Below, one piece after another: positions 1 to 64,000 of a stretch of 64,000 nt of DNA (position 1 is its first letter; each line of letters opens with the position of its first letter). The stretch spans positions 20,956,001 through 21,020,000 of the forward strand of contig OZ024753.1 in the NCBI GenBank assembly GCA_964016885.1. The letters run 5' to 3'. Below the pieces are notes generated by a model. It had not been told where the DNA came from and searched no databases. It worked only from the letters and a program-made list of their open reading frames with translations. The translations under genes were made by a program, and so were the position numbers. This stretch comes from Eledone cirrhosa (lineage: Eukaryota).

Positions 1-1930
1 TCCTCATCCTCAGGACACTGATCCACCCGCCGGCCATCCGCTCCACCATCAGGTCCAGGCTTCAACAGCTCCAGACTCTCACGAGTAGACTGGGCTTGAT
101 TGGCGGCCACCCAGCTCTCTTTCTGCTGAGGAACTGCTTCACCATGCCGAAGCTCCTCTATACACTCCGCAACGCTCCATGTTACACCCATACATCTCTC
201 CTCGCTGACCTCGATACTTGTATCCGAGCAGCAGCCGAGGAGATATGCAACATCAAGTTTGACGACATAGGGTGGCAACAGGCCACTTTACCTGTCAGGA
301 GTCGTTCACCTGTCAGGAGTCGTTCACGTTATTTCGCGACTCCACGTCGGCGTACTACTTCACTCGCCAGCAATCCATTATTTTGCTGGTATCATGCCAC
401 CTTCGCGGATAAGGCAAAACATTGCCGGCCTCCATGTAAATATTCAGCTTCGGGAAATGTAGATCAGAGTCACTAAAGGCGGCAAGTGAACTCTGCGAGA
501 CACAACAGAACCGCCATTTCTTCATAGAGGACCTCCTGTCTGGAAGAACCTTCCTCGTAGACATGCATGATCTCATCAGACAGCTTCATGCAGTATTTGG
601 CCTGTCAATTGTATGACAGTAACTCCTCCTGAATCATCAATGAATCTACAAGCTGTCAATCATTCACCGATACGGACTTTTGGACAAATCTCGCTTCCTC
701 TGCAATTCAGAAATCTTCGAGAATTCAAATGGATTTTTACAGTTGCTGACCTACCACATCCGATCTTGGGAGCGGATTTTCTACACCATTTTGCATTGAC
801 GGTGGACGTCCGTGGCCGACGCCTAGTAGACGACATTACTGGTTTTTCTCTTCGTGGCCAGAAAGCTAATTTTCCAACAGTTAGCCCGACCTTTTTCATC
901 GCTATTGCTGGGAATCCCTATCATGCATTGTTGAATTCTTTCCCACAGCTTACTCTTTCTGTTGAGCGTGCTACACCCACACATCTCTCCTCGCTTACCT
1001 CGATACTTGTATCCGAGCAGCGGCCGAGGAAATATGCAATGTCAAGTTTGACGACATTGGATGACAACAGGCTACTTTACCTGTCAAGTATGGTGGCCTT
1101 GGCCTCCGGTCCCCGATCTCACTGGCTTTGCCGGCGTATCTTTCGTCGGTAACCTCGTGCCACGTCCTCGTCAGCAGGGTTCTTCAAAACACAACAGAAC
1201 CCTCTGTGTTCAGAGAATGTGAGGCCACCTGTGAGACGTGGGACCGGTTGGGACTTAGCCTGGTAGACGTCCCTCTTTCTTCTCCCCTTGTTGATGTCAA
1301 GTCCCCCCAAAGCACTTGGGATGCCATCCAGTACAGCCGGGCCTCAGACAGGCTCATGCGCCAGCTCGACCAGCACCGCCTTGCTTGTTTTCGTGCGGCC
1401 TCCAAACCCTACAATGGTGCCTGGCTCCATGCTCTGCCCTCCTTCTCCACTGGCACGGAGCTAGACAACCATAGCCTGCGCATCGACGTTTCCCTGAGGC
1501 TTGACCTCCGGATCTGCCAGCCACACCAATGTCGCTGCGGTTCCATCGTGGACTCTTTCGGCCTCCATCCGCTTTCCTGTCGCCACAGTGCTGGCCACAT
1601 TCCATGACATGCTGCCCTCAACGAGGTCATTAAGCATGGCTTGGACGTTGCAGGCTTCCCTTCCCAGATTGAGCCGGTGGGGCTGGATCGAGGGGATGGC
1701 AAAAGGCCAGATGGCATGACCATCTTCCCATTACACGGTGGCAAACCCCTCATCTGGGATGCCACTTGCACTGACACTTTCTGCAGCCGCAGGTCTGAGC
1801 CCCGCGAGTGGCTTTTCCAACGCGTCTCCCTTGCCGTCTTCCGGGGAATACGCCTTCTCCATTCTGTCCGCTGGGGCTGTGGGTGGGCCCCATCGCGTAC
1901 CGTTATAGTTGTTGTATACAGATATTAACT
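1..1930 (+). mobile_element. Decayed CRE-like non-LTR retrotransposon 3' part with restriction-like endonuclease, interrupted at ~298-971
   Basis: Frameshifted ORFs give ALFLLRNCFTMPKLLYTLR, GAWLHALP, LRLDLRICQPHQCRCG-HPLSC and [30 protein letters not shown]. This is the zinc-knuckle plus PD..D RLE signature of CRE/R2-group LINEs. Confidence 0.85.
298..971 (+). mobile_element. Gypsy (CsRn1-like) gag C-terminus and aspartic protease fragment
   Basis: CWYHATFADKAKHCRPPC (CHCC knuckle) is followed by a stop, then RHFFIEDLLSGRTFLVD and LQAVNHSPIRTFG-FTVADLPHPILGADFLHHF (protease C-terminal ILGxDFL motif). Confidence 0.8.
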
Positions 1931-2080
1931 CATCAATCCCATATAGAAGGCGAATTATGTATATGTAGATATATATATATATGTGTGTATAAATATATAT
2001 ATGTGTGTATATATATATATATATATGTATATGTATATATATATGTATATATATATATATATAATATATATATATATATA

Positions 2081-2385
2081 TCATCATCATAATCATCATC
2101 ATCAACGTTTAACGTCCGTGTTCCACGCTTGCATGGGTTTGGACGGGGGTTTTCCCACTTGAGGCAAGAGTGATTGTCTTGCTCGCATAGGACTGTCTGG
2201 CGGGTTTTCTACAGCTGGATGCCCTTCTTAACACCAACCACATTTACAGTGTGGGGCTGGGAGGTTTTTACCGTGTTGCCTACACGGCCACATTACAGCG
2301 TGGACTGTGTGTTTTTTTGTCGTGACACCTACACGATCTCATTTGTTTCGGCCTGGATGTTGTGGCATCAACATAACTTTACATT
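2081..2385 (-). mobile_element. Isolated RTE 3'-UTR tail (5'-truncated LINE or tail-derived SINE)
   Basis: Matches the 3' UTR of the RTE at 58243-58670 and ends in a (GAT)n tail. A near-identical opposite-strand copy lies at 4621-4913. Confidence 0.8.
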
Positions 2386-2393
2386 GAATATAT

Positions 2394-2472
<79 letters not shown>

Positions 2473-2475
<3 letters not shown>

Positions 2476-2571
2476 TGGTTACGCAACAGTTAGTTCATCA
2501 AACCGAGAACAATTGTTTCAAGGTGAAACAATTGTTCTCGGTATGGTGAACTAACTGTTGTGTAACCACTT
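2473..2571. repeat. ~99-bp imperfect palindrome next to (TA)n, probable PLE terminus
   Basis: aagtggttacgcaacagttagttca...gtttca-agg-tgaaac...tgaactaactgttgtgtaaccactt. Confidence 0.85.
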
Positions 2572-2684
2572 CTGCCTAACTCATTCCATGGACTGAGTGC
2601 TCTACCACTACGGATATTACCTTCCAGTGTTCTACCACTATATATATATATATATATATATATGTATAATAAGTAGGAGTACAT

Positions 2685-3757
2685 CAGGGTTCGAGCCTCA
2701 GCCCCCTCTTATTCATTATAGTCCTCCAAGCCATAACAGAGGAGTTTAAGACTAGCTGTCCATAGGAACTTCTTGATGCTGATGATCTGGTTCTTATAGC
2801 AGAATCAGTAGAGGCGCTAGAGAAGAAATTCTGGCTATGGAAACAGCTGTTGGAATCAAGAGGACTGAGAGTGAACCTAGCTAAAATAAAAGTGTTGGTA
2901 AATAGAAAAGGGGACAATACTCTGATTCCATCAGGGAAATGGCCATGTTTGATATGTAGAAAAGGAACTGGCATAAATTCAATAAAATGTACGCAATGCA
3001 GATCTTGGGTACACAAGAGATGTAGTGGGATAGCAGGCAAACTAACAAGTAGGGAAAACTACGTATGCAGTAGATGTACAGGGAAAGTTGGCAGTAGTAA
3101 TCGCAATGATAGACACATTTTTCAAATGCAGGTGGGTTCTATACAAGTGGTTGATAGCTTCCGGTACCTAGGAGATCAGATTAGCATGGGAGGGGGGTGT
3201 TCCGAGGCCATAGTATCTAGAATAAAGATGGGTTGGAAGAAGTTTAGGGAGCTGCTTCCTCTGTTGACAAAGAAGGGTTTCTCCCTGCGTACAAAAGGCC
3301 GGTTATATGATGCCTGTGTGAGATGGGCGGTGCTGCATGATAGTGAGACATGGACAGCAACTGCAGAGGATATGCGAAGGCTGGAGAGATGCTCCGTTGG
3401 ATGTGCAATGTCAATGTGCGTGAACGACCAAGCATAGATGAGTTGAGAGAGAAACTGTGTATAAGAGGGATATGTTGTGGTATGCATGAGAGAAGACTGC
3501 GATGGTATGGACATGTGATGTGCATGGAGGATGACCGATGGGTAAAGATGTGCCAAGAAATGTCAGTAGAAGGAAGACACAGTAGAGGAAGACCACGAAA
3601 AACATGGGCGGAGGTGGTGAGAGCAGACCTCAGATCACTGAAACTCGCCGAGGAGATGACGAAGGACCGTGACAAGTGGAGAGATGCTGTGCTGAATAGG
3701 ACCCATCCAACCCTTGGAAGCAGGGAAAAGCAGCTGTAAAATGTAGATGATGAAGAT
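2685..3757 (+). mobile_element. RTE-clade LINE, 5'-truncated
   Basis: QG-LSPLLFIIVL, (Y)ADD-like ELLDADDL, Cys-rich insert CLIC-CTQC-WVHKRC-CSRC, FRYLGD, RRLRWYGHV, RGRPRKTW, then a (GAT)n tail. Confidence 0.9.
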
Positions 3758-3821
3758 GTATATATATATATATGTCTGTATATATATGTATGTATATATA
3801 TGTATATATATATATATGTAT

Positions 3822-4165
3822 GGAGGCACATGGCTTAGTGGTTAGAGCATTGGCCTTGCAATCGAAAGGTTGTGAGTTCAATTCTCAGACCGGGTGATGT
3901 GTTGTTTCCTTGAGCAAGACACTTTATTTCACATTGCTCCAGTTTACTCAGCTGTACAAATGAGATGATAGGGACTGGGGTCCCTATCATTCCACTGCAA
4001 AGTGGTCGTGGAGGTGCCACGGCAAAAAAGCACCCAGCACTCACTGTAAATGAGGTTGGTGTTAGGAAGGGCATCCAGCTGTAGAAATCAAGCCAGAATC
4101 AGTTCCCGTCCCACCCTTGCAAGCAGGGAAAAGCGGACGTAAAATGAAATGATGATGAATGATGA
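3822..4165 (+). mobile_element. tRNA-derived CORE-type SINE with RTE 3' tail (family 1)
   Basis: A box tggcttagtgg, B box gagttcaattc, CORE-like ccttgagcaagacactt, and a 3' end shared with the RTE UTRs. Confidence 0.85.
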
Positions 4166-4195
4166 TATGTATATATATATAAATGTATATATATA

Positions 4196-4405
4196 TAGGA
4201 ACAAGTAAGACCCCGACGGCTGAGCTCAAGCCGTTTCGACGGCTAATTCTGTACAAAATTAGCAGTCGAAACGGCTTGAGCTCAGCTGTCGGGGTCTTAC
4301 TTGTTCCTATTACCCACTCTACTACCCTAAGTATTGAGTACTTTGGTGCGTTATGGTCCACCTGGTTCCTTACCACGTTTCCTTCGTTATGTATATATAT
4401 ATATA

Positions 4406-4438
<33 letters not shown>

Positions 4439-4585
4439 CGAAGGAAATGTGGTAAGGAACCAGGTGGACCATAACGCACCAAAGTACTCAATACTTGAGG
4501 TAGTAGAGTGGGTAATAGGAACCAGTAAGACCCCAGAATTAGCCGTCGAAACGGCTTGAGCTCAGCTGTCGGGGTCTTACTGGTT

Positions 4586-4590
<5 letters not shown>
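4196..4590. mobile_element. Nested inverted repeats of a PLE-type terminus containing the 3' half of a hammerhead
   Basis: A palindrome at 4196-4310 plus inverted arms ~4291-4390 and ~4435-4534. Motif gtcGAAACggc-ttgagctca-gctGTC/gggg. Confidence 0.75.
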
Positions 4591-4620
<30 letters not shown>

Positions 4621-4625
<5 letters not shown>

Positions 4626-4911
4626 TATGTTGGTGCCGCGCCATCCAGGCCGAAACAAATGAGATCGTGAAGGTGTCACGACAAAAAAACACACAGTCCA
4701 CGCTGTAATGTGGCCGTGTAGGCAACACGGTAAAAACCTCCCAGACCCACACTGTAAATGTGGTTGGTGTTAGGAAGGGCATCCAGCTGTAGAAAACCTG
4801 CCAGACAGTCCTATGCGAGCAAGACAATCACTCTTGCCTCAAGTGGGACTACCCCCGTCCAAACCCATGCAAGCGTGGAACGCGGACGTTAAACGTTGAT
4901 GATGATGATGA

Positions 4912-4913
<2 letters not shown>
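4621..4913 (+). mobile_element. Isolated RTE 3'-UTR tail
   Basis: Reverse complement of 2081-2385, with a (GAT)n tail. Confidence 0.8.
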
Positions 4914-4946
<33 letters not shown>

Positions 4947-4948
<2 letters not shown>

Positions 4949-5400
4949 CACATGATTTAGTGGTTAGAGCATTGGCCTTGCAATCGAAAGGTTGTGAGTT
5001 CAATTCTCAGACAATGGGTGATGTTGTTTCCTTCAGCAAAACACTTTATTTCACATTGCTCCAGTTTACTCAGCTGTAGATGAGACTGGGGTCCATATCA
5101 TTCCACTGCAAAGTGGTCATGCAGGTGCCACGCCAAAAAAGCACCCAGTACTCACTGTAAATGAGGTTAGACGGGTTCTCCTTGTTGTAGGCAGTGTTCG
5201 GTCGGCTGAACTTGTCTTCCTCATATGGGGACTGATTCTGGCTTGATTTCTACAGCTGGATGCCCTTCCTAACACCAACCTCATTTACAGTGAGTGCTGG
5301 GGCTAGGTGCTTTTTTTCCATGGCTCCTCCATGGTGTGGGGGCCTATTGTCTATATGCTTCAGCTTTGGCTTGTACCCGTGGGGGGTCGGGTCTTCTTAT
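4947..5400. mobile_element. Family-1 SINE (+, ~4947-5168) fused to an RTE tail (-, ~5166-5400)
   Basis: Same tRNA head and CORE block as 3822, followed by the reverse complement of the RTE UTR seen at 22030-22330. Confidence 0.75.
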
Positions 5401-5412
5401 ATATATATATAT

Positions 5413-5496
5413 ATATTTATTAAAATAACAGATTAAAGTTTAAGTAAAGAATTGCGATTCTTTGCTTAAACTTCAATCTGTTATTTTAATAAATAT
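5413..5496. repeat. ~84-bp palindrome next to (TA)n, PLE-terminus family also present at ~62255-62340
   Basis: tttattaaaataacagattaaagtttaagtaaagaat / attctttgcttaaacttcaatctgttattttaataaa. The homologue at ~62260 is preceded by hammerhead-like cagaaga-tccc-attaa-gggt-gaaa. Confidence 0.8.
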
Positions 5497-5582
5497 TTGC
5501 TCTACGGTTCTTATATATTTGATATATATTTATCCTTATCGAGCCCTCTTTGGATTTTAGTCTTCAATTTTATTATTATTAC

Positions 5583-5620
<38 letters not shown>

Positions 5621-5639
5621 TTTAGTTCCACCACAAATT

Positions 5640-5970
5640 AGCAAACCATACTCAAGGAGGTGTGTTTTACCTAGCGAATTTTCAACTACAAGAAGGCCTG
5701 AAACATGACCTCTTCAACAACGGTGTCATATACCTGCAATAGTCTATGAGGCTGAACTTACATCTATTCAACCAAACCAACACCAGGAGGTCAAAACATA
5801 TGTAGGCACGGTGGATCGCCGGTTTAAAAGACACTTCCTTAACCATCCTTTAGACACTCTGATAAGGGATCATCATGAAGCTAACAAGCCACATATGGTC
5901 ACTCAAAGATGCATATGTCGATTACGCCATTCAATGGAAAGTGCTGACCAAATCTAGACCATGCAGATGG
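5640..5970 (+). pseudogene. GIY-YIG endonuclease remnant of a Penelope-like element (Naiad-like spacing)
   Basis: Manual translation: (C/*)PLQQRCHIPAIVYEAEL-KTYVGTVDRRFKRHFLNH, then SHIWSLKDAYVDYAIQWKVLTKSRPC after frameshifts. Confidence 0.7.
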
Positions 5971-6045
5971 TTATCAGCCCAGTGCTGATACCCATCTTTC
6001 TCCGCTCAGTATAAATGCCCCTTTATTAAACTATATTTTGTAGTC

Positions 6046-6123
6046 AAAGTTACGGCTATGCTTCTATTTCAATTTGCGGGATTTTAATCCTGCAAATTGA
6101 AATAGAAGCATAGCCGTAACTTT
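6046..6123. repeat. 78-bp palindrome just downstream of the GIY-YIG remnant
   Basis: aaagttacggctatgcttctatttcaatttgc / gcaaattgaaatagaagcatagccgtaacttt. Confidence 0.85.
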
Positions 6124-6199
6124 CTAAAGGAAATTTTTCATTATGTCTATATATATTTTTCACATTAGCTCCAATTATTTTTATCTTACTGAGTATGCG

Positions 6200-6458
6200 A
6201 CTGTAAATTGGAGAACATTCTGAGAGAGTGCACTTGCTCTAGTGGACAAGGTTACCGTGACTTTTTGTGGGCTTTCTCCACAAGTGACCTTCTTTTAAGG
6301 AATTTGTTGTTTTAATTTTTTAAATGTTTATTTCATAGTTTGCTTTATAAACCTTTTTCTTACACAAAAAGACCCAACACTGTCCTGTACTGTCTTTATT
6401 GTCTTCTTAATGTAAGCCCTATGGGTAATAAAGAAACCATTATTATTATTATTATTAC
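6200..6458 (+). mobile_element. L1/Tx1-like 3' tail
   Basis: cactgtcctgtactgtctttattgtc...aataaagaaaccattattatt resembles the Tx1 tails at 44190-44262 and 51180-51272. Confidence 0.5.
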
Positions 6459-6699
6459 TATAGTTATCTTTCTTCATCTTCTTTCAGACTTTACATCAAT
6501 CTTTATATAAGTACCTTTAACAAACCAATAGTGCTGACTGTTTGGCTGTTGATTCATGGAACTTTTTCTTTTAATCATCAAAATCTGTTCACAATATTTG
6601 GACTTACCATTTGGCTGATTTCTATGACAACATATTCTTTTATTTATTACAAAAAAGAAACCAAACAGAAAGAAAAAATAACGGCAAGTTCAGTTTTAT

Positions 6700-7852
6700 C
6701 TTTGTCTTTTGCTTTTTTTTCTCTATAATCATTTTCATTGCTGAGGGGAGTCAACCATAGGTTTTTCATTCTCCTAGAGGTTAATAAATTGATTACCAGT
6801 CAAAGATTGAGATCAATAAAAAGGGCTTATTGGTTGGTTGGTTGGTTCGATAACTGGATGGTTGTTTATATATTGTCAACGCTCTTTCATCACACATTCT
6901 GTGACCTCCTCAGTGACTGGGTTTTTATTTTGTGTCTCTCCTTTGTTCTATCCTACACCATCTTGGTTTTGTGTTGAGTGCTGTGCACTTAGTTTGCGCA
7001 TGAATTATATCCATGTGTGTGTGTTTATTTTATTTATTTATGTGTTTATTTACTTGTCACTAATTGATTGTTTGTTCTATCTGTGTGTGCCTGATTTGTT
7101 TTGTTAGTTTGTTTTTGTGTGAGTCTATTTGTCTTCATTTTGTCCTTAATTACTAGTTGAGATGTTGCTATTCCACTCATGTTTTCTGTTTAATTTTGGT
7201 TGGAGTTCGTTTATGTTTGTCACCTCTGTGGTTTGTCTGAGCATTGCATCTTTTCTGTATGTAGATATAATTTTTATCTCTATGTTCTCTAATGTGCCCC
7301 CATGTTCTATTTTGGCATGTTGGTGGAGTACTGATGAGTTTTTTCCATCCTGGAGTTTTCGCCAATGTTTACTTATCCTTTCTCCTATGCTATGGGCTGT
7401 CTCACCTATGTATGTTATGTTCTTATTCCTACACTGTCCCTCGGTACATCTTTTGCAAAAGACAACGTTTTTATAATTTTTATATTTAACTTGCAGACTA
7501 TGCATTTCCTATCAGCACAGGGGGATCTTTGAAATGGGTATGTTTTGCTAATTAGGGTTTTTACGGGAATACCTGGTCTTTCAACTCTCTTAATATTTAA
7601 TTTTAGTTTGTCTAGAGACTTTCTAAATCTGTAAACTAGTTCGCCTCTAGGGGTTGCATTGATGAATGTTACACTCCAATATTTATTGCTATCATATCAT
7701 GAGTTGATTTTATTTGTCTTTTTCTTAATCCTTTCTATTTTATTCCAAAATTTGTTCCTAAGCATGAGACAAGTCCTATTTGCATCATTTTCTACAATCT
7801 TTGCCCGTTTGGTCCTGGTTCCTTTATACCTCCTGATCTTAATTATTATGTA
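6700..7852 (-). mobile_element. Penelope-like element 3' part (GIY-YIG domain and terminal repeat)
   Basis: ORF 7146-7505: NVVF-C-C-YIGETAHSIGERISKH-SVLHQH-H-RQTTE-I-PKLN. An upstream CxxxxCxxC motif and a downstream hammerhead-like motif are also present. Confidence 0.85.
6875..6917 (-). ncRNA. Type I hammerhead ribozyme-like motif (stem III imperfect)
   Basis: gtca CTGAGGA g gtcac-agaatgt-gtgat GAAA gagcgt tgac. Stems I and II pair. Confidence 0.55.
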
Positions 7853-7854
7853 TT

Positions 7855-10500
7855 TCTTGGCACTTCTACCTAGCGGTCAACCTCCATGTGCATCACATGC
7901 CCATACCATCGCAGTCTTCTCTCTCGCACACTACAACTTATCCCTCTTATATACAGTTTCTCTCTCAACTCGTCTATGCTTGGTTGTTCACGCACATTGA
8001 CATTGCACATCCAACGGAGCATGCTTGCTTAATTTCTCTTCAGCCGTCACATATGCTCTGCAGTTGCTGCCCATGTCTCACTACCATGCAACATCGCATA
8101 TCTCACACAGACATATAACCGGCCTTTCATTCGTAGGGAGAAACCCTTCTTTGTCAACAGAGGAATCAGCTCCCTAAACTTCTTTCAAATTTCCATGCAT
8201 ATGTAGTTTTCCCTACCTGTTAGTTTGCCTGCTATACCCACTACATCTGTTGTGTACCCAAGATCTGCATTGTGTCATTTTATAGAATTTATGCCAGCTC
8301 CTTTTCTACATATCGAACATGGCCATTTCCCTGACGGAATCAGAGTTTTGTCCTCTTCTCTACTTATCAACACTTTTGTCTTAGCTAGGTTCACTCTTAG
8401 TCCTCTACTGATTCTGCTATAAGTACCAGATCGTCAGCATAGAGAAGTTCCCATGGGCATCCAGTCATAAGCTCCTCTGTTATGGCTTGGAGGACTATAA
8501 TGAACAAAAGCGGGCTGAGGACTGAACCCTGATGTACTCCCCCTTGTATCTGGAATGCCTCACTAAACTCCATTACTACTCTCACTTTACTGACAGCACC
8601 CCTGTACATAGCTTGCACTGTCCTCACAAACCATTCCTCTACATCTAGTTTCCTTAGAGACCACCAGATGACAGATCGGGATACCCTATCAAAGGCCTTC
8701 TCTAGATCAAAAAAGGCTAAGTATGGTGGCTTATTCCTCTCTAAGAACCTCTCACTAAGAAGAGGGCATATGTTGTACTTTTCCCAGGCACAAAACCAAA
8801 CTGCATCTCATCTAATTTGACCCTTTCTCAAATTAGTTGCGTTAATATTCTTTCTGCCACTTTCATAACCTGATCCATCAGTTTTATGCCCCTATAATTG
8901 CTCCTCGCCAGAGCATCCCCTTCACTTTTGTAGCAATTTATGAGAATACTGCTGCACCAGACTTTGGGTATGACTCCAACATATATAGCTTGGTTGACGA
9001 TGCGTGCAACCAATTTAATTCCTACTTCTCCTGATGTCTTCAACATCTCTGCAACTATCCCCAATGCTCCAGCAGCCTTACCATGTTTCATTTCCTTAAT
9101 CGCCTCTTGGACCCTATATTCGTCAATCTCAATAGCTAGTCCCTCTGTCGGGTCTACTGGAGGTAATTTTTCTCTCTCCCTTTCGTTCTCCACATTCATA
9201 ATGACATTTCCAGGCCTCCTTTTTCCGATCATTAGTGACAGTAAGAACACAAGCATCATTTCGGACACATTTATCTCCAACAACATCCTGATTTACATTG
9301 ACACACTGCCTTGCACCATACGTCTCTGACCTTCCCGTCGCAGAACATTGGCAAACTCTCAGTATGCTAAGTACACCTGACGTCTAGCTTCTCTCTTAGC
9401 GGCTGTATATCCTTCTCTACTCGCACCCATCTTCCAAGCCTTCTATGCTAGTCTTTTGTCTTTAATGGCTCTATCTACCATGCTGTTCCACCACCAGGTC
9501 ACTCTCTGCCTGGTCGGAGCTCTGCTCCAGCCACAAGTTTCTTCAGTAGCCTGCAGTAAGCTGTCACGTAAATATATTCCAATTATCATCTATGTCATAC
9601 AATTCTAACTCATCTTCTTTTTCTTCATACACATCTTGAAGGGTTTTCCTAAATTTATATTTTAGTGAAATGTCTTTTAGCTTCCAGACCTTCCTTTTCC
9701 ACACCTTCCTATATGTCTCATTTTGTCTCTTGCTTATTGAGATGTCACTGATGACTAACCTATGTTAATGGGTACATTCTTCCCCGGGGTATGCCTTAGT
9801 AAATGTTCACCATTTGTCTGTCTCGTTGCCTAACTAGCAAGAAGTCAATCTGGCTTATGTGCTTGCCTGATTGGTAGGTTTCCTGAAGTTAGTGTTGCAT
9901 CACAAGATTCAAGAAGCCTCACTTCTTCATTTCTTGAGCCATAACCATGACCACCATGTACTCCAGTGTATCCATCCTGGAGCTGTCCAACATGACCATT
10001 GAAGTCACCTGCTAATATAACTAGGTCTCTGTCCTCTGTCATTGTGGTTGTCTCTAGAAGTTGCTCGTAAAAGCACTCCTTCTCTTCTTTACCTAGGCCT
10101 GCTTGAGGAGTATAGGTAGAGATAATTGTCAGTAGTCTCTTGCCTACAACTAATCCAATCTTAATTATTCTGTTACTGACTCTGACTTCCTCTATTATCT
10201 TATCGATCCACCTTTGTCAGTAAAATGCCTACTCCACCTAACCCATCTTCATTTCCTACCCAGAGAAGCTTATGACTAAGATGTTTGCCTACAATTAGTC
10301 TTGCTGAGGCACTTCTCCATCTCACCTCTTGCATGCAGCACACATCCACATGTCTTCTCTCTATCATCTCACCAGATCCACCCGTCAGGGTACCAACATT
10401 AAGTGTGGCAACCCTGAAATATGACATCTTTCCTTGATTTTTCCTTTTCTGCAAAGAAAAATATTTGGAATCATTAACATCATTATTACTGTTGTTGTTG
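7855..10500 (-). mobile_element. RTE-clade LINE, near full-length but decayed (APE and RT)
   Basis: RVATLNVGTLTG-CMQEVRW, ILAGDFNGHVG, NYRGIKLMD, VHQGSVLSPLLF, LLYADD, with many stops and deletions. Confidence 0.9.
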
Positions 10501-10515
10501 TGCGATATATATATA

Positions 10516-11512
10516 ATAAGTTGGAAATAAAGTAATGTCAGTTTGTTATATGACGAGTTTAAAGTCTTCTGTCTAAATACTCAATTGATGATTTAAGTTA
10601 TATAAATTATAATGTTTGTTTGATTGTTTCGGATTAATCATTATTGAATTTAAGGGACATACAATCAATTTAGCATCTAAAGAATGGAGGTTGATGAAGA
10701 CCACCTGAGGTACTGTATGCTATATGAAATAGAAAAGGGCACATCAGCTGCCCAAACTAAAAGAAACATTTGTTCTGTGTATGGAAACAATGTTCTAAAT
10801 TATGTCAACAGTGGTTTGCAAAGTTTTCTTCAGGTAATTTTGATCTTAAAGATTGTCCTCGTTCTGGAAGACCAAAATCAGTGGATAGGACAGCCTTTTG
10901 AACTGCAGTAGAGGCTAATCCAAAGTCTACAAGTAGAGAAACTTGCTGAACACCACATACAACCATAGTTTCATCTCTTCATGAACTAGGAAACGTCTCA
11001 AAACTGAGCCAATGATCTGAATGAGGCCCAACGAAATGGTTGACCATTTGCTTTTTTTTGCTTTCAAGGAATAGCAGAAAATGTTTTTTGGAAATAATTA
11101 TGACTGGAGATGAAGAATGTGTCCTGTATAACAATGTCCAGTGCAAAAGACAGTGGTTGAGTAAAAATCAAAGCCCACTCTCAGTTCCAAAGTGAGGGTT
11201 ACACACAAAGGTGATGCTCTGTTTATGGTTGGACATGAAAGGACCGATTCATTATGAACTTTTAAACCAAAACCAAAAATCACAGCTGAAAAATATTGCT
11301 CACAGCTTTAAAATCTCAGGACTGCTTTATGCAGAAAAGGGCTTGCATTGCTCAATAGGAAAGGCGTTGTGCTTCAGCATGACAACACTAGACCTCACAC
11401 AGCAAGAATCACTCAACAGTTTCAATTGGGAAGTTTTACCTCATCCACCTTATTCTCCTGACTTGTTTCCCTTGGATTATCATGTGTTTAGATCTTTGCA
11501 GCATCATTTAAG
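10516..11512 (+). mobile_element. Mariner (Tc1/mariner) transposon remnant, 3' end lost
   Basis: TA followed by TIR-like taagttggaaataaagtaatgtcagttt. Translation: MEVDEDHLRYCMLYE-GTSAA-ICSVYG, MTGDE, KVMLCLWLDMKG, HDN(T)RPH, HPPYSPDL-DYHVFRSLQ. Confidence 0.9.
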
Positions 11513-11513
11513 C

Positions 11514-12150
11514 CAGGGTTTCCCAGCCTGAGCGATTTCAACTATCAGGTGGACGATGAACGAATTTTTAGGAAATGGCGGACGATCTAAAATTTTGGTA
11601 GGCGACAAAGGATTTTCGGTAATTAAGTATGTTATTGATCATATAATGGCCGGTATGCTGTAATCACAGAGTTCGGATTCACTCTTCTCTTGTCTAAACT
11701 AAGGAAGTAGTATCCAGCTGTATGACTGTACTTCATTTGTTTTCAACTGATTCATGTCTAGCAGTTTACGGCTGCCGAACAGCCCACATGGTCAGCTTAC
11801 ATTGGATGGGCACACACCCACGTGCATCGGTAAGCAAGACCAACTGCAAAACGTGTTAACACTGCTGTTGTTGCGCATCATGAATTTATGCCTTCGCTGA
11901 TTCCGCCTCTCTAAATTCTTTTTCGAATTTTAACTTCCCTGATGCCTCCGGTAAAGAAAACTTGTCACCAGTACAGCATTGATTTTTTATCATATGGATT
12001 TATTGCTTCTCCTCAGAACTGTCAATTACCCATGTGTCTTTTATGCCAGCAAACTTTGAGCAATGAAGCCATGAAACCTTCACGCTTGAAATATCATTTT
12101 GATTCCAAGCATTCTGACAAAAAAGACAAACCGTTGTCTTATTTTTGTAG
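11514..12150 (+). mobile_element. hAT (Charlie/Buster-like) transposon 5' end with BED zinc-finger
   Basis: Starts cagggtttcccagcct where the mariner homology stops. ORF 11942: QYSIDFLSYGF-PMCLLC-LSNEAMKPSRLKYHFDSKH. Confidence 0.85.
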
Positions 12151-12699
12151 CCAAACGAGGAGACTTGCGATTAAAATTGACAAGTTTGCAACCAAATGTG
12201 TCTGCACTAGCTGCGTCGCATAAGCCTCAAGGATCACACTGAAAACTAAACATGGTGAGTTTGTTGAACATTTAATACATGTATCATTTTTCAATTTTGT
12301 TTCATTGAGAAACATTTAGCAATCAAAAACTTCATTCTTCTGGATAACGTTTCAACTCCATATCCCCATTTTGCAATATTTCATACATTTCTCTCAGTAA
12401 TTTTCTCCTAATTCAGTTTATATATAGTATCGTCTTTTTTAATGTATCATGGATTACGTTACTGATTACATAAGACAGTGTAACGCAGTCTTCGTTCAAT
12501 TTCTATGTATATTGTCAATTACGATTTTATTTGATGTATCATATCTACATGTATATATACTTGCGTATAATATCAATTTACACACTATACATGCTAGCAG
12601 AAAAACCAGCCAAAGGGTGGTTTTTCTGCTAGTTCATATAAAATAGATATTGATTATGTTACTCAACAAAGAAAGCTCAGTGAACATTATTACACTTAT

Positions 12700-12891
12700 A
12701 GCGGTGGATTGGCAGTATCGGTAGAGGGTCGGACGCCATGCTTTGACGTATAGAGTTACGGCCCTTGCCATTCTGAGTTCAAATCCCGCCGAGGTTAACT
12801 TTGCCTTTCCTCCTTATGGGGTTGATAAAATAAAGTACCAGTAATACACTGGGTATTTGCTGGCCTTGTGCCAAAAGTAGAAACAATTATT
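12700..12891 (+). mobile_element. tRNA-related SINE family 2 (Nin/Deu-like central domain)
   Basis: B box gagttcaaatcc, central gcctttc(a)tcctt..gggt(c)gataaaat..gtacc, and TSD attattacacttatagc on both sides. Confidence 0.85.
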
Positions 12892-12981
12892 ACACTTATA
12901 GCATCATTTATACAAATTTAAATGATATACAAAAAAATCTTTTTCATACATCAAGTTGAGAAATAACTAGTATTTTGTAGA

Positions 12982-13901
12982 TCTACTAATATATAATTGT
13001 TTCTACTTTTGGCACCAGGCCAGCAATTATCCCAGTGCATTACTGGTACTTTATTTTATCGACCCTGTAAGGATGAAAGGCAAAGTTAACCTCGGCGGGA
13101 TTTGAACTCAGATCATAAAGGGAGGTAACTCAATACTTCAAAGCATGACGCCCGACCCTCTACCGATACTGCCAATCCACCGCCTACTAATATATAATAC
13201 ACTTTTGTATTTGTCCATCATGGAAAGGGAGGTAACTCATCTATGCAAGAGTATATAAATATAAACACATACATATACACGCAGTAGAGAGGACAGAAGA
13301 AGGGAGGAGTGATTATGTTGACTGAGGAAGGAAGGGGTAAAAACGTTGACTGAGGAAGGAGCGGGGATAACGTTGACTGAGGAAGAAAGGGGTGGCAGCG
13401 TCTAATATTTGTGTATATATCTATAGCAAATTGGCTACATATGTTGGCTGTTATGATTATGTGTATGTTTGTGTGTATGTGTATATGTGTGTTTGTGTAA
13501 ATTATATTTATATATAATATTTGTGTGAATGTATATGTGTTTGTGTGTGTTTATTTAGAAAGATATATAGACTACAGAATTACAAACACACACGCATCTA
13601 CACATACATATATATAAACAGACACACTTAAAAAAATAATCATTACAGACATACACATCTATGTCATGACTGAGGAAGGAGGGGTGAGAAACTATAGAAG
13701 TCCAGTGTTCTAAGATTTGTCACAGCTGTGTGTGTGTATGTGTAGTGATAGGCTACACACATTGACTGAGTTTGTACGTTTGTATCACTTGTGTGAGTGA
13801 GCGCAAAGGAACCAACCAACCAACAAACAGACATCTCTTTTTTTATATTATGTTTACATACTACAATTAACCGTCATTTTTTATGGTACGGAGCCAGCTA
13901 G
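12982..13901 (+). mobile_element. Putative non-autonomous Helitron containing a SINE insertion
   Basis: a|TCtactaatatataat 5' end, subterminal hairpin ccgtcat-tttt-atggtacgg, CTAG|t 3' end, and internal gttgactgaggaag repeats. Confidence 0.55.
12995..13183 (-). mobile_element. SINE family 2
   Basis: Reverse-complement homologue of 12700-12891, with TSD ctactaatatataat. Confidence 0.85.
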
Positions 13902-13910
13902 TATATATAT

Positions 13911-14104
13911 AATTGTTTCTACTTTTGGCACAAGACCAGCAATTATCCCAGTGTATTACTGGTACTTTATTTTATCGACCCTGTAAGGATGAAAGGCAAA
14001 GTTAACCTCGGCGGGGTTTGAACTCAGATCATAAAGGGCCGTAACTCTTTGCTACAAAGCATGGCGTCCGACTCTCTACTGATACTGCCAATCCACCGCT
14101 TTCG
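13911..14104 (-). mobile_element. SINE family 2
   Basis: Homologue of 12700, with TSD gctagtatatatataatt. Confidence 0.85.
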
Positions 14105-14476
14105 CTAGTATATATATAATTAATGACAACAGTTATGTTGTTCATATATCTATAATAAAAATATATATATGATCAACATCACTGTTTAACATTTGCTTGA
14201 TAGCAAGGATTGTATTGGTTATAATCAAAGCTACTGATCTCTCAGATGGGCCAGGGACTACATCTGTGTATGTGATCCCACATCCCAGTACTTGACAACC
14301 TTGGAAGGATGAAGGGCAATGTTAACATTGGTGGCATTTGAACTCAGAATGTAAAAAGCCAGAAGAATTACTTCTAAGCATTTGTCAGATGCTCTAACAA
14401 CTCTACCAGCCTTGAAACCAATAAAATAATAAAAGAATTCAATAGCCATTCTCTTGGTTATGTAAATATTCAAACG

Positions 14477-14626
14477 GATGATGATGGTGATGGTGGTGGT
14501 GGTGATGGTGATGATGATGGCAATGGTGATGACGATGATGGTGATGGCAATGGCAGTGATGGTGGTGGTGGTGGTGATGAGGATGATGGTGGGGGTGATG
14601 ATGATGGTGATGGTGGTGATGATGAT
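14477..14626. repeat. (GAT/GGT)n low-complexity trinucleotide tract
   Basis: Seen directly. It explains the Ser/Pro-rich ORF 14470-14700. Confidence 0.9.
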
Positions 14627-14999
14627 TCAGTGACCACTATGGCTGGACATTCTGCAAGCAACATAATCAGTCTCATAAAATTGTCTGTACTTGTTTGCAA
14701 TGTTTAGTATTCTTCAAAATGACAGGATTATTTAGTGTTGATATATAGGATATTTATTGCTGTGATCAGCTCTTCCCATTAGTATTTCCAGGCTGAATTT
14801 TTTGCTAGTCAATAGTTTATGCTGAAAGTGGTAAATTGACAAAAGTCATAAAGATTTGGGATTAAATACATAATAGTATGAGTTCAAATCATACCAAAGT
14901 CAATTTAGCCTTTCACCCTTCTAGAGTCAAGAAATGAAGTAACAGTCTAAAGAGGTATTGCACTAGTTAGAATTCTTGGAACATTGGCTAGAATGCTTT

Positions 15000-15316
15000 G
15001 CCGGGTGATGTGTTGTTTCCTTGAGCAAGACACTTTATTTCACATTGCTCCAGTTCACTCAGCTGTAGAAATGAGATGATAGGACTGAGCTCCCTATCAT
15101 TCCACTGCAAAGTGGTCGTAGAGGTGCCATGGCAAAAATGCACCCAGCCCACACTGTAAAGCGGACATGTAGGCGCCACGGAAAAAAGCACCCAGCACTC
15201 ACTGTAAATAAGGTTGGTGTTAGGAAGGACATCCAGCTGTATAAATCAAGCCAGAACCAGTTCCCATCCCACCCTTGCAAGCAGGGAAAAGCAGACGTAA
15301 AATGATGATGATGATG
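15000..15316 (+). mobile_element. SINE family 1, 5'-truncated
   Basis: CORE block plus RTE tail plus (GAT)n. Confidence 0.8.
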
Positions 15317-15890
15317 TGCATTCTGAAATAAAATCCCACCTATTCTAACAGGGAAAATGGTGACATCATTAAATTGCTGGTGCCACAATAAAATGTGCCC
15401 AATGTACCCTCTTTCTCATATGATTTCTACTGCTCCCTATTGCCAAACACTTCTTGGCATCTACCAGATGCATGTTATCATTCGCTGCTATTATCATCTG
15501 ACAGAGTGGACTGGGTTCTTGTCATTATTGCATCAGCACTACCATTTTACAGGGGGGGGGGGTGCATTTTATCATGGCACCGACAGTAACAATTGTTAAT
15601 TCAGTAGTTTTGCAGAATTGGTAGAATAACAGGAATAAATATTTTGTGTTCAGTTGAATTCTTTTAAACTCTGAGTTCAAATGCAACTAAGATCAATTTT
15701 GCTTTCTGTCTTTCCAATTTCAATAAAATAAGTACCTGTTGAGTATTGATTTTGATCTACTTGTCTCCCATGTTTGAGGCTTTGTGTCTGTGTTAAACAG
15801 CAGTATTCTCTACATAGCCTTTGCACAGTAAAAATATCTCAAAGAAAAATTGATTTCCCTACCCCTTTTAAGGCATAATCAACAATGGAA

Positions 15891-15993
15891 GGCTGGGCAT
15901 ATATCTCTTTTGTTATGTTCCATAATTGAGATATGACTGTAAAGCATTCCAAATAAAAAGTGCTAAATACATTACATATATATTTCTTATGCT
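15891..15993 (+). repeat. 103-bp flanking direct repeat, copy 1 (copy 2 at 18587-18689)
   Basis: ggctgggcatatatctc...tatatttcttatgct appears identical on both sides of the LTR element. Confidence 0.95.
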
Positions 15994-18586
15994 TGTAGTG
16001 ACCTACATTTCGCGGGCTCACATACATTCTCTGTGCGTGATTTGGCTCAGTTCAGCCAATCAGCGCCATTAGAAGAGGATGTATCCCTACGCGCCCTGAG
16101 GAAGAAATTCACCGCGTAGATTTGAAGAATCTCTAGCTTGTACCGGAAACTTCAAGCCAGCAACACGCATAATGTAACAGTGAGATATTGCACCCCTAGC
16201 CTCGCCGGCTTAACGGCACAATGGCACATTCCCTTTTGTAACCTCTTTTTACCTGTAACTTCAACTATATAAATAAACAGACATTTCATCTCTAATTACT
16301 CGTGTCTCAATGACATCCATGTTGCTGGAATTGGCGACCTGACGAAAGGAATATTGTAAATAGATGGTAAATAGATCGAGGGACCTTCCCTCACGTCTAT
16401 GTCAACAAGATAATCCAACGAGGATACTATCACTTACCACACTGGCAACTAACGACCACTGATTCTACCACCCTGTTAAAGTGGCGATAACATCTATAAC
16501 CAATACTGCTAAAGTGGTGACCGACGTAAGAATATCACGCAGCCCTTCTTATTCATTCAGTTTAACTTTTATTGCCACGTCGCAACTTGCGAAAATCCAG
16601 AATATTACTTTTAAGAGTTTTGAAAAATTAGCAGTATTTCAAAAATTTTTTCGCCACGAAAAAAATTTCAAGATGGCTACCGACATGTCATGGCTACGCT
16701 TGACAACAACAATGACAGCAGCAGCGACAGCGTTGTTTAACCACTGACCAATACAGGGAACAGTGAGTAGCAGCTTCATAACCTTACCAACGCCAACCAC
16801 CACACATCGGAAATTTCAAAACGGCTTGTAACTTTACCGATGCAACCACCATACCTTCTGTCTCGTTACCACAGGGACGCGAGAAATTGAGACAGTAGTT
16901 TTCTCACCATTATGGCGTCAGACGTGACTGCCATATTTGGTGACTCCTACTCTACAGAAGATTCTTTGACTTTGCTTTAACAATAAGCAACACAACCGTG
17001 TGGCGGGACGGGAAAATGGCCACGAAATCTCACAAAAACACCATACATCCTACCCCTAACGGCATTAACAAACTTCTTTTTCAGTTTTCAGATAGAACTA
17101 GTGTCTGTACACTGGTGATGTGTGAACTATTTGACTTTGAAAAACTTTGAACTTATTGAGCAATTTCTCTGCTCCCCTAGATTGACTTTGAATTATCAGT
17201 TTGTTACATTCACATATTTCTTTGTAGAATGCATTTACTTGTTTTGTGCTCTTTTGCTATTTGCTTGCTCATGGTTTTTGTTCATTCACATTCTTTGCTG
17301 TTTTACATGCCTGCATATGCACACATTTTTTTTATCACACACCAACATGTTGTTCTTGGTATATGTTCTTCAAACGTAATATTCTGCGAGTCCCTTTTCA
17401 CCTGGTTGAGATGCTGGCAGCTCACAGAGCTTAATCCACTGGATTCAAACAGTCACCGCAACACGAGAATACTAATTGCCGCTGAACTCAAACAGCTTCG
17501 CATCTCGTTGCACACTGATCGTCCATGACGGCCATCCGTCTTGTTGTTTTTGCCCGACTCGCTGGGAAAGCAACAAATTGAACTGGACTTGTTAGCATTT
17601 CGGCCACTTCTGTGGATTCGCCCAAATTATGGAATTTACACTGCAACCCACCTACAAATTAAACTTGCCTTTTGTTCTTTACAAAGCAACCAGCCATTTT
17701 TTCCTGGCTCCACAGCACATTCGACAATACATCTGGGGGCCATCATTTTCTCGCCAGCACTGGTAAACTACCATAATAGCTTCGTTCACAGCTACTGGTA
17801 CAACGCTTACCATTAACATTTAATGCAAGAACAGCAACTTCGCCCATGTCAGACTTTATCCGTTTTTTGTTAGACCTTTGGCGGTCACGTATAAACAACA
17901 AAACAATTGGTCATTTGACACAGCGGCTCAACACGGCCCGTAGCGCCTAATTTTTTGTTCTTGCATGCAACCTTCTGCTCAATTATTTTTTTCACTGATG
18001 TGCTCTTTCAGCATTTGTTCTTGCTGATTTAATATGTGAGTCCTTGGTTTCTTCGTTATCGATTTTCGGCTGAAAATCTGGTTGGAGGTGATGTAGTGAC
18101 CTACATTCCGCGGGCTCACATACATTCTCTGTGCGTGATTTGGCTCAGTTCAGCCAATCAGCGCCAGTAGAAGAGGATGTATCCCTACGCGTAGATTTGA
18201 AGAATCTCTAGCTTGTACCGGAAACTTCAAGCCAGCAACACGCATAATGTAACAGTGAGATATTGCACCCCTAGCCTCGCCGGCTTAACGGCACAATGGC
18301 ACATTCCCTTTTGTAACCTCTTTTTACCTGTAACTTCAACTATATAAATAAACAGACATTTCATCTCTAATTACTCGTGTCTCAATGACATCCATGTTGC
18401 TGGAATTGGCGACCTGACGAAAGGAATATTGTAAATAGATGGTAAATAGATCGAGGGACCTTCCCTCACGTCTATGTCAACAAGATAATCCAACGAGGAT
18501 ACTATCACTTACCACACTGGCAACTAACGACCACTGATTCTACCACCCTGTTAAAGTGGCGATAACATCTATAACCAATACTGCTA
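15994..18586 (+). mobile_element. Non-autonomous LTR retroelement (LTRs 15994-16511 and 18092-18586)
   Basis: Near-identical direct repeats starting TGTAGTG. PBS-like tggtgaccgacg (tRNA-Trp-like) follows the left LTR and purine-rich ggttggaggtga precedes the right LTR. No recognisable gag/pol in the 1.58-kb interior. Confidence 0.85.
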
Positions 18587-18959
18587 GGCTGGGCATATAT
18601 CTCTTTTGTTATGTTCCATAATTGAGATATGACTGTAAAGCATTCCAAATAAAAAGTGCTAAATACATTACATATATATTTCTTATGCTGTATTCTATAG
18701 CAAAGGCTTGAGTATATTTTGTGTCAAATTCTGTATTATGTTATCTCAAAAAATCTAAATAATTTTGGCATATCTGTGTAAAACAAATTCTTACTGCAGC
18801 ATTTTTTACTAGCTTATTACAACACCTCAGGGTTATAGTGTCTGTGATTGAAATCTATTAGATTAGACAAAAATTACTAGTTATAAAATATTGGATTTTT
18901 AAAAACAGACGGCTTGAAGTTTGAGAAAAAAAAATGATTGAAACAAATGTCTTGAAGTG

Positions 18960-19292
18960 AATCATCATCATCATCACCGTTTTACGCCCGTTCTTCTACG
19001 CTAGCATAGGTTAGACGGGTTGTCCTGTTGTGGACAGTGTCTGGTTGGCTGACCTTGTCTTGCTCATATGATTCTGGCTTGATTTCTACAGCTGGATGAC
19101 CTTCCTAACACCAACCTCATTTACAGTGAGTGCTGGGTGCTTTTTTGCCGTGGCACCTACACGTCCACTTTACAGTGTGGGCTGGGTGTTTTTTTGCCGT
19201 GGCACCTCCACGACCACTTTACAGTGGGAGGGTGTGGGGGCATATTGTCTATATGCTTCAGCTTCGGCTTGTACTCATGGGGGGTCGGGTAT
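18960..19292 (-). mobile_element. Isolated RTE 3'-UTR tail
   Basis: Reverse complement of the RTE UTR at 22040-22375. Confidence 0.8.
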
Positions 19293-19419
19293 CACATAGA
19301 ATTAAGTTCAGCGATGAGCTGACGATAGAATCTTGAGCATTTTTTTTTTAAAGTATTGCAATTCTTTACATGCAACTAATCATGTGCCACTATACAGGTT
19401 TTCAATTTAAAAAAAAAAC

Positions 19420-19551
19420 ATTTGCTAACAGTGTTTCATCCATACCCTAGGGCAGGAATCATCGGAGCCTATAAACAACCTTAGATATATTTTTGTTTAT
19501 AGGCTCTGATGATTCCTGCCCTAGGGTATGGATGAAACACTGTTAGCAAAT
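19420..19551. repeat. 132-bp palindrome with a hammerhead motif in each arm
   Basis: Plus-strand right arm: gct CTGATGA ttcc-tgccctagggta-tggat GAAAC act GTT agc. The left arm is its reverse complement with the core changed to CCGATGA. Confidence 0.85.
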
Positions 19552-19574
19552 AAAACAATGTATTTCTAAGCACT

Positions 19575-22375
19575 CTATGACGCCAATGACATGTCAATAT
19601 GTAACACAAACTTCAAAAAACCCGACAACCACCTGATCACCTATAGATCAGGGGAGCATTCTAGTCAGATAGATTTTATCCTCATCAGAGGACGTGACAG
19701 ATGGACGGTCGTAAACACAAAAGCCTTCCCTAGTGAGGAATGTACCTTCCAACATAGCTTAGTTGTCAGCGACCTCATGGTCAGAACTAGACGAACCTGG
19801 AAACAGGAGCCAACCTGGAGAAGAAAGATCTGGAAGCTGAAAGACCCCTCAGCCAGTAACAGATTTAAAGATATTTTACTCAACGCCTACGACAGTAAAG
19901 AAGAATAGATAGACATTCAATGTAGAAGAGCACTGGGAGTTCCTAAAAAATAACTTACTAGAGGTGACGGATGAGATCTGTGGCTGGAGTAAGACCACAG
20001 GCAGGCAGAGAGTGACTTGGTGGTGGAACAATAAGGTAGATGAGGCAGTTAAGGCCAAGAGACAGGCATGGAAAGAATGGGGGAAGCAGGGTACATTACA
20101 TAGAGACCAGAAGGGAAGGTAGGAGACAAGTATAATTAGCTAGGAGGGAAGCAGAGGATAGAAAATTCAAGCATGTTTTGCAACGTGAGGACCAGAAACA
20201 GGAGGCGTTCAAGATTGCGAGGCAGTGTGTCGGAGAGAATTGTGATGTCATTGGAGAGAAGTGTATTCGGAATGATAAAGGTGAGCTTGCACTCACAAGT
20301 GCTGAGAAGAAAGACGCGTGGAAGAGCCATTATGAGAGATTACTAAATGAGGAGAATGCATGGGAAGAAGTGACCCTACCCTAAGTAGAACCTGTAGGGG
20401 GACAGCAGTACAAGTCAGCAGCAGCGTAGTAAATAAGGCAATCAAAAATATGAAGATGGGGAAGGCAACCGGTCAATCGGGTATAGCTGCCGAGATGCTG
20501 AAGGCATCTGGGTAAGTAGGTCACACCATAACCACACATATTGTTAACCAGGTAATACTAGGTGTCATACCAAAAGATTGGTGCAGTAGCATCATTGTCA
20601 ACTGCTACAAAGGTAAAGGTGATGCACTAGATAGAGGAAACTATAGAGGTATAAAGCTGATGGACCAGGTCATGAAAGTAACAGAAAGAGTTATAGCACA
20701 GTTGATTAGGGACCGGATGAAACTAGATGAGATGCAATTTGGGTTTGTGCCAGGAAGAGGCACCACTGATGCCCTCTTCCTTGTGAGGCAGTTACAGGAA
20801 AAGTACCTAGCTAAAAGTAAGCCACTCTAACTGGCATTCGTTGATCTCGAGAAAGCCTTTGACAGACTTCCCCATACTATAATCTGGTGGGCTCTTAGAA
20901 AACTAGGAGTAGTTGAATGGCTTGTGAAAGCTGTACAAGCCATGTATAGGGGAGCAGTCAGCAAAATTAGGATTAGAAATGAGTATAGCGAGGAATTTAG
21001 CGTACAGGTCGGTGTCCACCAGGGCTCTGTTCTTAGCCCTCTCCTGTTCATCATAGTCCTACAGGCAATAACGAAGGAGTTTAAGACCGGATGCCCATGG
21101 GAACTCCTGTATGCAGATGACCTTGCACTTATAGCTGAATCTATGGGAGAACTAGAGAAGAAATTCCAAACATGGAAGCAGGGACTAGAAAGAAAGGGTC
21201 TCAAAGTCAACCTGGCAAAGACTAAGGTCCTTGTAAGTAGACGAGAAAACAGAACCCAGATCCCCTCAGGGAAATGGTCTTGCTCAGTATGTAGGAAAGG
21301 TATAGGTAGGAACTACATTCTCTGCTCCAAATGCAAACAATGGGTACACAAGAGATGTAGCGGGATCTCAGGAAGCTTAACTAAGAATGTAGGCTTCACA
21401 TGTAGCAGCCACATGCAAACAGCCACAGGAAACAAGTACCACCAATCTCTGGAAGGGCTCTATAGAAACAGTAGACAGCTTCTGCTACCTAGGTGACCAA
21501 ATTAGCAGCGGAGGTGGGTGTTCGGAAATTACAATAACTAGGGTAAGAACGGGATGGAAGAAGTTCAGGGAGCTACTGCCACTGCTAGCTGCAAAAGGCT
21601 TTTCCCTCAAAATGAAAGGCAGACTGTATGATGCGTGTATCCAAACGGCAATATTACATGGTAGTGGGACCTGGGCGCTGTCTGTGGAAGACATGCATAG
21701 ATTAGAAAGAAACGAAGCCTGCATGCTCCGATGGATGTGTAATAGTAATATACGTGAACAGTAAAACATAAATGAATTGAGAGAGAGACACTGTGCATAA
21801 GAGGAATCAAATGCTGTGTGCAAGAGAGGCGTTGTGTTTGTATGGACATGTGATGCATATGAAGGATGACAGCTGCATAAAAAGGTGCAGAACACTAGAA
21901 GTCCATGGAAACCGCGGAGTGGGAAAACCCAAGAAGACCTGGGATGAGGTGATAAAAGCCAACCTTACTCAGTTACACCTCTCAAAGGCGATGACACACG
22001 ACCGTGACCTCTGGCGTCACGCAGTAATACAGAAGACCCGACCCCCCATGGGTACAAGCCGAAGCTGAAGCATATAGACAATATGCCCCCACACCCTCCA
22101 CTGCAAAGTGGTCGTGGAGGTGCCACGGCAAAAAAAGCACCCAGCCCACACTGTAAAGTGGATGTGTAGGCGCCACGGCAGAAAAGCACCCAGCACTCAC
22201 TGTAAATGAGGTTGGTGTTAGGAAGGTCATCCAGCTGTAGAAATCAAGCCAGAATCAGTTCCCATATGAGCAAGACTAGGTCAGCCGACCGGACACTGCC
22301 CACAACAGGACAACCCGTCTAACCCATGCTAGTGTGGAAGAATGGACATAAAACAGTGATGATGATGATGATGAG
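19575..22375 (+). mobile_element. RTE-clade LINE (APE C-terminus to 3' tail), decayed
   Basis: ITYRSG-SQIDFIL, TWWWN, NYRGIKL, QFGF-G, VHQGSVLSPLLF, LLYADD, Cys-rich insert, (GAT)n tail. Confidence 0.92.
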
Positions 22376-22437
22376 TGTTTCCGTAGGAAAGGTAAAGGAT
22401 TGGAGAGTGCTCTATGTAGGCTACAGAGCTATTTAGT

Positions 22438-22650
22438 TAGTTATGTAATAAACAACATAAGACAATTATTCCATTTCACGAAGACGGACGAGCTCGACAC
22501 GGACGTCTGAAATCGCTCATCAGAATGACATTTTATATCTAAAATTTTATATCTTACATCCACTTCAAATAAAATTTCATTCTGATGAGCCATTTCAGAC
22601 CTGTCTTCGTGAAACCTTTGGTAAATGGAATGTTGTTTATTACATAACTA
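22438..22650. repeat. Imperfect inverted repeat of a hammerhead-bearing PLE terminus (same family as 46350 and 53360)
   Basis: Ends tagttatgtaataaacaacat / atgttgtttattacataacta. Plus strand 22576-22630: ttcatt CTGATGA...GAAACC ttt GGTA aatgga. Confidence 0.75.
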
Positions 22651-22672
22651 TATATATATATACATATATATA

Positions 22673-23741
22673 TCATCATCATCTTCATCATCACCGTTTT
22701 ACGTCCGTTCTTCCACGCTAGCATGGGTTAGATGGGTTGTCCTGTTGTGGGCAGTGTCTGGTCAGCTGACCATGCCTTCCTCATACAGGAACTGATTTGG
22801 CTTGATTTCTACAGCTGGATGCCCTTCCTAACACCAACCTCATTTACAGTGAGTGCTGGGTGCTTTTTTGTGGCGCCTACACGTCCACTTTACAGTGTGG
22901 GCTGGGTGCTTTTTTGCCGTGGCACCTCCACGACCACCTTGCGGTGGGGGGTGTGGGGGCATATTGTCTATATGCTTCAGCTTGTACCCATGGGAGGTCA
23001 GGTACTCTGTATTACTGCGTGACGCCAGGAGTCACGGTCGTGTGTCATTGCCTTTGAGAGGTGTAATTGGGTAAGGTTGGCTTTTATCACCTCATCCCAG
23101 GTCATCTTGGGTCTCCCCACTCCGCGGTTTCCATCAACTTCTAGTGCTCTGCACCTTTTTATGCAGCTGTCATCCTTCATACGCATCACATGTCCATACC
23201 AATGCAACCGCCTCTCCTGCACACAGCATTTGATTCCTCTTATGCTCAGCCTCTCTCTCAATTCATTTATGCTTTGTCGTTCACGTATATTACTGTTACA
23301 CATCCATCGGAGCATGCAGGCTTCGTTTCTCTCTAATCTACGTAAGTCTTCCACCTTCAGCGCCCGGGTCTCACTACCATGCAACATTGCTGTTCGGATA
23401 CATGCATCATACAGTCTGCCTTTCATTCTGAGGGAGAAGCCTTTTGCAGCTAGCAGTGGTAGTAGTTCCCTAAACTTCTTCCATCCCGTTCTTACCCTAG
23501 TTATTGTACTTTCTGAACACCCACCTCCGCTGCTAATTCGGTCACCTAGGTAGCAGAAACTGTCTACTGTTTCTACAGAGCCCTCCCAGAGATTGGTGGT
23601 ACTTGTTTCCTGTGGCTGTTTGCTGCTTGCTGTCTCAGCACAGCTGCTGCATGTGAAGCCTACATTCTTAATTAAGCTTCCTGAGATCCCGCTACATCTC
23701 TTGTGTACCCATTGTTTGCATTTGGGGCAGAGAATGGAGTT

Positions 23742-23743
<2 letters not shown>
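22673..23743 (-). mobile_element. RTE-clade LINE 3' fragment
   Basis: KGRLYDACIRTAMLHGSET-LERNE-RRLHWYGHV-GRPKMTW plus UTR. Lies opposite to the 19575-22375 copy. Confidence 0.9.
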
Positions 23744-23787
<44 letters not shown>

Positions 23788-23871
23788 CGTTATTCCGGGT
23801 TGAATCGGAGGTAACCACAGTAAGTGAGGTACTCAATACATTGCAGAGTATAAAAGTTTTAATATAGATGA

Positions 23872-23920
23872 GATTTTACAGGACTAGAACTGTTTCATTC
23901 TTTAGAAATCATCAGGAATC
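23872..23920 (-). ncRNA. Type I hammerhead ribozyme within palindrome 23886-23955
   Basis: gattc CTGATGA tttc-taaa-gaat GAAACAG ttctagtc CTGTA aaatc. The plus-strand mirror copy has a mutated core (ctgctgc). Confidence 0.7.
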
Positions 23921-23969
23921 AGATTCCTGCTGCTTTCTAAAGAATGAAACAGTTCCATACATATATATA

Positions 23970-24311
23970 TCATCATCATCATCATCATTTTACGTCCGCT
24001 TTTCCCTGCTTGCAAGGATGGGACGGGAACTGATTCTGGCTTGATTTCTACAACTGCATGCCCTTCCTAACACCAACCTCATTTACAGTGAGTGCTGGGT
24101 GCTTTTTTGCCGTGGCACCTCCACTACCACTTTGCAGTGGAATGATATTGACCCCAGTCCCTATCATCTCGTTTCTACAGCTGAGTAAACTGGAGCAATG
24201 TGAAATAAAGTGTCTTGCTGAAGGAAACAACACATCACCCGGTCTGAGAATTGAACTCACATCCTTTCGATTGCAAGGCCAATGCTCTAACCACTAAGCC
24301 ATGTGCCTCCA
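23970..24311 (-). mobile_element. SINE family 1
   Basis: Full reverse-complement homologue of 3822-4165. Confidence 0.88.
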
Positions 24312-24320
24312 TATACATAT

Positions 24321-24367
<47 letters not shown>

Positions 24368-24387
24368 TATATACATATATATATATA

Positions 24388-24562
24388 TCATCATCATCAT
24401 CGTTTAACGTCCATCTTCCACACTAGCATGGGTTAGACAGTTTTGTTCCATCTGATGTGGGAATGGTCGGGAGACTATGTCTCATAAGGTAGTGTCTCTG
24501 GCAGGAATTTTTACAGCTGGGTGCCCTTCTTAACACCAACTTCATTTACAGTGTGGACTAAG
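24388..24562 (-). mobile_element. Short RTE-type 3' tail
   Basis: (CAT)n-cgtttaacgtcc...cagctgggtgccctt. Confidence 0.7.
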
Positions 24563-24594
24563 GTTATACATATACATACATATATATACATATA

Positions 24595-24912
24595 CATGGC
24601 TTAGTGGTTAGAGCATTGGGCTTGCAATCGAAAGGTTGTGAGTTCAATTCTCAGACCGTGTGATGTGTTGTTTCCTTGAGCAAGATACTTTATTTCATAT
24701 TGCTCCAGTCTACTCAGCTGTAGAAATGAGATGATAGGGACTGGGGTCCCTATCATTCCACTGTAAAGTGGACGTGGAGGTGCCACGGCAAAAAAGCACC
24801 CAGCACTCACTGTAAATGAGGTTGGTGTTAGGAAGGGCATCCAGCTGTAGAAATCAAGCCAGAACCAGTTCCCGTCCCATCCTTGCAAGCAGGAAAAAAG
24901 CGGACGTAAAAA
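24595..24912 (+). mobile_element. SINE family 1
   Basis: Homologue of 3822-4165. Confidence 0.88.
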
Positions 24913-25410
24913 TGAGAAAAAAAAAGAAAAATACACACACATATATATATATGCACACACATATATATACACACACATATATATATATATACACACACAT
25001 ATATATATATATATATACCCACACACATATATATATAGATATGTGTGTGTGTGTGTGTGTGTGTGTACATATATATATATATATATATGAACACTTAATC
25101 TAGAATTTAAAATTTTTAATTCTTTTTAATTCTTTTTAATTCTTTTTAATTATAATATTCAACATTTGATAAGATGGTTCACAATGATACATCGAAACCG
25201 GTTATATTTTATATATTTTACATACATTATAAAACTTCTATTTTTTTAAAGAATTGTTCCTCTCATTTTTTCAATAACGTCACTTTGACGAATCAAAGAA
25301 AATAAAGTAAAACAGATCCTTTAATATATTTTCTGTGCTATTTCCAATTCGACTCTTTCTCTCTCTCTCTCTCTCTCTCACACACTCTCTCTCCCTCTCA
25401 CACACACACA

Positions 25411-25481
<71 letters not shown>

Positions 25482-25510
25482 AAAGAATAGAGGTGTAACA
25501 CACAAGTTAT

Positions 25511-26095
25511 TATATATTGGTAAACGGAATAGAAAATGCTGACAAATTGTTCACAGTTGAAAAATGGTTTAATTAGGGATAAAAGAGTATTAGTGATTGT
25601 ATGGGTTAGTATTCAGTTGTGGTTTTAAGTTTTAAAGTGTTTACCGGTTGCGCATTTCTAACCCATGCTAGTGTGGAAGATGGACGTTAAACGATGATGA
25701 TGATGATATATATATATATATGTATATAAATATATATATATGTATATAAATATATATATATAAATATATATATGTATATATGTATATATGTATATGGAGG
25801 CACATGGCTTAGTGGTTAGAGCATTGGCCTTGCAATCGAAAGGTTGTGAGTTCAAAATCATCCCAACTTCAGAATCTTTCCCCTCTACAAATTTAAAGAT
25901 AATGCCACCCACACCCAGCGCATCAGCAAGGAATCTTACTTCATTAACAAATACGGACCCCGTCTAAACACTTCTGCCTAAGACGAATCCACAACATACA
26001 CACGTCAACATACATACCTACATCAGCACACATATAAACACAATGACATACGTAAACACACATGCTCTATGGTGCAACACAAAATAATATATGTG

Positions 26096-26147
<52 letters not shown>

Positions 26148-26459
26148 ATATATGTATGTATATATATATATAGTGAATATCATTTCACACCTTTTATTGT
26201 TAAGATTTTTGATGAGAACCGATTTTACTGAAAAAATCGAATAATGTACACCATTTTACCAGGGGGAAAAAAATACTGGTCCACCCACACACACACACAT
26301 ACACACGCGTACATTAACATACAAAGAGACTTATACACACACACACACACACACGCACTTCTCAGTATAAGACAAAAGCTGAAAAATATCTTTTGACATG
26401 CTAAAATTGCTTTCAGACACATTCTTACTGACCATCCCTGCTACCACGAATTACTCTGC

Positions 26460-26490
<31 letters not shown>

Positions 26491-27073
26491 TTATCTTAAT
26501 AACCATTTGACACACATCCCTGCTAACCATTGTCACAACATCGAACACCTTACTACTACTACACACACACACACACACACATATTTGTTGTGAAAGAGTC
26601 ATTCCTCAATCTTGGCGCAAAACTAATTTTTTATTCACATGACCTCTACCGACCAATCAAAATTGTTTTGACCACAAGAATTTTTGCAAACACCAAGTAG
26701 CGCTGGAGCCACTTTTTTAACATAAAAACAGTCTTGGCGCAAAATCAATTTTTTACATTCACATGACCTCTACCGACCAATCAAAATTGTTTTGACCACA
26801 AGAATTTTTGCAACACCAAAGTAACGCTGGGGCCACTTTTTTAACATAAAAACAGGTAGAATTCCCAAAACTAATCAGATCAGAGCAAACAACACGGACA
26901 CTCTATCTCAAAATTATTTTTGAAAAGCATTTAGAAATGCGCAACCGGTAAAAACTTTAAAACTTAAAACCACAACTGAATACTAACCCATACAATCACT
27001 AATACTCTTTTATCCCTAATTAAACCATTTTTCAACTGTGAACAATTTGTCAGCATTTTCTATTCCGTTTACC

Positions 27074-27080
<7 letters not shown>
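25511..27080 (+). mobile_element. 5'-truncated Penelope-like element with an inverted terminal copy at its 5' side
   Basis: 25853-25970 translates QNHPNFRIFPLYKFK-QRISKESYFINKYGPRLN (GIY-YIG C-terminus). 25511-25660 is the reverse complement of ~26932-27081. Degenerate hammerhead gcattt-ag-aaatgc-gcaaccggta. A ~122-bp tandem duplication lies at 26610-26855. Confidence 0.75.
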
Positions 27081-27106
<26 letters not shown>

Positions 27107-27223
27107 GTTGTACTGGGTTACATGTTACCAGTAGCAGTATATATATATATATCACAACAGGGTGGTTATACATGGCCAGCTGCATATCCCAATGATTACA
27201 TAACTGCACCTATGATTGTACAA

Positions 27224-27274
27224 GCATCTGATGAAGTCACATGCATAACCATGTAGGAGAAATATATATCATGC
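27224..27274 (+). ncRNA. Type I minimal hammerhead ribozyme
   Basis: gcat CTGATGA agtc-acatg-cataac-catgt-agga GAAA tatata TC atgc, followed by aataaa. Confidence 0.7.
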
Positions 27275-27510
27275 AATAAAACAATTATGGTGAAATAATC
27301 CCGTCTTAACTACTCTTATTTGATGTAAATGTGGTTGGTGTTAGGAAGGGCATCCAGCTGTAAAATACCCGGTCAAATTTACAGTCTTTGCCTGAGCAAG
27401 GTGCGACATGGTCAACCATGGCCAGACTTACCTCCCAGCATGGACGACCTGTCTAACCCATTCAAGCACAAAAGAATGGATGCTAAATGGCAATGATGAT
27501 GATATATATA

Positions 27511-28852
27511 TCATCATCATCATCATCACTGTTTTACATCCATTTTTCCCCACTAGCATGGGTTAGACAAGTTGTTCTGTTGTGGACAATACCAGGTCAG
27601 GTGACACTGTCTTGCTCATACAGAACTGATTTTGGCTTGATTTCTACAGCTGGATGTCCTCCCTAACACCAACATCATTAACAGTGAGTACTGGGTGTTT
27701 TTTTTTTATTGTGGAGCCTACACAACCACTTTACAATGTGGACTGGATGCTTTTTGTCATGACACCTACTTGACCACTTTACAGTGGGAGGGGGGGGGGC
27801 TTACTGTCTATATGCACCTGTGAGAAGTTGGGTCTTCTGTGTTACTGCGTAACACCAGAGGTCACCGTCCTTTGAGGGGTGCAATTGTGCAAGATTTGCT
27901 TTTATCACCTCATCCCAGGTCTTCTTGGGTCTCCCCACACCAAGGCTTTCATCGACTTTTAGCACTCTGCACCTTTTATACAGCTGTTATCCTTCATACA
28001 CATCACATGTCCAATGTAAACTCCTCTCCTGCATATAGCTTTTGATTCTTCTTATGCCAAGTCTCTCTCTCAATTCATTTATGCTTTGCCATTCACATAT
28101 ATTACTATTACACATCCATTGGAGCATGCAAGCTTCATAAGTCTTCTGCACACAATGCCCAGGTCTCACTACCATGTAACATTGCTGTTCGTATGCATGC
28201 ATCATACAGTCTGCCTTTAATTTTTGAGGGAAAAGTCTTTTGTAGCTAGCAGTAGAAGTAGTTGAATTTCCTCCATCCCGTTCTTACGCTACTTACTGTA
28301 CTTTCCGAGCACCCACCTCCACTGCTAATTCAGTCATCTAGGTAGCAGAAGCTGTCTACTGTTTCTAACGAGCCCTCCCAGAGTTTAGTGGTGCTTGTTT
28401 CCTGTGGTCATTTACTGCTTACTGTCCTGGTACAACTGCTACATGTAAAGCCTACATTTCTTAGCTAAACTTCCTGAGATCCCACTACATCTATTTTACC
28501 CATAGTTTTCATTTGGGGTAGAGGATGGAATTTCTACCTACACCTTTCCTACATACTGAGCAAGGCCATTTTTCCTGAGGGGATCTTGGTTCTGTTTTCT
28601 CTTCTACATACTAGGACCTTAGTCTTTATCAGGTTGACTTTAAGACCCCTTCTTTATAGGCCCTGCTTCCATGTTTGGAATTTCTTCTCTAGTTCCACCA
28701 TAGATTCAGCTATAAGTGTAAGATCATCTGTGTACAGAAGTTCCCATGGGCATCTAATGTAAACCCCTCTGTTATAGTTTTCAATACAATAATAAACAGG
28801 AGAGGGCTAAGAACAGAGCCCTGGTAGATCCTAACCTGTATGTAAAATTCCC

Positions 28853-28855
<3 letters not shown>
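27511..28855 (-). mobile_element. RTE-clade LINE 3' fragment, older copy
   Basis: YQGSVLSPLLFIIVL, LLYTDD, Cys-rich insert and UTR. Further RTE tails lie at ~27325-27500 (+) and ~28903-29075 (-). Confidence 0.85.
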
Positions 28856-28906
<51 letters not shown>

Positions 28907-30153
28907 TCATCATCTTCATTTCCATTTAACATCAATTTTACCATGCTTGCATGGATTAGATGGGCCGTCCACACTGGGAGGCAAGTCTGGCCAGGGTTGG
29001 CCATACATTGCACTTTGTTCCAACGAGGACTGTAAATTTTGCACTCTATTTTACAGCTGGATGCACTTCCTAACATAGTTTCACCAATGGTGGCTTATTC
29101 AAACACCTAGAATTCAATCAGTTGCAATAAACTATTACCAATGAGATTTCGAGGTCACTATCATCTAAATGAAACCAGCATATAAAGAATAAAAAAATTG
29201 TAATGGAACTTTGCCTGGTCCCGATTTATCATTGTGATGGAAACCACCATTCACTCAGAAAGCTTAAAGCTTATATATATTATAAATTTAATTAAAAATA
29301 TGTATAAGCTATTGAGAAAATATTTTATATACAACAGACACAGCCCAATAGGGGTTTATCAGTATTTCCTATCAAATAATATCCCTTTCAGGCATTTTGT
29401 CTTCTATTTTCATCATATTTCTCTTTCATATAGCTCTTTTTGGTGCTTCTTTTCATACTCTCCTGTAGCTTATATATTCCAGATTGTTGATGAGTGCTTT
29501 ATTTGTAACAAGTTTTCAGTTAGTATATTCTCTTCTCTGTATCAATTACCAAACTTTTACTATAAAATACAGTGTTGTTTATAATGAAAAAAATTGTAGT
29601 GAATGTAATTCTGTATATCTATGTCTGGGGGAATTATATATATGTCAGACTCCTTACATCGCTGATGTTATTTATAATGAATAATTTGTTGTGAATATAA
29701 TTTTGTATATCTGTTTCTGGAGAAATTTTATTTCTGATATGTCTAATCCCTTACATCAATAATTTTTTTCTTCCTGTTTATTCTGTTTATTATGTTGATG
29801 GTAGAAGAATAAGGAAGAAGATTTGTGAAATAGTAGGAGGGAAATTAGATCTTGAAAAATAAATGCTGAATTTTTCAAATCATTTTGAAAGTAATCCTGA
29901 ATTTGGATGAATTTAATCATGTAACAAAATTTCTCATTATTAAACTGCTGCTGGGAACATAACTTAACAAAGGTTTTGGCATAAAATGATGATGGAAGGT
30001 TTCAAAACAGGAGTGGTTTCAAAACAGGAGTGGTATTGAAAGGGTCAAACACAGGAGTCCTAAGCAAGCTGACCAATGACAGTCAAAGTAAGACCATATT
30101 GTTTTTTTTTGTCTTTTCTTTTTGTGTTTTCTTTTCATTATTTTAAAATTCAA

Positions 30154-30342
30154 GGCGGTGAATTGGCAGTATCGGTAGAGGGTTGGACGCCATGCTTTCT
30201 AGCATAGTTACGTCCCTTTACGGTCTGAGTTCAAATCCTGTCAAGGTTAACTTTGCCTTTCATCCTTATGGGGTCAATAAAATAAAGTATCAGTAATGTT
30301 CTGGGTAATTGCTGGCCTTGTGCCAAAAGTAGAAACAATTAT
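30154..30342 (+). mobile_element. SINE family 2
   Basis: Homologue of 12700 with TSD attattttaaaattcaag. An older copy follows at ~30410-30560. Confidence 0.85.
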
Positions 30343-30916
30343 TTTAAAATTCAAGTTGGTGTATACATTATTAATTCTTTGTATTCAGATGGTTGAATAG
30401 GATTTTATGGGCGATGAATTGACAGAGTTATTAGAACGTTGGATAGAATGTTTTATGGTATTCGTTCCAGCTCTCTGCTCTCTCAGTTCAAATTCTGCTG
30501 AGATCAACTTTGCCTTTCATCCATTTGAAGTCGATTAGAAACATTACCAGTCTAGTATTGTAGTCAGTTCTTCCTCTATATCTCTCACTTTCTCTCTCTC
30601 ACACTCTCTATCCTTCTCTGGAAGAAGCTGTGTTCAAACCTGGAGAGGAGATAGACTTCGCTAGGATTTAAAATGTCTTAGAAACTCCTTATGCCACTAC
30701 ACTACCCTACCACTCCATAAGAAGACATAAGAATGGAATTTTAGAAAAATTTGGCAGCTATTTCTAGCAGCTCAAGTGACTTTATAGAAGCTCTCTTCAT
30801 GTTTACATTTATTTTGTCATTGTGGCATTGTTGTTGATACTGTTCTTCTGGCACTTCTTTTCTTGTTTCTTCACTACTGCTACTACTGCTACTACTACTA
30901 CTACTACTACTACTAC

Positions 30917-30917
<1 letters not shown>

Positions 30918-30949
<32 letters not shown>

Positions 30950-32027
30950 TTTCATTTATTAGCCGCAAGGGCTGACATGTAGGGGACAATACAAAGACAG
31001 GGACAGTGGGGGTTTACAATAAGGTCGAGTAAAAGTGCATAATGGCAAGACTAATTTAACAATGAAAATATAAAAATATAAAATAAACTATGCATAAATA
31101 TAACAAAATAAATTCCCCGATAGGGGGTGGACGACCCTGGGGTGACTCGGGTACCCCACCAATCCTGAACCACCCTGCGCTTCTAGGGCACCCAGGGAGA
31201 GCACCCCTCTCCTCAAGTTAGCTAGCCTATAGGCGCATGGTCAGAGTAGGCCCATTCACACGAGCCATTCTCGCCACATTCACCACCTTTTAGCAAATGT
31301 ACTGGGGGGGCAGCACTTCTCTCTCCACCCTCACCTTCCTTTCCAGGTGAAACTTGAAGAAGTTGATGAGGGATTGGCCGAAGAGAAAAGTGTCTGTCTT
31401 TAGTCCTTTCAACCTGGTCCACCATATAACCTCTTTCGCAACTGCCACTAGACAGAGGAAAATTTCCTGCTCTTCCTGACCTAAGGACTATGGACTCGTT
31501 CCACACGCGACAGTAGCTGTTTGACATAACTCCACAAGTCAGTAATGCACGGACATTGGACAAGTGTGTGCAGAACGGTTTCGTCATTCTGTGCGCATCT
31601 TGGGCAGGTCCATCTGACAGCACTTCCGTGCCTGTAGAGTTTATCCCGAACCAGCAGTGGCCCCCGGTAGCACTGCCAAGGAAGGGATTTCTGGAAATTG
31701 TCCATCGTCCCCGGCTCAAAAGTCCTCCGGTACAGACTGCTCAGTTCGACTTCGTCGAGGCCCAAAGCTTCTCCAAGTGCGTCATCACACTTGCCCACCA
31801 CTAATCCTCTATAGAACTCGTGAGTGGAAGTTCCACTGATTGCATTGCCCGCTTGGTAGAGGGCAGTGAGTGCCTGGCAACATTCCAGGTGCCAGTCACC
31901 CAGTCTCGGTCTCTTCTTGACCCAGGACTGCAGCTCAGTCAAAGAAATGAGCTGCGGAAAGGCCCGTCTGATAAACGGCGACCACACCGTTGAGGCAGAA
32001 TATCTGGAGCAACAACAACAACACCAA
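30918..32027 (-). mobile_element. L1/Tx1-clade LINE 3' fragment (subfamily B)
   Basis: WQCYRG-VRDKL-CPRCAQNDETVLH-QCP (C-terminal CCHC), then AATAAA and an (ATT)n tail. Confidence 0.88.
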
Positions 32028-32734
32028 CTACTACTCAACAGTTTCACTGATATCTGTTCCAGTTGTTCAAATGATGGAACAGCCTGCTCATGAAATCATT
32101 GTGTAAGTGGCTGAGCATTCCACAGACACATGTACCCTTAATGTAATTCTGAGGGCAATTGAGCATTACACAATATGTGACAAGGCGGGCCTTTTGAATT
32201 ACAGGCACTGTTCATTTGACAGGCTTTCATACAGTTTCTGTCTACGCACTATCACTCACAAGTCATGGGTCGACCTGATGTTATGGTAAATGGTATTTGT
32301 CCAAGATTCCACACATTGGGATTGAACCTGGGACCTTATTGATTATGAAGGGATCTTCTTAACCATGAAAGAAGGTAGGTGTGAAAACCAAACTCACTAT
32401 CTTCAATTAGCTATTTGTGCCAACCCCTGAGTATGGTCATGGACCTTAGATAATAACTGAAAGTACTATCACAAATACAAGTGACCAAAAGTCATTTGAT
32501 TAAGAGCCACTACTTCTCTAATGTTACGGGAATATGGTTAGAATGTCTCAGGAAAGAATCCCATATATCAGGAACCCGTGCTTCGATTTACGCAAAACTT
32601 GTTTAATTCCATTTGTATTCCCACTTCAGGGGCAACTTCCTTTCAAAGTTTTTTCCCATTATGCGCCCTTTTGGCTGTATTACATTACAGACAGGCAAGC
32701 AAACAATCACATACTTTTAGTAATATATATAGAT

Positions 32735-35555
32735 GACTTTCTTTTTATTTGCCACCAGGGCGTCAAAGAGTGGGACAAGTACAATGGGGGAGTTTACATA
32801 AAAAGGCGTCCTCACTAAGGAGGAGGCAATAATAAAATATAAAAATATAAGATATAAAATATAACAAAAATAAATTGAATAACAAAATCCTCAATAGGGA
32901 GGTGGCGCCTTGGGGGGTCGCACACACCCCCGAAAAAGTGTCCAACCCTTCTCCTCAGGAGCACAGAGAGTGGGTGCTCCCTTAATCTTTCATCTTTCTC
33001 ACCTACAGTCTGATGTAGAGTGAAGGCCCATTCACATGGGCCATTCTCGCCACTTTCACCCATCTTTCTTAAAAACGGCTGGAGTGGAGCACCTCTCTCT
33101 CCATCCTGATCCTTCCGAAATGATATCGGAAGAAACGGACCAGTTGTTGGCCAGAGAGAAAGGCGTCTGACCTCAGTCTTTTCAGATGCGTCCACCATAC
33201 AACCTATTTCGCCATGGCTATTATGCACAGAAACACTGCCTCTCCTTCGTTTTTGAAGAGGGGAGGCGGTTTGATCGTTACAATAGACTCGGAGGTCAAC
33301 CGGATCGGTCCCACCCGTGACAGCAGTCGTTCGACATAGCCCCACAGATCAGCAATGCCCGAGCAGTGTACCAATGCGTGTGCAACGGTTTCCTCGTCGC
33401 ACACGCATCAGGGACAGATCTTTTTCGAGGGGTCCCTACCCGGGCGCCCGCGTCTATAGAGCCTTTCTCAAACGGGCAGAGCCCCTCGGTAGCACTGCCA
33501 GGCCAGGGACCTCTGGAAGTTATCCATAGGTCCCGGGCTGATGTCCTACCGAACAGGTTGGCCAGTTCGTCTTCCTCCATGCCTAGGGCTTCTCCGAGGG
33601 CGTCGTGGCACCTGCTAACCACCAGCCCTCTATAGAATGACGAGGTGGATTCTCCACTGACAGCCGGGTCCGCCTGCCAGAGAGCCGTGAGCGCCTGGGC
33701 ACACTCGGTGTGCCAGGCGCCCAGTTTTCTTAGTCTTTGCTTGACCCAGGATTGCAGCTCGGTGAGCGAGACGAGTCTGGGAAAGGCTCGCCTCACAAAC
33801 GGGGCCCACACCGGTTGACCGGTGAGGAATACCTGGAGGTGCCGTAGCCTTAATGCGTGCTTGCGCATCATCAGCCACGGCATCCCCAGCCCTCCTTTCG
33901 AAGGGTATTGACAGCAGATGGATCTCCTCACCATAGGAGCCCGCTTCTTCCAAAGGAATTGGAAGAGTGTGCGCTCCATTTTGGCGAGCGTTTCCCTTGG
34001 TCAAGGCACGACGGTCAGGCGGTAGTAGATGACGGACGCTATATAAGTGTTCGCCACCTCCGCCCAACCTTTCAGGGACAGCTTGCACTCGGTCCACTTC
34101 TGGGTCAGTGCAAACACCCTGTTCGTTACCTCACCCCAGTTCTTCTCCACCTGGAGGTCTGGTCCGAACCAGAGCCCAAGCAACTTCACCGGGCCCTCCG
34201 TCCAGCGCTCGACGATGCCATCGGAGGGCATCAATCTGCCCCTCCACGTTCCGAGTTGCAGACCAATCAACTTGTCCCGGTTCAGCTTAGCCCCTGTAAA
34301 TCTTTCGTACTCCTCCAGTAGGTGCTGATCGCCCCGATATCCGAGGCTGTCGACACCATTACTGTTACGTCATCGGCGTAGGCCGACACCGCTTTCTGCA
34401 ATCCCGGTCCCAACGGGATGCCCTGCAACAACTCCAACTTACGCAGCAGTTGCTGTAGAGTCATTACATACAGAAGGGAGGAGAGAGGGCACCCTTGTCG
34501 GATGGACCGCGTGATTTCGAACGGCTCCGAGAGGTAGCCGTTCACCTTGCCCCTGAAAACGGGTCCGAAGCCTGCCGCCGCTAGCACCGCATCCAGGAAA
34601 CCATGGTCAAACCTATCGAACGCCTTAGATTGTTCCAAGTTGATCAGGGGCCCACCAAAGCCGGGTTCGTTCCCAACCCTCTCTATGATGTATCGCATGA
34701 GGTGGAGGTTGTCGTGGATGGACCTGGATGGGATAGCATATGTCTGCGCATCTCCCACCAGGTTGCCCACGACAAGCGCCAACCTCTTTGCTAGCACCTT
34801 GGCCAAAATCTGTAACTCTGTATTTAGCAGAGCTATGGGCCTGAAATTATTTATATCGTCCCCCTTGTTCTCGTCCTTCCTCACTAGCGTGACTACACCC
34901 TTGATCACAGCACAGGGAATTCTCCCGTTCTGTTGCAAGTTGCAGTAGACCGCCTTGAGGAGATCGGGGAACAAGTCCGGCATAGCTAGATATAGTTTGT
35001 ATGGAAGACCATCGAGACCTGGGGATTTGCGTTTGCCGCATTGGCTCAGCACGTCCTCTATCTCAGCGGCTGAAATCGGCTCCTCGCAGGACTCCACCTC
35101 CCTGTCCGAGAGACGCGGCAGGCCGTCGAGGTATGGATCGAAGTCCATTTCCCCAACCGGTTCTCCGCCCCTTCCGAACAATCTGGCAAAGTGCTTTTGA
35201 AAAGCCTCGCGCATCTGCTTAGGTTCAAGGATCACCCGTCCATCCTGGTCTCGCAAAGACTGGATAGTGGATCTACTCCCTCTTTTGGCTTCTGTCACGC
35301 GGGCCCAGCTACAGCTTTCGTTCCCTCGTTTCCCAGAGCACGTATTTTGCTTCGGACGATGCAGCCTTCGTGTTTCGCGTCGAAGAACTGGCCCAGGGCC
35401 GTTCTCGACGCTAGCACTCTGGCCATGTCGCTGCTTCTAATTGCCTCTTCTACACTATCTACCAACTCCCTTTCCTTCTTATTTCTATTTGAGGCTAACT
35501 CCTTACTTAATTCTATAGAGACTACTCTAATCTCTCTTTTGAGAGATCCCCACTA
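32735..35555 (-). mobile_element. L1/Tx1-clade LINE, 5'-truncated (subfamily A)
   Basis: KSPGLDGLP, FRPIALLN, KAFDR, IRQGCPLS, AYADD, GGLGMP, ETVAHALVHC. Confidence 0.92.
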
Positions 35556-35734
35556 TAGATAGATAGATATATTTCTTTATTTACCATAAAGGCATAACAA
35601 GAAGGGACAAATACAAAGGGGGAGTTTACATAAAATCGAGTAAAAAGGGTATAAAATGAAAATAATCGAAAACAACCTCAAAAGGGAGGGGACGTGATGG
35701 GGGTTGCACACACCCCTGAAAAAGTGTGCAATCC

Positions 35735-38700
35735 TTTGCCCGGGGAGCACATGGAGAAGGTGCTCCCCTCTCCCTCACTTCTTTACCTACAGGATGGTAT
35801 ACAGAGAAGGCCCATTTACACGAGCCATTCTCGCCACTATCACCCACCTTTCATAAAACTGCCTGTGGCCAAGCACCTCTCTCTCCATTCTTATCCTTCT
35901 TCCGAAGTGATATCGGAAGAAGTAGACCTTTCAATCGTGTCCACCAAACAACCTCTTTCAACATGGCTATTACGCACAGAAAAACCGCCTTTGCTTCCTT
36001 TGTGAAGAGGGGAGGCGGCTTGATTGTCATCACGGACTCGGCGGTCAATCGAATCGGCGCCACCCGCGACAGCAGTCGTTCGGCGTAGCCCCACAGATCA
36101 GCCACGCCCGGACATTGCACCAATGCGTGCTCAACGGTTTCTTCGTGACGCACGCATCTAGGGAAAATCTTTTTCGAGGGATCCCTGCCCGGGCGCCCGT
36201 GTCTGTAGAGCCTCTCTCGAACGGGTAGAGCCCCCCGGTAGCACTGCCAGGCTAGTGGCTTCTGGGAGTTGTCCATTGGTCCCGGGCCGAAAGTCCTACC
36301 GAACAGGCTTGCAGTTCGTCCTCTTCCATGTCCAGCGACTCTCCAAGGGTGTCATCGCCCCTGCTATCCACCAGCCCTCTATAGAATGATGAGGTGGATT
36401 CTCCACCGATGGCCTGGCCCGCTTGCCAGAGAGCCCTGAGCGCCTGGGCACACTCAGTGTGCCAGTCTCCCAGTTTTCCGGATCTTTGCTTGACCCAGGA
36501 CTGCAGCTCGGTGAGCGAGACGAGTCTCGGAAAGGCTCGTTTCACGAACGGAGCCCACACCGGTTGACCAGTGAGGAATACCTGTAGGTGCCGTAGCCTT
36601 AATGCGTGCCTACGCATCATCAACCACGGCATCCCCAGCCCTCCTTTCGAAGGTTGTTGGCAGCAGATGGATCTTCTCACCATAGGAGGGCGCTTCTTCC
36701 AAAGAAATTGGAAGAGCATGCGTTCCATGGTGGTGAGTGTTTCCTTAGGGCAAGGCACGACAGTCAGGCGGTAGTAAGTGACGGACGCTATGTAAATGTT
36801 CGCCACCTCCGCGCGACCTTTTAGAGACAGCTTACACTTGGCCCATTTCTGGGTTAGTGCAAACACCTTGTTCGTAACCTCGTCCAAGTTCTTTTCCACC
36901 TGGAGGTTCGGTTCAAACCAGACCCCAAGCAACTTCACCGGGCCCTCCGTCCAGTGTCCGACGACACCGTCGGGAGGCATCGGTCTGCCTCTCCACGTTC
37001 CGAGTTGCAGCCCGATGGATTTTTCCCGGTTCAGTTTCGCTCCTGACAACCTTTCGTAATCCTCCAGTAAGGTACCGATCGCCTCGATCTCCGAGTCGGT
37101 CGATACCATTACTGTTACGTCATCGGCGTAGGCCGACACCGCTTTGCTCAATCCTGGTTCCAGGGGGATACCCTGCAACAACCCCAACTTCCTCAGTAAA
37201 GGCTCGAGAGTCAATACGTACAGAAGGGAGGAGAGAGGGCACCCCTGTCTAATGGATCGTGTGATTTCGAACGGCTTCGAAAGGTAGCCGTTCACCTTGA
37301 TCCTAGAACAGATGTGGTTGCTATGTAAGGCAGTGATCCAGCCTCTGAAAACAGGACCGAACCCAGCCGCCGCTAGCACCGCATCCAGGTAACCATGGTC
37401 GACCCTATCGAAGGCCTTAGACTGATCCAAGTTGATCAGGGCCCCACCGAAGCCGGGTTTGTTGCCAACCCTCTCTATGATGTATCGCATGAGGTGGAGG
37501 TTATCGTGAATGGACCTGGATGGGATAGCGCATGTCTGCGCATCTCCCACCAGGCCACCCACGACAAGCGCCAACCTCTTTGCTAACACCTTGGCCAAAA
37601 TCTTTAACTCTGTGTTTAGCAGGGTTATGGGCCGAACATTATTTATACTATCCCCCTTGTTCTCGTCCTTCCTCACCAGCGAGACTACGCCCTTGGCTAC
37701 AGAACAAGGAATTCTCCCGTTCTGCTGCCAATTGCAGTAGACCGCTTCGAGGAGTTCGGAGAAGAAGACCGGCATTGCTAAATAAAGTTCGTAAGGTATA
37801 CCATCGAGACCTGGAGATTTGCGTCTGCTGCATTGGCTCAGTGCATCCCCGATCTCATCAGCCGAGATTGGTCCCTCGCAGGACTCTGCCTCTTCGCTCG
37901 AGAGACGCGGAAGGCCGTCGAGGTATGGACCGAAATCCACGTCCCCGCCCGGACCCTCGCCTCCTCCGAATAATCGGGCAAAGTGCCTTTGAAAGGCCTC
38001 GCACATCTGCTTAGGCTCCCGGATCACCCGTCCATCCTCGTCTTGCAAAGACCGGATGGTGGATCGATTTCCACTCTTAGCTTCTGTCACGCGGGCCCAG
38101 CCAACGGCTTTGGCCCCCTCATTACCTAGAGCACGTATTTTACTTCGAATGACGCAGCCTTCGTTCTTTGCATCGAAAAACTGGTTCAAGGCCGTCCTCG
38201 ATGCCAGCACTCTGGCCACATCTTCGCTCTTGATTGCCTCTTCTAATTTACCTGTTAATTCTTTCTCGTTTCTATTCCTATCGGCAGCTAACATCTTGCT
38301 ATAACTTATTGATTCTGTTCTAATCTCTCTTTTGAGAGATGCCCACCATCGGTTGTTGACGATTGCACCCGTCAACCTCTCCTTAACTAATCTGCTAATC
38401 CGGTTTCTGTAAGTCTCTTTTGCCGGTAAAGACAAATTAAGTTTCCAGTAACCGGGACCCTGTTTATGTGTTTTCTCGAGATTGACTACGCAGGTCACTA
38501 ATTTGTGATCCGTATAGCCAACCGTGAGCATTTCTGGACAGCTTAATATGTCCCTATCCTTACTTATAACTAAGAATCTATCTAAGTACGATCTAGATTG
38601 ACCACTATGGTTCGTCCAATCCAGGTTGGCACAGTTGGAAAATCTAGTCGATATCTATCGACCAAGTTAAAACGGTCGAGTAACCCCTTGAGGCTGTTAC

Positions 38701-39182
38701 ACCCCCCTCTATTAGGACATGCTCCTGTATAGTCCTAACGTGCATCTAGGATGTCATTCCAATCCCCCGCTAGAAGCAGGGAACGCGACGTTCCCAGAAA
38801 AGTCTCCAAACGCTGGAAGAAGTCGGGCTGTTCAGCTCCGAAAGGGCAGTAGACGGCGACCAGTCTCAAGGCCGCACCTTCACTACTGCCAACATCTAGC
38901 ACCAACAAACGACCCTCCGGGTCCGAGTGAACAACCTGTACGGCGAGACCCAAGTGTTTTTCCAGCAGTACGACAACCCCACCCCCACCTCCAGGTTGAC
39001 AGAGATGCATGCACCTCAAAGTCATCGAAGGTAGAGGCCAGCTGCCGCACGACGCTGATCCGAGTCTCACAGATAACCATTACATTTATACCACGTGACC
39101 TGAGGTCATTTAGAAGCTTTGCTTGCTTCCAAGTTGAGCCCAGGCCACGTGCATTCAAACATCCTACTCTTAACACATCCAT
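35735..39182 (-). pseudogene. Tx1 ORF2 (APE-RT-CCHC), frameshifted
   Basis: LRVGCLNARGL-ICET, VAVYCP, AGDWN, YLDRFL, TDH, and a 759-aa open RT segment (36252-38531) with QGCPLS and YADD. Confidence 0.92.
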
Positions 39183-39215
39183 GTGGGCGGCAAAGCCAAA
39201 GGAGAGTGTAGAGAC

Positions 39216-40915
39216 CTACCTTTCTGCTTCCCGGGGTTCGGGTCGCACGACTTCCATGGGGTCGGGGGTGTTGGGTGAAGGGGTGTCTTGTGGTGGTGTG
39301 GGGTCGTCAGTGTGTGGTGGGGTTGGGGTGTTTGGAGTTGTGTTGGGGAGGGGAAGGGGAGCGGGAAAGCTTTTTAGTAGGACGCGGTTTATGGGTTTGA
39401 CAGAGGGTGGTCCTACGTCCTCCTTAAAATCCTTTTTTAGTTTTTTGTAGAGGTTCATTGGGATCTTTATTAATTTTAAATGTGGGTAGTTTTCTGAAGA
39501 AACAAAGTTTACACCTTCGGTTTGTACCGAAGGATTATTGTTTATGAGTTCATTTAATTTATTATTGTTTCTGTTGATGTAAGTATAGTGTAATGTCTTT
39601 TTTTCGGATGGTGTGAGTGTTTCGAAGAGGGGAGGAGTAGGTTTGGTTTTGTTTGTTGCTGGAGGGGTGTTTTGTGTTTTGTTGGATTGTGTTGACATTT
39701 GGGTAGGGGTTGTTTGGCCTTGTGTGTTTTGCACATGTTTTCTTTTTTCCTTTTAATCTGTCTGAAGGACTCCGTTTCTTCCTCCGAATTCGTTGGGTTA
39801 TCTTCAGTGTTGGAGGGAAGAGGTATGTTTGCTGGTAATGTTTCCGTGTTGGTTTTCTTTGTGGGGGAGATGGATGTCACTATGTTAGACTGTGTTGTGT
39901 GTTGTGGCTGCGGTGGTTGTGTTGTTTTATTGAGTGAGGGGTTGGGTGGGACTGTGTTTTGTTTTTGGGTAATGTGTTGTGACTGTTTGTGTTGTGGTGG
40001 TGGTGTAGTTTTACTGAGGGATGGGTTGGGTGGGACTGAGTTTTGTTGTTTGTTTATCTGTTGTGGTGGTGGTGGAGCTGGTGTTGGTAGCAGGGTTTTC
40101 TTTTTGTTGAGTTGGGGACAAGCCGCCTTCAGGTGCCCTCTGCCTGCACAGATATGGCAGGACGGCCTTCTCCCCTCCACGCTAATGTTTATATACCCGT
40201 GGCCCTCTAATAGGATTCTGTCGGGTATTTGGGCGATGCTTTCAGGCTTCATTTGCACTACAAGTTCTATACCTGTTCCACTGAACGCATTGCCTGTGGT
40301 TTTCCCAATGGAAATCACGTTGTCATTCGCTGGATCGATGAAGCCAGCTATGAGCCAGCAATAGTCCACATCTGGCATCATTGCATCCAGCCATATGCGC
40401 TGAGTTCTTTTACCCATATAAGATGGATAAAAGGTAAAATTTGTCGAACGAATCGGTGACAAAGCACATTTTTTTGCCGCCGATTCGTTCTTCATAATAA
40501 TCGCTAGGCTTCCATACAGTCTGTCTCTTCTTATGAAAGTGGTTTCATTAAGTACTTCTGTAAGTACTGCTTTGATTTCTGTTTGTGTTGGCTGTTGAGG
40601 TTTTTTAGAAATGTTGTTGATGGTGCGGAAAACGACCGTCCGACTTTCAATGTCTTTGGTGAGTTCTTGAGGCATTTTTACCGATAAAATACCATTTTCC
40701 CCTTCAGTTATGTATTGTTTGGCGTCTGTAATTCTTTGTGCCACATCTGAAATATTTTCAGGTATATATGTCAAAGATTTCTTTGTTGTTTGTGCAAATG
40801 AAATATTATTGGTGTTGACTTTGTCGTCTGCTTTGCTTTCTGTTATGATGTTGTTTTCAAATGTTATTTTTGTGTTTGTGGTGTCTTTGTGTGTGGTATT
40901 AATATTGTCATGCAA
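39216..40915 (-). pseudogene. Tx1 ORF1 (gag-like, zinc knuckle plus Pro/Thr/Gln-rich tail), frameshifted
   Basis: FYPSYMGKR-ISVEGRRPSCHICAGRGHLKAACP, split between ORFs 39554-40915 and 39216-39734. Confidence 0.8.
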
Positions 40916-41371
40916 TTTTTCAAATTTTTTTTTTTTTCGTTGTTGGAATCAATGTCCAGATTTGTGTTTTCGTCATTTTTCTCCGCAGATTCGTCTGTTT
41001 CTATTTTATTTTTTCTTTCCTTCTCTATGACGTTAGTTGGGAAGGAAGGGGGGGGGGGACTAAAGCGTGCGAGCTTACAACTCTTACCGCTGTCCCCCCA
41101 CCACTATTTTCGTTAGCTTCGTTTAACATTTCTGTCAGACGATTGAAATTTTTTATGCCACAAAATTTTTAAAAACAGGTTTTTCACCCCTGGGAGGGGC
41201 AAAGATAAGCTGACCCACCGCCTGACAGTTCAGACGGGGGGGGGGGGTCAAGCTACACAATAGTATCAAAATTAAAATTGAACTTACAAAATTTCCGCAA
41301 TAAATTTGAACAAAACTTCTGCGCGAAGTGAATTACATCTACGCTGTAGAACAGACGACAGCTAGATTATT

Positions 41372-41427
<56 letters not shown>

Positions 41428-41534
41428 ACAAGAAAGACGGTATCATTTGTCCATCCCTGTTTATTTTGTTATACGTATTTCGAAGAGGTATAACAAAATA
41501 AATAGGGATGGACAAATGAAACCGTCTTTCTTGT
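41428..41534. repeat. 107-bp palindrome abutting (TAGA)n
   Basis: acaagaaagacggt-tcatttgtccatccct / agggatggacaaatGAAACcGTCtttcttgt. Confidence 0.85.
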
Positions 41535-42377
41535 GTGTGTGTGCGTGATTTTACATCCAAATTTGAATCTAATTATATTTTACCTCTCGTTATCAATATT
41601 ATTATAAATGACATATTTTCATTAACATATTTCCCATAAGACAAGAAATAAGAAATAAAAATTGTTTTATTACATTTTATGATTTTTTTTTTCTTATACA
41701 TAATAATCAAGCTTAATTTTTTTCATTTCCCATTTCTTTGTGTGACTATGTTGGGATGTGTGTATGTATATGTGTGTGTATATGTATATATGTGTATGTA
41801 TATGTGTGTGTGTATGTATGTTTTTATATCTCTGTATATGAGTGTGTGTTTTCATGTGTGTGTGTACGTGTGTATACAAGATGGTATGTGTGTACGTTTC
41901 TATGTTGGAATGGCCGGAGCTCAGCCACTGGGGTCCTGAATCTTTTCATATATATTTGTATATATGTGTGTGTTTGTATATATATATGTATGTGTTCATA
42001 TATATTTGTATATATATATATATGTGTGTGTTTGTATATATATATATGTATGTGTTCATATATATTTGTTTATATGGATGTATGTGTGTGTGTTTGAATG
42101 TGTATTTATGTTTATGTATATGAGTGCATGTATGTGTGTTCATTTGTATGTGTATGTGTATGTATATTTATGTAGGTATGTATATGTATGTATATTTATG
42201 TAGGTATGTATGTGTATGTATGTAGGTATGTATATGCATGTGTATGTGTATATATGTAGGTGTGTATATGTATGTGTATGTATATTTATGTAGGTATGTA
42301 TATGTATATGTATGTATATTTATGTAGGTATGTATAGGTATGTGTATGTATGTAGGTATGTATATGTATATGTATAT

Positions 42378-43190
42378 GTAAAGGTGTACAAGGCATGTGT
42401 GCTCTCTTGTCTTCTTTATGCCTGCGAGACCTGGGTCACATATCGACACCACCTTAAGCAATTGGAGCGTTTCCATCAGGGATGTCGAGATTTTGGAAAG
42501 CTCTATGTGTGACAGTATAGAAGCTCTTGTGCTTAAGCAACGACTCCGTTGGAGTGGTCACCTTGCCAGGATGAAGGATTCTAGAATACCAAAACAACTC
42601 TTTTATGGAGAGTTGGTTAAAGGAAAACGACCGCCACATAAACCAAAAAAGAGGTATAAGGATTCCTTGAAAGCCTCTTTGAAAGACGCTAACATCTCTG
42701 CTGATACATGGGAAAATATTGCTGCTGATCATAATAAATGGAGAAAGACTGTATATGAGGGAAAAGTTGCCTTTGAGGCATCTCGAATCGCATACGAGAT
42801 AGTAAAGCGGTATATGAGGAAGGGCATTGCTGTTGCACTTCCAGACGGCAAGGGTCCTCCTATGGTGCTGACATGCAGCGTCTGTGCGAGACTCTGCCTA
42901 AGCAAAGCTGGACTCGAAAGTCATCTTCGCAGTCATAAAGTAAGACCAGTGGTTGACTACCAGGCTGCTGTTGGAGATGCTACTCATCATGCTTGCCAAA
43001 CATGTGGTAGAGAATGTAAATCAGCAGGAGGGTTCAAGCGACATGCAAAAGTACATAAACTCCAACCACAGCCGGCTATTCCCAGTGAATGTTTTGGTTG
43101 CCGACTCTGTGCAAGACATTTTAGATCATTGGCTGGGCTAAAAAGCCTCATTCGATAGCAGCGCTGTTAGTTGCTATGGTGTGTGTGTGT
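42378..43190 (+). mobile_element. RTE/BovB-like LINE 3' end with three C2H2-type fingers
   Basis: KVYKACVLSCLLYACETW-LERFHQ, RLRWSGHLARMKDSRIPKQLFYGEL-KKRYKD, then three CxxC-x12-H units (the third has lost its His). Confidence 0.88.
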
Positions 43191-43286
43191 GTGTATAGGT
43201 ATGTTTATGTGTGTGCGTGTGTGTGTATATATATATGTATATGTATATTATTATTGTTGTTGTTGTAGTTATTATTATTATTATTG

Positions 43287-44262
43287 GAATGTTGCCAGGC
43301 ACTCACTGCCCTCTACCAAGCGGGCAATGCGATTAGTGGAACTTCCACTCTCGAGTTCTATAGATGATTAGTGGTGGGCAAGTGCGATGACGCACTCGGA
43401 GAAGCTTTGGGCCTCGACGAAGTCGAACTGACCAGTCTGTACCGGAGGACTTTTGAGCCGGGGACGATGGACAATTTCCAGAAATCCCTCGCTTGGTAGT
43501 GCTACCGGGGGGCACTGCCGGTTCGGGATAAACTCTACAGGCACGGAAGTGCTGTCAGACGGACCTGCCCAAGATGCGCACAGAACGACGAAACCGTTCT
43601 GCACTTGTCCAATGTCCGTGCATTACTGACTTGTGGAATTATGTCGAACAGCTACTCTCGCGTGTGGAACGAATCCGGCTATCGGCCGAGTCCATAGTGA
43701 AGATTGATCCACCGCCTTCCTTAGGTCAGGAAGAGCAGGAAATTTTCCTGTCTGGTGGCAGTTGCGAAAGAGGTTATATGGTGGACCAGGTTGAAAGGAC
43801 TAAAGACAGACACTTTTCTCTTCGGCCAATCCCTCATCAACTTCTTCAAGTTTCACCTGGAAAGGAAGGTGAGGGTGGAGAGAGAAGTGCTGCCCCCCCA
43901 GTACATTTGCTAAAAGGTGGTGAATGTGGCGAGAATGGCTCGTGTGAATGGGCCTACTCTGACCATGCGCCTATAGGCTAGCTAACTTGAGGAGAGGGGT
44001 GCTCTCCCTGGGTGCCCTAGAAGCGCAGGGTGGTTCAGGATTGGTGGGGTACCCGAGTCACCCCAGGGTCGTCCACCCCCTATCGGGGAATTTATTTTGT
44101 TATATTTATGCATAGTTTATTTTATATTTTTATATTTTCATTGTTAAATTAGTCTTGCCATTATGCACTTTTACTCGACCTTATTGTAAACCCCCACTGT
44201 CCCTGTCTTTGTATTGTCCTCTACATGTCAGCCCTTGTGGCTAATAAATGAAATCATTATTA
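43287..44262 (+). mobile_element. L1/Tx1 3' fragment (subfamily B)
   Basis: Near-identical reverse complement of 30945-31888, with (TAT)n on both sides. Confidence 0.9.
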
Positions 44263-44865
44263 TTGTTATGTATGTATATATAAATGTGTGTATATATGTA
44301 TATGTATGTGTGTATATATATATATATATTTCTTTTTTTTGTTTTATTTTATTTTTTATTTATTTATTAATATATATATATATGTTTTTTTTCTCCCCGT
44401 GCAATGGCCATACTCGATAACGAGGGGGCAGCCATCATATGTATATGTATGTATACGTATGTAGGTATGTATATGTATGTGTATGTATGTAGGTATGTAT
44501 ATGTATGTGTATGTATGTAGGTATGTATATGTATGTGTATGTATATTTACGAGTCTGTCCATGACAGTATGTGTTGGTGTGTGTTTATTTGATGTAGGTA
44601 TGCACATTTATATACATGTATCTATATATGCATGTATATATACATGTATCTATATGAGTGTGTGTATATATATATGTTTCTATATTACAGTGTGTATATA
44701 TGTGTCTATATGACTGTATATATATATATATATATACATATATATGTGCGTGTGTGTGTGTGTGTATTTAGATGACAGTATATGTGTCTATATGACAGTG
44801 TATATACATGTACCTACATGAAGTGTATACATGTGTCTATATGACACATGTATCTATATGACAGA

Positions 44866-45587
44866 ATCATCATCACCGTTTTACGTCCGTGCTTCCAAGC
44901 TAGCATGGGTTAGATGGGTTGCCTTGTTGTGGGCAGTGTCCGGTCGTCTGACATTGTCTTGCTCACACGGGAACTGATTCTGGCTTGATTTCTACAGCTG
45001 GATGCCCTTCCTAACACCAACCTCATTTACAGTGAGTGCTGGGTGCTTTTTGTCGTGGCGCCTACACGTCCACTTTACAGTGGAATGATATGGACCCCAG
45101 TCCCTATCATCTCATTTCTACAGCTGAGTGAACGGGAGCAATGTGAAATAAAGTGTCTTGCTGAAGGAAACAACACATCACCCGGTCCGAGAATTGAACT
45201 CACAACCTTTCGATTGCAAGCCCAATGCTCTAACCACTAAGCCATGTGCCTTCACATATATATATATATCATCATCATCATTTTACGTCGCTTTTCCCTG
45301 CTTGCAAGGGTGTGACGGGAACTGATTCTCGCTTGATTTCTACAGCTGGATGCCCTTCCTAACACCAACCTCATTTACAGTGAGTGGTGGGTTCATTTTT
45401 GCCGTGGCACCTCCATGACCACTTTGCAGTGGAATGATATGGACCCCAGTCCCTATCATCTCATTTCTACAGCTGAGTAAATTTGAGCAATGTCTTGCTC
45501 AAGGAAACAACACATCAACCGGTCCGAGAATTGAACTCACAACCTTTCGATTGCAAAGCCAATGCTCTAACCACTAAGCCATGTGCC

Positions 45588-45590
<3 letters not shown>
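44866..45590 (-). mobile_element. Two tandem family-1 SINEs (~44866-45254 and ~45268-45589)
   Basis: Each has a tRNA head, CORE block and RTE tail. Confidence 0.85.
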
Positions 45591-45657
<67 letters not shown>

Positions 45658-45698
45658 TGTATTTAGATGAGAGTGTATACATATGTGTTTATATGACA

Positions 45699-45732
<34 letters not shown>

Positions 45733-45847
45733 GAAAAGTATAGAAATATATATATATATATAGAAGTTATATTTAATTTATTGGGAAACAACAAGCAAAT
45801 ATTTTTATAACTGATATAAAGCACTCAACAATTTTTTGGAGTAAAAA

Positions 45848-46257
45848 TACAATATATTAACAAATGGAAACTATATTTATAAAACCATATTTATTTCATT
45901 ATACATATTTCAAGGACACCAAAGCAAATTATGGTGCGCTTTCATCAGATAAAATATAATATAGATCAGTTTTATAAACAAATATTGACATACCCTTAAA
46001 GAATGCGACCATGTCGGTTGGAAGCTCCCGGAGAGTGGGGTTACTAATTTTATTATAATAAAATTAGTAACCCCACTATCTGGGAGCTTCCAACCGACAT
46101 GGTCGCATTCTTTAAGGGTATGTCAATATTTGTTTATAAAACTGATCTATATTATATTTTATGTGATGAAAGCGCACCATAATTTGCTTTGGTGTCCTTG
46201 AAATATGTATAATGAAATAAATATGGTTTTATAAATATAGTTTCCATTTGTTAATAT

Positions 46258-46263
<6 letters not shown>
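45848..46263. repeat. 416-bp spacer-less palindrome between (TA)n tracts
   Basis: Centre ttttatta|taataaaa at 46055/46056. About three mismatches between arms by eye. Confidence 0.95.
45895..45953 (-). ncRNA. Type I hammerhead ribozyme in the left palindrome arm
   Basis: tttat CTGATGA aag-cgcacca-taatttgctt-tggtgtc-ctt GAAA tatgta TA atgaa. The right-arm copy has GTGATGA. Confidence 0.7.
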
Positions 46264-46355
<92 letters not shown>

Positions 46356-46381
46356 TGTAATAAACAACATAAGATGATTAT

Positions 46382-46437
46382 TTCATTTACCAGTGGTTTC
46401 TTGAAAGCAACCAAAATTGCTTTCATTCATCAGAATC
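46382..46437 (-). ncRNA. Type I hammerhead ribozyme
   Basis: att CTGATGA a-tgaaagcaa-ttttgg-ttgctttca-a GAAACC act GGTA aat, with a perfect 9-bp stem II. Confidence 0.7.
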
Positions 46438-46888
46438 AAAAAATCCTGATTTGATAGTGGATTTGAAAAACAAAAATATAACAGATATGAAAGTGAGGCT
46501 GGAGGAAAAGAAAAGGGGCGGGGAGTAATAAATAAGAATATATAACACAACACACACGCTCACGTATATACATATCCACGCGTATATACACATTTATATA
46601 CACAGACACGTATACACACATATATATCCATATATATCCATACATAAATACACCAACACACATATATATATATATACATATATATACATATATACACATA
46701 TATATACATACATATATATATACATATATATATATACATATATACACACACACATATATACATACACACATATATACACACATGCATACGTACTCACATA
46801 TAAAAGGATACAAATAAGAATAAATAATCATAATAGGCCGTCACATACAAATAAGCAAATAAAAATTAAGGATTAAGAAAATAAAAAA

Positions 46889-49800
46889 TGTGGGTATGGT
46901 GTGGCGTGCGCTGGCCGGAAGCGGGGGGCCTCTCTAGTGGTGACCAGCAATGGTGTGGACGCGAGTTTTAGCAGCTCCCGGTGTTAAGCAGTTGGACGCA
47001 CGTGGAAGAGGAGAGACCAGCAGTGGAATTTAGCGGCGCCTATGAAAAGCGGTAAGTGAGATAGCTTTTTCTAACCACAAGCTATTTCCGCACTGGAAAC
47101 TGAGATCTGATTGAAAAAAAAAAAGGCTACTGGAAAAACAGAGAGGAGTCTGATGTTTTTTTTTATCACGTACCGCAAGACAAATTAGAAGATGGCGACA
47201 AGACTACGAACAAGCGAAGCTATCAGGGCATTTGCCGGGGAAGGTGATGTCGCTTGGATGCGAAAAGTCCGGCTGGTCGCAAGCTTGCAGAAGATAGAAG
47301 ATGTGGCTGGCCTCATGGCACTGTACCTCGAGGGGGACGCGTTGGTACTCTTCCTTGAGTTGGACGAACACAGCCAAAGAGAGGCGCATGATAGAAGCGT
47401 TCGCAGAGGGACCGTTAGCCGCTTTCGCTAAGCTGGCAAGAATTAGATGGAACGCGTTGATATTTTCGCAGCGGAAATACGGCGATTGGCTATGTTGGCT
47501 GGATATCAGGTGGAATGTGAACGCACGGTGCGGTTGGCATTCATAAATGGATTTCCAGACGACATAGCGGTGAAACTGCAGCAAGTCCCGGGTTACAAAG
47601 AAATGGAAATGCGTTCACTGGTGGAACAAGCCCGGATGATAGCAGAAGATGCCAAAACGAGTGTTGCCGCGATAGCAACTACAGAGGCTCAAGACAGCTG
47701 GCAGCGAAATGGTGAAAGGGAGGCAACCACGGCACGCGGTCGCCCGCGAACGTTTAGAGGTCGCTGTTTTCGGTGCCAGGGCCCGCACATGGCTAGAGAC
47801 TGCAGAGAGTCAAGGCCGGAAATAATATGCTACCGGTGTAAGCAACCAAGGAAACGATCCAAGGGGAACTACTGCGCCGGTAGTTGCTCCTTACGAGTAG
47901 AGGCGCTTCCCGTGGTGGAAGTCTTCGTGAGGGGAAAGCCACAGCGAACCCTCGTGGACACGGGCTGTATGACGACACTGGTGACCGCAGAGGTGGAGAG
48001 GGAAGAGCAGCGTAAGGGAAGTCGACGGCAGGAAAATTGAATGCCGAGGTCGCAGCGAGATGGAAATAGCGGTACGGGGAAGGAAAATAAGGCTTTCTGC
48101 CATCGTAGTGGACAGCGTGGTGGATGGGATGCGCGTGGTTATGGGCATGGACGCAATTGGCCGTCTAGGAGGCGTCACAGTGAACAACGACGGTGTGTCG
48201 TTTGACGCCGCTGCATCGGTGTGCGCTGTGAGTGTGCGACAGGAGAACCAGAAGGCCCACGAGGAGAAATACCCCGCCTACACTGTGCAGGACAAAGACT
48301 TCAAGGCCGTGTTCGATGGGTTGTTGAGTGGTACTGGAAGGGAGAACCACCAACACTGAAGACCAATGTGGGCTGCTATCAACACACATTGAAGGGAAAC
48401 ATTAGGAACGAGTTCGAGCGAGAGATAGAGAGATGGATTGAGAAGGGCATACTGCTTCCCTGGAAAGAGGAGGTGAAGTGCGGAGTATTGCCGTTAATGG
48501 CGGTGACGCAACCCACGAAGAACAAGGTGAGGCCGGTGCTGAAATTTCGGGAGCTGAACGAGCACGTGTCATGCCACACGGGTGGCGAGGTCACGGATGT
48601 CTGTGGGGAAACCCTGCGTGAGTGGAGACGCATGACGGGGGGTTCAGCAATCGTAGATCTAATGTCGGCATAATTGCAATTGCATATAGATGAGAAGCTC
48701 TGGCAGTATCAGCTGGTCAGGTATAAGGGCCGGACATATTGCCTGACCAGGCTCGGTTTCGGGCTGAGCTCCGCACCGAAGATCATGGCGGCGGTCCTCA
48801 AGACCATTCTGGGAAAGGCCGACAAGATGAAGTGGGCCACTAACTCCTATATTGACGACATCCGAGTGGACGAGTCTGTGGTGTCGGCGGCGGAGGTCAC
48901 GAGCCATTTACAGGAATATGGACTGGCTGCGAAGCCGTCAGAAGCGTTGGAGGGAGGAGCCGCGCTGGGACTTAGGCTACGGCGAGACAGGATGGGCGGC
49001 TTGGTATTCCAGAGGGGAAATGAAGTTCCAGAACTGGGCCCAAGTATGAGTAGGCGGGAGCTTTTCTCGGTGTGTGGAAAGTTGTTGGGTCACTACCCGA
49101 TTGCTGGGTGGCTCCGGACGTCATGCAGCTATGTCAAGAGACGAGCGGGAGGAGTGACAGAGTGGGAGAGAGGACGGTGGCCATGATGCAGGAGATCGTG
49201 GGGAGGGTGAAGGCCGACGACCCAGTGCGGGGACGCTGGTATGTTCCCAAATCACAGAGCGGGACCGTATGGTGCGATGCCAGCAGCATAGCGCTGGGTG
49301 ACACGTTGGAGATAGGAGGTGTTGAGGTCGAGGATGCAGCCTGGCTTAGGAAGAAGGATGACTGCAACCACATCAATGTGGTCGAACTGGACGCATTGTT
49401 GAGAAGGGTGAACCTCGCCCTGAAGTGGGGACTGCACACCATCGAGATACGCACCGACTCGGCTACTGTACTCGGATGGGTGAGATCAGTGCTCACCAGT
49501 GAGAAGAGAGTGCAAACGAGAGGGGTGGCGGAGATGCTGATAAAGCGCCGCCTGGGAACTTTAGGAGAGCTGGCCACCGAGTTCGACCTGAGGCTGAGCG
49601 TAGTTTTCGTGCCCTCAGAGAAAAATAGGGCAGACATCTTAACTAGGGTGAAGAAAGCCTGGATGGAGGCGCCGGAGGAGGTAGAAGATGAGATAGCTGC
49701 CGTGTGTCGGCTGACCGAGTCGGATCTGAAAGGATTGCATGACATGCACCACATGGGAGTGGATAGGAGCCTGTTCCTAGCCAGGAGAATCGACTCGGCC

Positions 49801-50940
49801 GTTAACAGACACAGTGTTCAAAGGGTGGTTAGAGGCTGCGTCCGATGTCAGTCCATTGATCCCGCTCCGGGTGCACACGAAACGGGAAGCCTCCCGGTGG
49901 ATCGCGACTGGAAGCGATTGGCGGTGGGTGTAACGCACTACCGACAGGGAACGTACCTCTCGATGGTCGACTGTGGACCAGGACGGATGGCGATATGGAG
50001 GGAGATGAAGACTGGAACGGCCGAGGAAACCATGCGGACGTTGAGTGAGGTGTTCTTGGAGCGGGGCCCTGCGGACGAACTGCTGATGGACAACAGCGCA
50101 GCGTTCCGCTCGGAGGCGCTGAGGGAGATGGTCGATGGATGGAAGGTGGACCGTTTCTTCAGAGCAGCGCGCAGGCCGAGCGGGAATGGAATTGTGGAGC
50201 GACACCACCGGACGATCAAGGCAATGGCGGAGCGGGGCTATATCTCACCAATGGAGGCAGTGTTCTGGTACAACATGTCCCCTCAGGTGGGACAGGTCGA
50301 GGAATCGGTGCCACACAGAGCAGTATTCAGATACGAGTGGCGGCACCCGTGCACGCCACCACAACGGCCAGTGGGGAGAGAGAGTGCATTCGTGCAGGTG
50401 GGCGAAGAAGTCTGGGTTAAGCCCCCAGGTGCACGTTGCACATCTCAATGGGGAAAGGGAACGGTGACGGCTGTAAATTCCCAGAACAATATGTCCGTGG
50501 ACGGAGTACCACGTCATGTCCTGGATGTCCGTAGAATCACTGTGTCAACGGACTCCGAGGAAGAGGAAACCCAAAGTGCTGCCCCAACACTGCGGAGATC
50601 GCAAAGAAGTCATAAACCACTAACCTGGACAGCAGACTTTCATATGCAGAAGGACGAGGGGGAAATTGATCCTTGAGATCAGGGGGGCGTGTGGGTATGG
50701 TGTGGTGTGCGGTTGCCGTAAGCGGGGGAGTGCTCGACCGGAAGAGTGCCTGGCCGGAAGGATGCTCGACCGGAAGGGCCAGCAGAGGGCCTCTCTAGTG
50801 GTGACCAGCAACGGTGTGGACGCGAGTTTTAGCAGCTCCCGGTGTTAAGCAGTTGGACGCACGTGGAAGAGGAGAGACAAGCAGTGGAATTTAGCGGCGC
50901 CTATGAAAAGCGGTAAGTGAGATAGCTTTTTCTAACCACA
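46889..50940 (+). mobile_element. Full-length Gypsy-like LTR retrotransposon, frameshifted (LTRs 46889-47079 and 50690-50940)
   Basis: TG...CA LTRs, aaaaa on both flanks, PPT aggggggcg. Gag CFRCQGPHMARDC, protease LVDTG, RT TRLGFGLSSAP/YIDD, RNase H WCDASS-HINVVEL-IRTDS, integrase HHMG-CVRC-DNS-GIVERHHRTIK. Confidence 0.93.
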
Positions 50941-51119
50941 AAAAATATTAAGTTGACAGCGATACAAGACGGCAATGTGTTTATATGTATGGGGTGTGCT
51001 TGTATATTTATATGTATGTGTATATGTATATAAAAATGTGTGTGTATGTACACATATATATGTGTGTGTGTATATATATATATATTTAGGGTTTTTTTGT
51101 GCATATGCTTACCACGTGT

Positions 51120-51272
51120 TTATTTTATATTTTTATATCTTCATTGTTAAATTAGTCTTACCATTGTGCACTTTTACTCGACCTTATTGTAAACCCCCAC
51201 TGTCCCTGTCTTTGTATTGTCCCCTACATGTCGGCCCTTGTGGCTAATAAATGAAATCATTATTATCATTAT
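51120..51272 (+). mobile_element. Tx1 subfamily B extreme 3' tail
   Basis: Matches 44120-44262. Confidence 0.8.
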
Positions 51273-51956
51273 TCTAATTTTAAATTTTGCCCTCTTGTAT
51301 CGCTGTCAACTTAATAATATTTTTATTTTTTTATTTTCTTAATCCTTATTTTTTATTTGCTTACTTGTATGTGACGGTCTATTATGATTACTTATTCTTA
51401 TTTGTGTGCGTGCCTATGTATCCTTTTATATGTGAGTACGTATGCATGTGTGTATGTATGTATGTATGTATGTATGTGTATGTATGTATGTATATATATA
51501 TATGTATATATATATATATGTATGTGTGTGCATGTATATCCTAAACAGACGGTAGTCCGTTTAGTAATATTGTTGTGGTCGTGTTTTCGTTGGCAATCGT
51601 CTGTTTACGACAGTACAGCGCGGCTCTACTTTATTTAACTTAGATAAAACTTATATGAGCATGAACAGTAGATCATTACGCATCTTTTGGCTTAAAAATC
51701 TAGAAATTTGGTCCAGCGGGAAAAAGTTTATAATCAAAGTTTGCTGATAACTCTTGTGTTCAAGTGAGTGAGTAGTAAGCGTGACGCTAGGGGAGGTAAT
51801 CCAGAAATGACGTAGCTTTGTCATTAAGCCAGTTGCCTCAACTAGATTGCAATTATACTCAAAAGAACTTTTAAATGTCAATCACTTGTCAGTAATTCAC
51901 TATGATCATTTAATTATTAGATAGTTGTTGCTTGCATTGCCTTAAAAAATAGTAGA

Positions 51957-53041
51957 CCAGATAGAAAAATGCATACAGCAAAAAAAAGTAATATTGTTGG
52001 AATATAAACCTTTAAAAATACAGGACAAGAAACTAAAATAAAACTTTAAAAGAATAGGACAAGAAACTAAGATAAAACTTTAAAAGAATAGGACAAGAAA
52101 CTAAGATAAAACTTTAAAGAATTGGACAAGAAATAAAAAATGTTACAATAATATTAGTGGCAAAATTCTTTTATTCGTTTCCTGGGCTATGCCCCAGTAT
52201 CTTCTTGATTAGTGCATAATAATTGTCATGCTCTCATTGTGCGTTGCCCCTGAGCAGTTGGTTCTGGTTGGGGTTGGTTGGCTGAGCAGTTCTGTTCCGT
52301 CAGAATGACCATTGCAAGAAGAATTGGCCGATGCAGCTGCAGGTCTCCTCCAAGAATGCACTTCTGGTCCCGCAACACCAGACGAAGATGGAGAAGACGA
52401 CCGGGACAGGATGTCGACTCTGACCACCGACTATGGCACCTCCCTCAACCACCGGTCCTCCCTCCCTCTGTCCCGTCATCCCTCCAGTCCTCCTGCTCCC
52501 CCTTCCTGTACCAGAAAGCTGTGGCACGCATTCATCTGGACTGCCAGACTTGAACTCAAAGACAAGATGCAAGGAGAAGATGGACGGGTTGGTCAAGATC
52601 AAGGATGAGCGGGACGACAAGACCGTCCGCTGCTGCTCAAGATCTGTGCTCATGGGTCCATTCGCATTATGCATGACACATGAGGCGTGTCGCCGAATGA
52701 TGAAATAGGGGTATGGTTATGGCCCAATTGGTGTTCAAACCAGGATCAAATGATCCCCCCGGTCTGATGACGACCTCTGAATGTGGAACCCAGAGCCTAT
52801 GAATGTGGAACTCGATTTTTTACCAATAAAAATTTTGCCACTAATATTATTGTAACATTTTTTATTTCTTGTCCAATTCTTTAAAGTTTTATCTTAGTTT
52901 CTTGTCCTATTCTTTTAAAGTTTTATCTTAGTTTCTTGTCCTATTCTTTTAAAGTTTTATTTTAGTTTCTTGTCCTGTATTTTTAAAGGTTTATATTCCA
53001 ACAATATTACTTTTTTTTGCTGTACGCATTTTTCTATCAGG
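51957..53041. mobile_element. Element with ~215-bp inverted arms (51957-52175 and ~52824-53041) containing ~35-bp subrepeats around a GC-richer core
   Basis: The arms are near-perfect reverse complements. Subrepeat aggacaagaaactaagataaaactttaaaagaat occurs 3-4 times per arm. Confidence 0.8.
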
Positions 53042-53419
53042 TATGTATATATATATGTGTGTGTTGGTGTATTTATGTATGGATATATATGTATATATAT
53101 GTGTGTGTGTATACGTGTCTCTGTGTATATATATGTGTATATACGCGTGTATATGTATATATGTGTATATACACATATACACGCGTATATACACAGAGAC
53201 ACGTATACACACATATATATGTGAGTGTGTGTGTGTACGTGTGTGTTGTGTTATATATTCTTATTTATTATTTCCTCTCCTTTTTTTCCTCCAGCCTCAC
53301 TTTCATATCTGTTATATTTTTGTTTTTCAAATCCACTGTCAAATAAAGACACCAGGATTTTTTCATTCTGATGAAACCACTGGTAAATGAAATAATTATC
53401 TTATGTTGTTTATTACATT

Positions 53420-53690
53420 ATTTTATTGATCCCATAAGGTTGAAAGGCAAAGCTAACCTAGGTAATAATAATTGTTTCTACTTTTGGCACAAGGCCAGCA
53501 AATACTCAGTACATTACTGGTACTTTATTGTACTGGGTAATTGCTGGGTTATTATTATAATGGTTTCTGATTTAGACAAAAGGCCTACAATTTTGGAGGG
53601 AAAAGTCGATTAAATTGACACCAGTGTTTAACTGGTATTTTATTGTACCTGTAAGAATGAAAGGTAAACCTAACCTCGGAGGGATTTGTT
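53420..53690 (-). mobile_element. Cluster of decayed family-2 SINE fragments
   Basis: tgaaaggcaaag, tgtttctacttttggcacaaggccagc and aacctcggagggatttg motifs. Confidence 0.6.
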
Positions 53691-55724
53691 ACATATTTTA
53701 CTATATAGTTTTGCATATAAGAGGGGAAATTTTCTGTTAGATTAAGATTCTAAATATATAGGAACTCATCACATACAGAAGGTTTTCTGGTCAAATAACG
53801 ATTGATTTTAAGAGATTTTGTGAGGGAAAATATTGTTGGCATTAGGAAGGGCATCCAGCCATAGAAACCAAATTAAAATCAGTTCTGTTTGAGAAAGACA
53901 CAGTCACCTGTTCTGGCTTACCTCATAATGAGTCAACTCATCTAACCCATACTCATGTGAATAAAAGGACAGTAAATGATGATGATGAAAGCAAGTATAC
54001 GTGCTTCAAATTTGGTATATTCCACTGAAATTACCATAATAACTGTTTATTTTGTGAAATATACACCAATAACCACTTCTATATGAAATTGATATACAAG
54101 ATGGTTTTGTTTATAATATTAGTATTTTTTTATTTCTTATATTATTTTTTTTGTTCTTTACTTTTGTGGAAAAATATGAAATGATTTAGTAGGCATTTTG
54201 TTTGTTGTTGACTTTTGGCATTTGATATGCAATAAAACTATAACATAATTAAATTAGTGTTTATACTTTAAATTTGTATTCCTCATGTCAATGATATAAA
54301 TGGTTGTTGTTCATTAGTTTATAAACTGTAAATCTATCCCAACATCATACCACAGAAGAAAAAGCAAAACTACTTCTTCACTCACTTATTCCTGAGAAGG
54401 TCGTTGGGGAAGAGTTTGCAAACACTCCTTCTAGAGGATCCTGTCAGAAACAACTATCGCCAGTTGATCCTGCTGGATCCCCAGGATTGCTATGATATGA
54501 AATTCTAACTGCAAGCATTTACTGTTCAATAGCAGATGTATATATATATATAAAGTCTGTCTCGAGCTTATCCCAGTTTCTGTGGCAACTAAGGGTACAA
54601 GATTCCTCCCTAGCGAGCTATTGTACGCATTTTCAGTTGAGTATACTGGAGCAACATGAAATGTTCATGAACATAACACTACTACTGCCCAGCTCTCCAG
54701 AGGGTTTCTTCTCTTAAGACATTACTGCTGCCCAGCTCTCCTGAGAGTTTGTTAATACCACATTCATATGTTTTATTCATATTTTTATTCATATTTTCTA
54801 CACAGGCTTTGTTTTCCCATTCCGTTATTTTCAGTTTTTCATGATATTTTCCCCCCTGTCATATATTTTCTGTCTTAGATATTTCTGTGACCTTGTTCAT
54901 GTTTATTTTTTCTGTTTCTTTTCTCAGTCTCATTTCTGTCACCTGTACTCTACAGCAATTTCTGATCATCTCAACTATTAAATTATGCTTCACCTCCATT
55001 TAAGACTCTCCTATTCTCCATACCCCACCCATACACCTCCTCTTATTAACCCAGTTATATTTTGTGTCATATCCCAAATTAATCATTACTGCCCTCTGGA
55101 ATTATTGCTGCTACTGTTGTTGATATTGCTGTTATCATCACTATCACCATCATTACTGCCATCATCATCATCACCACAGACACTCCTGTCATTAATAATT
55201 ACTTTTCTTTCATTTTCCACATAATCCCATGTAATATATTCCAAATTCTTCCTTACAAAAATAATAACAAAAAACAAAAGCCTTTAGTAGAAACAAAAGT
55301 TTTCTTTCATAAATAATGTTTATACAACTATCCTATTTTTGAAAAAGACAATTTTTTTGTTATAAACCCACAAACCAGAAAGTATTTCTGTCATAAATAT
55401 ATCTTTTTTTGTTTGTTTTTAATGAGAACAATAATTCTTTGCAGAAATATTCTCCAATGATCACATCATAATATTTGATGGGGTAAAAATCAAAACAAAA
55501 ACAACACATACACACACAAATCGTCCATCTTTTAAGGAATCGTATTTCATCTCTACGTCCATTAATAACTTCTATTGAATACCATAAATAGCTTTTGTTG
55601 AAGCAATATGTAAACACCAGAGGAAGGAAGAAAAAGGTAACACTATACTTTTTAATAGTGTACCCTTGTGATGAAAACTTTAAACAAAAAAAAAACGTTT
55701 AATATATGTTTTCTTTTTCTTTTG

Positions 55725-56797
55725 TTTCCTCATTCTATGTCCCAAATGCAAACTATGGGTACATAAAAGATGTAAGTGGGATCACAGGCAGGCTATCAAG
55801 GAACGTAGGTTTTATATGTGGCTGATACACAGGTGCAGTATGTAAGCAAGTGCCTACAGGATACTAGCTCCATTAAATGCCCAGACAGTTTTGTAGAAAT
55901 AGTCGACACTTTCCGTTACCTGGGTGATGAAATCAGCAGTGGAGGAGGGTGTTCCAAAAATACAGTAGCTAAAGGAAGAACAGTATGGAAGAGGCAGGGA
56001 GCTATTACCGCTGTTAGCTACAAAAGGTTTTTCCCTTAAATTGAAGGGAAGATTGTACAATGCATGTATACGAACAGCAATGTTACATGGTAGTGAGACC
56101 TGGGTACTGTGTGCAGAGGACCTGCGAAGATTGGAAAGAAATGAAGCATGCATGCTCCGATGGATGTGTAATAGTAATATACATGAACAGCAAAACGTAA
56201 TTGAACTAAGTGAGAAGCTAGGCATAAGAGGAATAAGATGCAGTATACTAGAGTATACTAGAGAGGAGATTGAGTTGGTACAGTCATGTGATGCGTATGA
56301 AAACGACAGTTGTATAAAAATGTGCAGGACGATCAAAATTGATGGAAGCTATGAAGTAGGATGACCCAGGAGGAGTTTGAATGAGGTGTTAAAAGCTGAT
56401 CTTGCACAATTGCACCTCTCAAAGACACAGGATCGAGATCTTTGGCATTACGTAGCAATACAGAAGATACACCTTCCTATGTGCACGGACTCAAACACAC
56501 ATCTTGTAGGCACTTCTTAACCACTATACTCCCTTCCATATACCCCCACGCCCCTACACTCACCCTCCCACACCATGACAAAAAGCACTCAGTCCACACT
56601 GTAAAGTGGTCATATAGGTGTCACGACAAAAAGCATCCAGCACACACTGTAAATGTGGTTGGCATTAGGAAGTGCATCCAGCCATAGAAATCTAGCCAGA
56701 AACAGTTCTATATGAGCAAGACATGGTCACCTGACCCAACTTGCCTCTAACCCATGTTAGCATGGAAAGTGGACATTAAATGATGATACTGATGATA
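55725..56797 (+). mobile_element. RTE-clade LINE 3' fragment
   Basis: CPKCKLWVHKRC, FRYLGD, KGRLYNACIRTAMLHGSETW, then UTR and (GAT)n. Confidence 0.88.
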
Positions 56798-57116
56798 TTC
56801 TATTTTAAACATTTTTTTTTTACTTTTATTTATTTTGTTTATTTTTAATTGTTTTAAAGGCTTTTTATTTCGGTGTTTGTGGGTGGGAGAAGGTCATATG
56901 TGCTACTATCTTCTCATTATTGTAGAGAAATATTTCTAAGCTATTGGCAAAATATTGAATGCAATGGTTCTATATTGATGACAAAGGGCAGTTACCTTTG
57001 AATAAATTCACACATACAAGGCATGAAATATCAATGTTAGGTAATTACACAAATGTGTTCATGTGAGCAAGACAAAGGTATATAAAATGAAGCGAAATGT
57101 AGGTGGTAAAGGGATA

Positions 57117-57329
57117 TTGGATTGGCAGTATCAGTAGAGCATCGGACACCTTGCTTTATGGTATAGAGTTACGCCCCTTTACGTTCTGAGTTCAAATCCC
57201 ACTGAGTTTAGTTTTGCCTTACATCCTTATGGAGTTAATAAAGTAAAGTAGCTGTCATGCACTGGGGGATTTAATCGACTTCTTCTCTCCCAAAATTGCT
57301 GGCCTTGTGCCTAAATCAGAAACCATTAT
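57117..57329 (+). mobile_element. SINE family 2
   Basis: Homologue of 12700. A further partial copy lies on the minus strand at ~57907-58032. Confidence 0.8.
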
Positions 57330-57417
57330 ACAAAGAAAGATGTTTAAAATTTCTATAAAATACAGATATATAATGAGTATACAAGAAATATACACTTTTT
57401 ACCTAAATATTTCCAGC

Positions 57418-57900
57418 CACAATCTGCCTGTATACACCAATACTATGAATATATACACCACAGTCTGCCTGTATACACCAATAGTATGGATATATACATC
57501 ACAACCTGCCTGTATACACCAATACTATGGATATATACACCACAACCTGCCTGTATACACCAATAGTATAGATATATACACCACAACCTGCCTGTATACA
57601 CCAATACTATGGATATATACACCACAACCTGCCTGTATACACCAATACTATGGATATATATACACCACAACCTGCCTGTATACACCAATACTATGGATAT
57701 ATACACCACAACCTGCCTGTATACACCAATACTATGGATATATACACCACAACCTGCCTGTATACACCAATACTATGGATATATACACCACAGTCTGCCT
57801 GTATACACCAATAGTATAGATATATACACCACAACCTGCCTGTATACACCAATACTATGGATATATACACCATAACCTGCCTGTATACACCAATAGTATG
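57418..57900. repeat. 41-bp minisatellite, about 12 units
   Basis: Unit cacaacctgcctgtatacaccaatactatggatatatacac, with no unique spacers. Confidence 0.95.
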
Positions 57901-58140
57901 AATGTAATTAATAATTGTTTCTACTTTTAGCAAGGCCAGCAATTTAATGGGAAAGTTGATTAAATTACCCCAGTGCCTTACTGGTACTTTATTTAATTGA
58001 TTCAATAAGGATGAAAGGCAAAGCTAACCTCAGTAGTCTGCACACTTGACCATTCCTTCAACCTGATATCTATTATATATATATAATATATATATAATAT
58101 TAAAAGGGAACAAACAATTGCATCATATACATATTTATTT

Positions 58141-58232
58141 ACATATTACATATGTTTCACTGCCGATCAGCTCAAGGAACGATCAATTAATGCTCGATCC
58201 TGACTCTGGCATCAGAAGCTCCTCAGATATGT
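58141..58232 (-). ncRNA. Type I hammerhead ribozyme with extended stem II
   Basis: acatat CTGAGGA gcttctgat...atcggcagt GAAAC atat GTA atatgt, followed by aaataaa. Stem I is a perfect 6 bp. Confidence 0.78.
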
Positions 58233-58242
58233 GTTCACATAT

Positions 58243-61180
58243 ATCATCATCATCATCATCATCATCGTTTAACGTCCATCTTCCATGCTTGCATGGGTTT
58301 GGACGGGAGTTTTCCCACTTGAGGCAAGATTGGTTGTCCTACTCGTATAGAACTGTCTGGCAGGTTTTCTACGGCTGGATGCCCTTCCTAACACCAACCA
58401 CATTTACAGTGTGGAACTGGGAGGTTTTTACCGTGTTACCTACACGGCCACATTACAGCGTGGACTGTGTGTTTTTTTTGTCGTGACACCTACACGGCTG
58501 GGTGCCCTTCCCAACACCAACCACGTTTACAGTGTGGACTGGGAGGTTTTTACCATGTTACTTACATGGCCACATTACAGCGTGGACTGTGTGTTTTTTT
58601 GTCGTGACACCTACACGACCTCATTTGTTTCGGACTGGATGGTATGGTACCAACATAACTTTACATTTAAGGGGGTGGTGTGGATGGGGTGGGGATAGTG
58701 GGACGGGGGTTAATTTTGTTAGAGGTGCCTACTGACTGTAGGTTTCGCTTTGTACTTAGGCAAGGTGGGTCTTCTGTATAACTGTGTAGCACCAAAGATC
58801 TCGGTCCAGTGACATTGTCTTGGAGAGGTGTAAGTGTGTGAGGTCGGAATTTATCAAGTTGTCCCAGGTTTTTCTGGGTCTGCCTACTCCATGGCTACCG
58901 TCTATTTTGATCGCCCTGCACTTTTTTATACAGCTGTCGTCTTTCATGCACATCACGTGACCGTACCAACGTAGCCTTCTCTCGAGTAAACAACATCTGA
59001 TCCCTCTTATTCCTAATTTCTCCCTTAGTTCGTTTATGCTTTGCCGTTCACGTATATTACTATTACACATCCAGCAGAGCATGCAAGCTTCGTTTCTCTC
59101 CAGTCTGCGTATATCTTCTGCACACAATGCCCAGGTCTCACTGCCATGTAACATTGCTGTTCGTATGCAGGCATCATACAGCCTGCCTTTCATTTTTAGA
59201 GAGACCCCTTTAGCGGCCAATAGTGGTATAAGCTCTCTGAACTTTTTCCATCCCATTCTGACTCTAGCTACTGTACTTTCAGAGCACCCTCCACCACTTT
59301 TGATATTGCCACCCAGGTAACGGAAGGTGTCCACTATTTCTATAGAACCATCTGTGTAATGGAATGAGCTAGTATTCTGTGGGCACTTGCTGCTACTTAT
59401 TGCACCAGAGCACCGGCCACATATAAAATCTATATTCTTAGTTAGCTTACCTGTGATCCCACTACATCTTTTATGCACCCATACTTTGCATTTGGGACAT
59501 AAAATGGAGTCTCTGCCTACTCCTTTCCTACACACTGATCATGGCCATTTCCCAGATGGGACCGGTGCCCTATTTTCCTTCCTACAAACTAGAACTTTAG
59601 TCTTAGACAAGTTAACTTTAAGGCCTTTTGATTCTAGGCCATGCTTCCATGTTTGGAATTTCTTCTCTAGTTCAGCCATTGATTCAGCTATGAGCGTCAG
59701 ATCATCTGCATATAGGAGTTCTCATGGGCAGCCGGTCTTGTACTACTCTGTTATAGCCTGAAGGGCAATAATAAATAGTAGGGGGATAAGAATGAGCCCT
59801 GATGAACACCAACTTTTACGCTAAACTCTTCACTATATTCATTGTTAATTCTAACCTTGCTGACTGTTTCTTTATACATGGCTTGTATAGCTCTCACAAG
59901 CCATTCATCAACACCTAGTTTTCTAAGAGCCCCCCAGATAATGGAGCGGGGGACTCTGTCAAAGGCCTTCTCCAAGTCAACAAAAGCTAAGTATAGGGGT
60001 TTACTTTTAGCTAGGTACTTCTCCTGTAGTTGTCGTACAATGAAAAGAGCGTCTGTGGTACTTTTACCTGACACAAACCCGAACTGCATTTCATCTAGAC
60101 CAATTCGTTCTCTGATTAGTTGCGCTATTACTTTTTCTGTGACCTTCACGACCTGGTCAATTAATTTAATGCCTCTATAGTTACCCCTATCTAGGGCATC
60201 TCCTTTACCCTTGTAGCAGTTAATGATGATGCTGCTACACCAGTCCTTCGGAACGGCCCCATTCTGTATGACTTGGTTTACTATCCCGGTGACCATAGTG
60301 TGTCCCACTGTTCCAGATGCTTTCAGCATTTCAGCAACTATTTCCGAAGGCCCAGTCGCCTTACCCGTCTTCATATCTTTGATTGCTTTACTTATTATAC
60401 TACCTTCAACTAACACTGCTGGTCCCTCTATTGGATCGATGTGGGGGAGACTGTCTTTCTCCCATTTATTCTCCTCATTTAGTAGCCTTTCGTAGTGACA
60501 CTTCCAAGCTACCTTCTTATCAGCATCAGTGATGGCAAGTACACCATCATCATTAAGGACACACTCCTCCCCGACAATATCATGGTTTTCCTTGACACAT
60601 TGCCTAGCAATCCTGAACACCTCACATTTTTGGTCCTCGTGTTGTAGAACATGCTTGAACTTTCTTTCCTCTGCTTTCCCTTCTTGCGAAGTACACTTGT
60701 CTCCTAGCTTCCCTCCTGGCCACTTGATAGTCTTCTCTACTTCCCCCATCCCGCCATACTTTCCAAGCCTGCTTTTTGGCCTTAATTGACTCCTCCACCT
60801 TACTGTTCCACCACCACGTTACTCTCCTCCTGCCTATAGGCCTGCTCCAGCCACAGACTTCATCTGCCGCCTTCAGTAGGTTAGCTTTCAGGAATCCCCA
60901 CTGTTCCTCTATATTGTACGACTCTAATTGTTCTTCCTTACTGTCGAAAGCATCAAGTAATATGCTTTTAAATTTATTACTGGCTGTGGGGTCCTTTAGC
61001 TTCCATATTTTTCTCCTGAGGATAGTCCTCCTCTGTTGTCGAGTAGGTCTCGTCCTGACTATGAGGTCGCTGACTATGAATCTATGTTGGGAGGTGCATT
61101 CTTCATGGGGGAGGGATTTAGTGTTTACAACAGACACTCTATCACGTCTTCTGGTAGGGATATAATCTATCTGACTATAA
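58243..61180 (-). mobile_element. RTE-clade LINE (APE C-terminus to tail), least decayed copy
   Basis: Long ORFs 60622-61137, 59751-60749 and 58756-59535 with FVDLEKAFDRV, VHQG, LLYADD, Cys-rich insert and RRLRWYGHV. Confidence 0.93.
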
Positions 61181-61564
61181 TCTATCTCTCTCGATATATA
61201 TATATATAATCACTCCTTTATTTTTACTCCTATCTTAACTCCTTTATATTTAATTTGTATTGTACTAGGTTCAAACAATTTCAAGTTATATTTATTCCAC
61301 TACTAAAAACAATAATGGTCTTATCAAAACAAAATATCCTAATTATCTAATAAAAACACAATACTCATTGTTAAAACAAAATATTTAACAACAAAACCAA
61401 GTCTTTTGAACTGTAAAGGTCGGCTTGTTACCCTTTAGCATATTCATATGAATATATGAGCAATTATTGCCAATAAGATTTCACTCCTCAAAAAATTACC
61501 TCCAATAAAGTGTCAAAATGTATTAGCCTAATGAACTTAAAACTAAAAAAAAATTAATAATTAT

Positions 61565-61750
61565 AATAATTGTTTCTACTTTAGGCACAAGGCCAGCAAT
61601 TACCCAGTGCATTACTGGTATTTTATTTTATCGACCCCGTAAGGATGAAAGGCAAAGTCAACCTCGGCGGGATTTGAACTCAGATCGTAAAGGGACGTAA
61701 CTATGCTGGAAAGCATGGCGTCCGACCCTCTACCGATACTGCCAATCCAA
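61565..61750 (-). mobile_element. SINE family 2
   Basis: Homologue of 12995-13183, with aattataataat on both sides. Confidence 0.85.
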
Positions 61751-61933
61751 ATTATAATAATAAACAAATGTTTTTAAAGTTCTCATTGACCTCATGAATA
61801 TTGATACCGGCAGACTATACAGAAAACAACAGTGACAACAGAATATTTTATAATATTAGATCACGTTCGGTTAAAAATAATTTTTAAATAATACTCAGAC
61901 ATGTATATAATGCAAAATGAAATTGGAAGGCCC

Positions 61934-61967
<34 letters not shown>

Positions 61968-61974
61968 ATATATA

Positions 61975-62132
61975 CATGAGGTTGGTGTTAGGAAGGGAAT
62001 CCAGCTGTAGAAATCAAGCCAAAATCAGTTCCCGTATGAGCAAGACAAGGTCACCCGACCTGGCATTGCCCACAACAGGACAACCCATCCAACCTATGCT
62101 AGTATGGATGTAAAACGTTGATGATGATGATA
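61975..62132 (+). mobile_element. Isolated RTE 3' tail
   Basis: Matches 22205-22375. Confidence 0.8.
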
Positions 62133-62351
62133 TATGCGGGTGTCACAAACACATACACACACATACACATATATATTTGAAAAGAGTCAGGATCCCCGAT
62201 GGCTGAGCTCCAGCCGTTTCAGCAGCTAGGTCCAAAATCACATATATATATATAGTTTCAGAAGATCCCATTAAGGGTGAAAGCAGCGATTCTTTGCTTA
62301 AACTTTAATCTGTTCTTATAATAAATATTTGCTCTACAGGTTTATATATAT

Positions 62352-64000
62352 ATAGCAGAGGTACTGGCGTTGCCCAGTATAACTCTCAATGAAGTAGTTC
62401 AAATGAACCGAAAGACTTCCATTAAACACGACTATAGAAGTAACAATTTATAGGTGTTGGCCCTAAAGAGGGCCTTTGAACGTTCACTTTGAAATATCTC
62501 TGCGGCGGTGCTGCCAGCAAAGATGAATCTGATGGTAACAATTTAAACTTAGTGGTCCTGAAGAGGGCCTTGGATCGTTTACACTTAAAAGTCCCAGCGG
62601 CAGAGCTGTCATCAAAGACGACTCCGATTAGAGGTGGTGGCCCTTAAGAAGCCCTTCCCACCACTTTCGTGTGTCGTATTTGCTTTGCTTGTTATTTGAG
62701 ATTGTAACCTAGAAAAGCATGTAACAGTCGGTGGCCACAAAAACGGCCTTGGCAAGATCACGCTGGAATGTCAAAAAAATAAATGTGTAAATAAGATGTA
62801 GGGAAAAGTAGATTAATTAGGTTAAAACTACGGAACATCGATAGCAAAGCGTAATAGCAACATATAAATGCGGAAAATGGAGACATTGAACATTTATAAC
62901 GTATAGCAAAAGCAACCTCAGAGGTGTACGTGGTATTGTCAAAAGGACAAAAATAGCACATGGATACAGCAAATGTAAGCACTTGTAAAAAAAAAAAACA
63001 GCGATTGCTTGTTGGCAGATGGGGTGCTTACAAAACTTCCTTATAGACTATATTTTGGGCATTCTAGAGTCTGACCGCAGTCCATTTACATCTTCGGTGA
63101 GACGCCTTTGCTTAGACCTACTTGGATCATTAGATAATCGACCAATCAAAGTTCTTTTCTTGGGAGGCATTGTTTTTAGAAAATTAACCAGGAGAACGAT
63201 AAATAGTGGACAAATAACGTTTAAGTAACCAAATCTAAACACGGATATAAATTGTGAAAAAATGTGATAAATCTATGTGGTCTGAGAAAGTTTTGCAAGA
63301 TTTTGTGTACCAGTCAAATTTCAGGTTTTAAGTTAGGGCAACGCAGCGTATGGACTACCTGTGATAAAGGAAATTAAATAGTGTGGCTACAGTGGTAGGT
63401 ATATAAGTGTCAGTATGCTTGTTCAGTTCGAACATAGCAATATGTAAGTACTAACCATTGAAAGGATACAGGCAAAAATGGCCGAAAAATCACAACATGA
63501 TAAACTGGAACCTTATGACCATAAACACATTAACTAAACCTCCTTTAAGGTGACAAATGTTGAAGAAGCATGCGTTTCAGAAACATGGGGTAGCTTATGA
63601 GAGTATGCATGTAAAAACACCTACCACTTGTCAAAAGCCAAAAAAGAAGTGTGATCCTAGGTCGAAATTGACCGATATAAATAGGAGTGATTTCGCTCAA
63701 TGAACAACACTCGAGTTGTCTGATTGGTTAGATAATACAAATAAAGGTGATGAAATCTACTGAACACAACTCACTGATGTGTGGTTGGCCAGAGGTCGCC
63801 ATTTTGCACTTAATTGAGGTGCAATTAAACGGGGAGACAACCAGGTGCCAAAACTAATCAATCATTCGCACAGTTTAGGCATGAGTGTGAAATAGCACAA
63901 TCCACATACAGTAGGTGTTAAAATTTACACCTGAGTTAAATCACGCTTTCTTGGTTAGGCATGTGAAATGATGCCAAAGTTCAAGGAAAAAAATTTAACC
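62352..64000 (-). mobile_element. Putative Helitron-derived element running off the window
   Basis: Minus-strand 3' end tactgg-gcaacg-ccagta-cctctgcta (hairpin plus CTA(G)-like end). Short basic ORF MPPKKRTLIGRLSN at ~63170 and a CCAAT motif upstream. Confidence 0.45.

Follow-up and report, generated by a model that had tools for sequence, protein, structure and literature searches.

Palindromes in the Eledone cirrhosa genome are very probably head-to-head terminal repeats of Penelope-like elements

A 64,000-nt stretch of the Eledone cirrhosa genome (the window) carries recurrent palindromes that very probably are the 3′ terminal repeats of several Penelope-like element (PLE) families, each repeat being a pseudo-LTR (pLTR) end with a minimal type I hammerhead and an optional tail, arranged head-to-head and mostly at (TA)n. 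A sequence-only reading of the window had listed 12 inverted pairs, and all 12 exist: self-BLAST recovers 11 at the places listed and the pair at 22438 was seen separately. Nine have (TA)n next to one end or to both, as judged by eye, in line with the association claimed by that reading; the other three are the pairs at 6046, 19420 and 41428, the last of which is flanked by (GATA)n and (GT)n. Ten pairs display the PLE layout, with the arms joined at their 5′ sides and the 3′ ends facing out, one of the two usually bearing a tail specific to its family; most sit at (TA)n, and their centres differ (Table 1). The proposal that all 12 form one class holds for these ten and fails for the near-unique palindrome at 6046 and for 51957/53041, a fixed internal repeat. 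Four pairs that had gone unrecognized as such (2473, 4196, 5413 and 41428) also belong to hammerhead families and are cut within the ribozyme.

Table 1. Inverted pairs, solo copies and hammerhead motifs in the window
Feature	Positions	Strand	Arms and motifs	Remarks
Family A head-to-head insertion	2473..2638		tail-less arm 2473-2520 (-), tail arm 2520-2638 (+)	cut within hammerhead, without CUGAGGA
Family B insertion	4195..4388		tail-less arm 4195-4259 (-), tail arm 4251-4388 (+)	of a U3-A8 hammerhead just the 3′ half is present; 96-97% identity with the pLTR of L229, a tandem array bearing an ORF
Second family B insertion	4437..4590		tail arm 4437-4534 (-), tail-less arm 4533-4590 (+)	99-100% identity with the L229 pLTR
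Family E insertion	5413..5584		tail-less arm 5413-5455 (-), tail arm 5454-5584 (+)	cut within variant hammerhead; core CAGAAGA in longer copies (by eye)
Near-unique 78-nt palindrome, membership in the class unsupported	6046..6123			without tail, (TA)n or hammerhead; only other match 35 nt (2 candidates)
Solo copy, hammerhead family S	6832..6968	-	decayed motif 6913-6875
Family C pair	19420..19579		strict hammerhead 19506-19544 (+); core of the left arm mutated	outer ends lost
Family G insertion	22374..22654		tail arm 22374-22533 (-), tail-less arm 22543-22654 (+)	deletions damage both hammerheads
Family H insertion	23790..23955		tail arm 23790-23918 (-), relaxed-descriptor hammerhead 23915-23887; tail-less (+) arm, mutated core
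Family I pair	25478..27081		arms 25511-25661 and 26931-27081; left arm with short tail	no hammerhead recognised; split by later insertions; unbroken palindrome with a different centre in locus L082
Solo hammerhead-family copy	27150..27320	+	relaxed-descriptor motif 27228-27270
Family J pair	41424..41534			cut within hammerhead; longer copies have CUGAAGA and a tail
Family D insertion	45738..46264		tail arm 45738-46056 (-), strict hammerhead 45948-45900; tail-less arm 46055-46264 (+)	core change C3-to-G in tail-less arm; 96-97% identical to the L119 pLTR
G-related pair	46352..53418		left arm (-), strict hammerhead 46433-46388; right arm (+) lacking stem II, near 53368	nested insertions fill the centre
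Separate ~1.5-kb repeat, not a member	51537..53042		223-nt inverted repeat 51956-52178 / 52822-53042, a fixed internal feature	without hammerhead; right end and spacer common to 10 of 11 other copies
Solo strict hammerhead	58147..58226	-
Remnant of B-related arm (-) next to a family E copy	62175..62351		family E copy 62254-62351 (+)

That the palindromes are of PLE origin is very probable. Three of the families, represented by the pairs at 2473 (A), 4196 (B) and 45848 (D), were traced to ORFs with RT and GIY-YIG. The ends of family B share 96-100% identity with the pLTR at L229, a tandem array with a period of 3,545 nt that has an RT and GIY-YIG ORF and a B end at every junction; PLE-A loci L051-L058 likewise show a tandem or partial-tandem pLTR arrangement. 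Family D is collinear with an RT-linker-GIY-YIG (EN) sequence in L119 and L123, which gives the ORF link for this family. A GIY-YIG fragment beside a D copy in L013 was rejected as such a link, as it belongs to a different family, PLE-A, with a pLTR that has no match in the window. For family A, a GIY-YIG ORF stops 108-136 nt upstream of the family end in four loci (L214, L225, L248 and L330). Among the loci gathered, families C, E, H and I have no ORF link, G, J and S have only single ambiguous loci, and the solo copies gave nothing firmer; the remaining hammerhead families likely belong to such PLEs too. The results support the earlier suggestion of extremely truncated PLE insertions that prefer (TA)n, given three families collinear with RT/GIY-YIG ORFs in independent loci and exactly one tail in 128 of 149 junction-defined pairs (two tails in 16, none in 5).

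Since Pfam gave no match for either full PLE protein, their identity rests on motifs and on atlas neighbours, which have RVT_1, GIY-YIG and HTH_animal; nothing was found against PDB sequences. Judged by the motifs that discriminate Neptune/Nematis from Hydra in PMC8557442, the A, B and D ORFs are probably Hydra-clade. PLE-A has RWT and PLE-B has RWR as the RWK-like motif, both with DKT (the A and D sequences do not cover this region), and the linker is CxCX5C in D, A and PLE-A and just CX5C in PLE-B, where the first cysteine is absent. PLE-A, PLE-B and D each have a single cysteine between GIY and YIG, the CCHH motif is absent (a Hydra-like feature), and CxxC..E and CxH surround the conserved E and N in all four (PLE-A, PLE-B, A and D). 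We rejected a Neptune label and the Neptune or Nematis clade, as neither CCHH with two cysteines between GIY and YIG nor a CX2-5CxxC linker was found.

We then consider how the pairs are built. The orientation noted earlier for the hammerhead-bearing pairs, with the left arm on the minus strand and the right arm on the plus strand, was found in 149 of 149 junction-defined pairs from all genomic loci gathered (defined by a gap of at most 15 nt and a reference that extends 400 nt upstream, which excludes long pairs by construction) and in 160 of 162 under a looser pairing criterion; two long family B pairs (L277 and L288) were present in random DNA. The arms overlap by at least 1 nt at 41 of 72 well-aligned junctions and meet flush at 12. 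Of 57 palindromes found in 590 kb of random DNA, 30 adjoin (TA)n, compared with a background of 14.5%, and CTGANGA within these palindromes points outward in 17 cases and inward in 2.

The arms of some families end at a sharp position. In 31 family B pairs that were not chosen by a B query, 48 of the 62 arms end between -52 and -65 and none beyond. An exponential drop-off of B arm ends was rejected; their medians are -55 for the tail arm and -57 for the short arm, with starts 81 nt apart, and such a common stop from both start points suggests cDNAs running off at the transcript 5′ end. Family H shows 24 of 40 arms ending at -58 to -66 and 2 beyond, these ends being partly bounded by a reference taken from a different subfamily. 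Four of six long B copies and three long H copies have a TATA-like box about 30 nt above the stop, both this box and the initiator being called by sequence resemblance, and L277 has two long B copies with a 35-nt spacing from the box. The family B box overlaps ribozyme stem II, and the stop sits in loop II, past the 3′ strand of stem II. No clear single stop was seen in families D, J and PLE-A, and short references account for the apparent stops at -75 (family E) and -111 (family S), which we discarded as artefacts. We rejected a 3′ splice site as the explanation of the B stop, as arms run beyond the AG, and also the ribozyme cleavage site as the main truncation point, as arms do not gather there (about 1 of 58 unselected B arms lies within 2 nt of -17). 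Non-genomic bases before the putative +1 in B (8 G versus 2 A, about 5 informative) are too few to count. In families B and H, the stop is likely the start of the element RNA.

Copy anatomy, together with in vitro work in which both strands were cut and extended, two internal RT starts defined the tail and a dimer was predicted (PMC11167929), points to a mechanism in which the PLE protein would nick both strands of an AT-rich target, each 3′-OH then priming reverse transcription at one internal start site (the tail end or the short end). This would yield two antisense cDNAs, one per strand, whose 3′ ends would join via a few bases of microhomology, leaving a palindrome with one tail. In the ultra-short class, priming would occur on the start-site copy near the transcript 5′ end and both cDNAs would run off at the transcription start, over about 55-150 nt; longer inverted copies would be ordinary 5′-truncated cDNAs from the 3′ copy. 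We consider the two-priming step probable and give the run-off step an even chance. The complete statement, that ultra-short palindromes are entire run-off cDNAs of the PLE RNA 5′ leader with both target strands primed from two internal starts, is more tentative, at slightly below even. If the PLE-B RNA does start inside ribozyme loop II, only the downstream copy could cleave, and this copy is predicted to be a monomer-competent U3-A8 hammerhead.

The same elements could instead acquire their second arm by fold-back self-priming on cDNA or antisense RNA, a model already in print (PMC3846280), the stop then being a block of the RT at the ribozyme structure. Such a route would suit the 77 of 128 one-tail pairs whose arms are within 10 nt of each other, the subfamily-diagnostic bases, which by eye mostly agree between the two arms of a pair, and the stops lying in or adjoining the hammerhead. 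However, the tail-less arm is longer by more than 10 nt in 37 of the 128 pairs and the tail arm in 14 (p=0.002), a skew owed in large part to loci fetched by family queries (6:2 in random DNA alone), and some tail-less arms exceed the tail arm by over 200 nt; a tail-less arm longer than the tail arm cannot be a copy of it. In addition, the B stop is not at the helix entry and arms do not pile up at the predicted cleavage site. We thus judge fold-back rather unlikely compared with two-strand priming. A second alternative, also raised by the sequence-only reading, is that of non-autonomous ribozyme-hairpin mini-elements that would be transcribed and moved as whole units, as SINEs or MITEs are. 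Family B is indeed very common as a unit of about 200 nt (about 22 of the first 140 loci), and a small number of junction sequences occur repeatedly, but these coincide with 4-nt microhomologies; ends are fixed but centres vary in every multi-copy family examined, which refutes the fixed mini-element version, identical sequences serve as pLTRs of ORF-bearing elements, and short B units lack the catalytic core. Independent mini-elements are thus already largely refuted, and we regard them as very improbable. Perfect palindromes are a known long-read artefact, and the contigs matching 19350-22640 were mostly RTE copies with no piece spanning the junction among them, but an assembly or sequencing fold-back has a very low probability here: the arms differ by 1-10%, the tail of one arm is absent from the other, each family has fixed ends, some pairs contain elements that inserted later, and many chromosomes as well as published work show this layout.

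Eight hammerheads had been claimed in the window. Four match a strict type I descriptor and six a relaxed one (Table 1), while the cores at 22576 and 6875 match neither; these are decayed members of multi-copy families whose motif is intact at other places. The strict descriptor gives five matches in the window, compared with a mean of 0.08 (maximum 1) in 100 block-wise dinucleotide shuffles, the fifth, at 579 (-), being absent from the earlier list and probably due to chance; the relaxed descriptor adds 27228 (+) and 23915 (-), for seven matches against a shuffle mean of 0.68 (maximum 4). An Rfam scan of the window returned no hammerhead family, only sub-threshold hairpin-driven miRNA matches and tRNA-like SINE heads. 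The minimum-energy structure of the complete PLE-B motif is a type I hammerhead; a scan of random DNA for the U3-A8 core gave 6 matches versus 2-6 in shuffles, and because of this lack of enrichment the U3-A8 variant is claimed for family B only. No pair in the window has two intact ribozymes: at 19420, 23886 and 45848 the core of the partner arm is mutated, at 53368 the partner arm has lost an internal segment, and at 22438 neither arm is undamaged. Moreover, each palindrome strand comprises one sense and one antisense copy, folding as a long hairpin. For both reasons, the palindromes are a poor source of self-cleaving RNA, contrary to the large source first imagined, most of them being cut within the ribozyme or mutated. 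PLE minimal hammerheads require a same-sense dimer or the PLE protein (PMC4209133, PMC11167929). In the palindromes the hammerhead is predicted to be non-cleaving cargo, mostly incomplete or paired with an antisense copy. A large source of double-stranded RNA, if the palindromes are transcribed, is plausible.

Head-to-head structure is ordinary for PLEs and published (PMC4209133, PMC3846280, PMC8557442). The Hydra clade of C-terminal EN+ PLEs (Craig et al. 2021, PMC8557442) includes Hydra-1_Obim and Penelope-13_HM, the latter listed with a 5′-truncated inverted copy and a hammerhead on each strand. The PLEs traced here share with this clade RWx, DKT, the CxCX5C linker, the lack of CCHH, CxxC and CxH surrounding the conserved E and N, a hammerhead in the pLTR and (TA)n targets. 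They depart from its description in element length (3.5-3.9 kb versus under 3 kb), tails (65-113 nt versus 30-40 bp), the many families co-existing at very high copy number and, in PLE-B, a U3-A8 core, a 6-bp stem III and a linker without the first cysteine. Type I topology and a palindromic short stem III are as in the metazoan PLE hammerheads of Cervera and de la Pena 2014 (PMC4209133), who put dual motifs 100-700 bp apart on opposite strands down to truncated PLEs and also report the U3-A8 variant. Penelope of Adineta vaga and Drosophila virilis (PMC3846280, PMC2377424) similarly shows an inverted 5′-truncated copy, one tail, a palindromic junction and TATA/Inr-like motifs in the pLTR, whereas here the whole insertion is often just two ends (150-500 nt) and arm lengths speak against self-priming being the sole route. 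Non-LTR retrozymes (PMC7761336; bioRxiv 10.64898/2026.07.22.740005) are also non-coding, hammerhead-bearing and PLE-derived, but their units follow one another head-to-tail in tandem and every unit has a complete hammerhead; we rejected this class for the window copies, which are head-to-head pairs or solo, with ribozymes mostly broken.

What is added to published work is the scale, PLE ends being unusually abundant here, and the arm stop site. In 990 kb of random DNA the strict descriptor counted 86 minimal hammerheads, about 87 per Mb, which extrapolates to ~260,000 genome-wide (95% interval 176,000-369,000), versus ~2,000-9,000 per genome in PMC4209133, where the descriptors differ; palindromes number roughly 100 per Mb. 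Genic transcription across them would supply long double-stranded RNA hairpins for editing or small-RNA pathways. This genome holds young PLE families with intact ORFs and thousands of junctions, and a two-priming, run-off model, on which the sharp stop near a TATA-like box bears, would link the in vitro result (PMC11167929) to genomic copies. If that model is true, the palindromes would be tens of thousands of molecular records showing where the RT and transcription start in each family, and they would explain how PLEs form inverted ends, the origin of tandem and inverted ends having been called unresolved (PMC8557442).

The twelve inverted pairs listed for the window in a sequence-only reading do exist: eleven were recovered by self-BLAST and the twelfth, at 22438, was visible in separate comparisons. 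The window, rich in repeats, is animal DNA and lies on a contig of 47 Mb in an assembly of 3.0 Gb; nine of the twelve pairs touch (TA)n, as judged by eye. Their grouping into one class did not hold for two of them, given that the 78-nt palindrome at 6046 is near-unique, with no family, tail (the family-specific extension at the outer end of one arm) or (TA)n, and that 51957/53041 belongs, as a constant internal inverted repeat, to a separate element of 1.5 kb. Every hammerhead-bearing arm searched belongs to a dispersed family (A, B, C, D, G, J and that of 27224), and E, H, I and S were met as incidental copies inside loci fetched from the same genome (L numbers below); copy counts are lower bounds because genome searches give best matches only. 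Across the copies of a family the outer ends are fixed, one short and one carrying a tail, but the centres differ. The tail measures 65-113 nt in the families of hammerhead pairs, 140 nt in S and about 35 nt in I.

Positions of families and neighboring features (bare coordinates, window; L, other fetched loci)
Feature	Position	Strand	Remarks
Family A	2473		
Family B	4196		
Family C	19420		
Family D	45848		
Family E	5413, 62254 (also L032, L262, L321)		abundant; hammerhead core CAGAAGA (A in place of U4) in almost every copy
Family G	22438		
Family H	23886		
Family I	25511/26932		
Family J	41428		
Family S	6875		solo
Near-unique palindrome	6046-6123		
1.5-kb repeat	51537-53042		young, 97-98% identity; terminal hairpin and fixed internal inverted repeat; different sequence at 51812/51813 in 6 of 11 other copies, an ~850-nt insert where the far end is visible
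LTR element	46920-50941		161-nt repeats 97.5% identical; nested in centre of 46350/53418 pair
Inverted RTE-type LINE copies	21301-23751		two copies around family G palindrome, giving a 2.4-kb inverted structure
SINE tRNA-like heads	3831-3888, 24244-24301, 24594-24662, 45187-45244, 45524-45581		Rfam scan
Retrozyme-like head-to-tail arrays	L274:281-3381 (G000:C3:190.00 Mb), L276:6638-7694, L267:6464-6986		complete hammerhead per unit; periods 310 nt (11 units) and about 525 nt (2-3 units)
GIY-YIG fragments, other PLE type	L045:480-700, L229:503-1279		two cysteines between GIY and YIG; one L045 fragment joined to a family I arm

Searched with a strict type I hammerhead descriptor, the window gave five matches, versus a mean of 0.08 in 100 shuffles. 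Four of the eight cores proposed earlier were found by this descriptor and six by a relaxed one, while those at 22576 and 6875 are decayed; an Rfam scan of the window reported no hammerhead. A control sample of 99 stretches, each 10 kb long and taken from arbitrary round positions, contains 86 strict hammerheads spread over 44 stretches, that is, 87 per Mb (bootstrap interval 59-123), extrapolating to about 260,000 in the genome (176,000-369,000). Thirteen of the motifs come from a single stretch, a tandem array, and limiting the count to four per stretch lowers the density to 74 per Mb. The first 59 stretches hold 65 strict hammerheads, compared with 0-3 in five shuffles. De novo detection in these 59 returned 57 palindromes, an undercount, as the filter removed AT-rich arms such as those at 45848; in random DNA the density is about one palindrome per 10 kb. 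The results show that (TA)n adjoins 30 of the 57 (background 14.5%) and that CTGANGA faces outward in 17 control palindromes, a count that includes the spacer, and inward in two. The co-occurrence of palindromes with hammerheads expected in the sequence-only reading thus holds.

Three families could be connected to coding regions of Penelope-like elements (PLEs). For family B, L167 has a GIY-YIG C-terminus upstream, at 1.06 kb from the family end, and the window arms are 96-100% identical to the repeat of L229, where units of 3,545 nt stand in tandem and RT and GIY-YIG are encoded in an open stretch of 599 aa. For family D, RT, linker, endonuclease, 3′ UTR and D end follow one another collinearly in L119 and L123, and endonuclease matches adjoin D-end matches in the expected orientation in at least nine loci, compared by eye. 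For family A, the endonuclease stops 108-136 nt upstream of the family end in four loci. Among the fetched loci, C, E, H and I gave no ORF link, and G, J and S no more than one ambiguous locus each. PLE-A, a separate family absent from the window, has at least 150 copies of about 95% identity with several 820-821-aa ORFs, and displays the inverted layout likewise, at kb scale. It represents a young burst of a Hydra-type PLE (L051-L058 and other matches), and its intact ORFs have asparagine-rich sequence between the RT and endonuclease domains. The PLE proteins have RWx, DKT, one cysteine between GIY and YIG, CxxC..E, CxH and a CxCX5C linker (reduced to CX5C in PLE-B, the element of family B), the features described for the Hydra clade (PMC8557442), to which they are assigned by these motifs. 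Pfam and PDB searches with these proteins gave no match, and their protein-atlas neighbors carry RVT_1, GIY-YIG and HTH_animal. Between the two origins first proposed, truncated PLE insertions agree with the known insertion structure and with Hydra-clade families, whereas fixed mini-elements are not supported, as fixed outer ends are combined with differing centres.

In all fetched loci, exact duplicates removed, each of the 149 junction-defined pairs is head-to-head, unlike retrozymes, which are described as head-to-tail (PMC7761336; bioRxiv 10.64898/2026.07.22.740005). One tail is present in 128 pairs, two in 16 and none in five. At the 72 junctions that aligned well, the two arms share 1 nt or more in 41 cases, abut exactly in 12 and are separated by a gap in 19. 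A PLE protein, a predicted dimer, has been reported to cut and extend both strands and to start at two internal RNA sites, which define the tail, with no need for hammerhead cleavage (PMC11167929). Two primings, one per strand and per start site, would leave exactly one tail in each pair. Alternatively, the second arm could arise by fold-back from tail-primed cDNA or by self-priming on antisense RNA (PMC3846280). Either route demands a longer tail arm, whereas the tail-less arm is the longer by more than 10 nt in 37 pairs and the tail arm in 14 (6 and 2 in random DNA alone, with 12 near-equal); fold-back may still account for the symmetric majority, because 77 pairs have arms within 10 nt of each other. 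The family B junction at L165:1375-1495 holds about 120 nt of ORF start, normally just downstream of the tail, a single case consistent with use of the repeat's 5′ copy.

In two families the arms also end at a preferred site. Among 31 pairs of family B from loci that were not retrieved with a B query, and with positions counted from the short (tail-less) end, 48 of the 62 arms stop at -52 to -65 and none goes further, under a pair definition that leaves out long pairs, two of which are present for B in random DNA. Medians are -55 and -57 for the two arm types despite starts 81 nt apart, and an exponential drop-off is rejected. In family H, 24 of 40 arms end at -58 to -66 and two beyond; for D, J and PLE-A the arm ends do not converge on one position. 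A TATA-like box precedes the stop by about 30 nt in four of six long B copies and in three long H copies of different subfamilies, and by 35 nt in the other two long B copies, those of L277; an extra-G signal at the stop is small. From these positions we infer that the stop site may be the transcript 5′ end: cDNA primed internally on the repeat's upstream (5′) copy would run off there. Penelope terminal repeats contain promoters (PMC2377424, PMC3846280). A run-off origin is stated in none of the papers, in the parts available, found by a literature search of non-subscription journals.

The mass self-cleavage envisaged for the palindromes is not supported, since no window pair has two intact motifs, whole palindromes are predicted to pair 67-98% of their bases in long hairpins, and in published work PLE minimal hammerheads show no activity as monomers and weak activity as dimers, with the protein assisting (PMC4209133, PMC11167929, PMC6765202). 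The catalytic core at -101 is missing from all 31 short B pairs, and window copies of A, B, E and J are devoid of the 5′ hammerhead half that longer copies possess. The complete PLE-B motif is a reasonable candidate for monomer activity because it combines a UUGANAA core (N varying in L136, L167 and L277) with a stem III of 6 bp, and alone is predicted to fold as a type I hammerhead. A supply of double-stranded RNA would depend on transcription of the palindromes.

Dual minimal hammerheads on opposite strands, 100-700 bp apart, and a U3-A8 variant have been described (PMC4209133), as have the Hydra clade, (TA)n targeting, the tail and the inverted truncated copy, with Hydra-1_Obim and Penelope-13_HM listed as having hammerheads on both strands (PMC8557442); 235 Rfam hammerheads are reported for giant squid (PMC6962438). 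Taken together, the palindromes are real and highly non-random, and represent the known PLE insertion structure in Hydra-clade families at unusual density. This insertion structure was already known; what this analysis adds is its scale and a testable run-off model.

What the first reader, a model, noticed from the sequence alone, without database searches (positions are those of the whole stretch)
4196..4590. Inversion centre lies in hammerhead stem II, and a second breakpoint falls exactly at the predicted cleavage site
Seen: the palindrome 4196-4310 is centred on gacggctaatt-ctgtacaa-aattagcagtc, immediately followed by GAAACggc-ttgagctca-gctGTC/gggg. That places the centre where stem II sits, with the CTGANGA half replaced by the mirror arm. 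The second inverted arm (~4435-4534) stops at taagacccc, which on its own strand begins at the first base after GTC. Inference: the copied RNA had a ribozyme-generated 5' end, and the cDNA folded back on the ribozyme's own hairpin to prime the second strand.
Basis: partly seen in the sequence, partly recalled or inferred. Interest (0 to 1): 0.7.

Follow-up and report, generated by a model that had tools for sequence, protein, structure and literature searches.

The report
Ribozyme cut recorded in Penelope palindromes
These are two short palindromic insertions of a Penelope-like jumping gene; across the genome thousands of such palindromes have both arms ending in one short stretch of its hammerhead ribozyme and a smaller set end exactly at the ribozyme's predicted cut, which likely records the ribozyme cutting in living cells and two DNA copies being joined head to head.

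Summary
Observation confirmed; mechanism revised. Window 4195-4590 holds two short head-to-head insertions of a Penelope-like element (Hydra-clade motifs) in (TA)n. Long copies carry a full type I hammerhead with a U3:A8 core. With +1 = first base after the predicted cut, outer ends sit at +20 and +100. Inner ends cluster at -34..-46 in stem II: 10,302 junctions genome-wide, limit -45/-46. About 240 loci have both arms ending at the cut, against 1 and 8 at control positions: good indirect evidence of cleavage in vivo. Fold-back on stem II is not supported: 0 predicted junctions, and in 19 of 74 copies the inverted arm reaches further than the arm it would copy. Best model (0.7): two target-primed cDNAs run off one template 5' end and are end-joined. 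The window's own second junction is ambiguous (2-nt microhomology; 37 against 19 control). What sets -45/-46 is unresolved. The scan noted a similar junction in another genome as only mildly favoured.

The parts
4167..4197 (.). (TA)n target, left flank of insertion 1
4195..4254 (-). Insertion 1, short inverted arm: element positions +20 to -37 (to -40 if the shared GTAC is counted)
   Evidence: the GTAC allele at -40..-37 is native in L050 and L113
4251..4254 (.). Head-to-head junction of insertion 1: self-complementary GTAC shared by both arms, in the 3' strand of the stem II extension
   Evidence: the same CTGTACAG junction recurs
4251..4390 (+). Insertion 1, long arm: positions -40/-37 to +100 (3' strand of stem II, GAAA, stem III, cut site, 80-nt tail)
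4257..4294 (+). 3' half of the type I hammerhead; predicted cut between 4290 (C) and 4291 (G)
   Evidence: full ribozyme in long copies
4391..4434 (.). (TA)n/(TG)n spacer between the two insertions
4435..4534 (-). Insertion 2, long arm: +100 to +1 (start +1 to +3 because of 2-nt overlap)
   Evidence: junction class counted
4533..4590 (+). Insertion 2, short arm: -38/-36 to +20
   Evidence: (D14)
4588..4621 (.). (TA)n target, right flank of insertion 2

Best explanation
Each insertion is a short head-to-head copy of the terminal repeat of a Penelope-like retrotransposon, likely made when both nicked strands of a (TA)n target prime reverse transcription at the two fixed tail sites (+100 and +20), both cDNAs run off the same RNA 5' end, and their 3' ends are joined. 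Shown: fixed outer ends in (TA)n, two classes of inner ends, coupling of the two inner ends, junctions with 0-6 nt overlap or short insertions. Inferred: priming at both sites (by analogy with the in vitro work in PMC11167929); joining by annealing of the two cDNA tails, each then copying the other; the minor end at +1 is the 5'-OH product of hammerhead cleavage (my odds about 0.75-0.8). The major limit at -45/-46 is most likely an RNA 5' end; I favour an internal transcription start at TCA+1TTT (about 0.5) over a cut in the apical loop of stem II or a block to reverse transcriptase there. A start inside stem II would leave the 5' ribozyme incomplete and the 3' one whole (inferred).
For: Outer ends: 92 of 100 sampled copies run from +100 straight into TATA; 65 of 74 adjoining inverted arms start at +20. 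+20 is an independent start: long arms end there (L164, L166, L173, L179, L190; L093). Inner ends: 55 of 100 forward and 57 of 74 inverted arms end in -46..-34, none in -60..-47; 10,302 junctions genome-wide. Of the first 100 arms that reach -45, 67 run on natively, 18 are one microhomology class, 15 stop at -45/-46 and at most 1 stops at -47..-50 (counted by eye). Cut site: 238/242 matches for both arms ending at +1 with 0-3 nt between, against 1 (centre -3) and 8 (centre +5); of the first 54 loci 22 have A/T-only spacers, 19 none, 7 GAC/GTC, 6 other (by eye), in all three haplotypes, so they arose many times. Forward arms starting at +1: 442 matches, 22 of 30 inspected genuine, against 126 and 90 at control positions; 13 of those 22 have the inverted arm ending at +1/+2 as well. 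Inner ends correlate in junctions without overlap (rho 0.71, n=29). Arms share haplotype in 43 of 45 copies (32% expected at random). Non-nested arms: 19 of 74; in the common GAAT/ATTC class the +20 arm is the longer one in 5 of 6 loci. Run contigs show the same opposite-strand joints and TA loose ends at +20 and +100.
Against: No RNA evidence was obtained. No cap signature at -45: spacers among 50 loci with both arms reaching -45 were single G/C 10, GC 3, CG 0 (by eye), and GC means the template included -46. No DPE or MTE match by the consensus in PMC1538597 (MTE 7 of 10). Over all 46 clustered junctions the end-to-end correlation is not significant (rho 0.17, p 0.27). The window's own second junction class is only about 2-fold above a control GG site (37 against 19). 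The 19 zero-spacer loci could be joins at the CG dinucleotide spanning the cut. GGGG is the only such run in the arms, so a homopolymer effect has no control. 4 of 14 aligned long copies have an unpaired C3.A8 core. PMC11167929 found cleavage unnecessary in vitro and no RNA-seq reads ending at the cut in another PLE.
Confidence: 0.7

Rival explanations
1. One reading: one cDNA folds back on a hairpin of the ribozyme and copies itself to give the mirror arm.
For: Arms share haplotype (43 of 45); inner ends are coupled; the -45/-46 limit coincides with the apical loop of stem II; 1 of 50 loci has the spacer that fold-back on the inner hairpin would give.
Against: 0 junctions of the stem II fold-back type (one allele set, gap 0-2); inverted arm longer than its supposed template in 19 of 74 and in 5 of 6 of the commonest overlap class; no hairpin predicted for the +1..+20 cDNA; long arms starting at +20 exist.
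Confidence: 0.08
2. Longer palindromic insertions were trimmed at their centre after insertion, and the peaks reflect microhomology and palindrome instability rather than RNA ends.
For: 17 of 46 clustered junctions have overlap and 9 have insertions over 2 nt; the control at -7 is dominated by a stem III overlap class; the window's second junction fits a GG overlap.
Against: Sharp upstream limit at -45/-46; A/T-only spacers with all four G and four C kept at +1 (22 of 54); young copies identical to the reference already have the short form.
Confidence: 0.1
3. Two cDNAs are joined as in the best model, but both inner limits are stalls of reverse transcriptase on intact RNA (at the G run or ribozyme core, and at the stem II loop or a bound protein); the ribozyme need not cut.
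For: About two thirds of arms that reach -45 run on; no cap signature; cleavage was dispensable in vitro for another PLE (PMC11167929).
Against: A stall at the base of stem III would be expected at -1/-2, not +1 (inference); both arms stop at the same base in 13 of 22 copies; the inner hairpin is weak (-5.1 kcal/mol).
Confidence: 0.09
4. Self-priming on an antisense transcript, as proposed for rotifer Penelope elements (PMC3846280).
For: It was proposed for the same head-to-head palindromic junctions.
Against: It also makes one arm a copy of the other, which the non-nested copies exclude; it does not explain ends at the sense-strand ribozyme cut.
Confidence: 0.03

Closest known systems
Hydra clade of C-terminal EN+ Penelope-like elements (PMC8557442, section 11)
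   Same: RT followed by GIY-YIG, DKT, RWR (RWK in the paper), no Cys pair between GIY and YIG, CxCX5C linker, CxxC and CxH motifs, hammerhead, (TA)n target.
   Different: Unit 3548 nt against 'generally under 3 kb'; no tree was built; the paper does not map junctions to the ribozyme in the parts I read.
Poseidon PAc of the green anole (PMC11167929)
   Same: Two reverse-transcription start sites that define the tail; AT-rich target; both target strands nicked and extended in vitro; predicted dimer.
   Different: Tail here is 80 nt, not 30-40; here genomic copies end at the ribozyme cut, whereas that study saw no need for cleavage in vitro and no reads ending there.
PLE hammerheads with U3-A8 core (Cercyon, PMC4209133)
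   Same: Type I, short stem I, long stem II with unpaired base at its 5' end, U3-A8 covariation, motifs seen close together on opposite strands.
   Different: Stem III here has 6 pairs; stem II has a long extension; the role in vivo was left open there.
Head-to-head palindromic pLTR junctions of Adineta Penelope elements (PMC3846280)
   Same: Inverted short pLTR, palindrome at the junction, tail on one arm only.
   Different: Explained there by self-priming; the counts here favour two separately primed cDNAs.
L1 twin priming (Ostertag and Kazazian 2001; content recalled, only the citation seen)
   Same: Works like it: both target strands prime, and the two cDNA ends are joined with short overlaps.
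   Different: Priming sites are fixed, arms duplicate the same stretch instead of abutting, and both run to a template end.

Membership tests
EN+ Penelope-like element | Single ORF with RT and C-terminal GIY-YIG | tested here: met
   (ORF with YRDD and VIY..YIG; one stop in copy L129, open at that place in L059); atlas neighbours carry RVT_1 and GIY-YIG. Pfam scan itself gave no hit.
EN+ Penelope-like element | Tandem organisation with pLTR, inverted 5'-truncated copy | tested here: met
   3548-nt tandem unit in L129; inverted arms in 74 of 100 copies.
EN+ Penelope-like element | Tail present on one end only (30-40 bp in the literature) | tested here: met
   Ends at +20 and +100; the tail is 80 nt, longer than described.
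Hydra clade | DKT in place of DKG | tested here: met
   SDKTGNL in L059, L087, L129, L154.
Hydra clade | RWK motif | tested here: inconclusive
   RWR at the matching place.
Hydra clade | CCHH absent; CxCX5C linker; CxxC and CxH near the C terminus | tested here: met
   One Cys between VIY and YIG; CNCPDRSIC in L058 and L155; CNLC and CKH.
Hydra clade | Insertion into (TA)n | tested here: met
   92 of 100 copies.
Hydra clade | Placement in the RT tree with the described Hydra families | not tested
   No reference Hydra sequences were held.
Neptune clade | CX2-5CxxC linker and CCHH finger | tested here: not met
   against the description.
Type I hammerhead ribozyme | Three stems around the core, 3:8 pair, GAAA, NUH triplet | tested here: met
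   92% of cells paired against 22-52% for slid controls; U:A in 9, U:G in 1, unpaired in 4 of 14; position 7 varies G/U. Little covariation (2 pairs); no Rfam hammerhead among the 150 of 156 matches listed for the window.
Type I hammerhead ribozyme | Self-cleavage | not testable with these tools
   Only indirect: ends at +1.
Non-LTR retrozyme | Tandem units each with a complete hammerhead | tested here: not met
   The short insertions are inverted and hold only the 3' half of the ribozyme; definition.
Inr-type internal promoter at -45 | TCAKTY at the start, with DPE or MTE downstream | tested here: inconclusive
   TCAKTY occurs twice in 3548 nt, once with its A at -45; DPE and MTE not matched by the consensus; no cap signature.

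The most novel reading that the evidence does not exclude
The element's main RNA starts inside its own ribozyme, so only the downstream ribozyme can cut; one RNA is copied from both target strands to its 5' end, and the genome holds two fossil end classes, start site and ribozyme cut. This would be in vivo evidence that Penelope hammerheads cleave the template and would explain the inverted pLTR as a double run-off product, with -45..-1 acting as a terminal redundancy.
Probability: 0.35. Interest if true: 0.8.

Novelty: new variant of a known kind. Interest (0 to 1): 0.6.

Why it matters
How Penelope-like elements form inverted terminal repeats and what their hammerheads do are stated as open in the papers read (PMC8557442, PMC11167929, PMC4209133, PMC3846280). 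This family offers over ten thousand junctions that separate fold-back from two-ended priming, and a precise class at the ribozyme cut. It names exact RNA ends (+1 and -45/-46) that one RACE experiment can confirm or reject. I did not find such a breakpoint map in five literature searches, which cover open-licence papers only.

Tried and rejected
Rfam scan: only microRNA-type hits to the palindrome below gathering score, no hammerhead among listed rows. Pfam scan of the two ORF pieces: nothing. No RNA holder listed; the laid runs are contigs of unknown kind and may include the assembly's own sample, so they say nothing on RNA ends. One large palindrome with a deletion as the reading of 4196-4590: rejected, the halves carry different alleles and each matches the standard insertion form. 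A replicating palindromic master: rejected, junctions differ from copy to copy. An apparent arm-specific allele at -27 in the first 30 loci is best read as selection by my query; these 30 were left out of all sample counts. Splice acceptor as the cause of the -35..-45 ends: no constant foreign exon at junctions. Cap test: no support. Dependence of the +1 class on a paired 3:8 core: inconclusive (ACG-AGG haplotype 7 of 47 against 10 of 45). Neptune assignment: rejected. One search used a misregistered structure string and is replaced. A look-up by sequence in earlier findings gave nothing.

Full report
Observation. The palindrome is real: centre 4252/4253, arms 4195-4252 and 4253-4310, 55 of 58 pairs matching. 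The second long arm, 4435-4534 on the minus strand, begins at the GGGG after GTC. The stretch is two insertions in a (TA)n array, tail to tail, each made of a short and a long arm joined head to head; they carry different alleles. I number from the predicted cut: +1 is the first G after GTC (window 4291).

The family. The 3'-terminal 31-mer has 16,850 exact matches in the genome. Long copies show a 3548-nt tandem unit with an ORF for RT plus C-terminal GIY-YIG (Pfam gave no hit). DKT, a CxCX5C linker, no Cys pair in the nuclease, CxxC and CxH motifs and the (TA)n target fit the Hydra clade as described in PMC8557442; RWR stands for RWK, the unit is longer than described, and no tree was built. 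Long copies hold the full hammerhead: CCCC, UUGA[G/U]AA, stem II with an extension, GAAA, stem III, GUC/GGGG (29 rows, some the same copy in two loci). The structure pairs in 92% of cells against 22-52% for slid controls, with little covariation; 4 of 14 copies have an unpaired C3.A8.

Breakpoint map. I took the first 100 listed places of the 16,850 (all on contig C1, chosen only by the 3' end, so biased to young copies; 102 matches, 100 after removing duplicates). 92 of 100 run from +100 into TATA; 74 have an adjoining inverted arm, 65 of them from +20. 55 of 100 forward starts and 57 of 74 inverted ends lie in -46..-34, none in -60..-47. My extension rule over-ran in about three copies (L075, L078, L118), which inflates the count at -45 but not the cluster. 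Genome-wide there are 10,302 such junctions. The upstream limit is sharp: of 100 listed arms reaching -45 (of 7,833), 15 stop at -45/-46, 18 are one overlap class, 67 run on, at most 1 stops at -47..-50 (by eye); of 50 listed loci with both arms reaching -45 (of 383), about 41 stop there (by eye). Contigs of public runs show the same opposite-strand joints (for example -44/-43, -46/-45, -41/-37) and TA loose ends at +20 and +100; these runs may include the assembly's own sample.

The cut site. In the sample only 5 of 100 forward and 4 of 74 inverted arms end within 3 nt of the cut. Genome-wide the class is sharp. Forward arms starting at +1: 442 matches, 22 of 30 inspected genuine and 8 small indels, against 126 and 90 uninspected matches at positions -7 and +7. 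Both arms ending at +1 with 0-3 nt between: about 240 loci, against 1 and 8 for the same design centred at -3 and +5. Of the first 54 loci, 22 have A/T-only spacers, which microhomology cannot explain; 19 have no spacer and could be joins at the CG spanning the cut; 7 are a GAC/GTC overlap class; 6 other. In 13 of the 22 genuine copies the partner arm also ends at +1/+2, in 3 at -36..-40. The window's second insertion is of this mixed type, with a 2-nt overlap; that class numbers 37 against 19 at a control GG (by eye), so this one junction is weak evidence by itself.

Mechanism. Fold-back makes one arm a copy of the +100 cDNA, so the inverted arm cannot reach further upstream. It does in 19 of 74 copies by more than 10 nt and in 5 of 6 loci of the commonest overlap class. 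The junction predicted for fold-back on stem II has 0 matches though its motif is in 25 of 29 long-copy rows; fold-back on the inner hairpin fits 1 of 50 loci. The +1..+20 cDNA has no predicted fold. Long arms beginning at +20 show that this site is used on its own. PMC11167929 showed for another PLE that both target strands are nicked and extended and that the two tail ends are RT start sites. The simplest reading is that both strands prime, at +100 and +20, both cDNAs run to the template end, and the 3' tails anneal or are joined and copy each other. Coupled ends (rho 0.71 in 29 junctions without overlap, but 0.17 in all 46) and shared haplotypes (43 of 45) suggest one RNA molecule or one source locus; they do not tell these apart. 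All biochemical steps are inferred.

What sets -45/-46 is open. TCAKTY occurs twice in the unit, once with its A at -45, and PLEs have internal promoters (PMC2377424). But there is no cap signature (CG 0, GC 3, single G/C 10 of 50), no DPE or MTE match, and the same position is the apical loop of stem II. I put a start site at about 0.5, with loop cleavage and a block to RT sharing the rest. Other hammerhead-like palindromes in the window have their centre outside the motif, which suggests the centre is not set by the ribozyme fold in general.

Known and new. The element kind, head-to-head junctions, tail, U3-A8 core and (TA)n target are known. Self-priming was proposed for such junctions (PMC3846280). 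I found no published map of junctions to the ribozyme cut. Papers seen: PMC11167929 parts 1-2 of 4; PMC4209133 parts 1-2 of 4; PMC8557442 passages and section 11; PMC3846280, PMC2377424 and PMC1538597 passages; bioRxiv 10.64898/2026.07.22.740005 part 1 of 5; PMC3649969 one reference line, so L1 twin priming is recalled. I opened no supplements; those of PMC8557442 (ribozymes of Hydra families) and PMC11167929 (end maps) may bear on novelty.

Verdict. Observation confirmed; the ribozyme-made end is likely for a minority class; fold-back is unlikely; two-ended priming with end-joining is the best model (0.7). Interest 0.6.

Noticed in passing
window 45855-46250: Head-to-head palindrome of another family with a CTGATGA..GAAA hammerhead-like motif in each arm; its centre (about 46050) lies about 100 nt upstream of the motif, so the centre is not inside the ribozyme in every family.
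   Followed up: no
window 22440-22650, 23790-23955, 46345-46500, 53300-53430: Further CTGATGA..GAAA motifs in short arms next to (TA)n, some head to head; probably other Penelope-like families.
   Followed up: no
window 62183-62245 and 41905-41945: Single short arms of a related, more diverged subfamily beside (TA)n; the one at 62 kb also ends near -40.
   Followed up: partly
L111 (G000:C1:27008125-27010469): A -44..+213 stretch repeated in tandem, with all four inner ends at -44; resembles repeated template jumping or the birth of a retrozyme-like tandem.
   Followed up: partly
L147, L153, L025: A piece of the element's ORF or unrelated DNA captured between the two arm ends; in L147 and L153 both arms end at +1.
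   Followed up: no
L129 (G000:C6:58003500-58013499): Tandem array of 3548-nt units, each with the same stop near the start of the RT region.
   Followed up: partly
element positions -29..-14 (window 4262-4277): Without the 5' half of the ribozyme this stretch folds into a 6-pair hairpin in RNA and in cDNA (-7.0 kcal/mol); it may protect the cDNA end and set the downstream edge of the junction cluster (inference).
   Followed up: partly
element position +63: A short upstream ORF lies between -45 and the likely main start codon at +191.
   Followed up: no
window 2780-3760 and 3820-3960: A decayed LINE-like fragment and tRNA-like SINE heads flank the finding (family labels from my own reading).
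   Followed up: no
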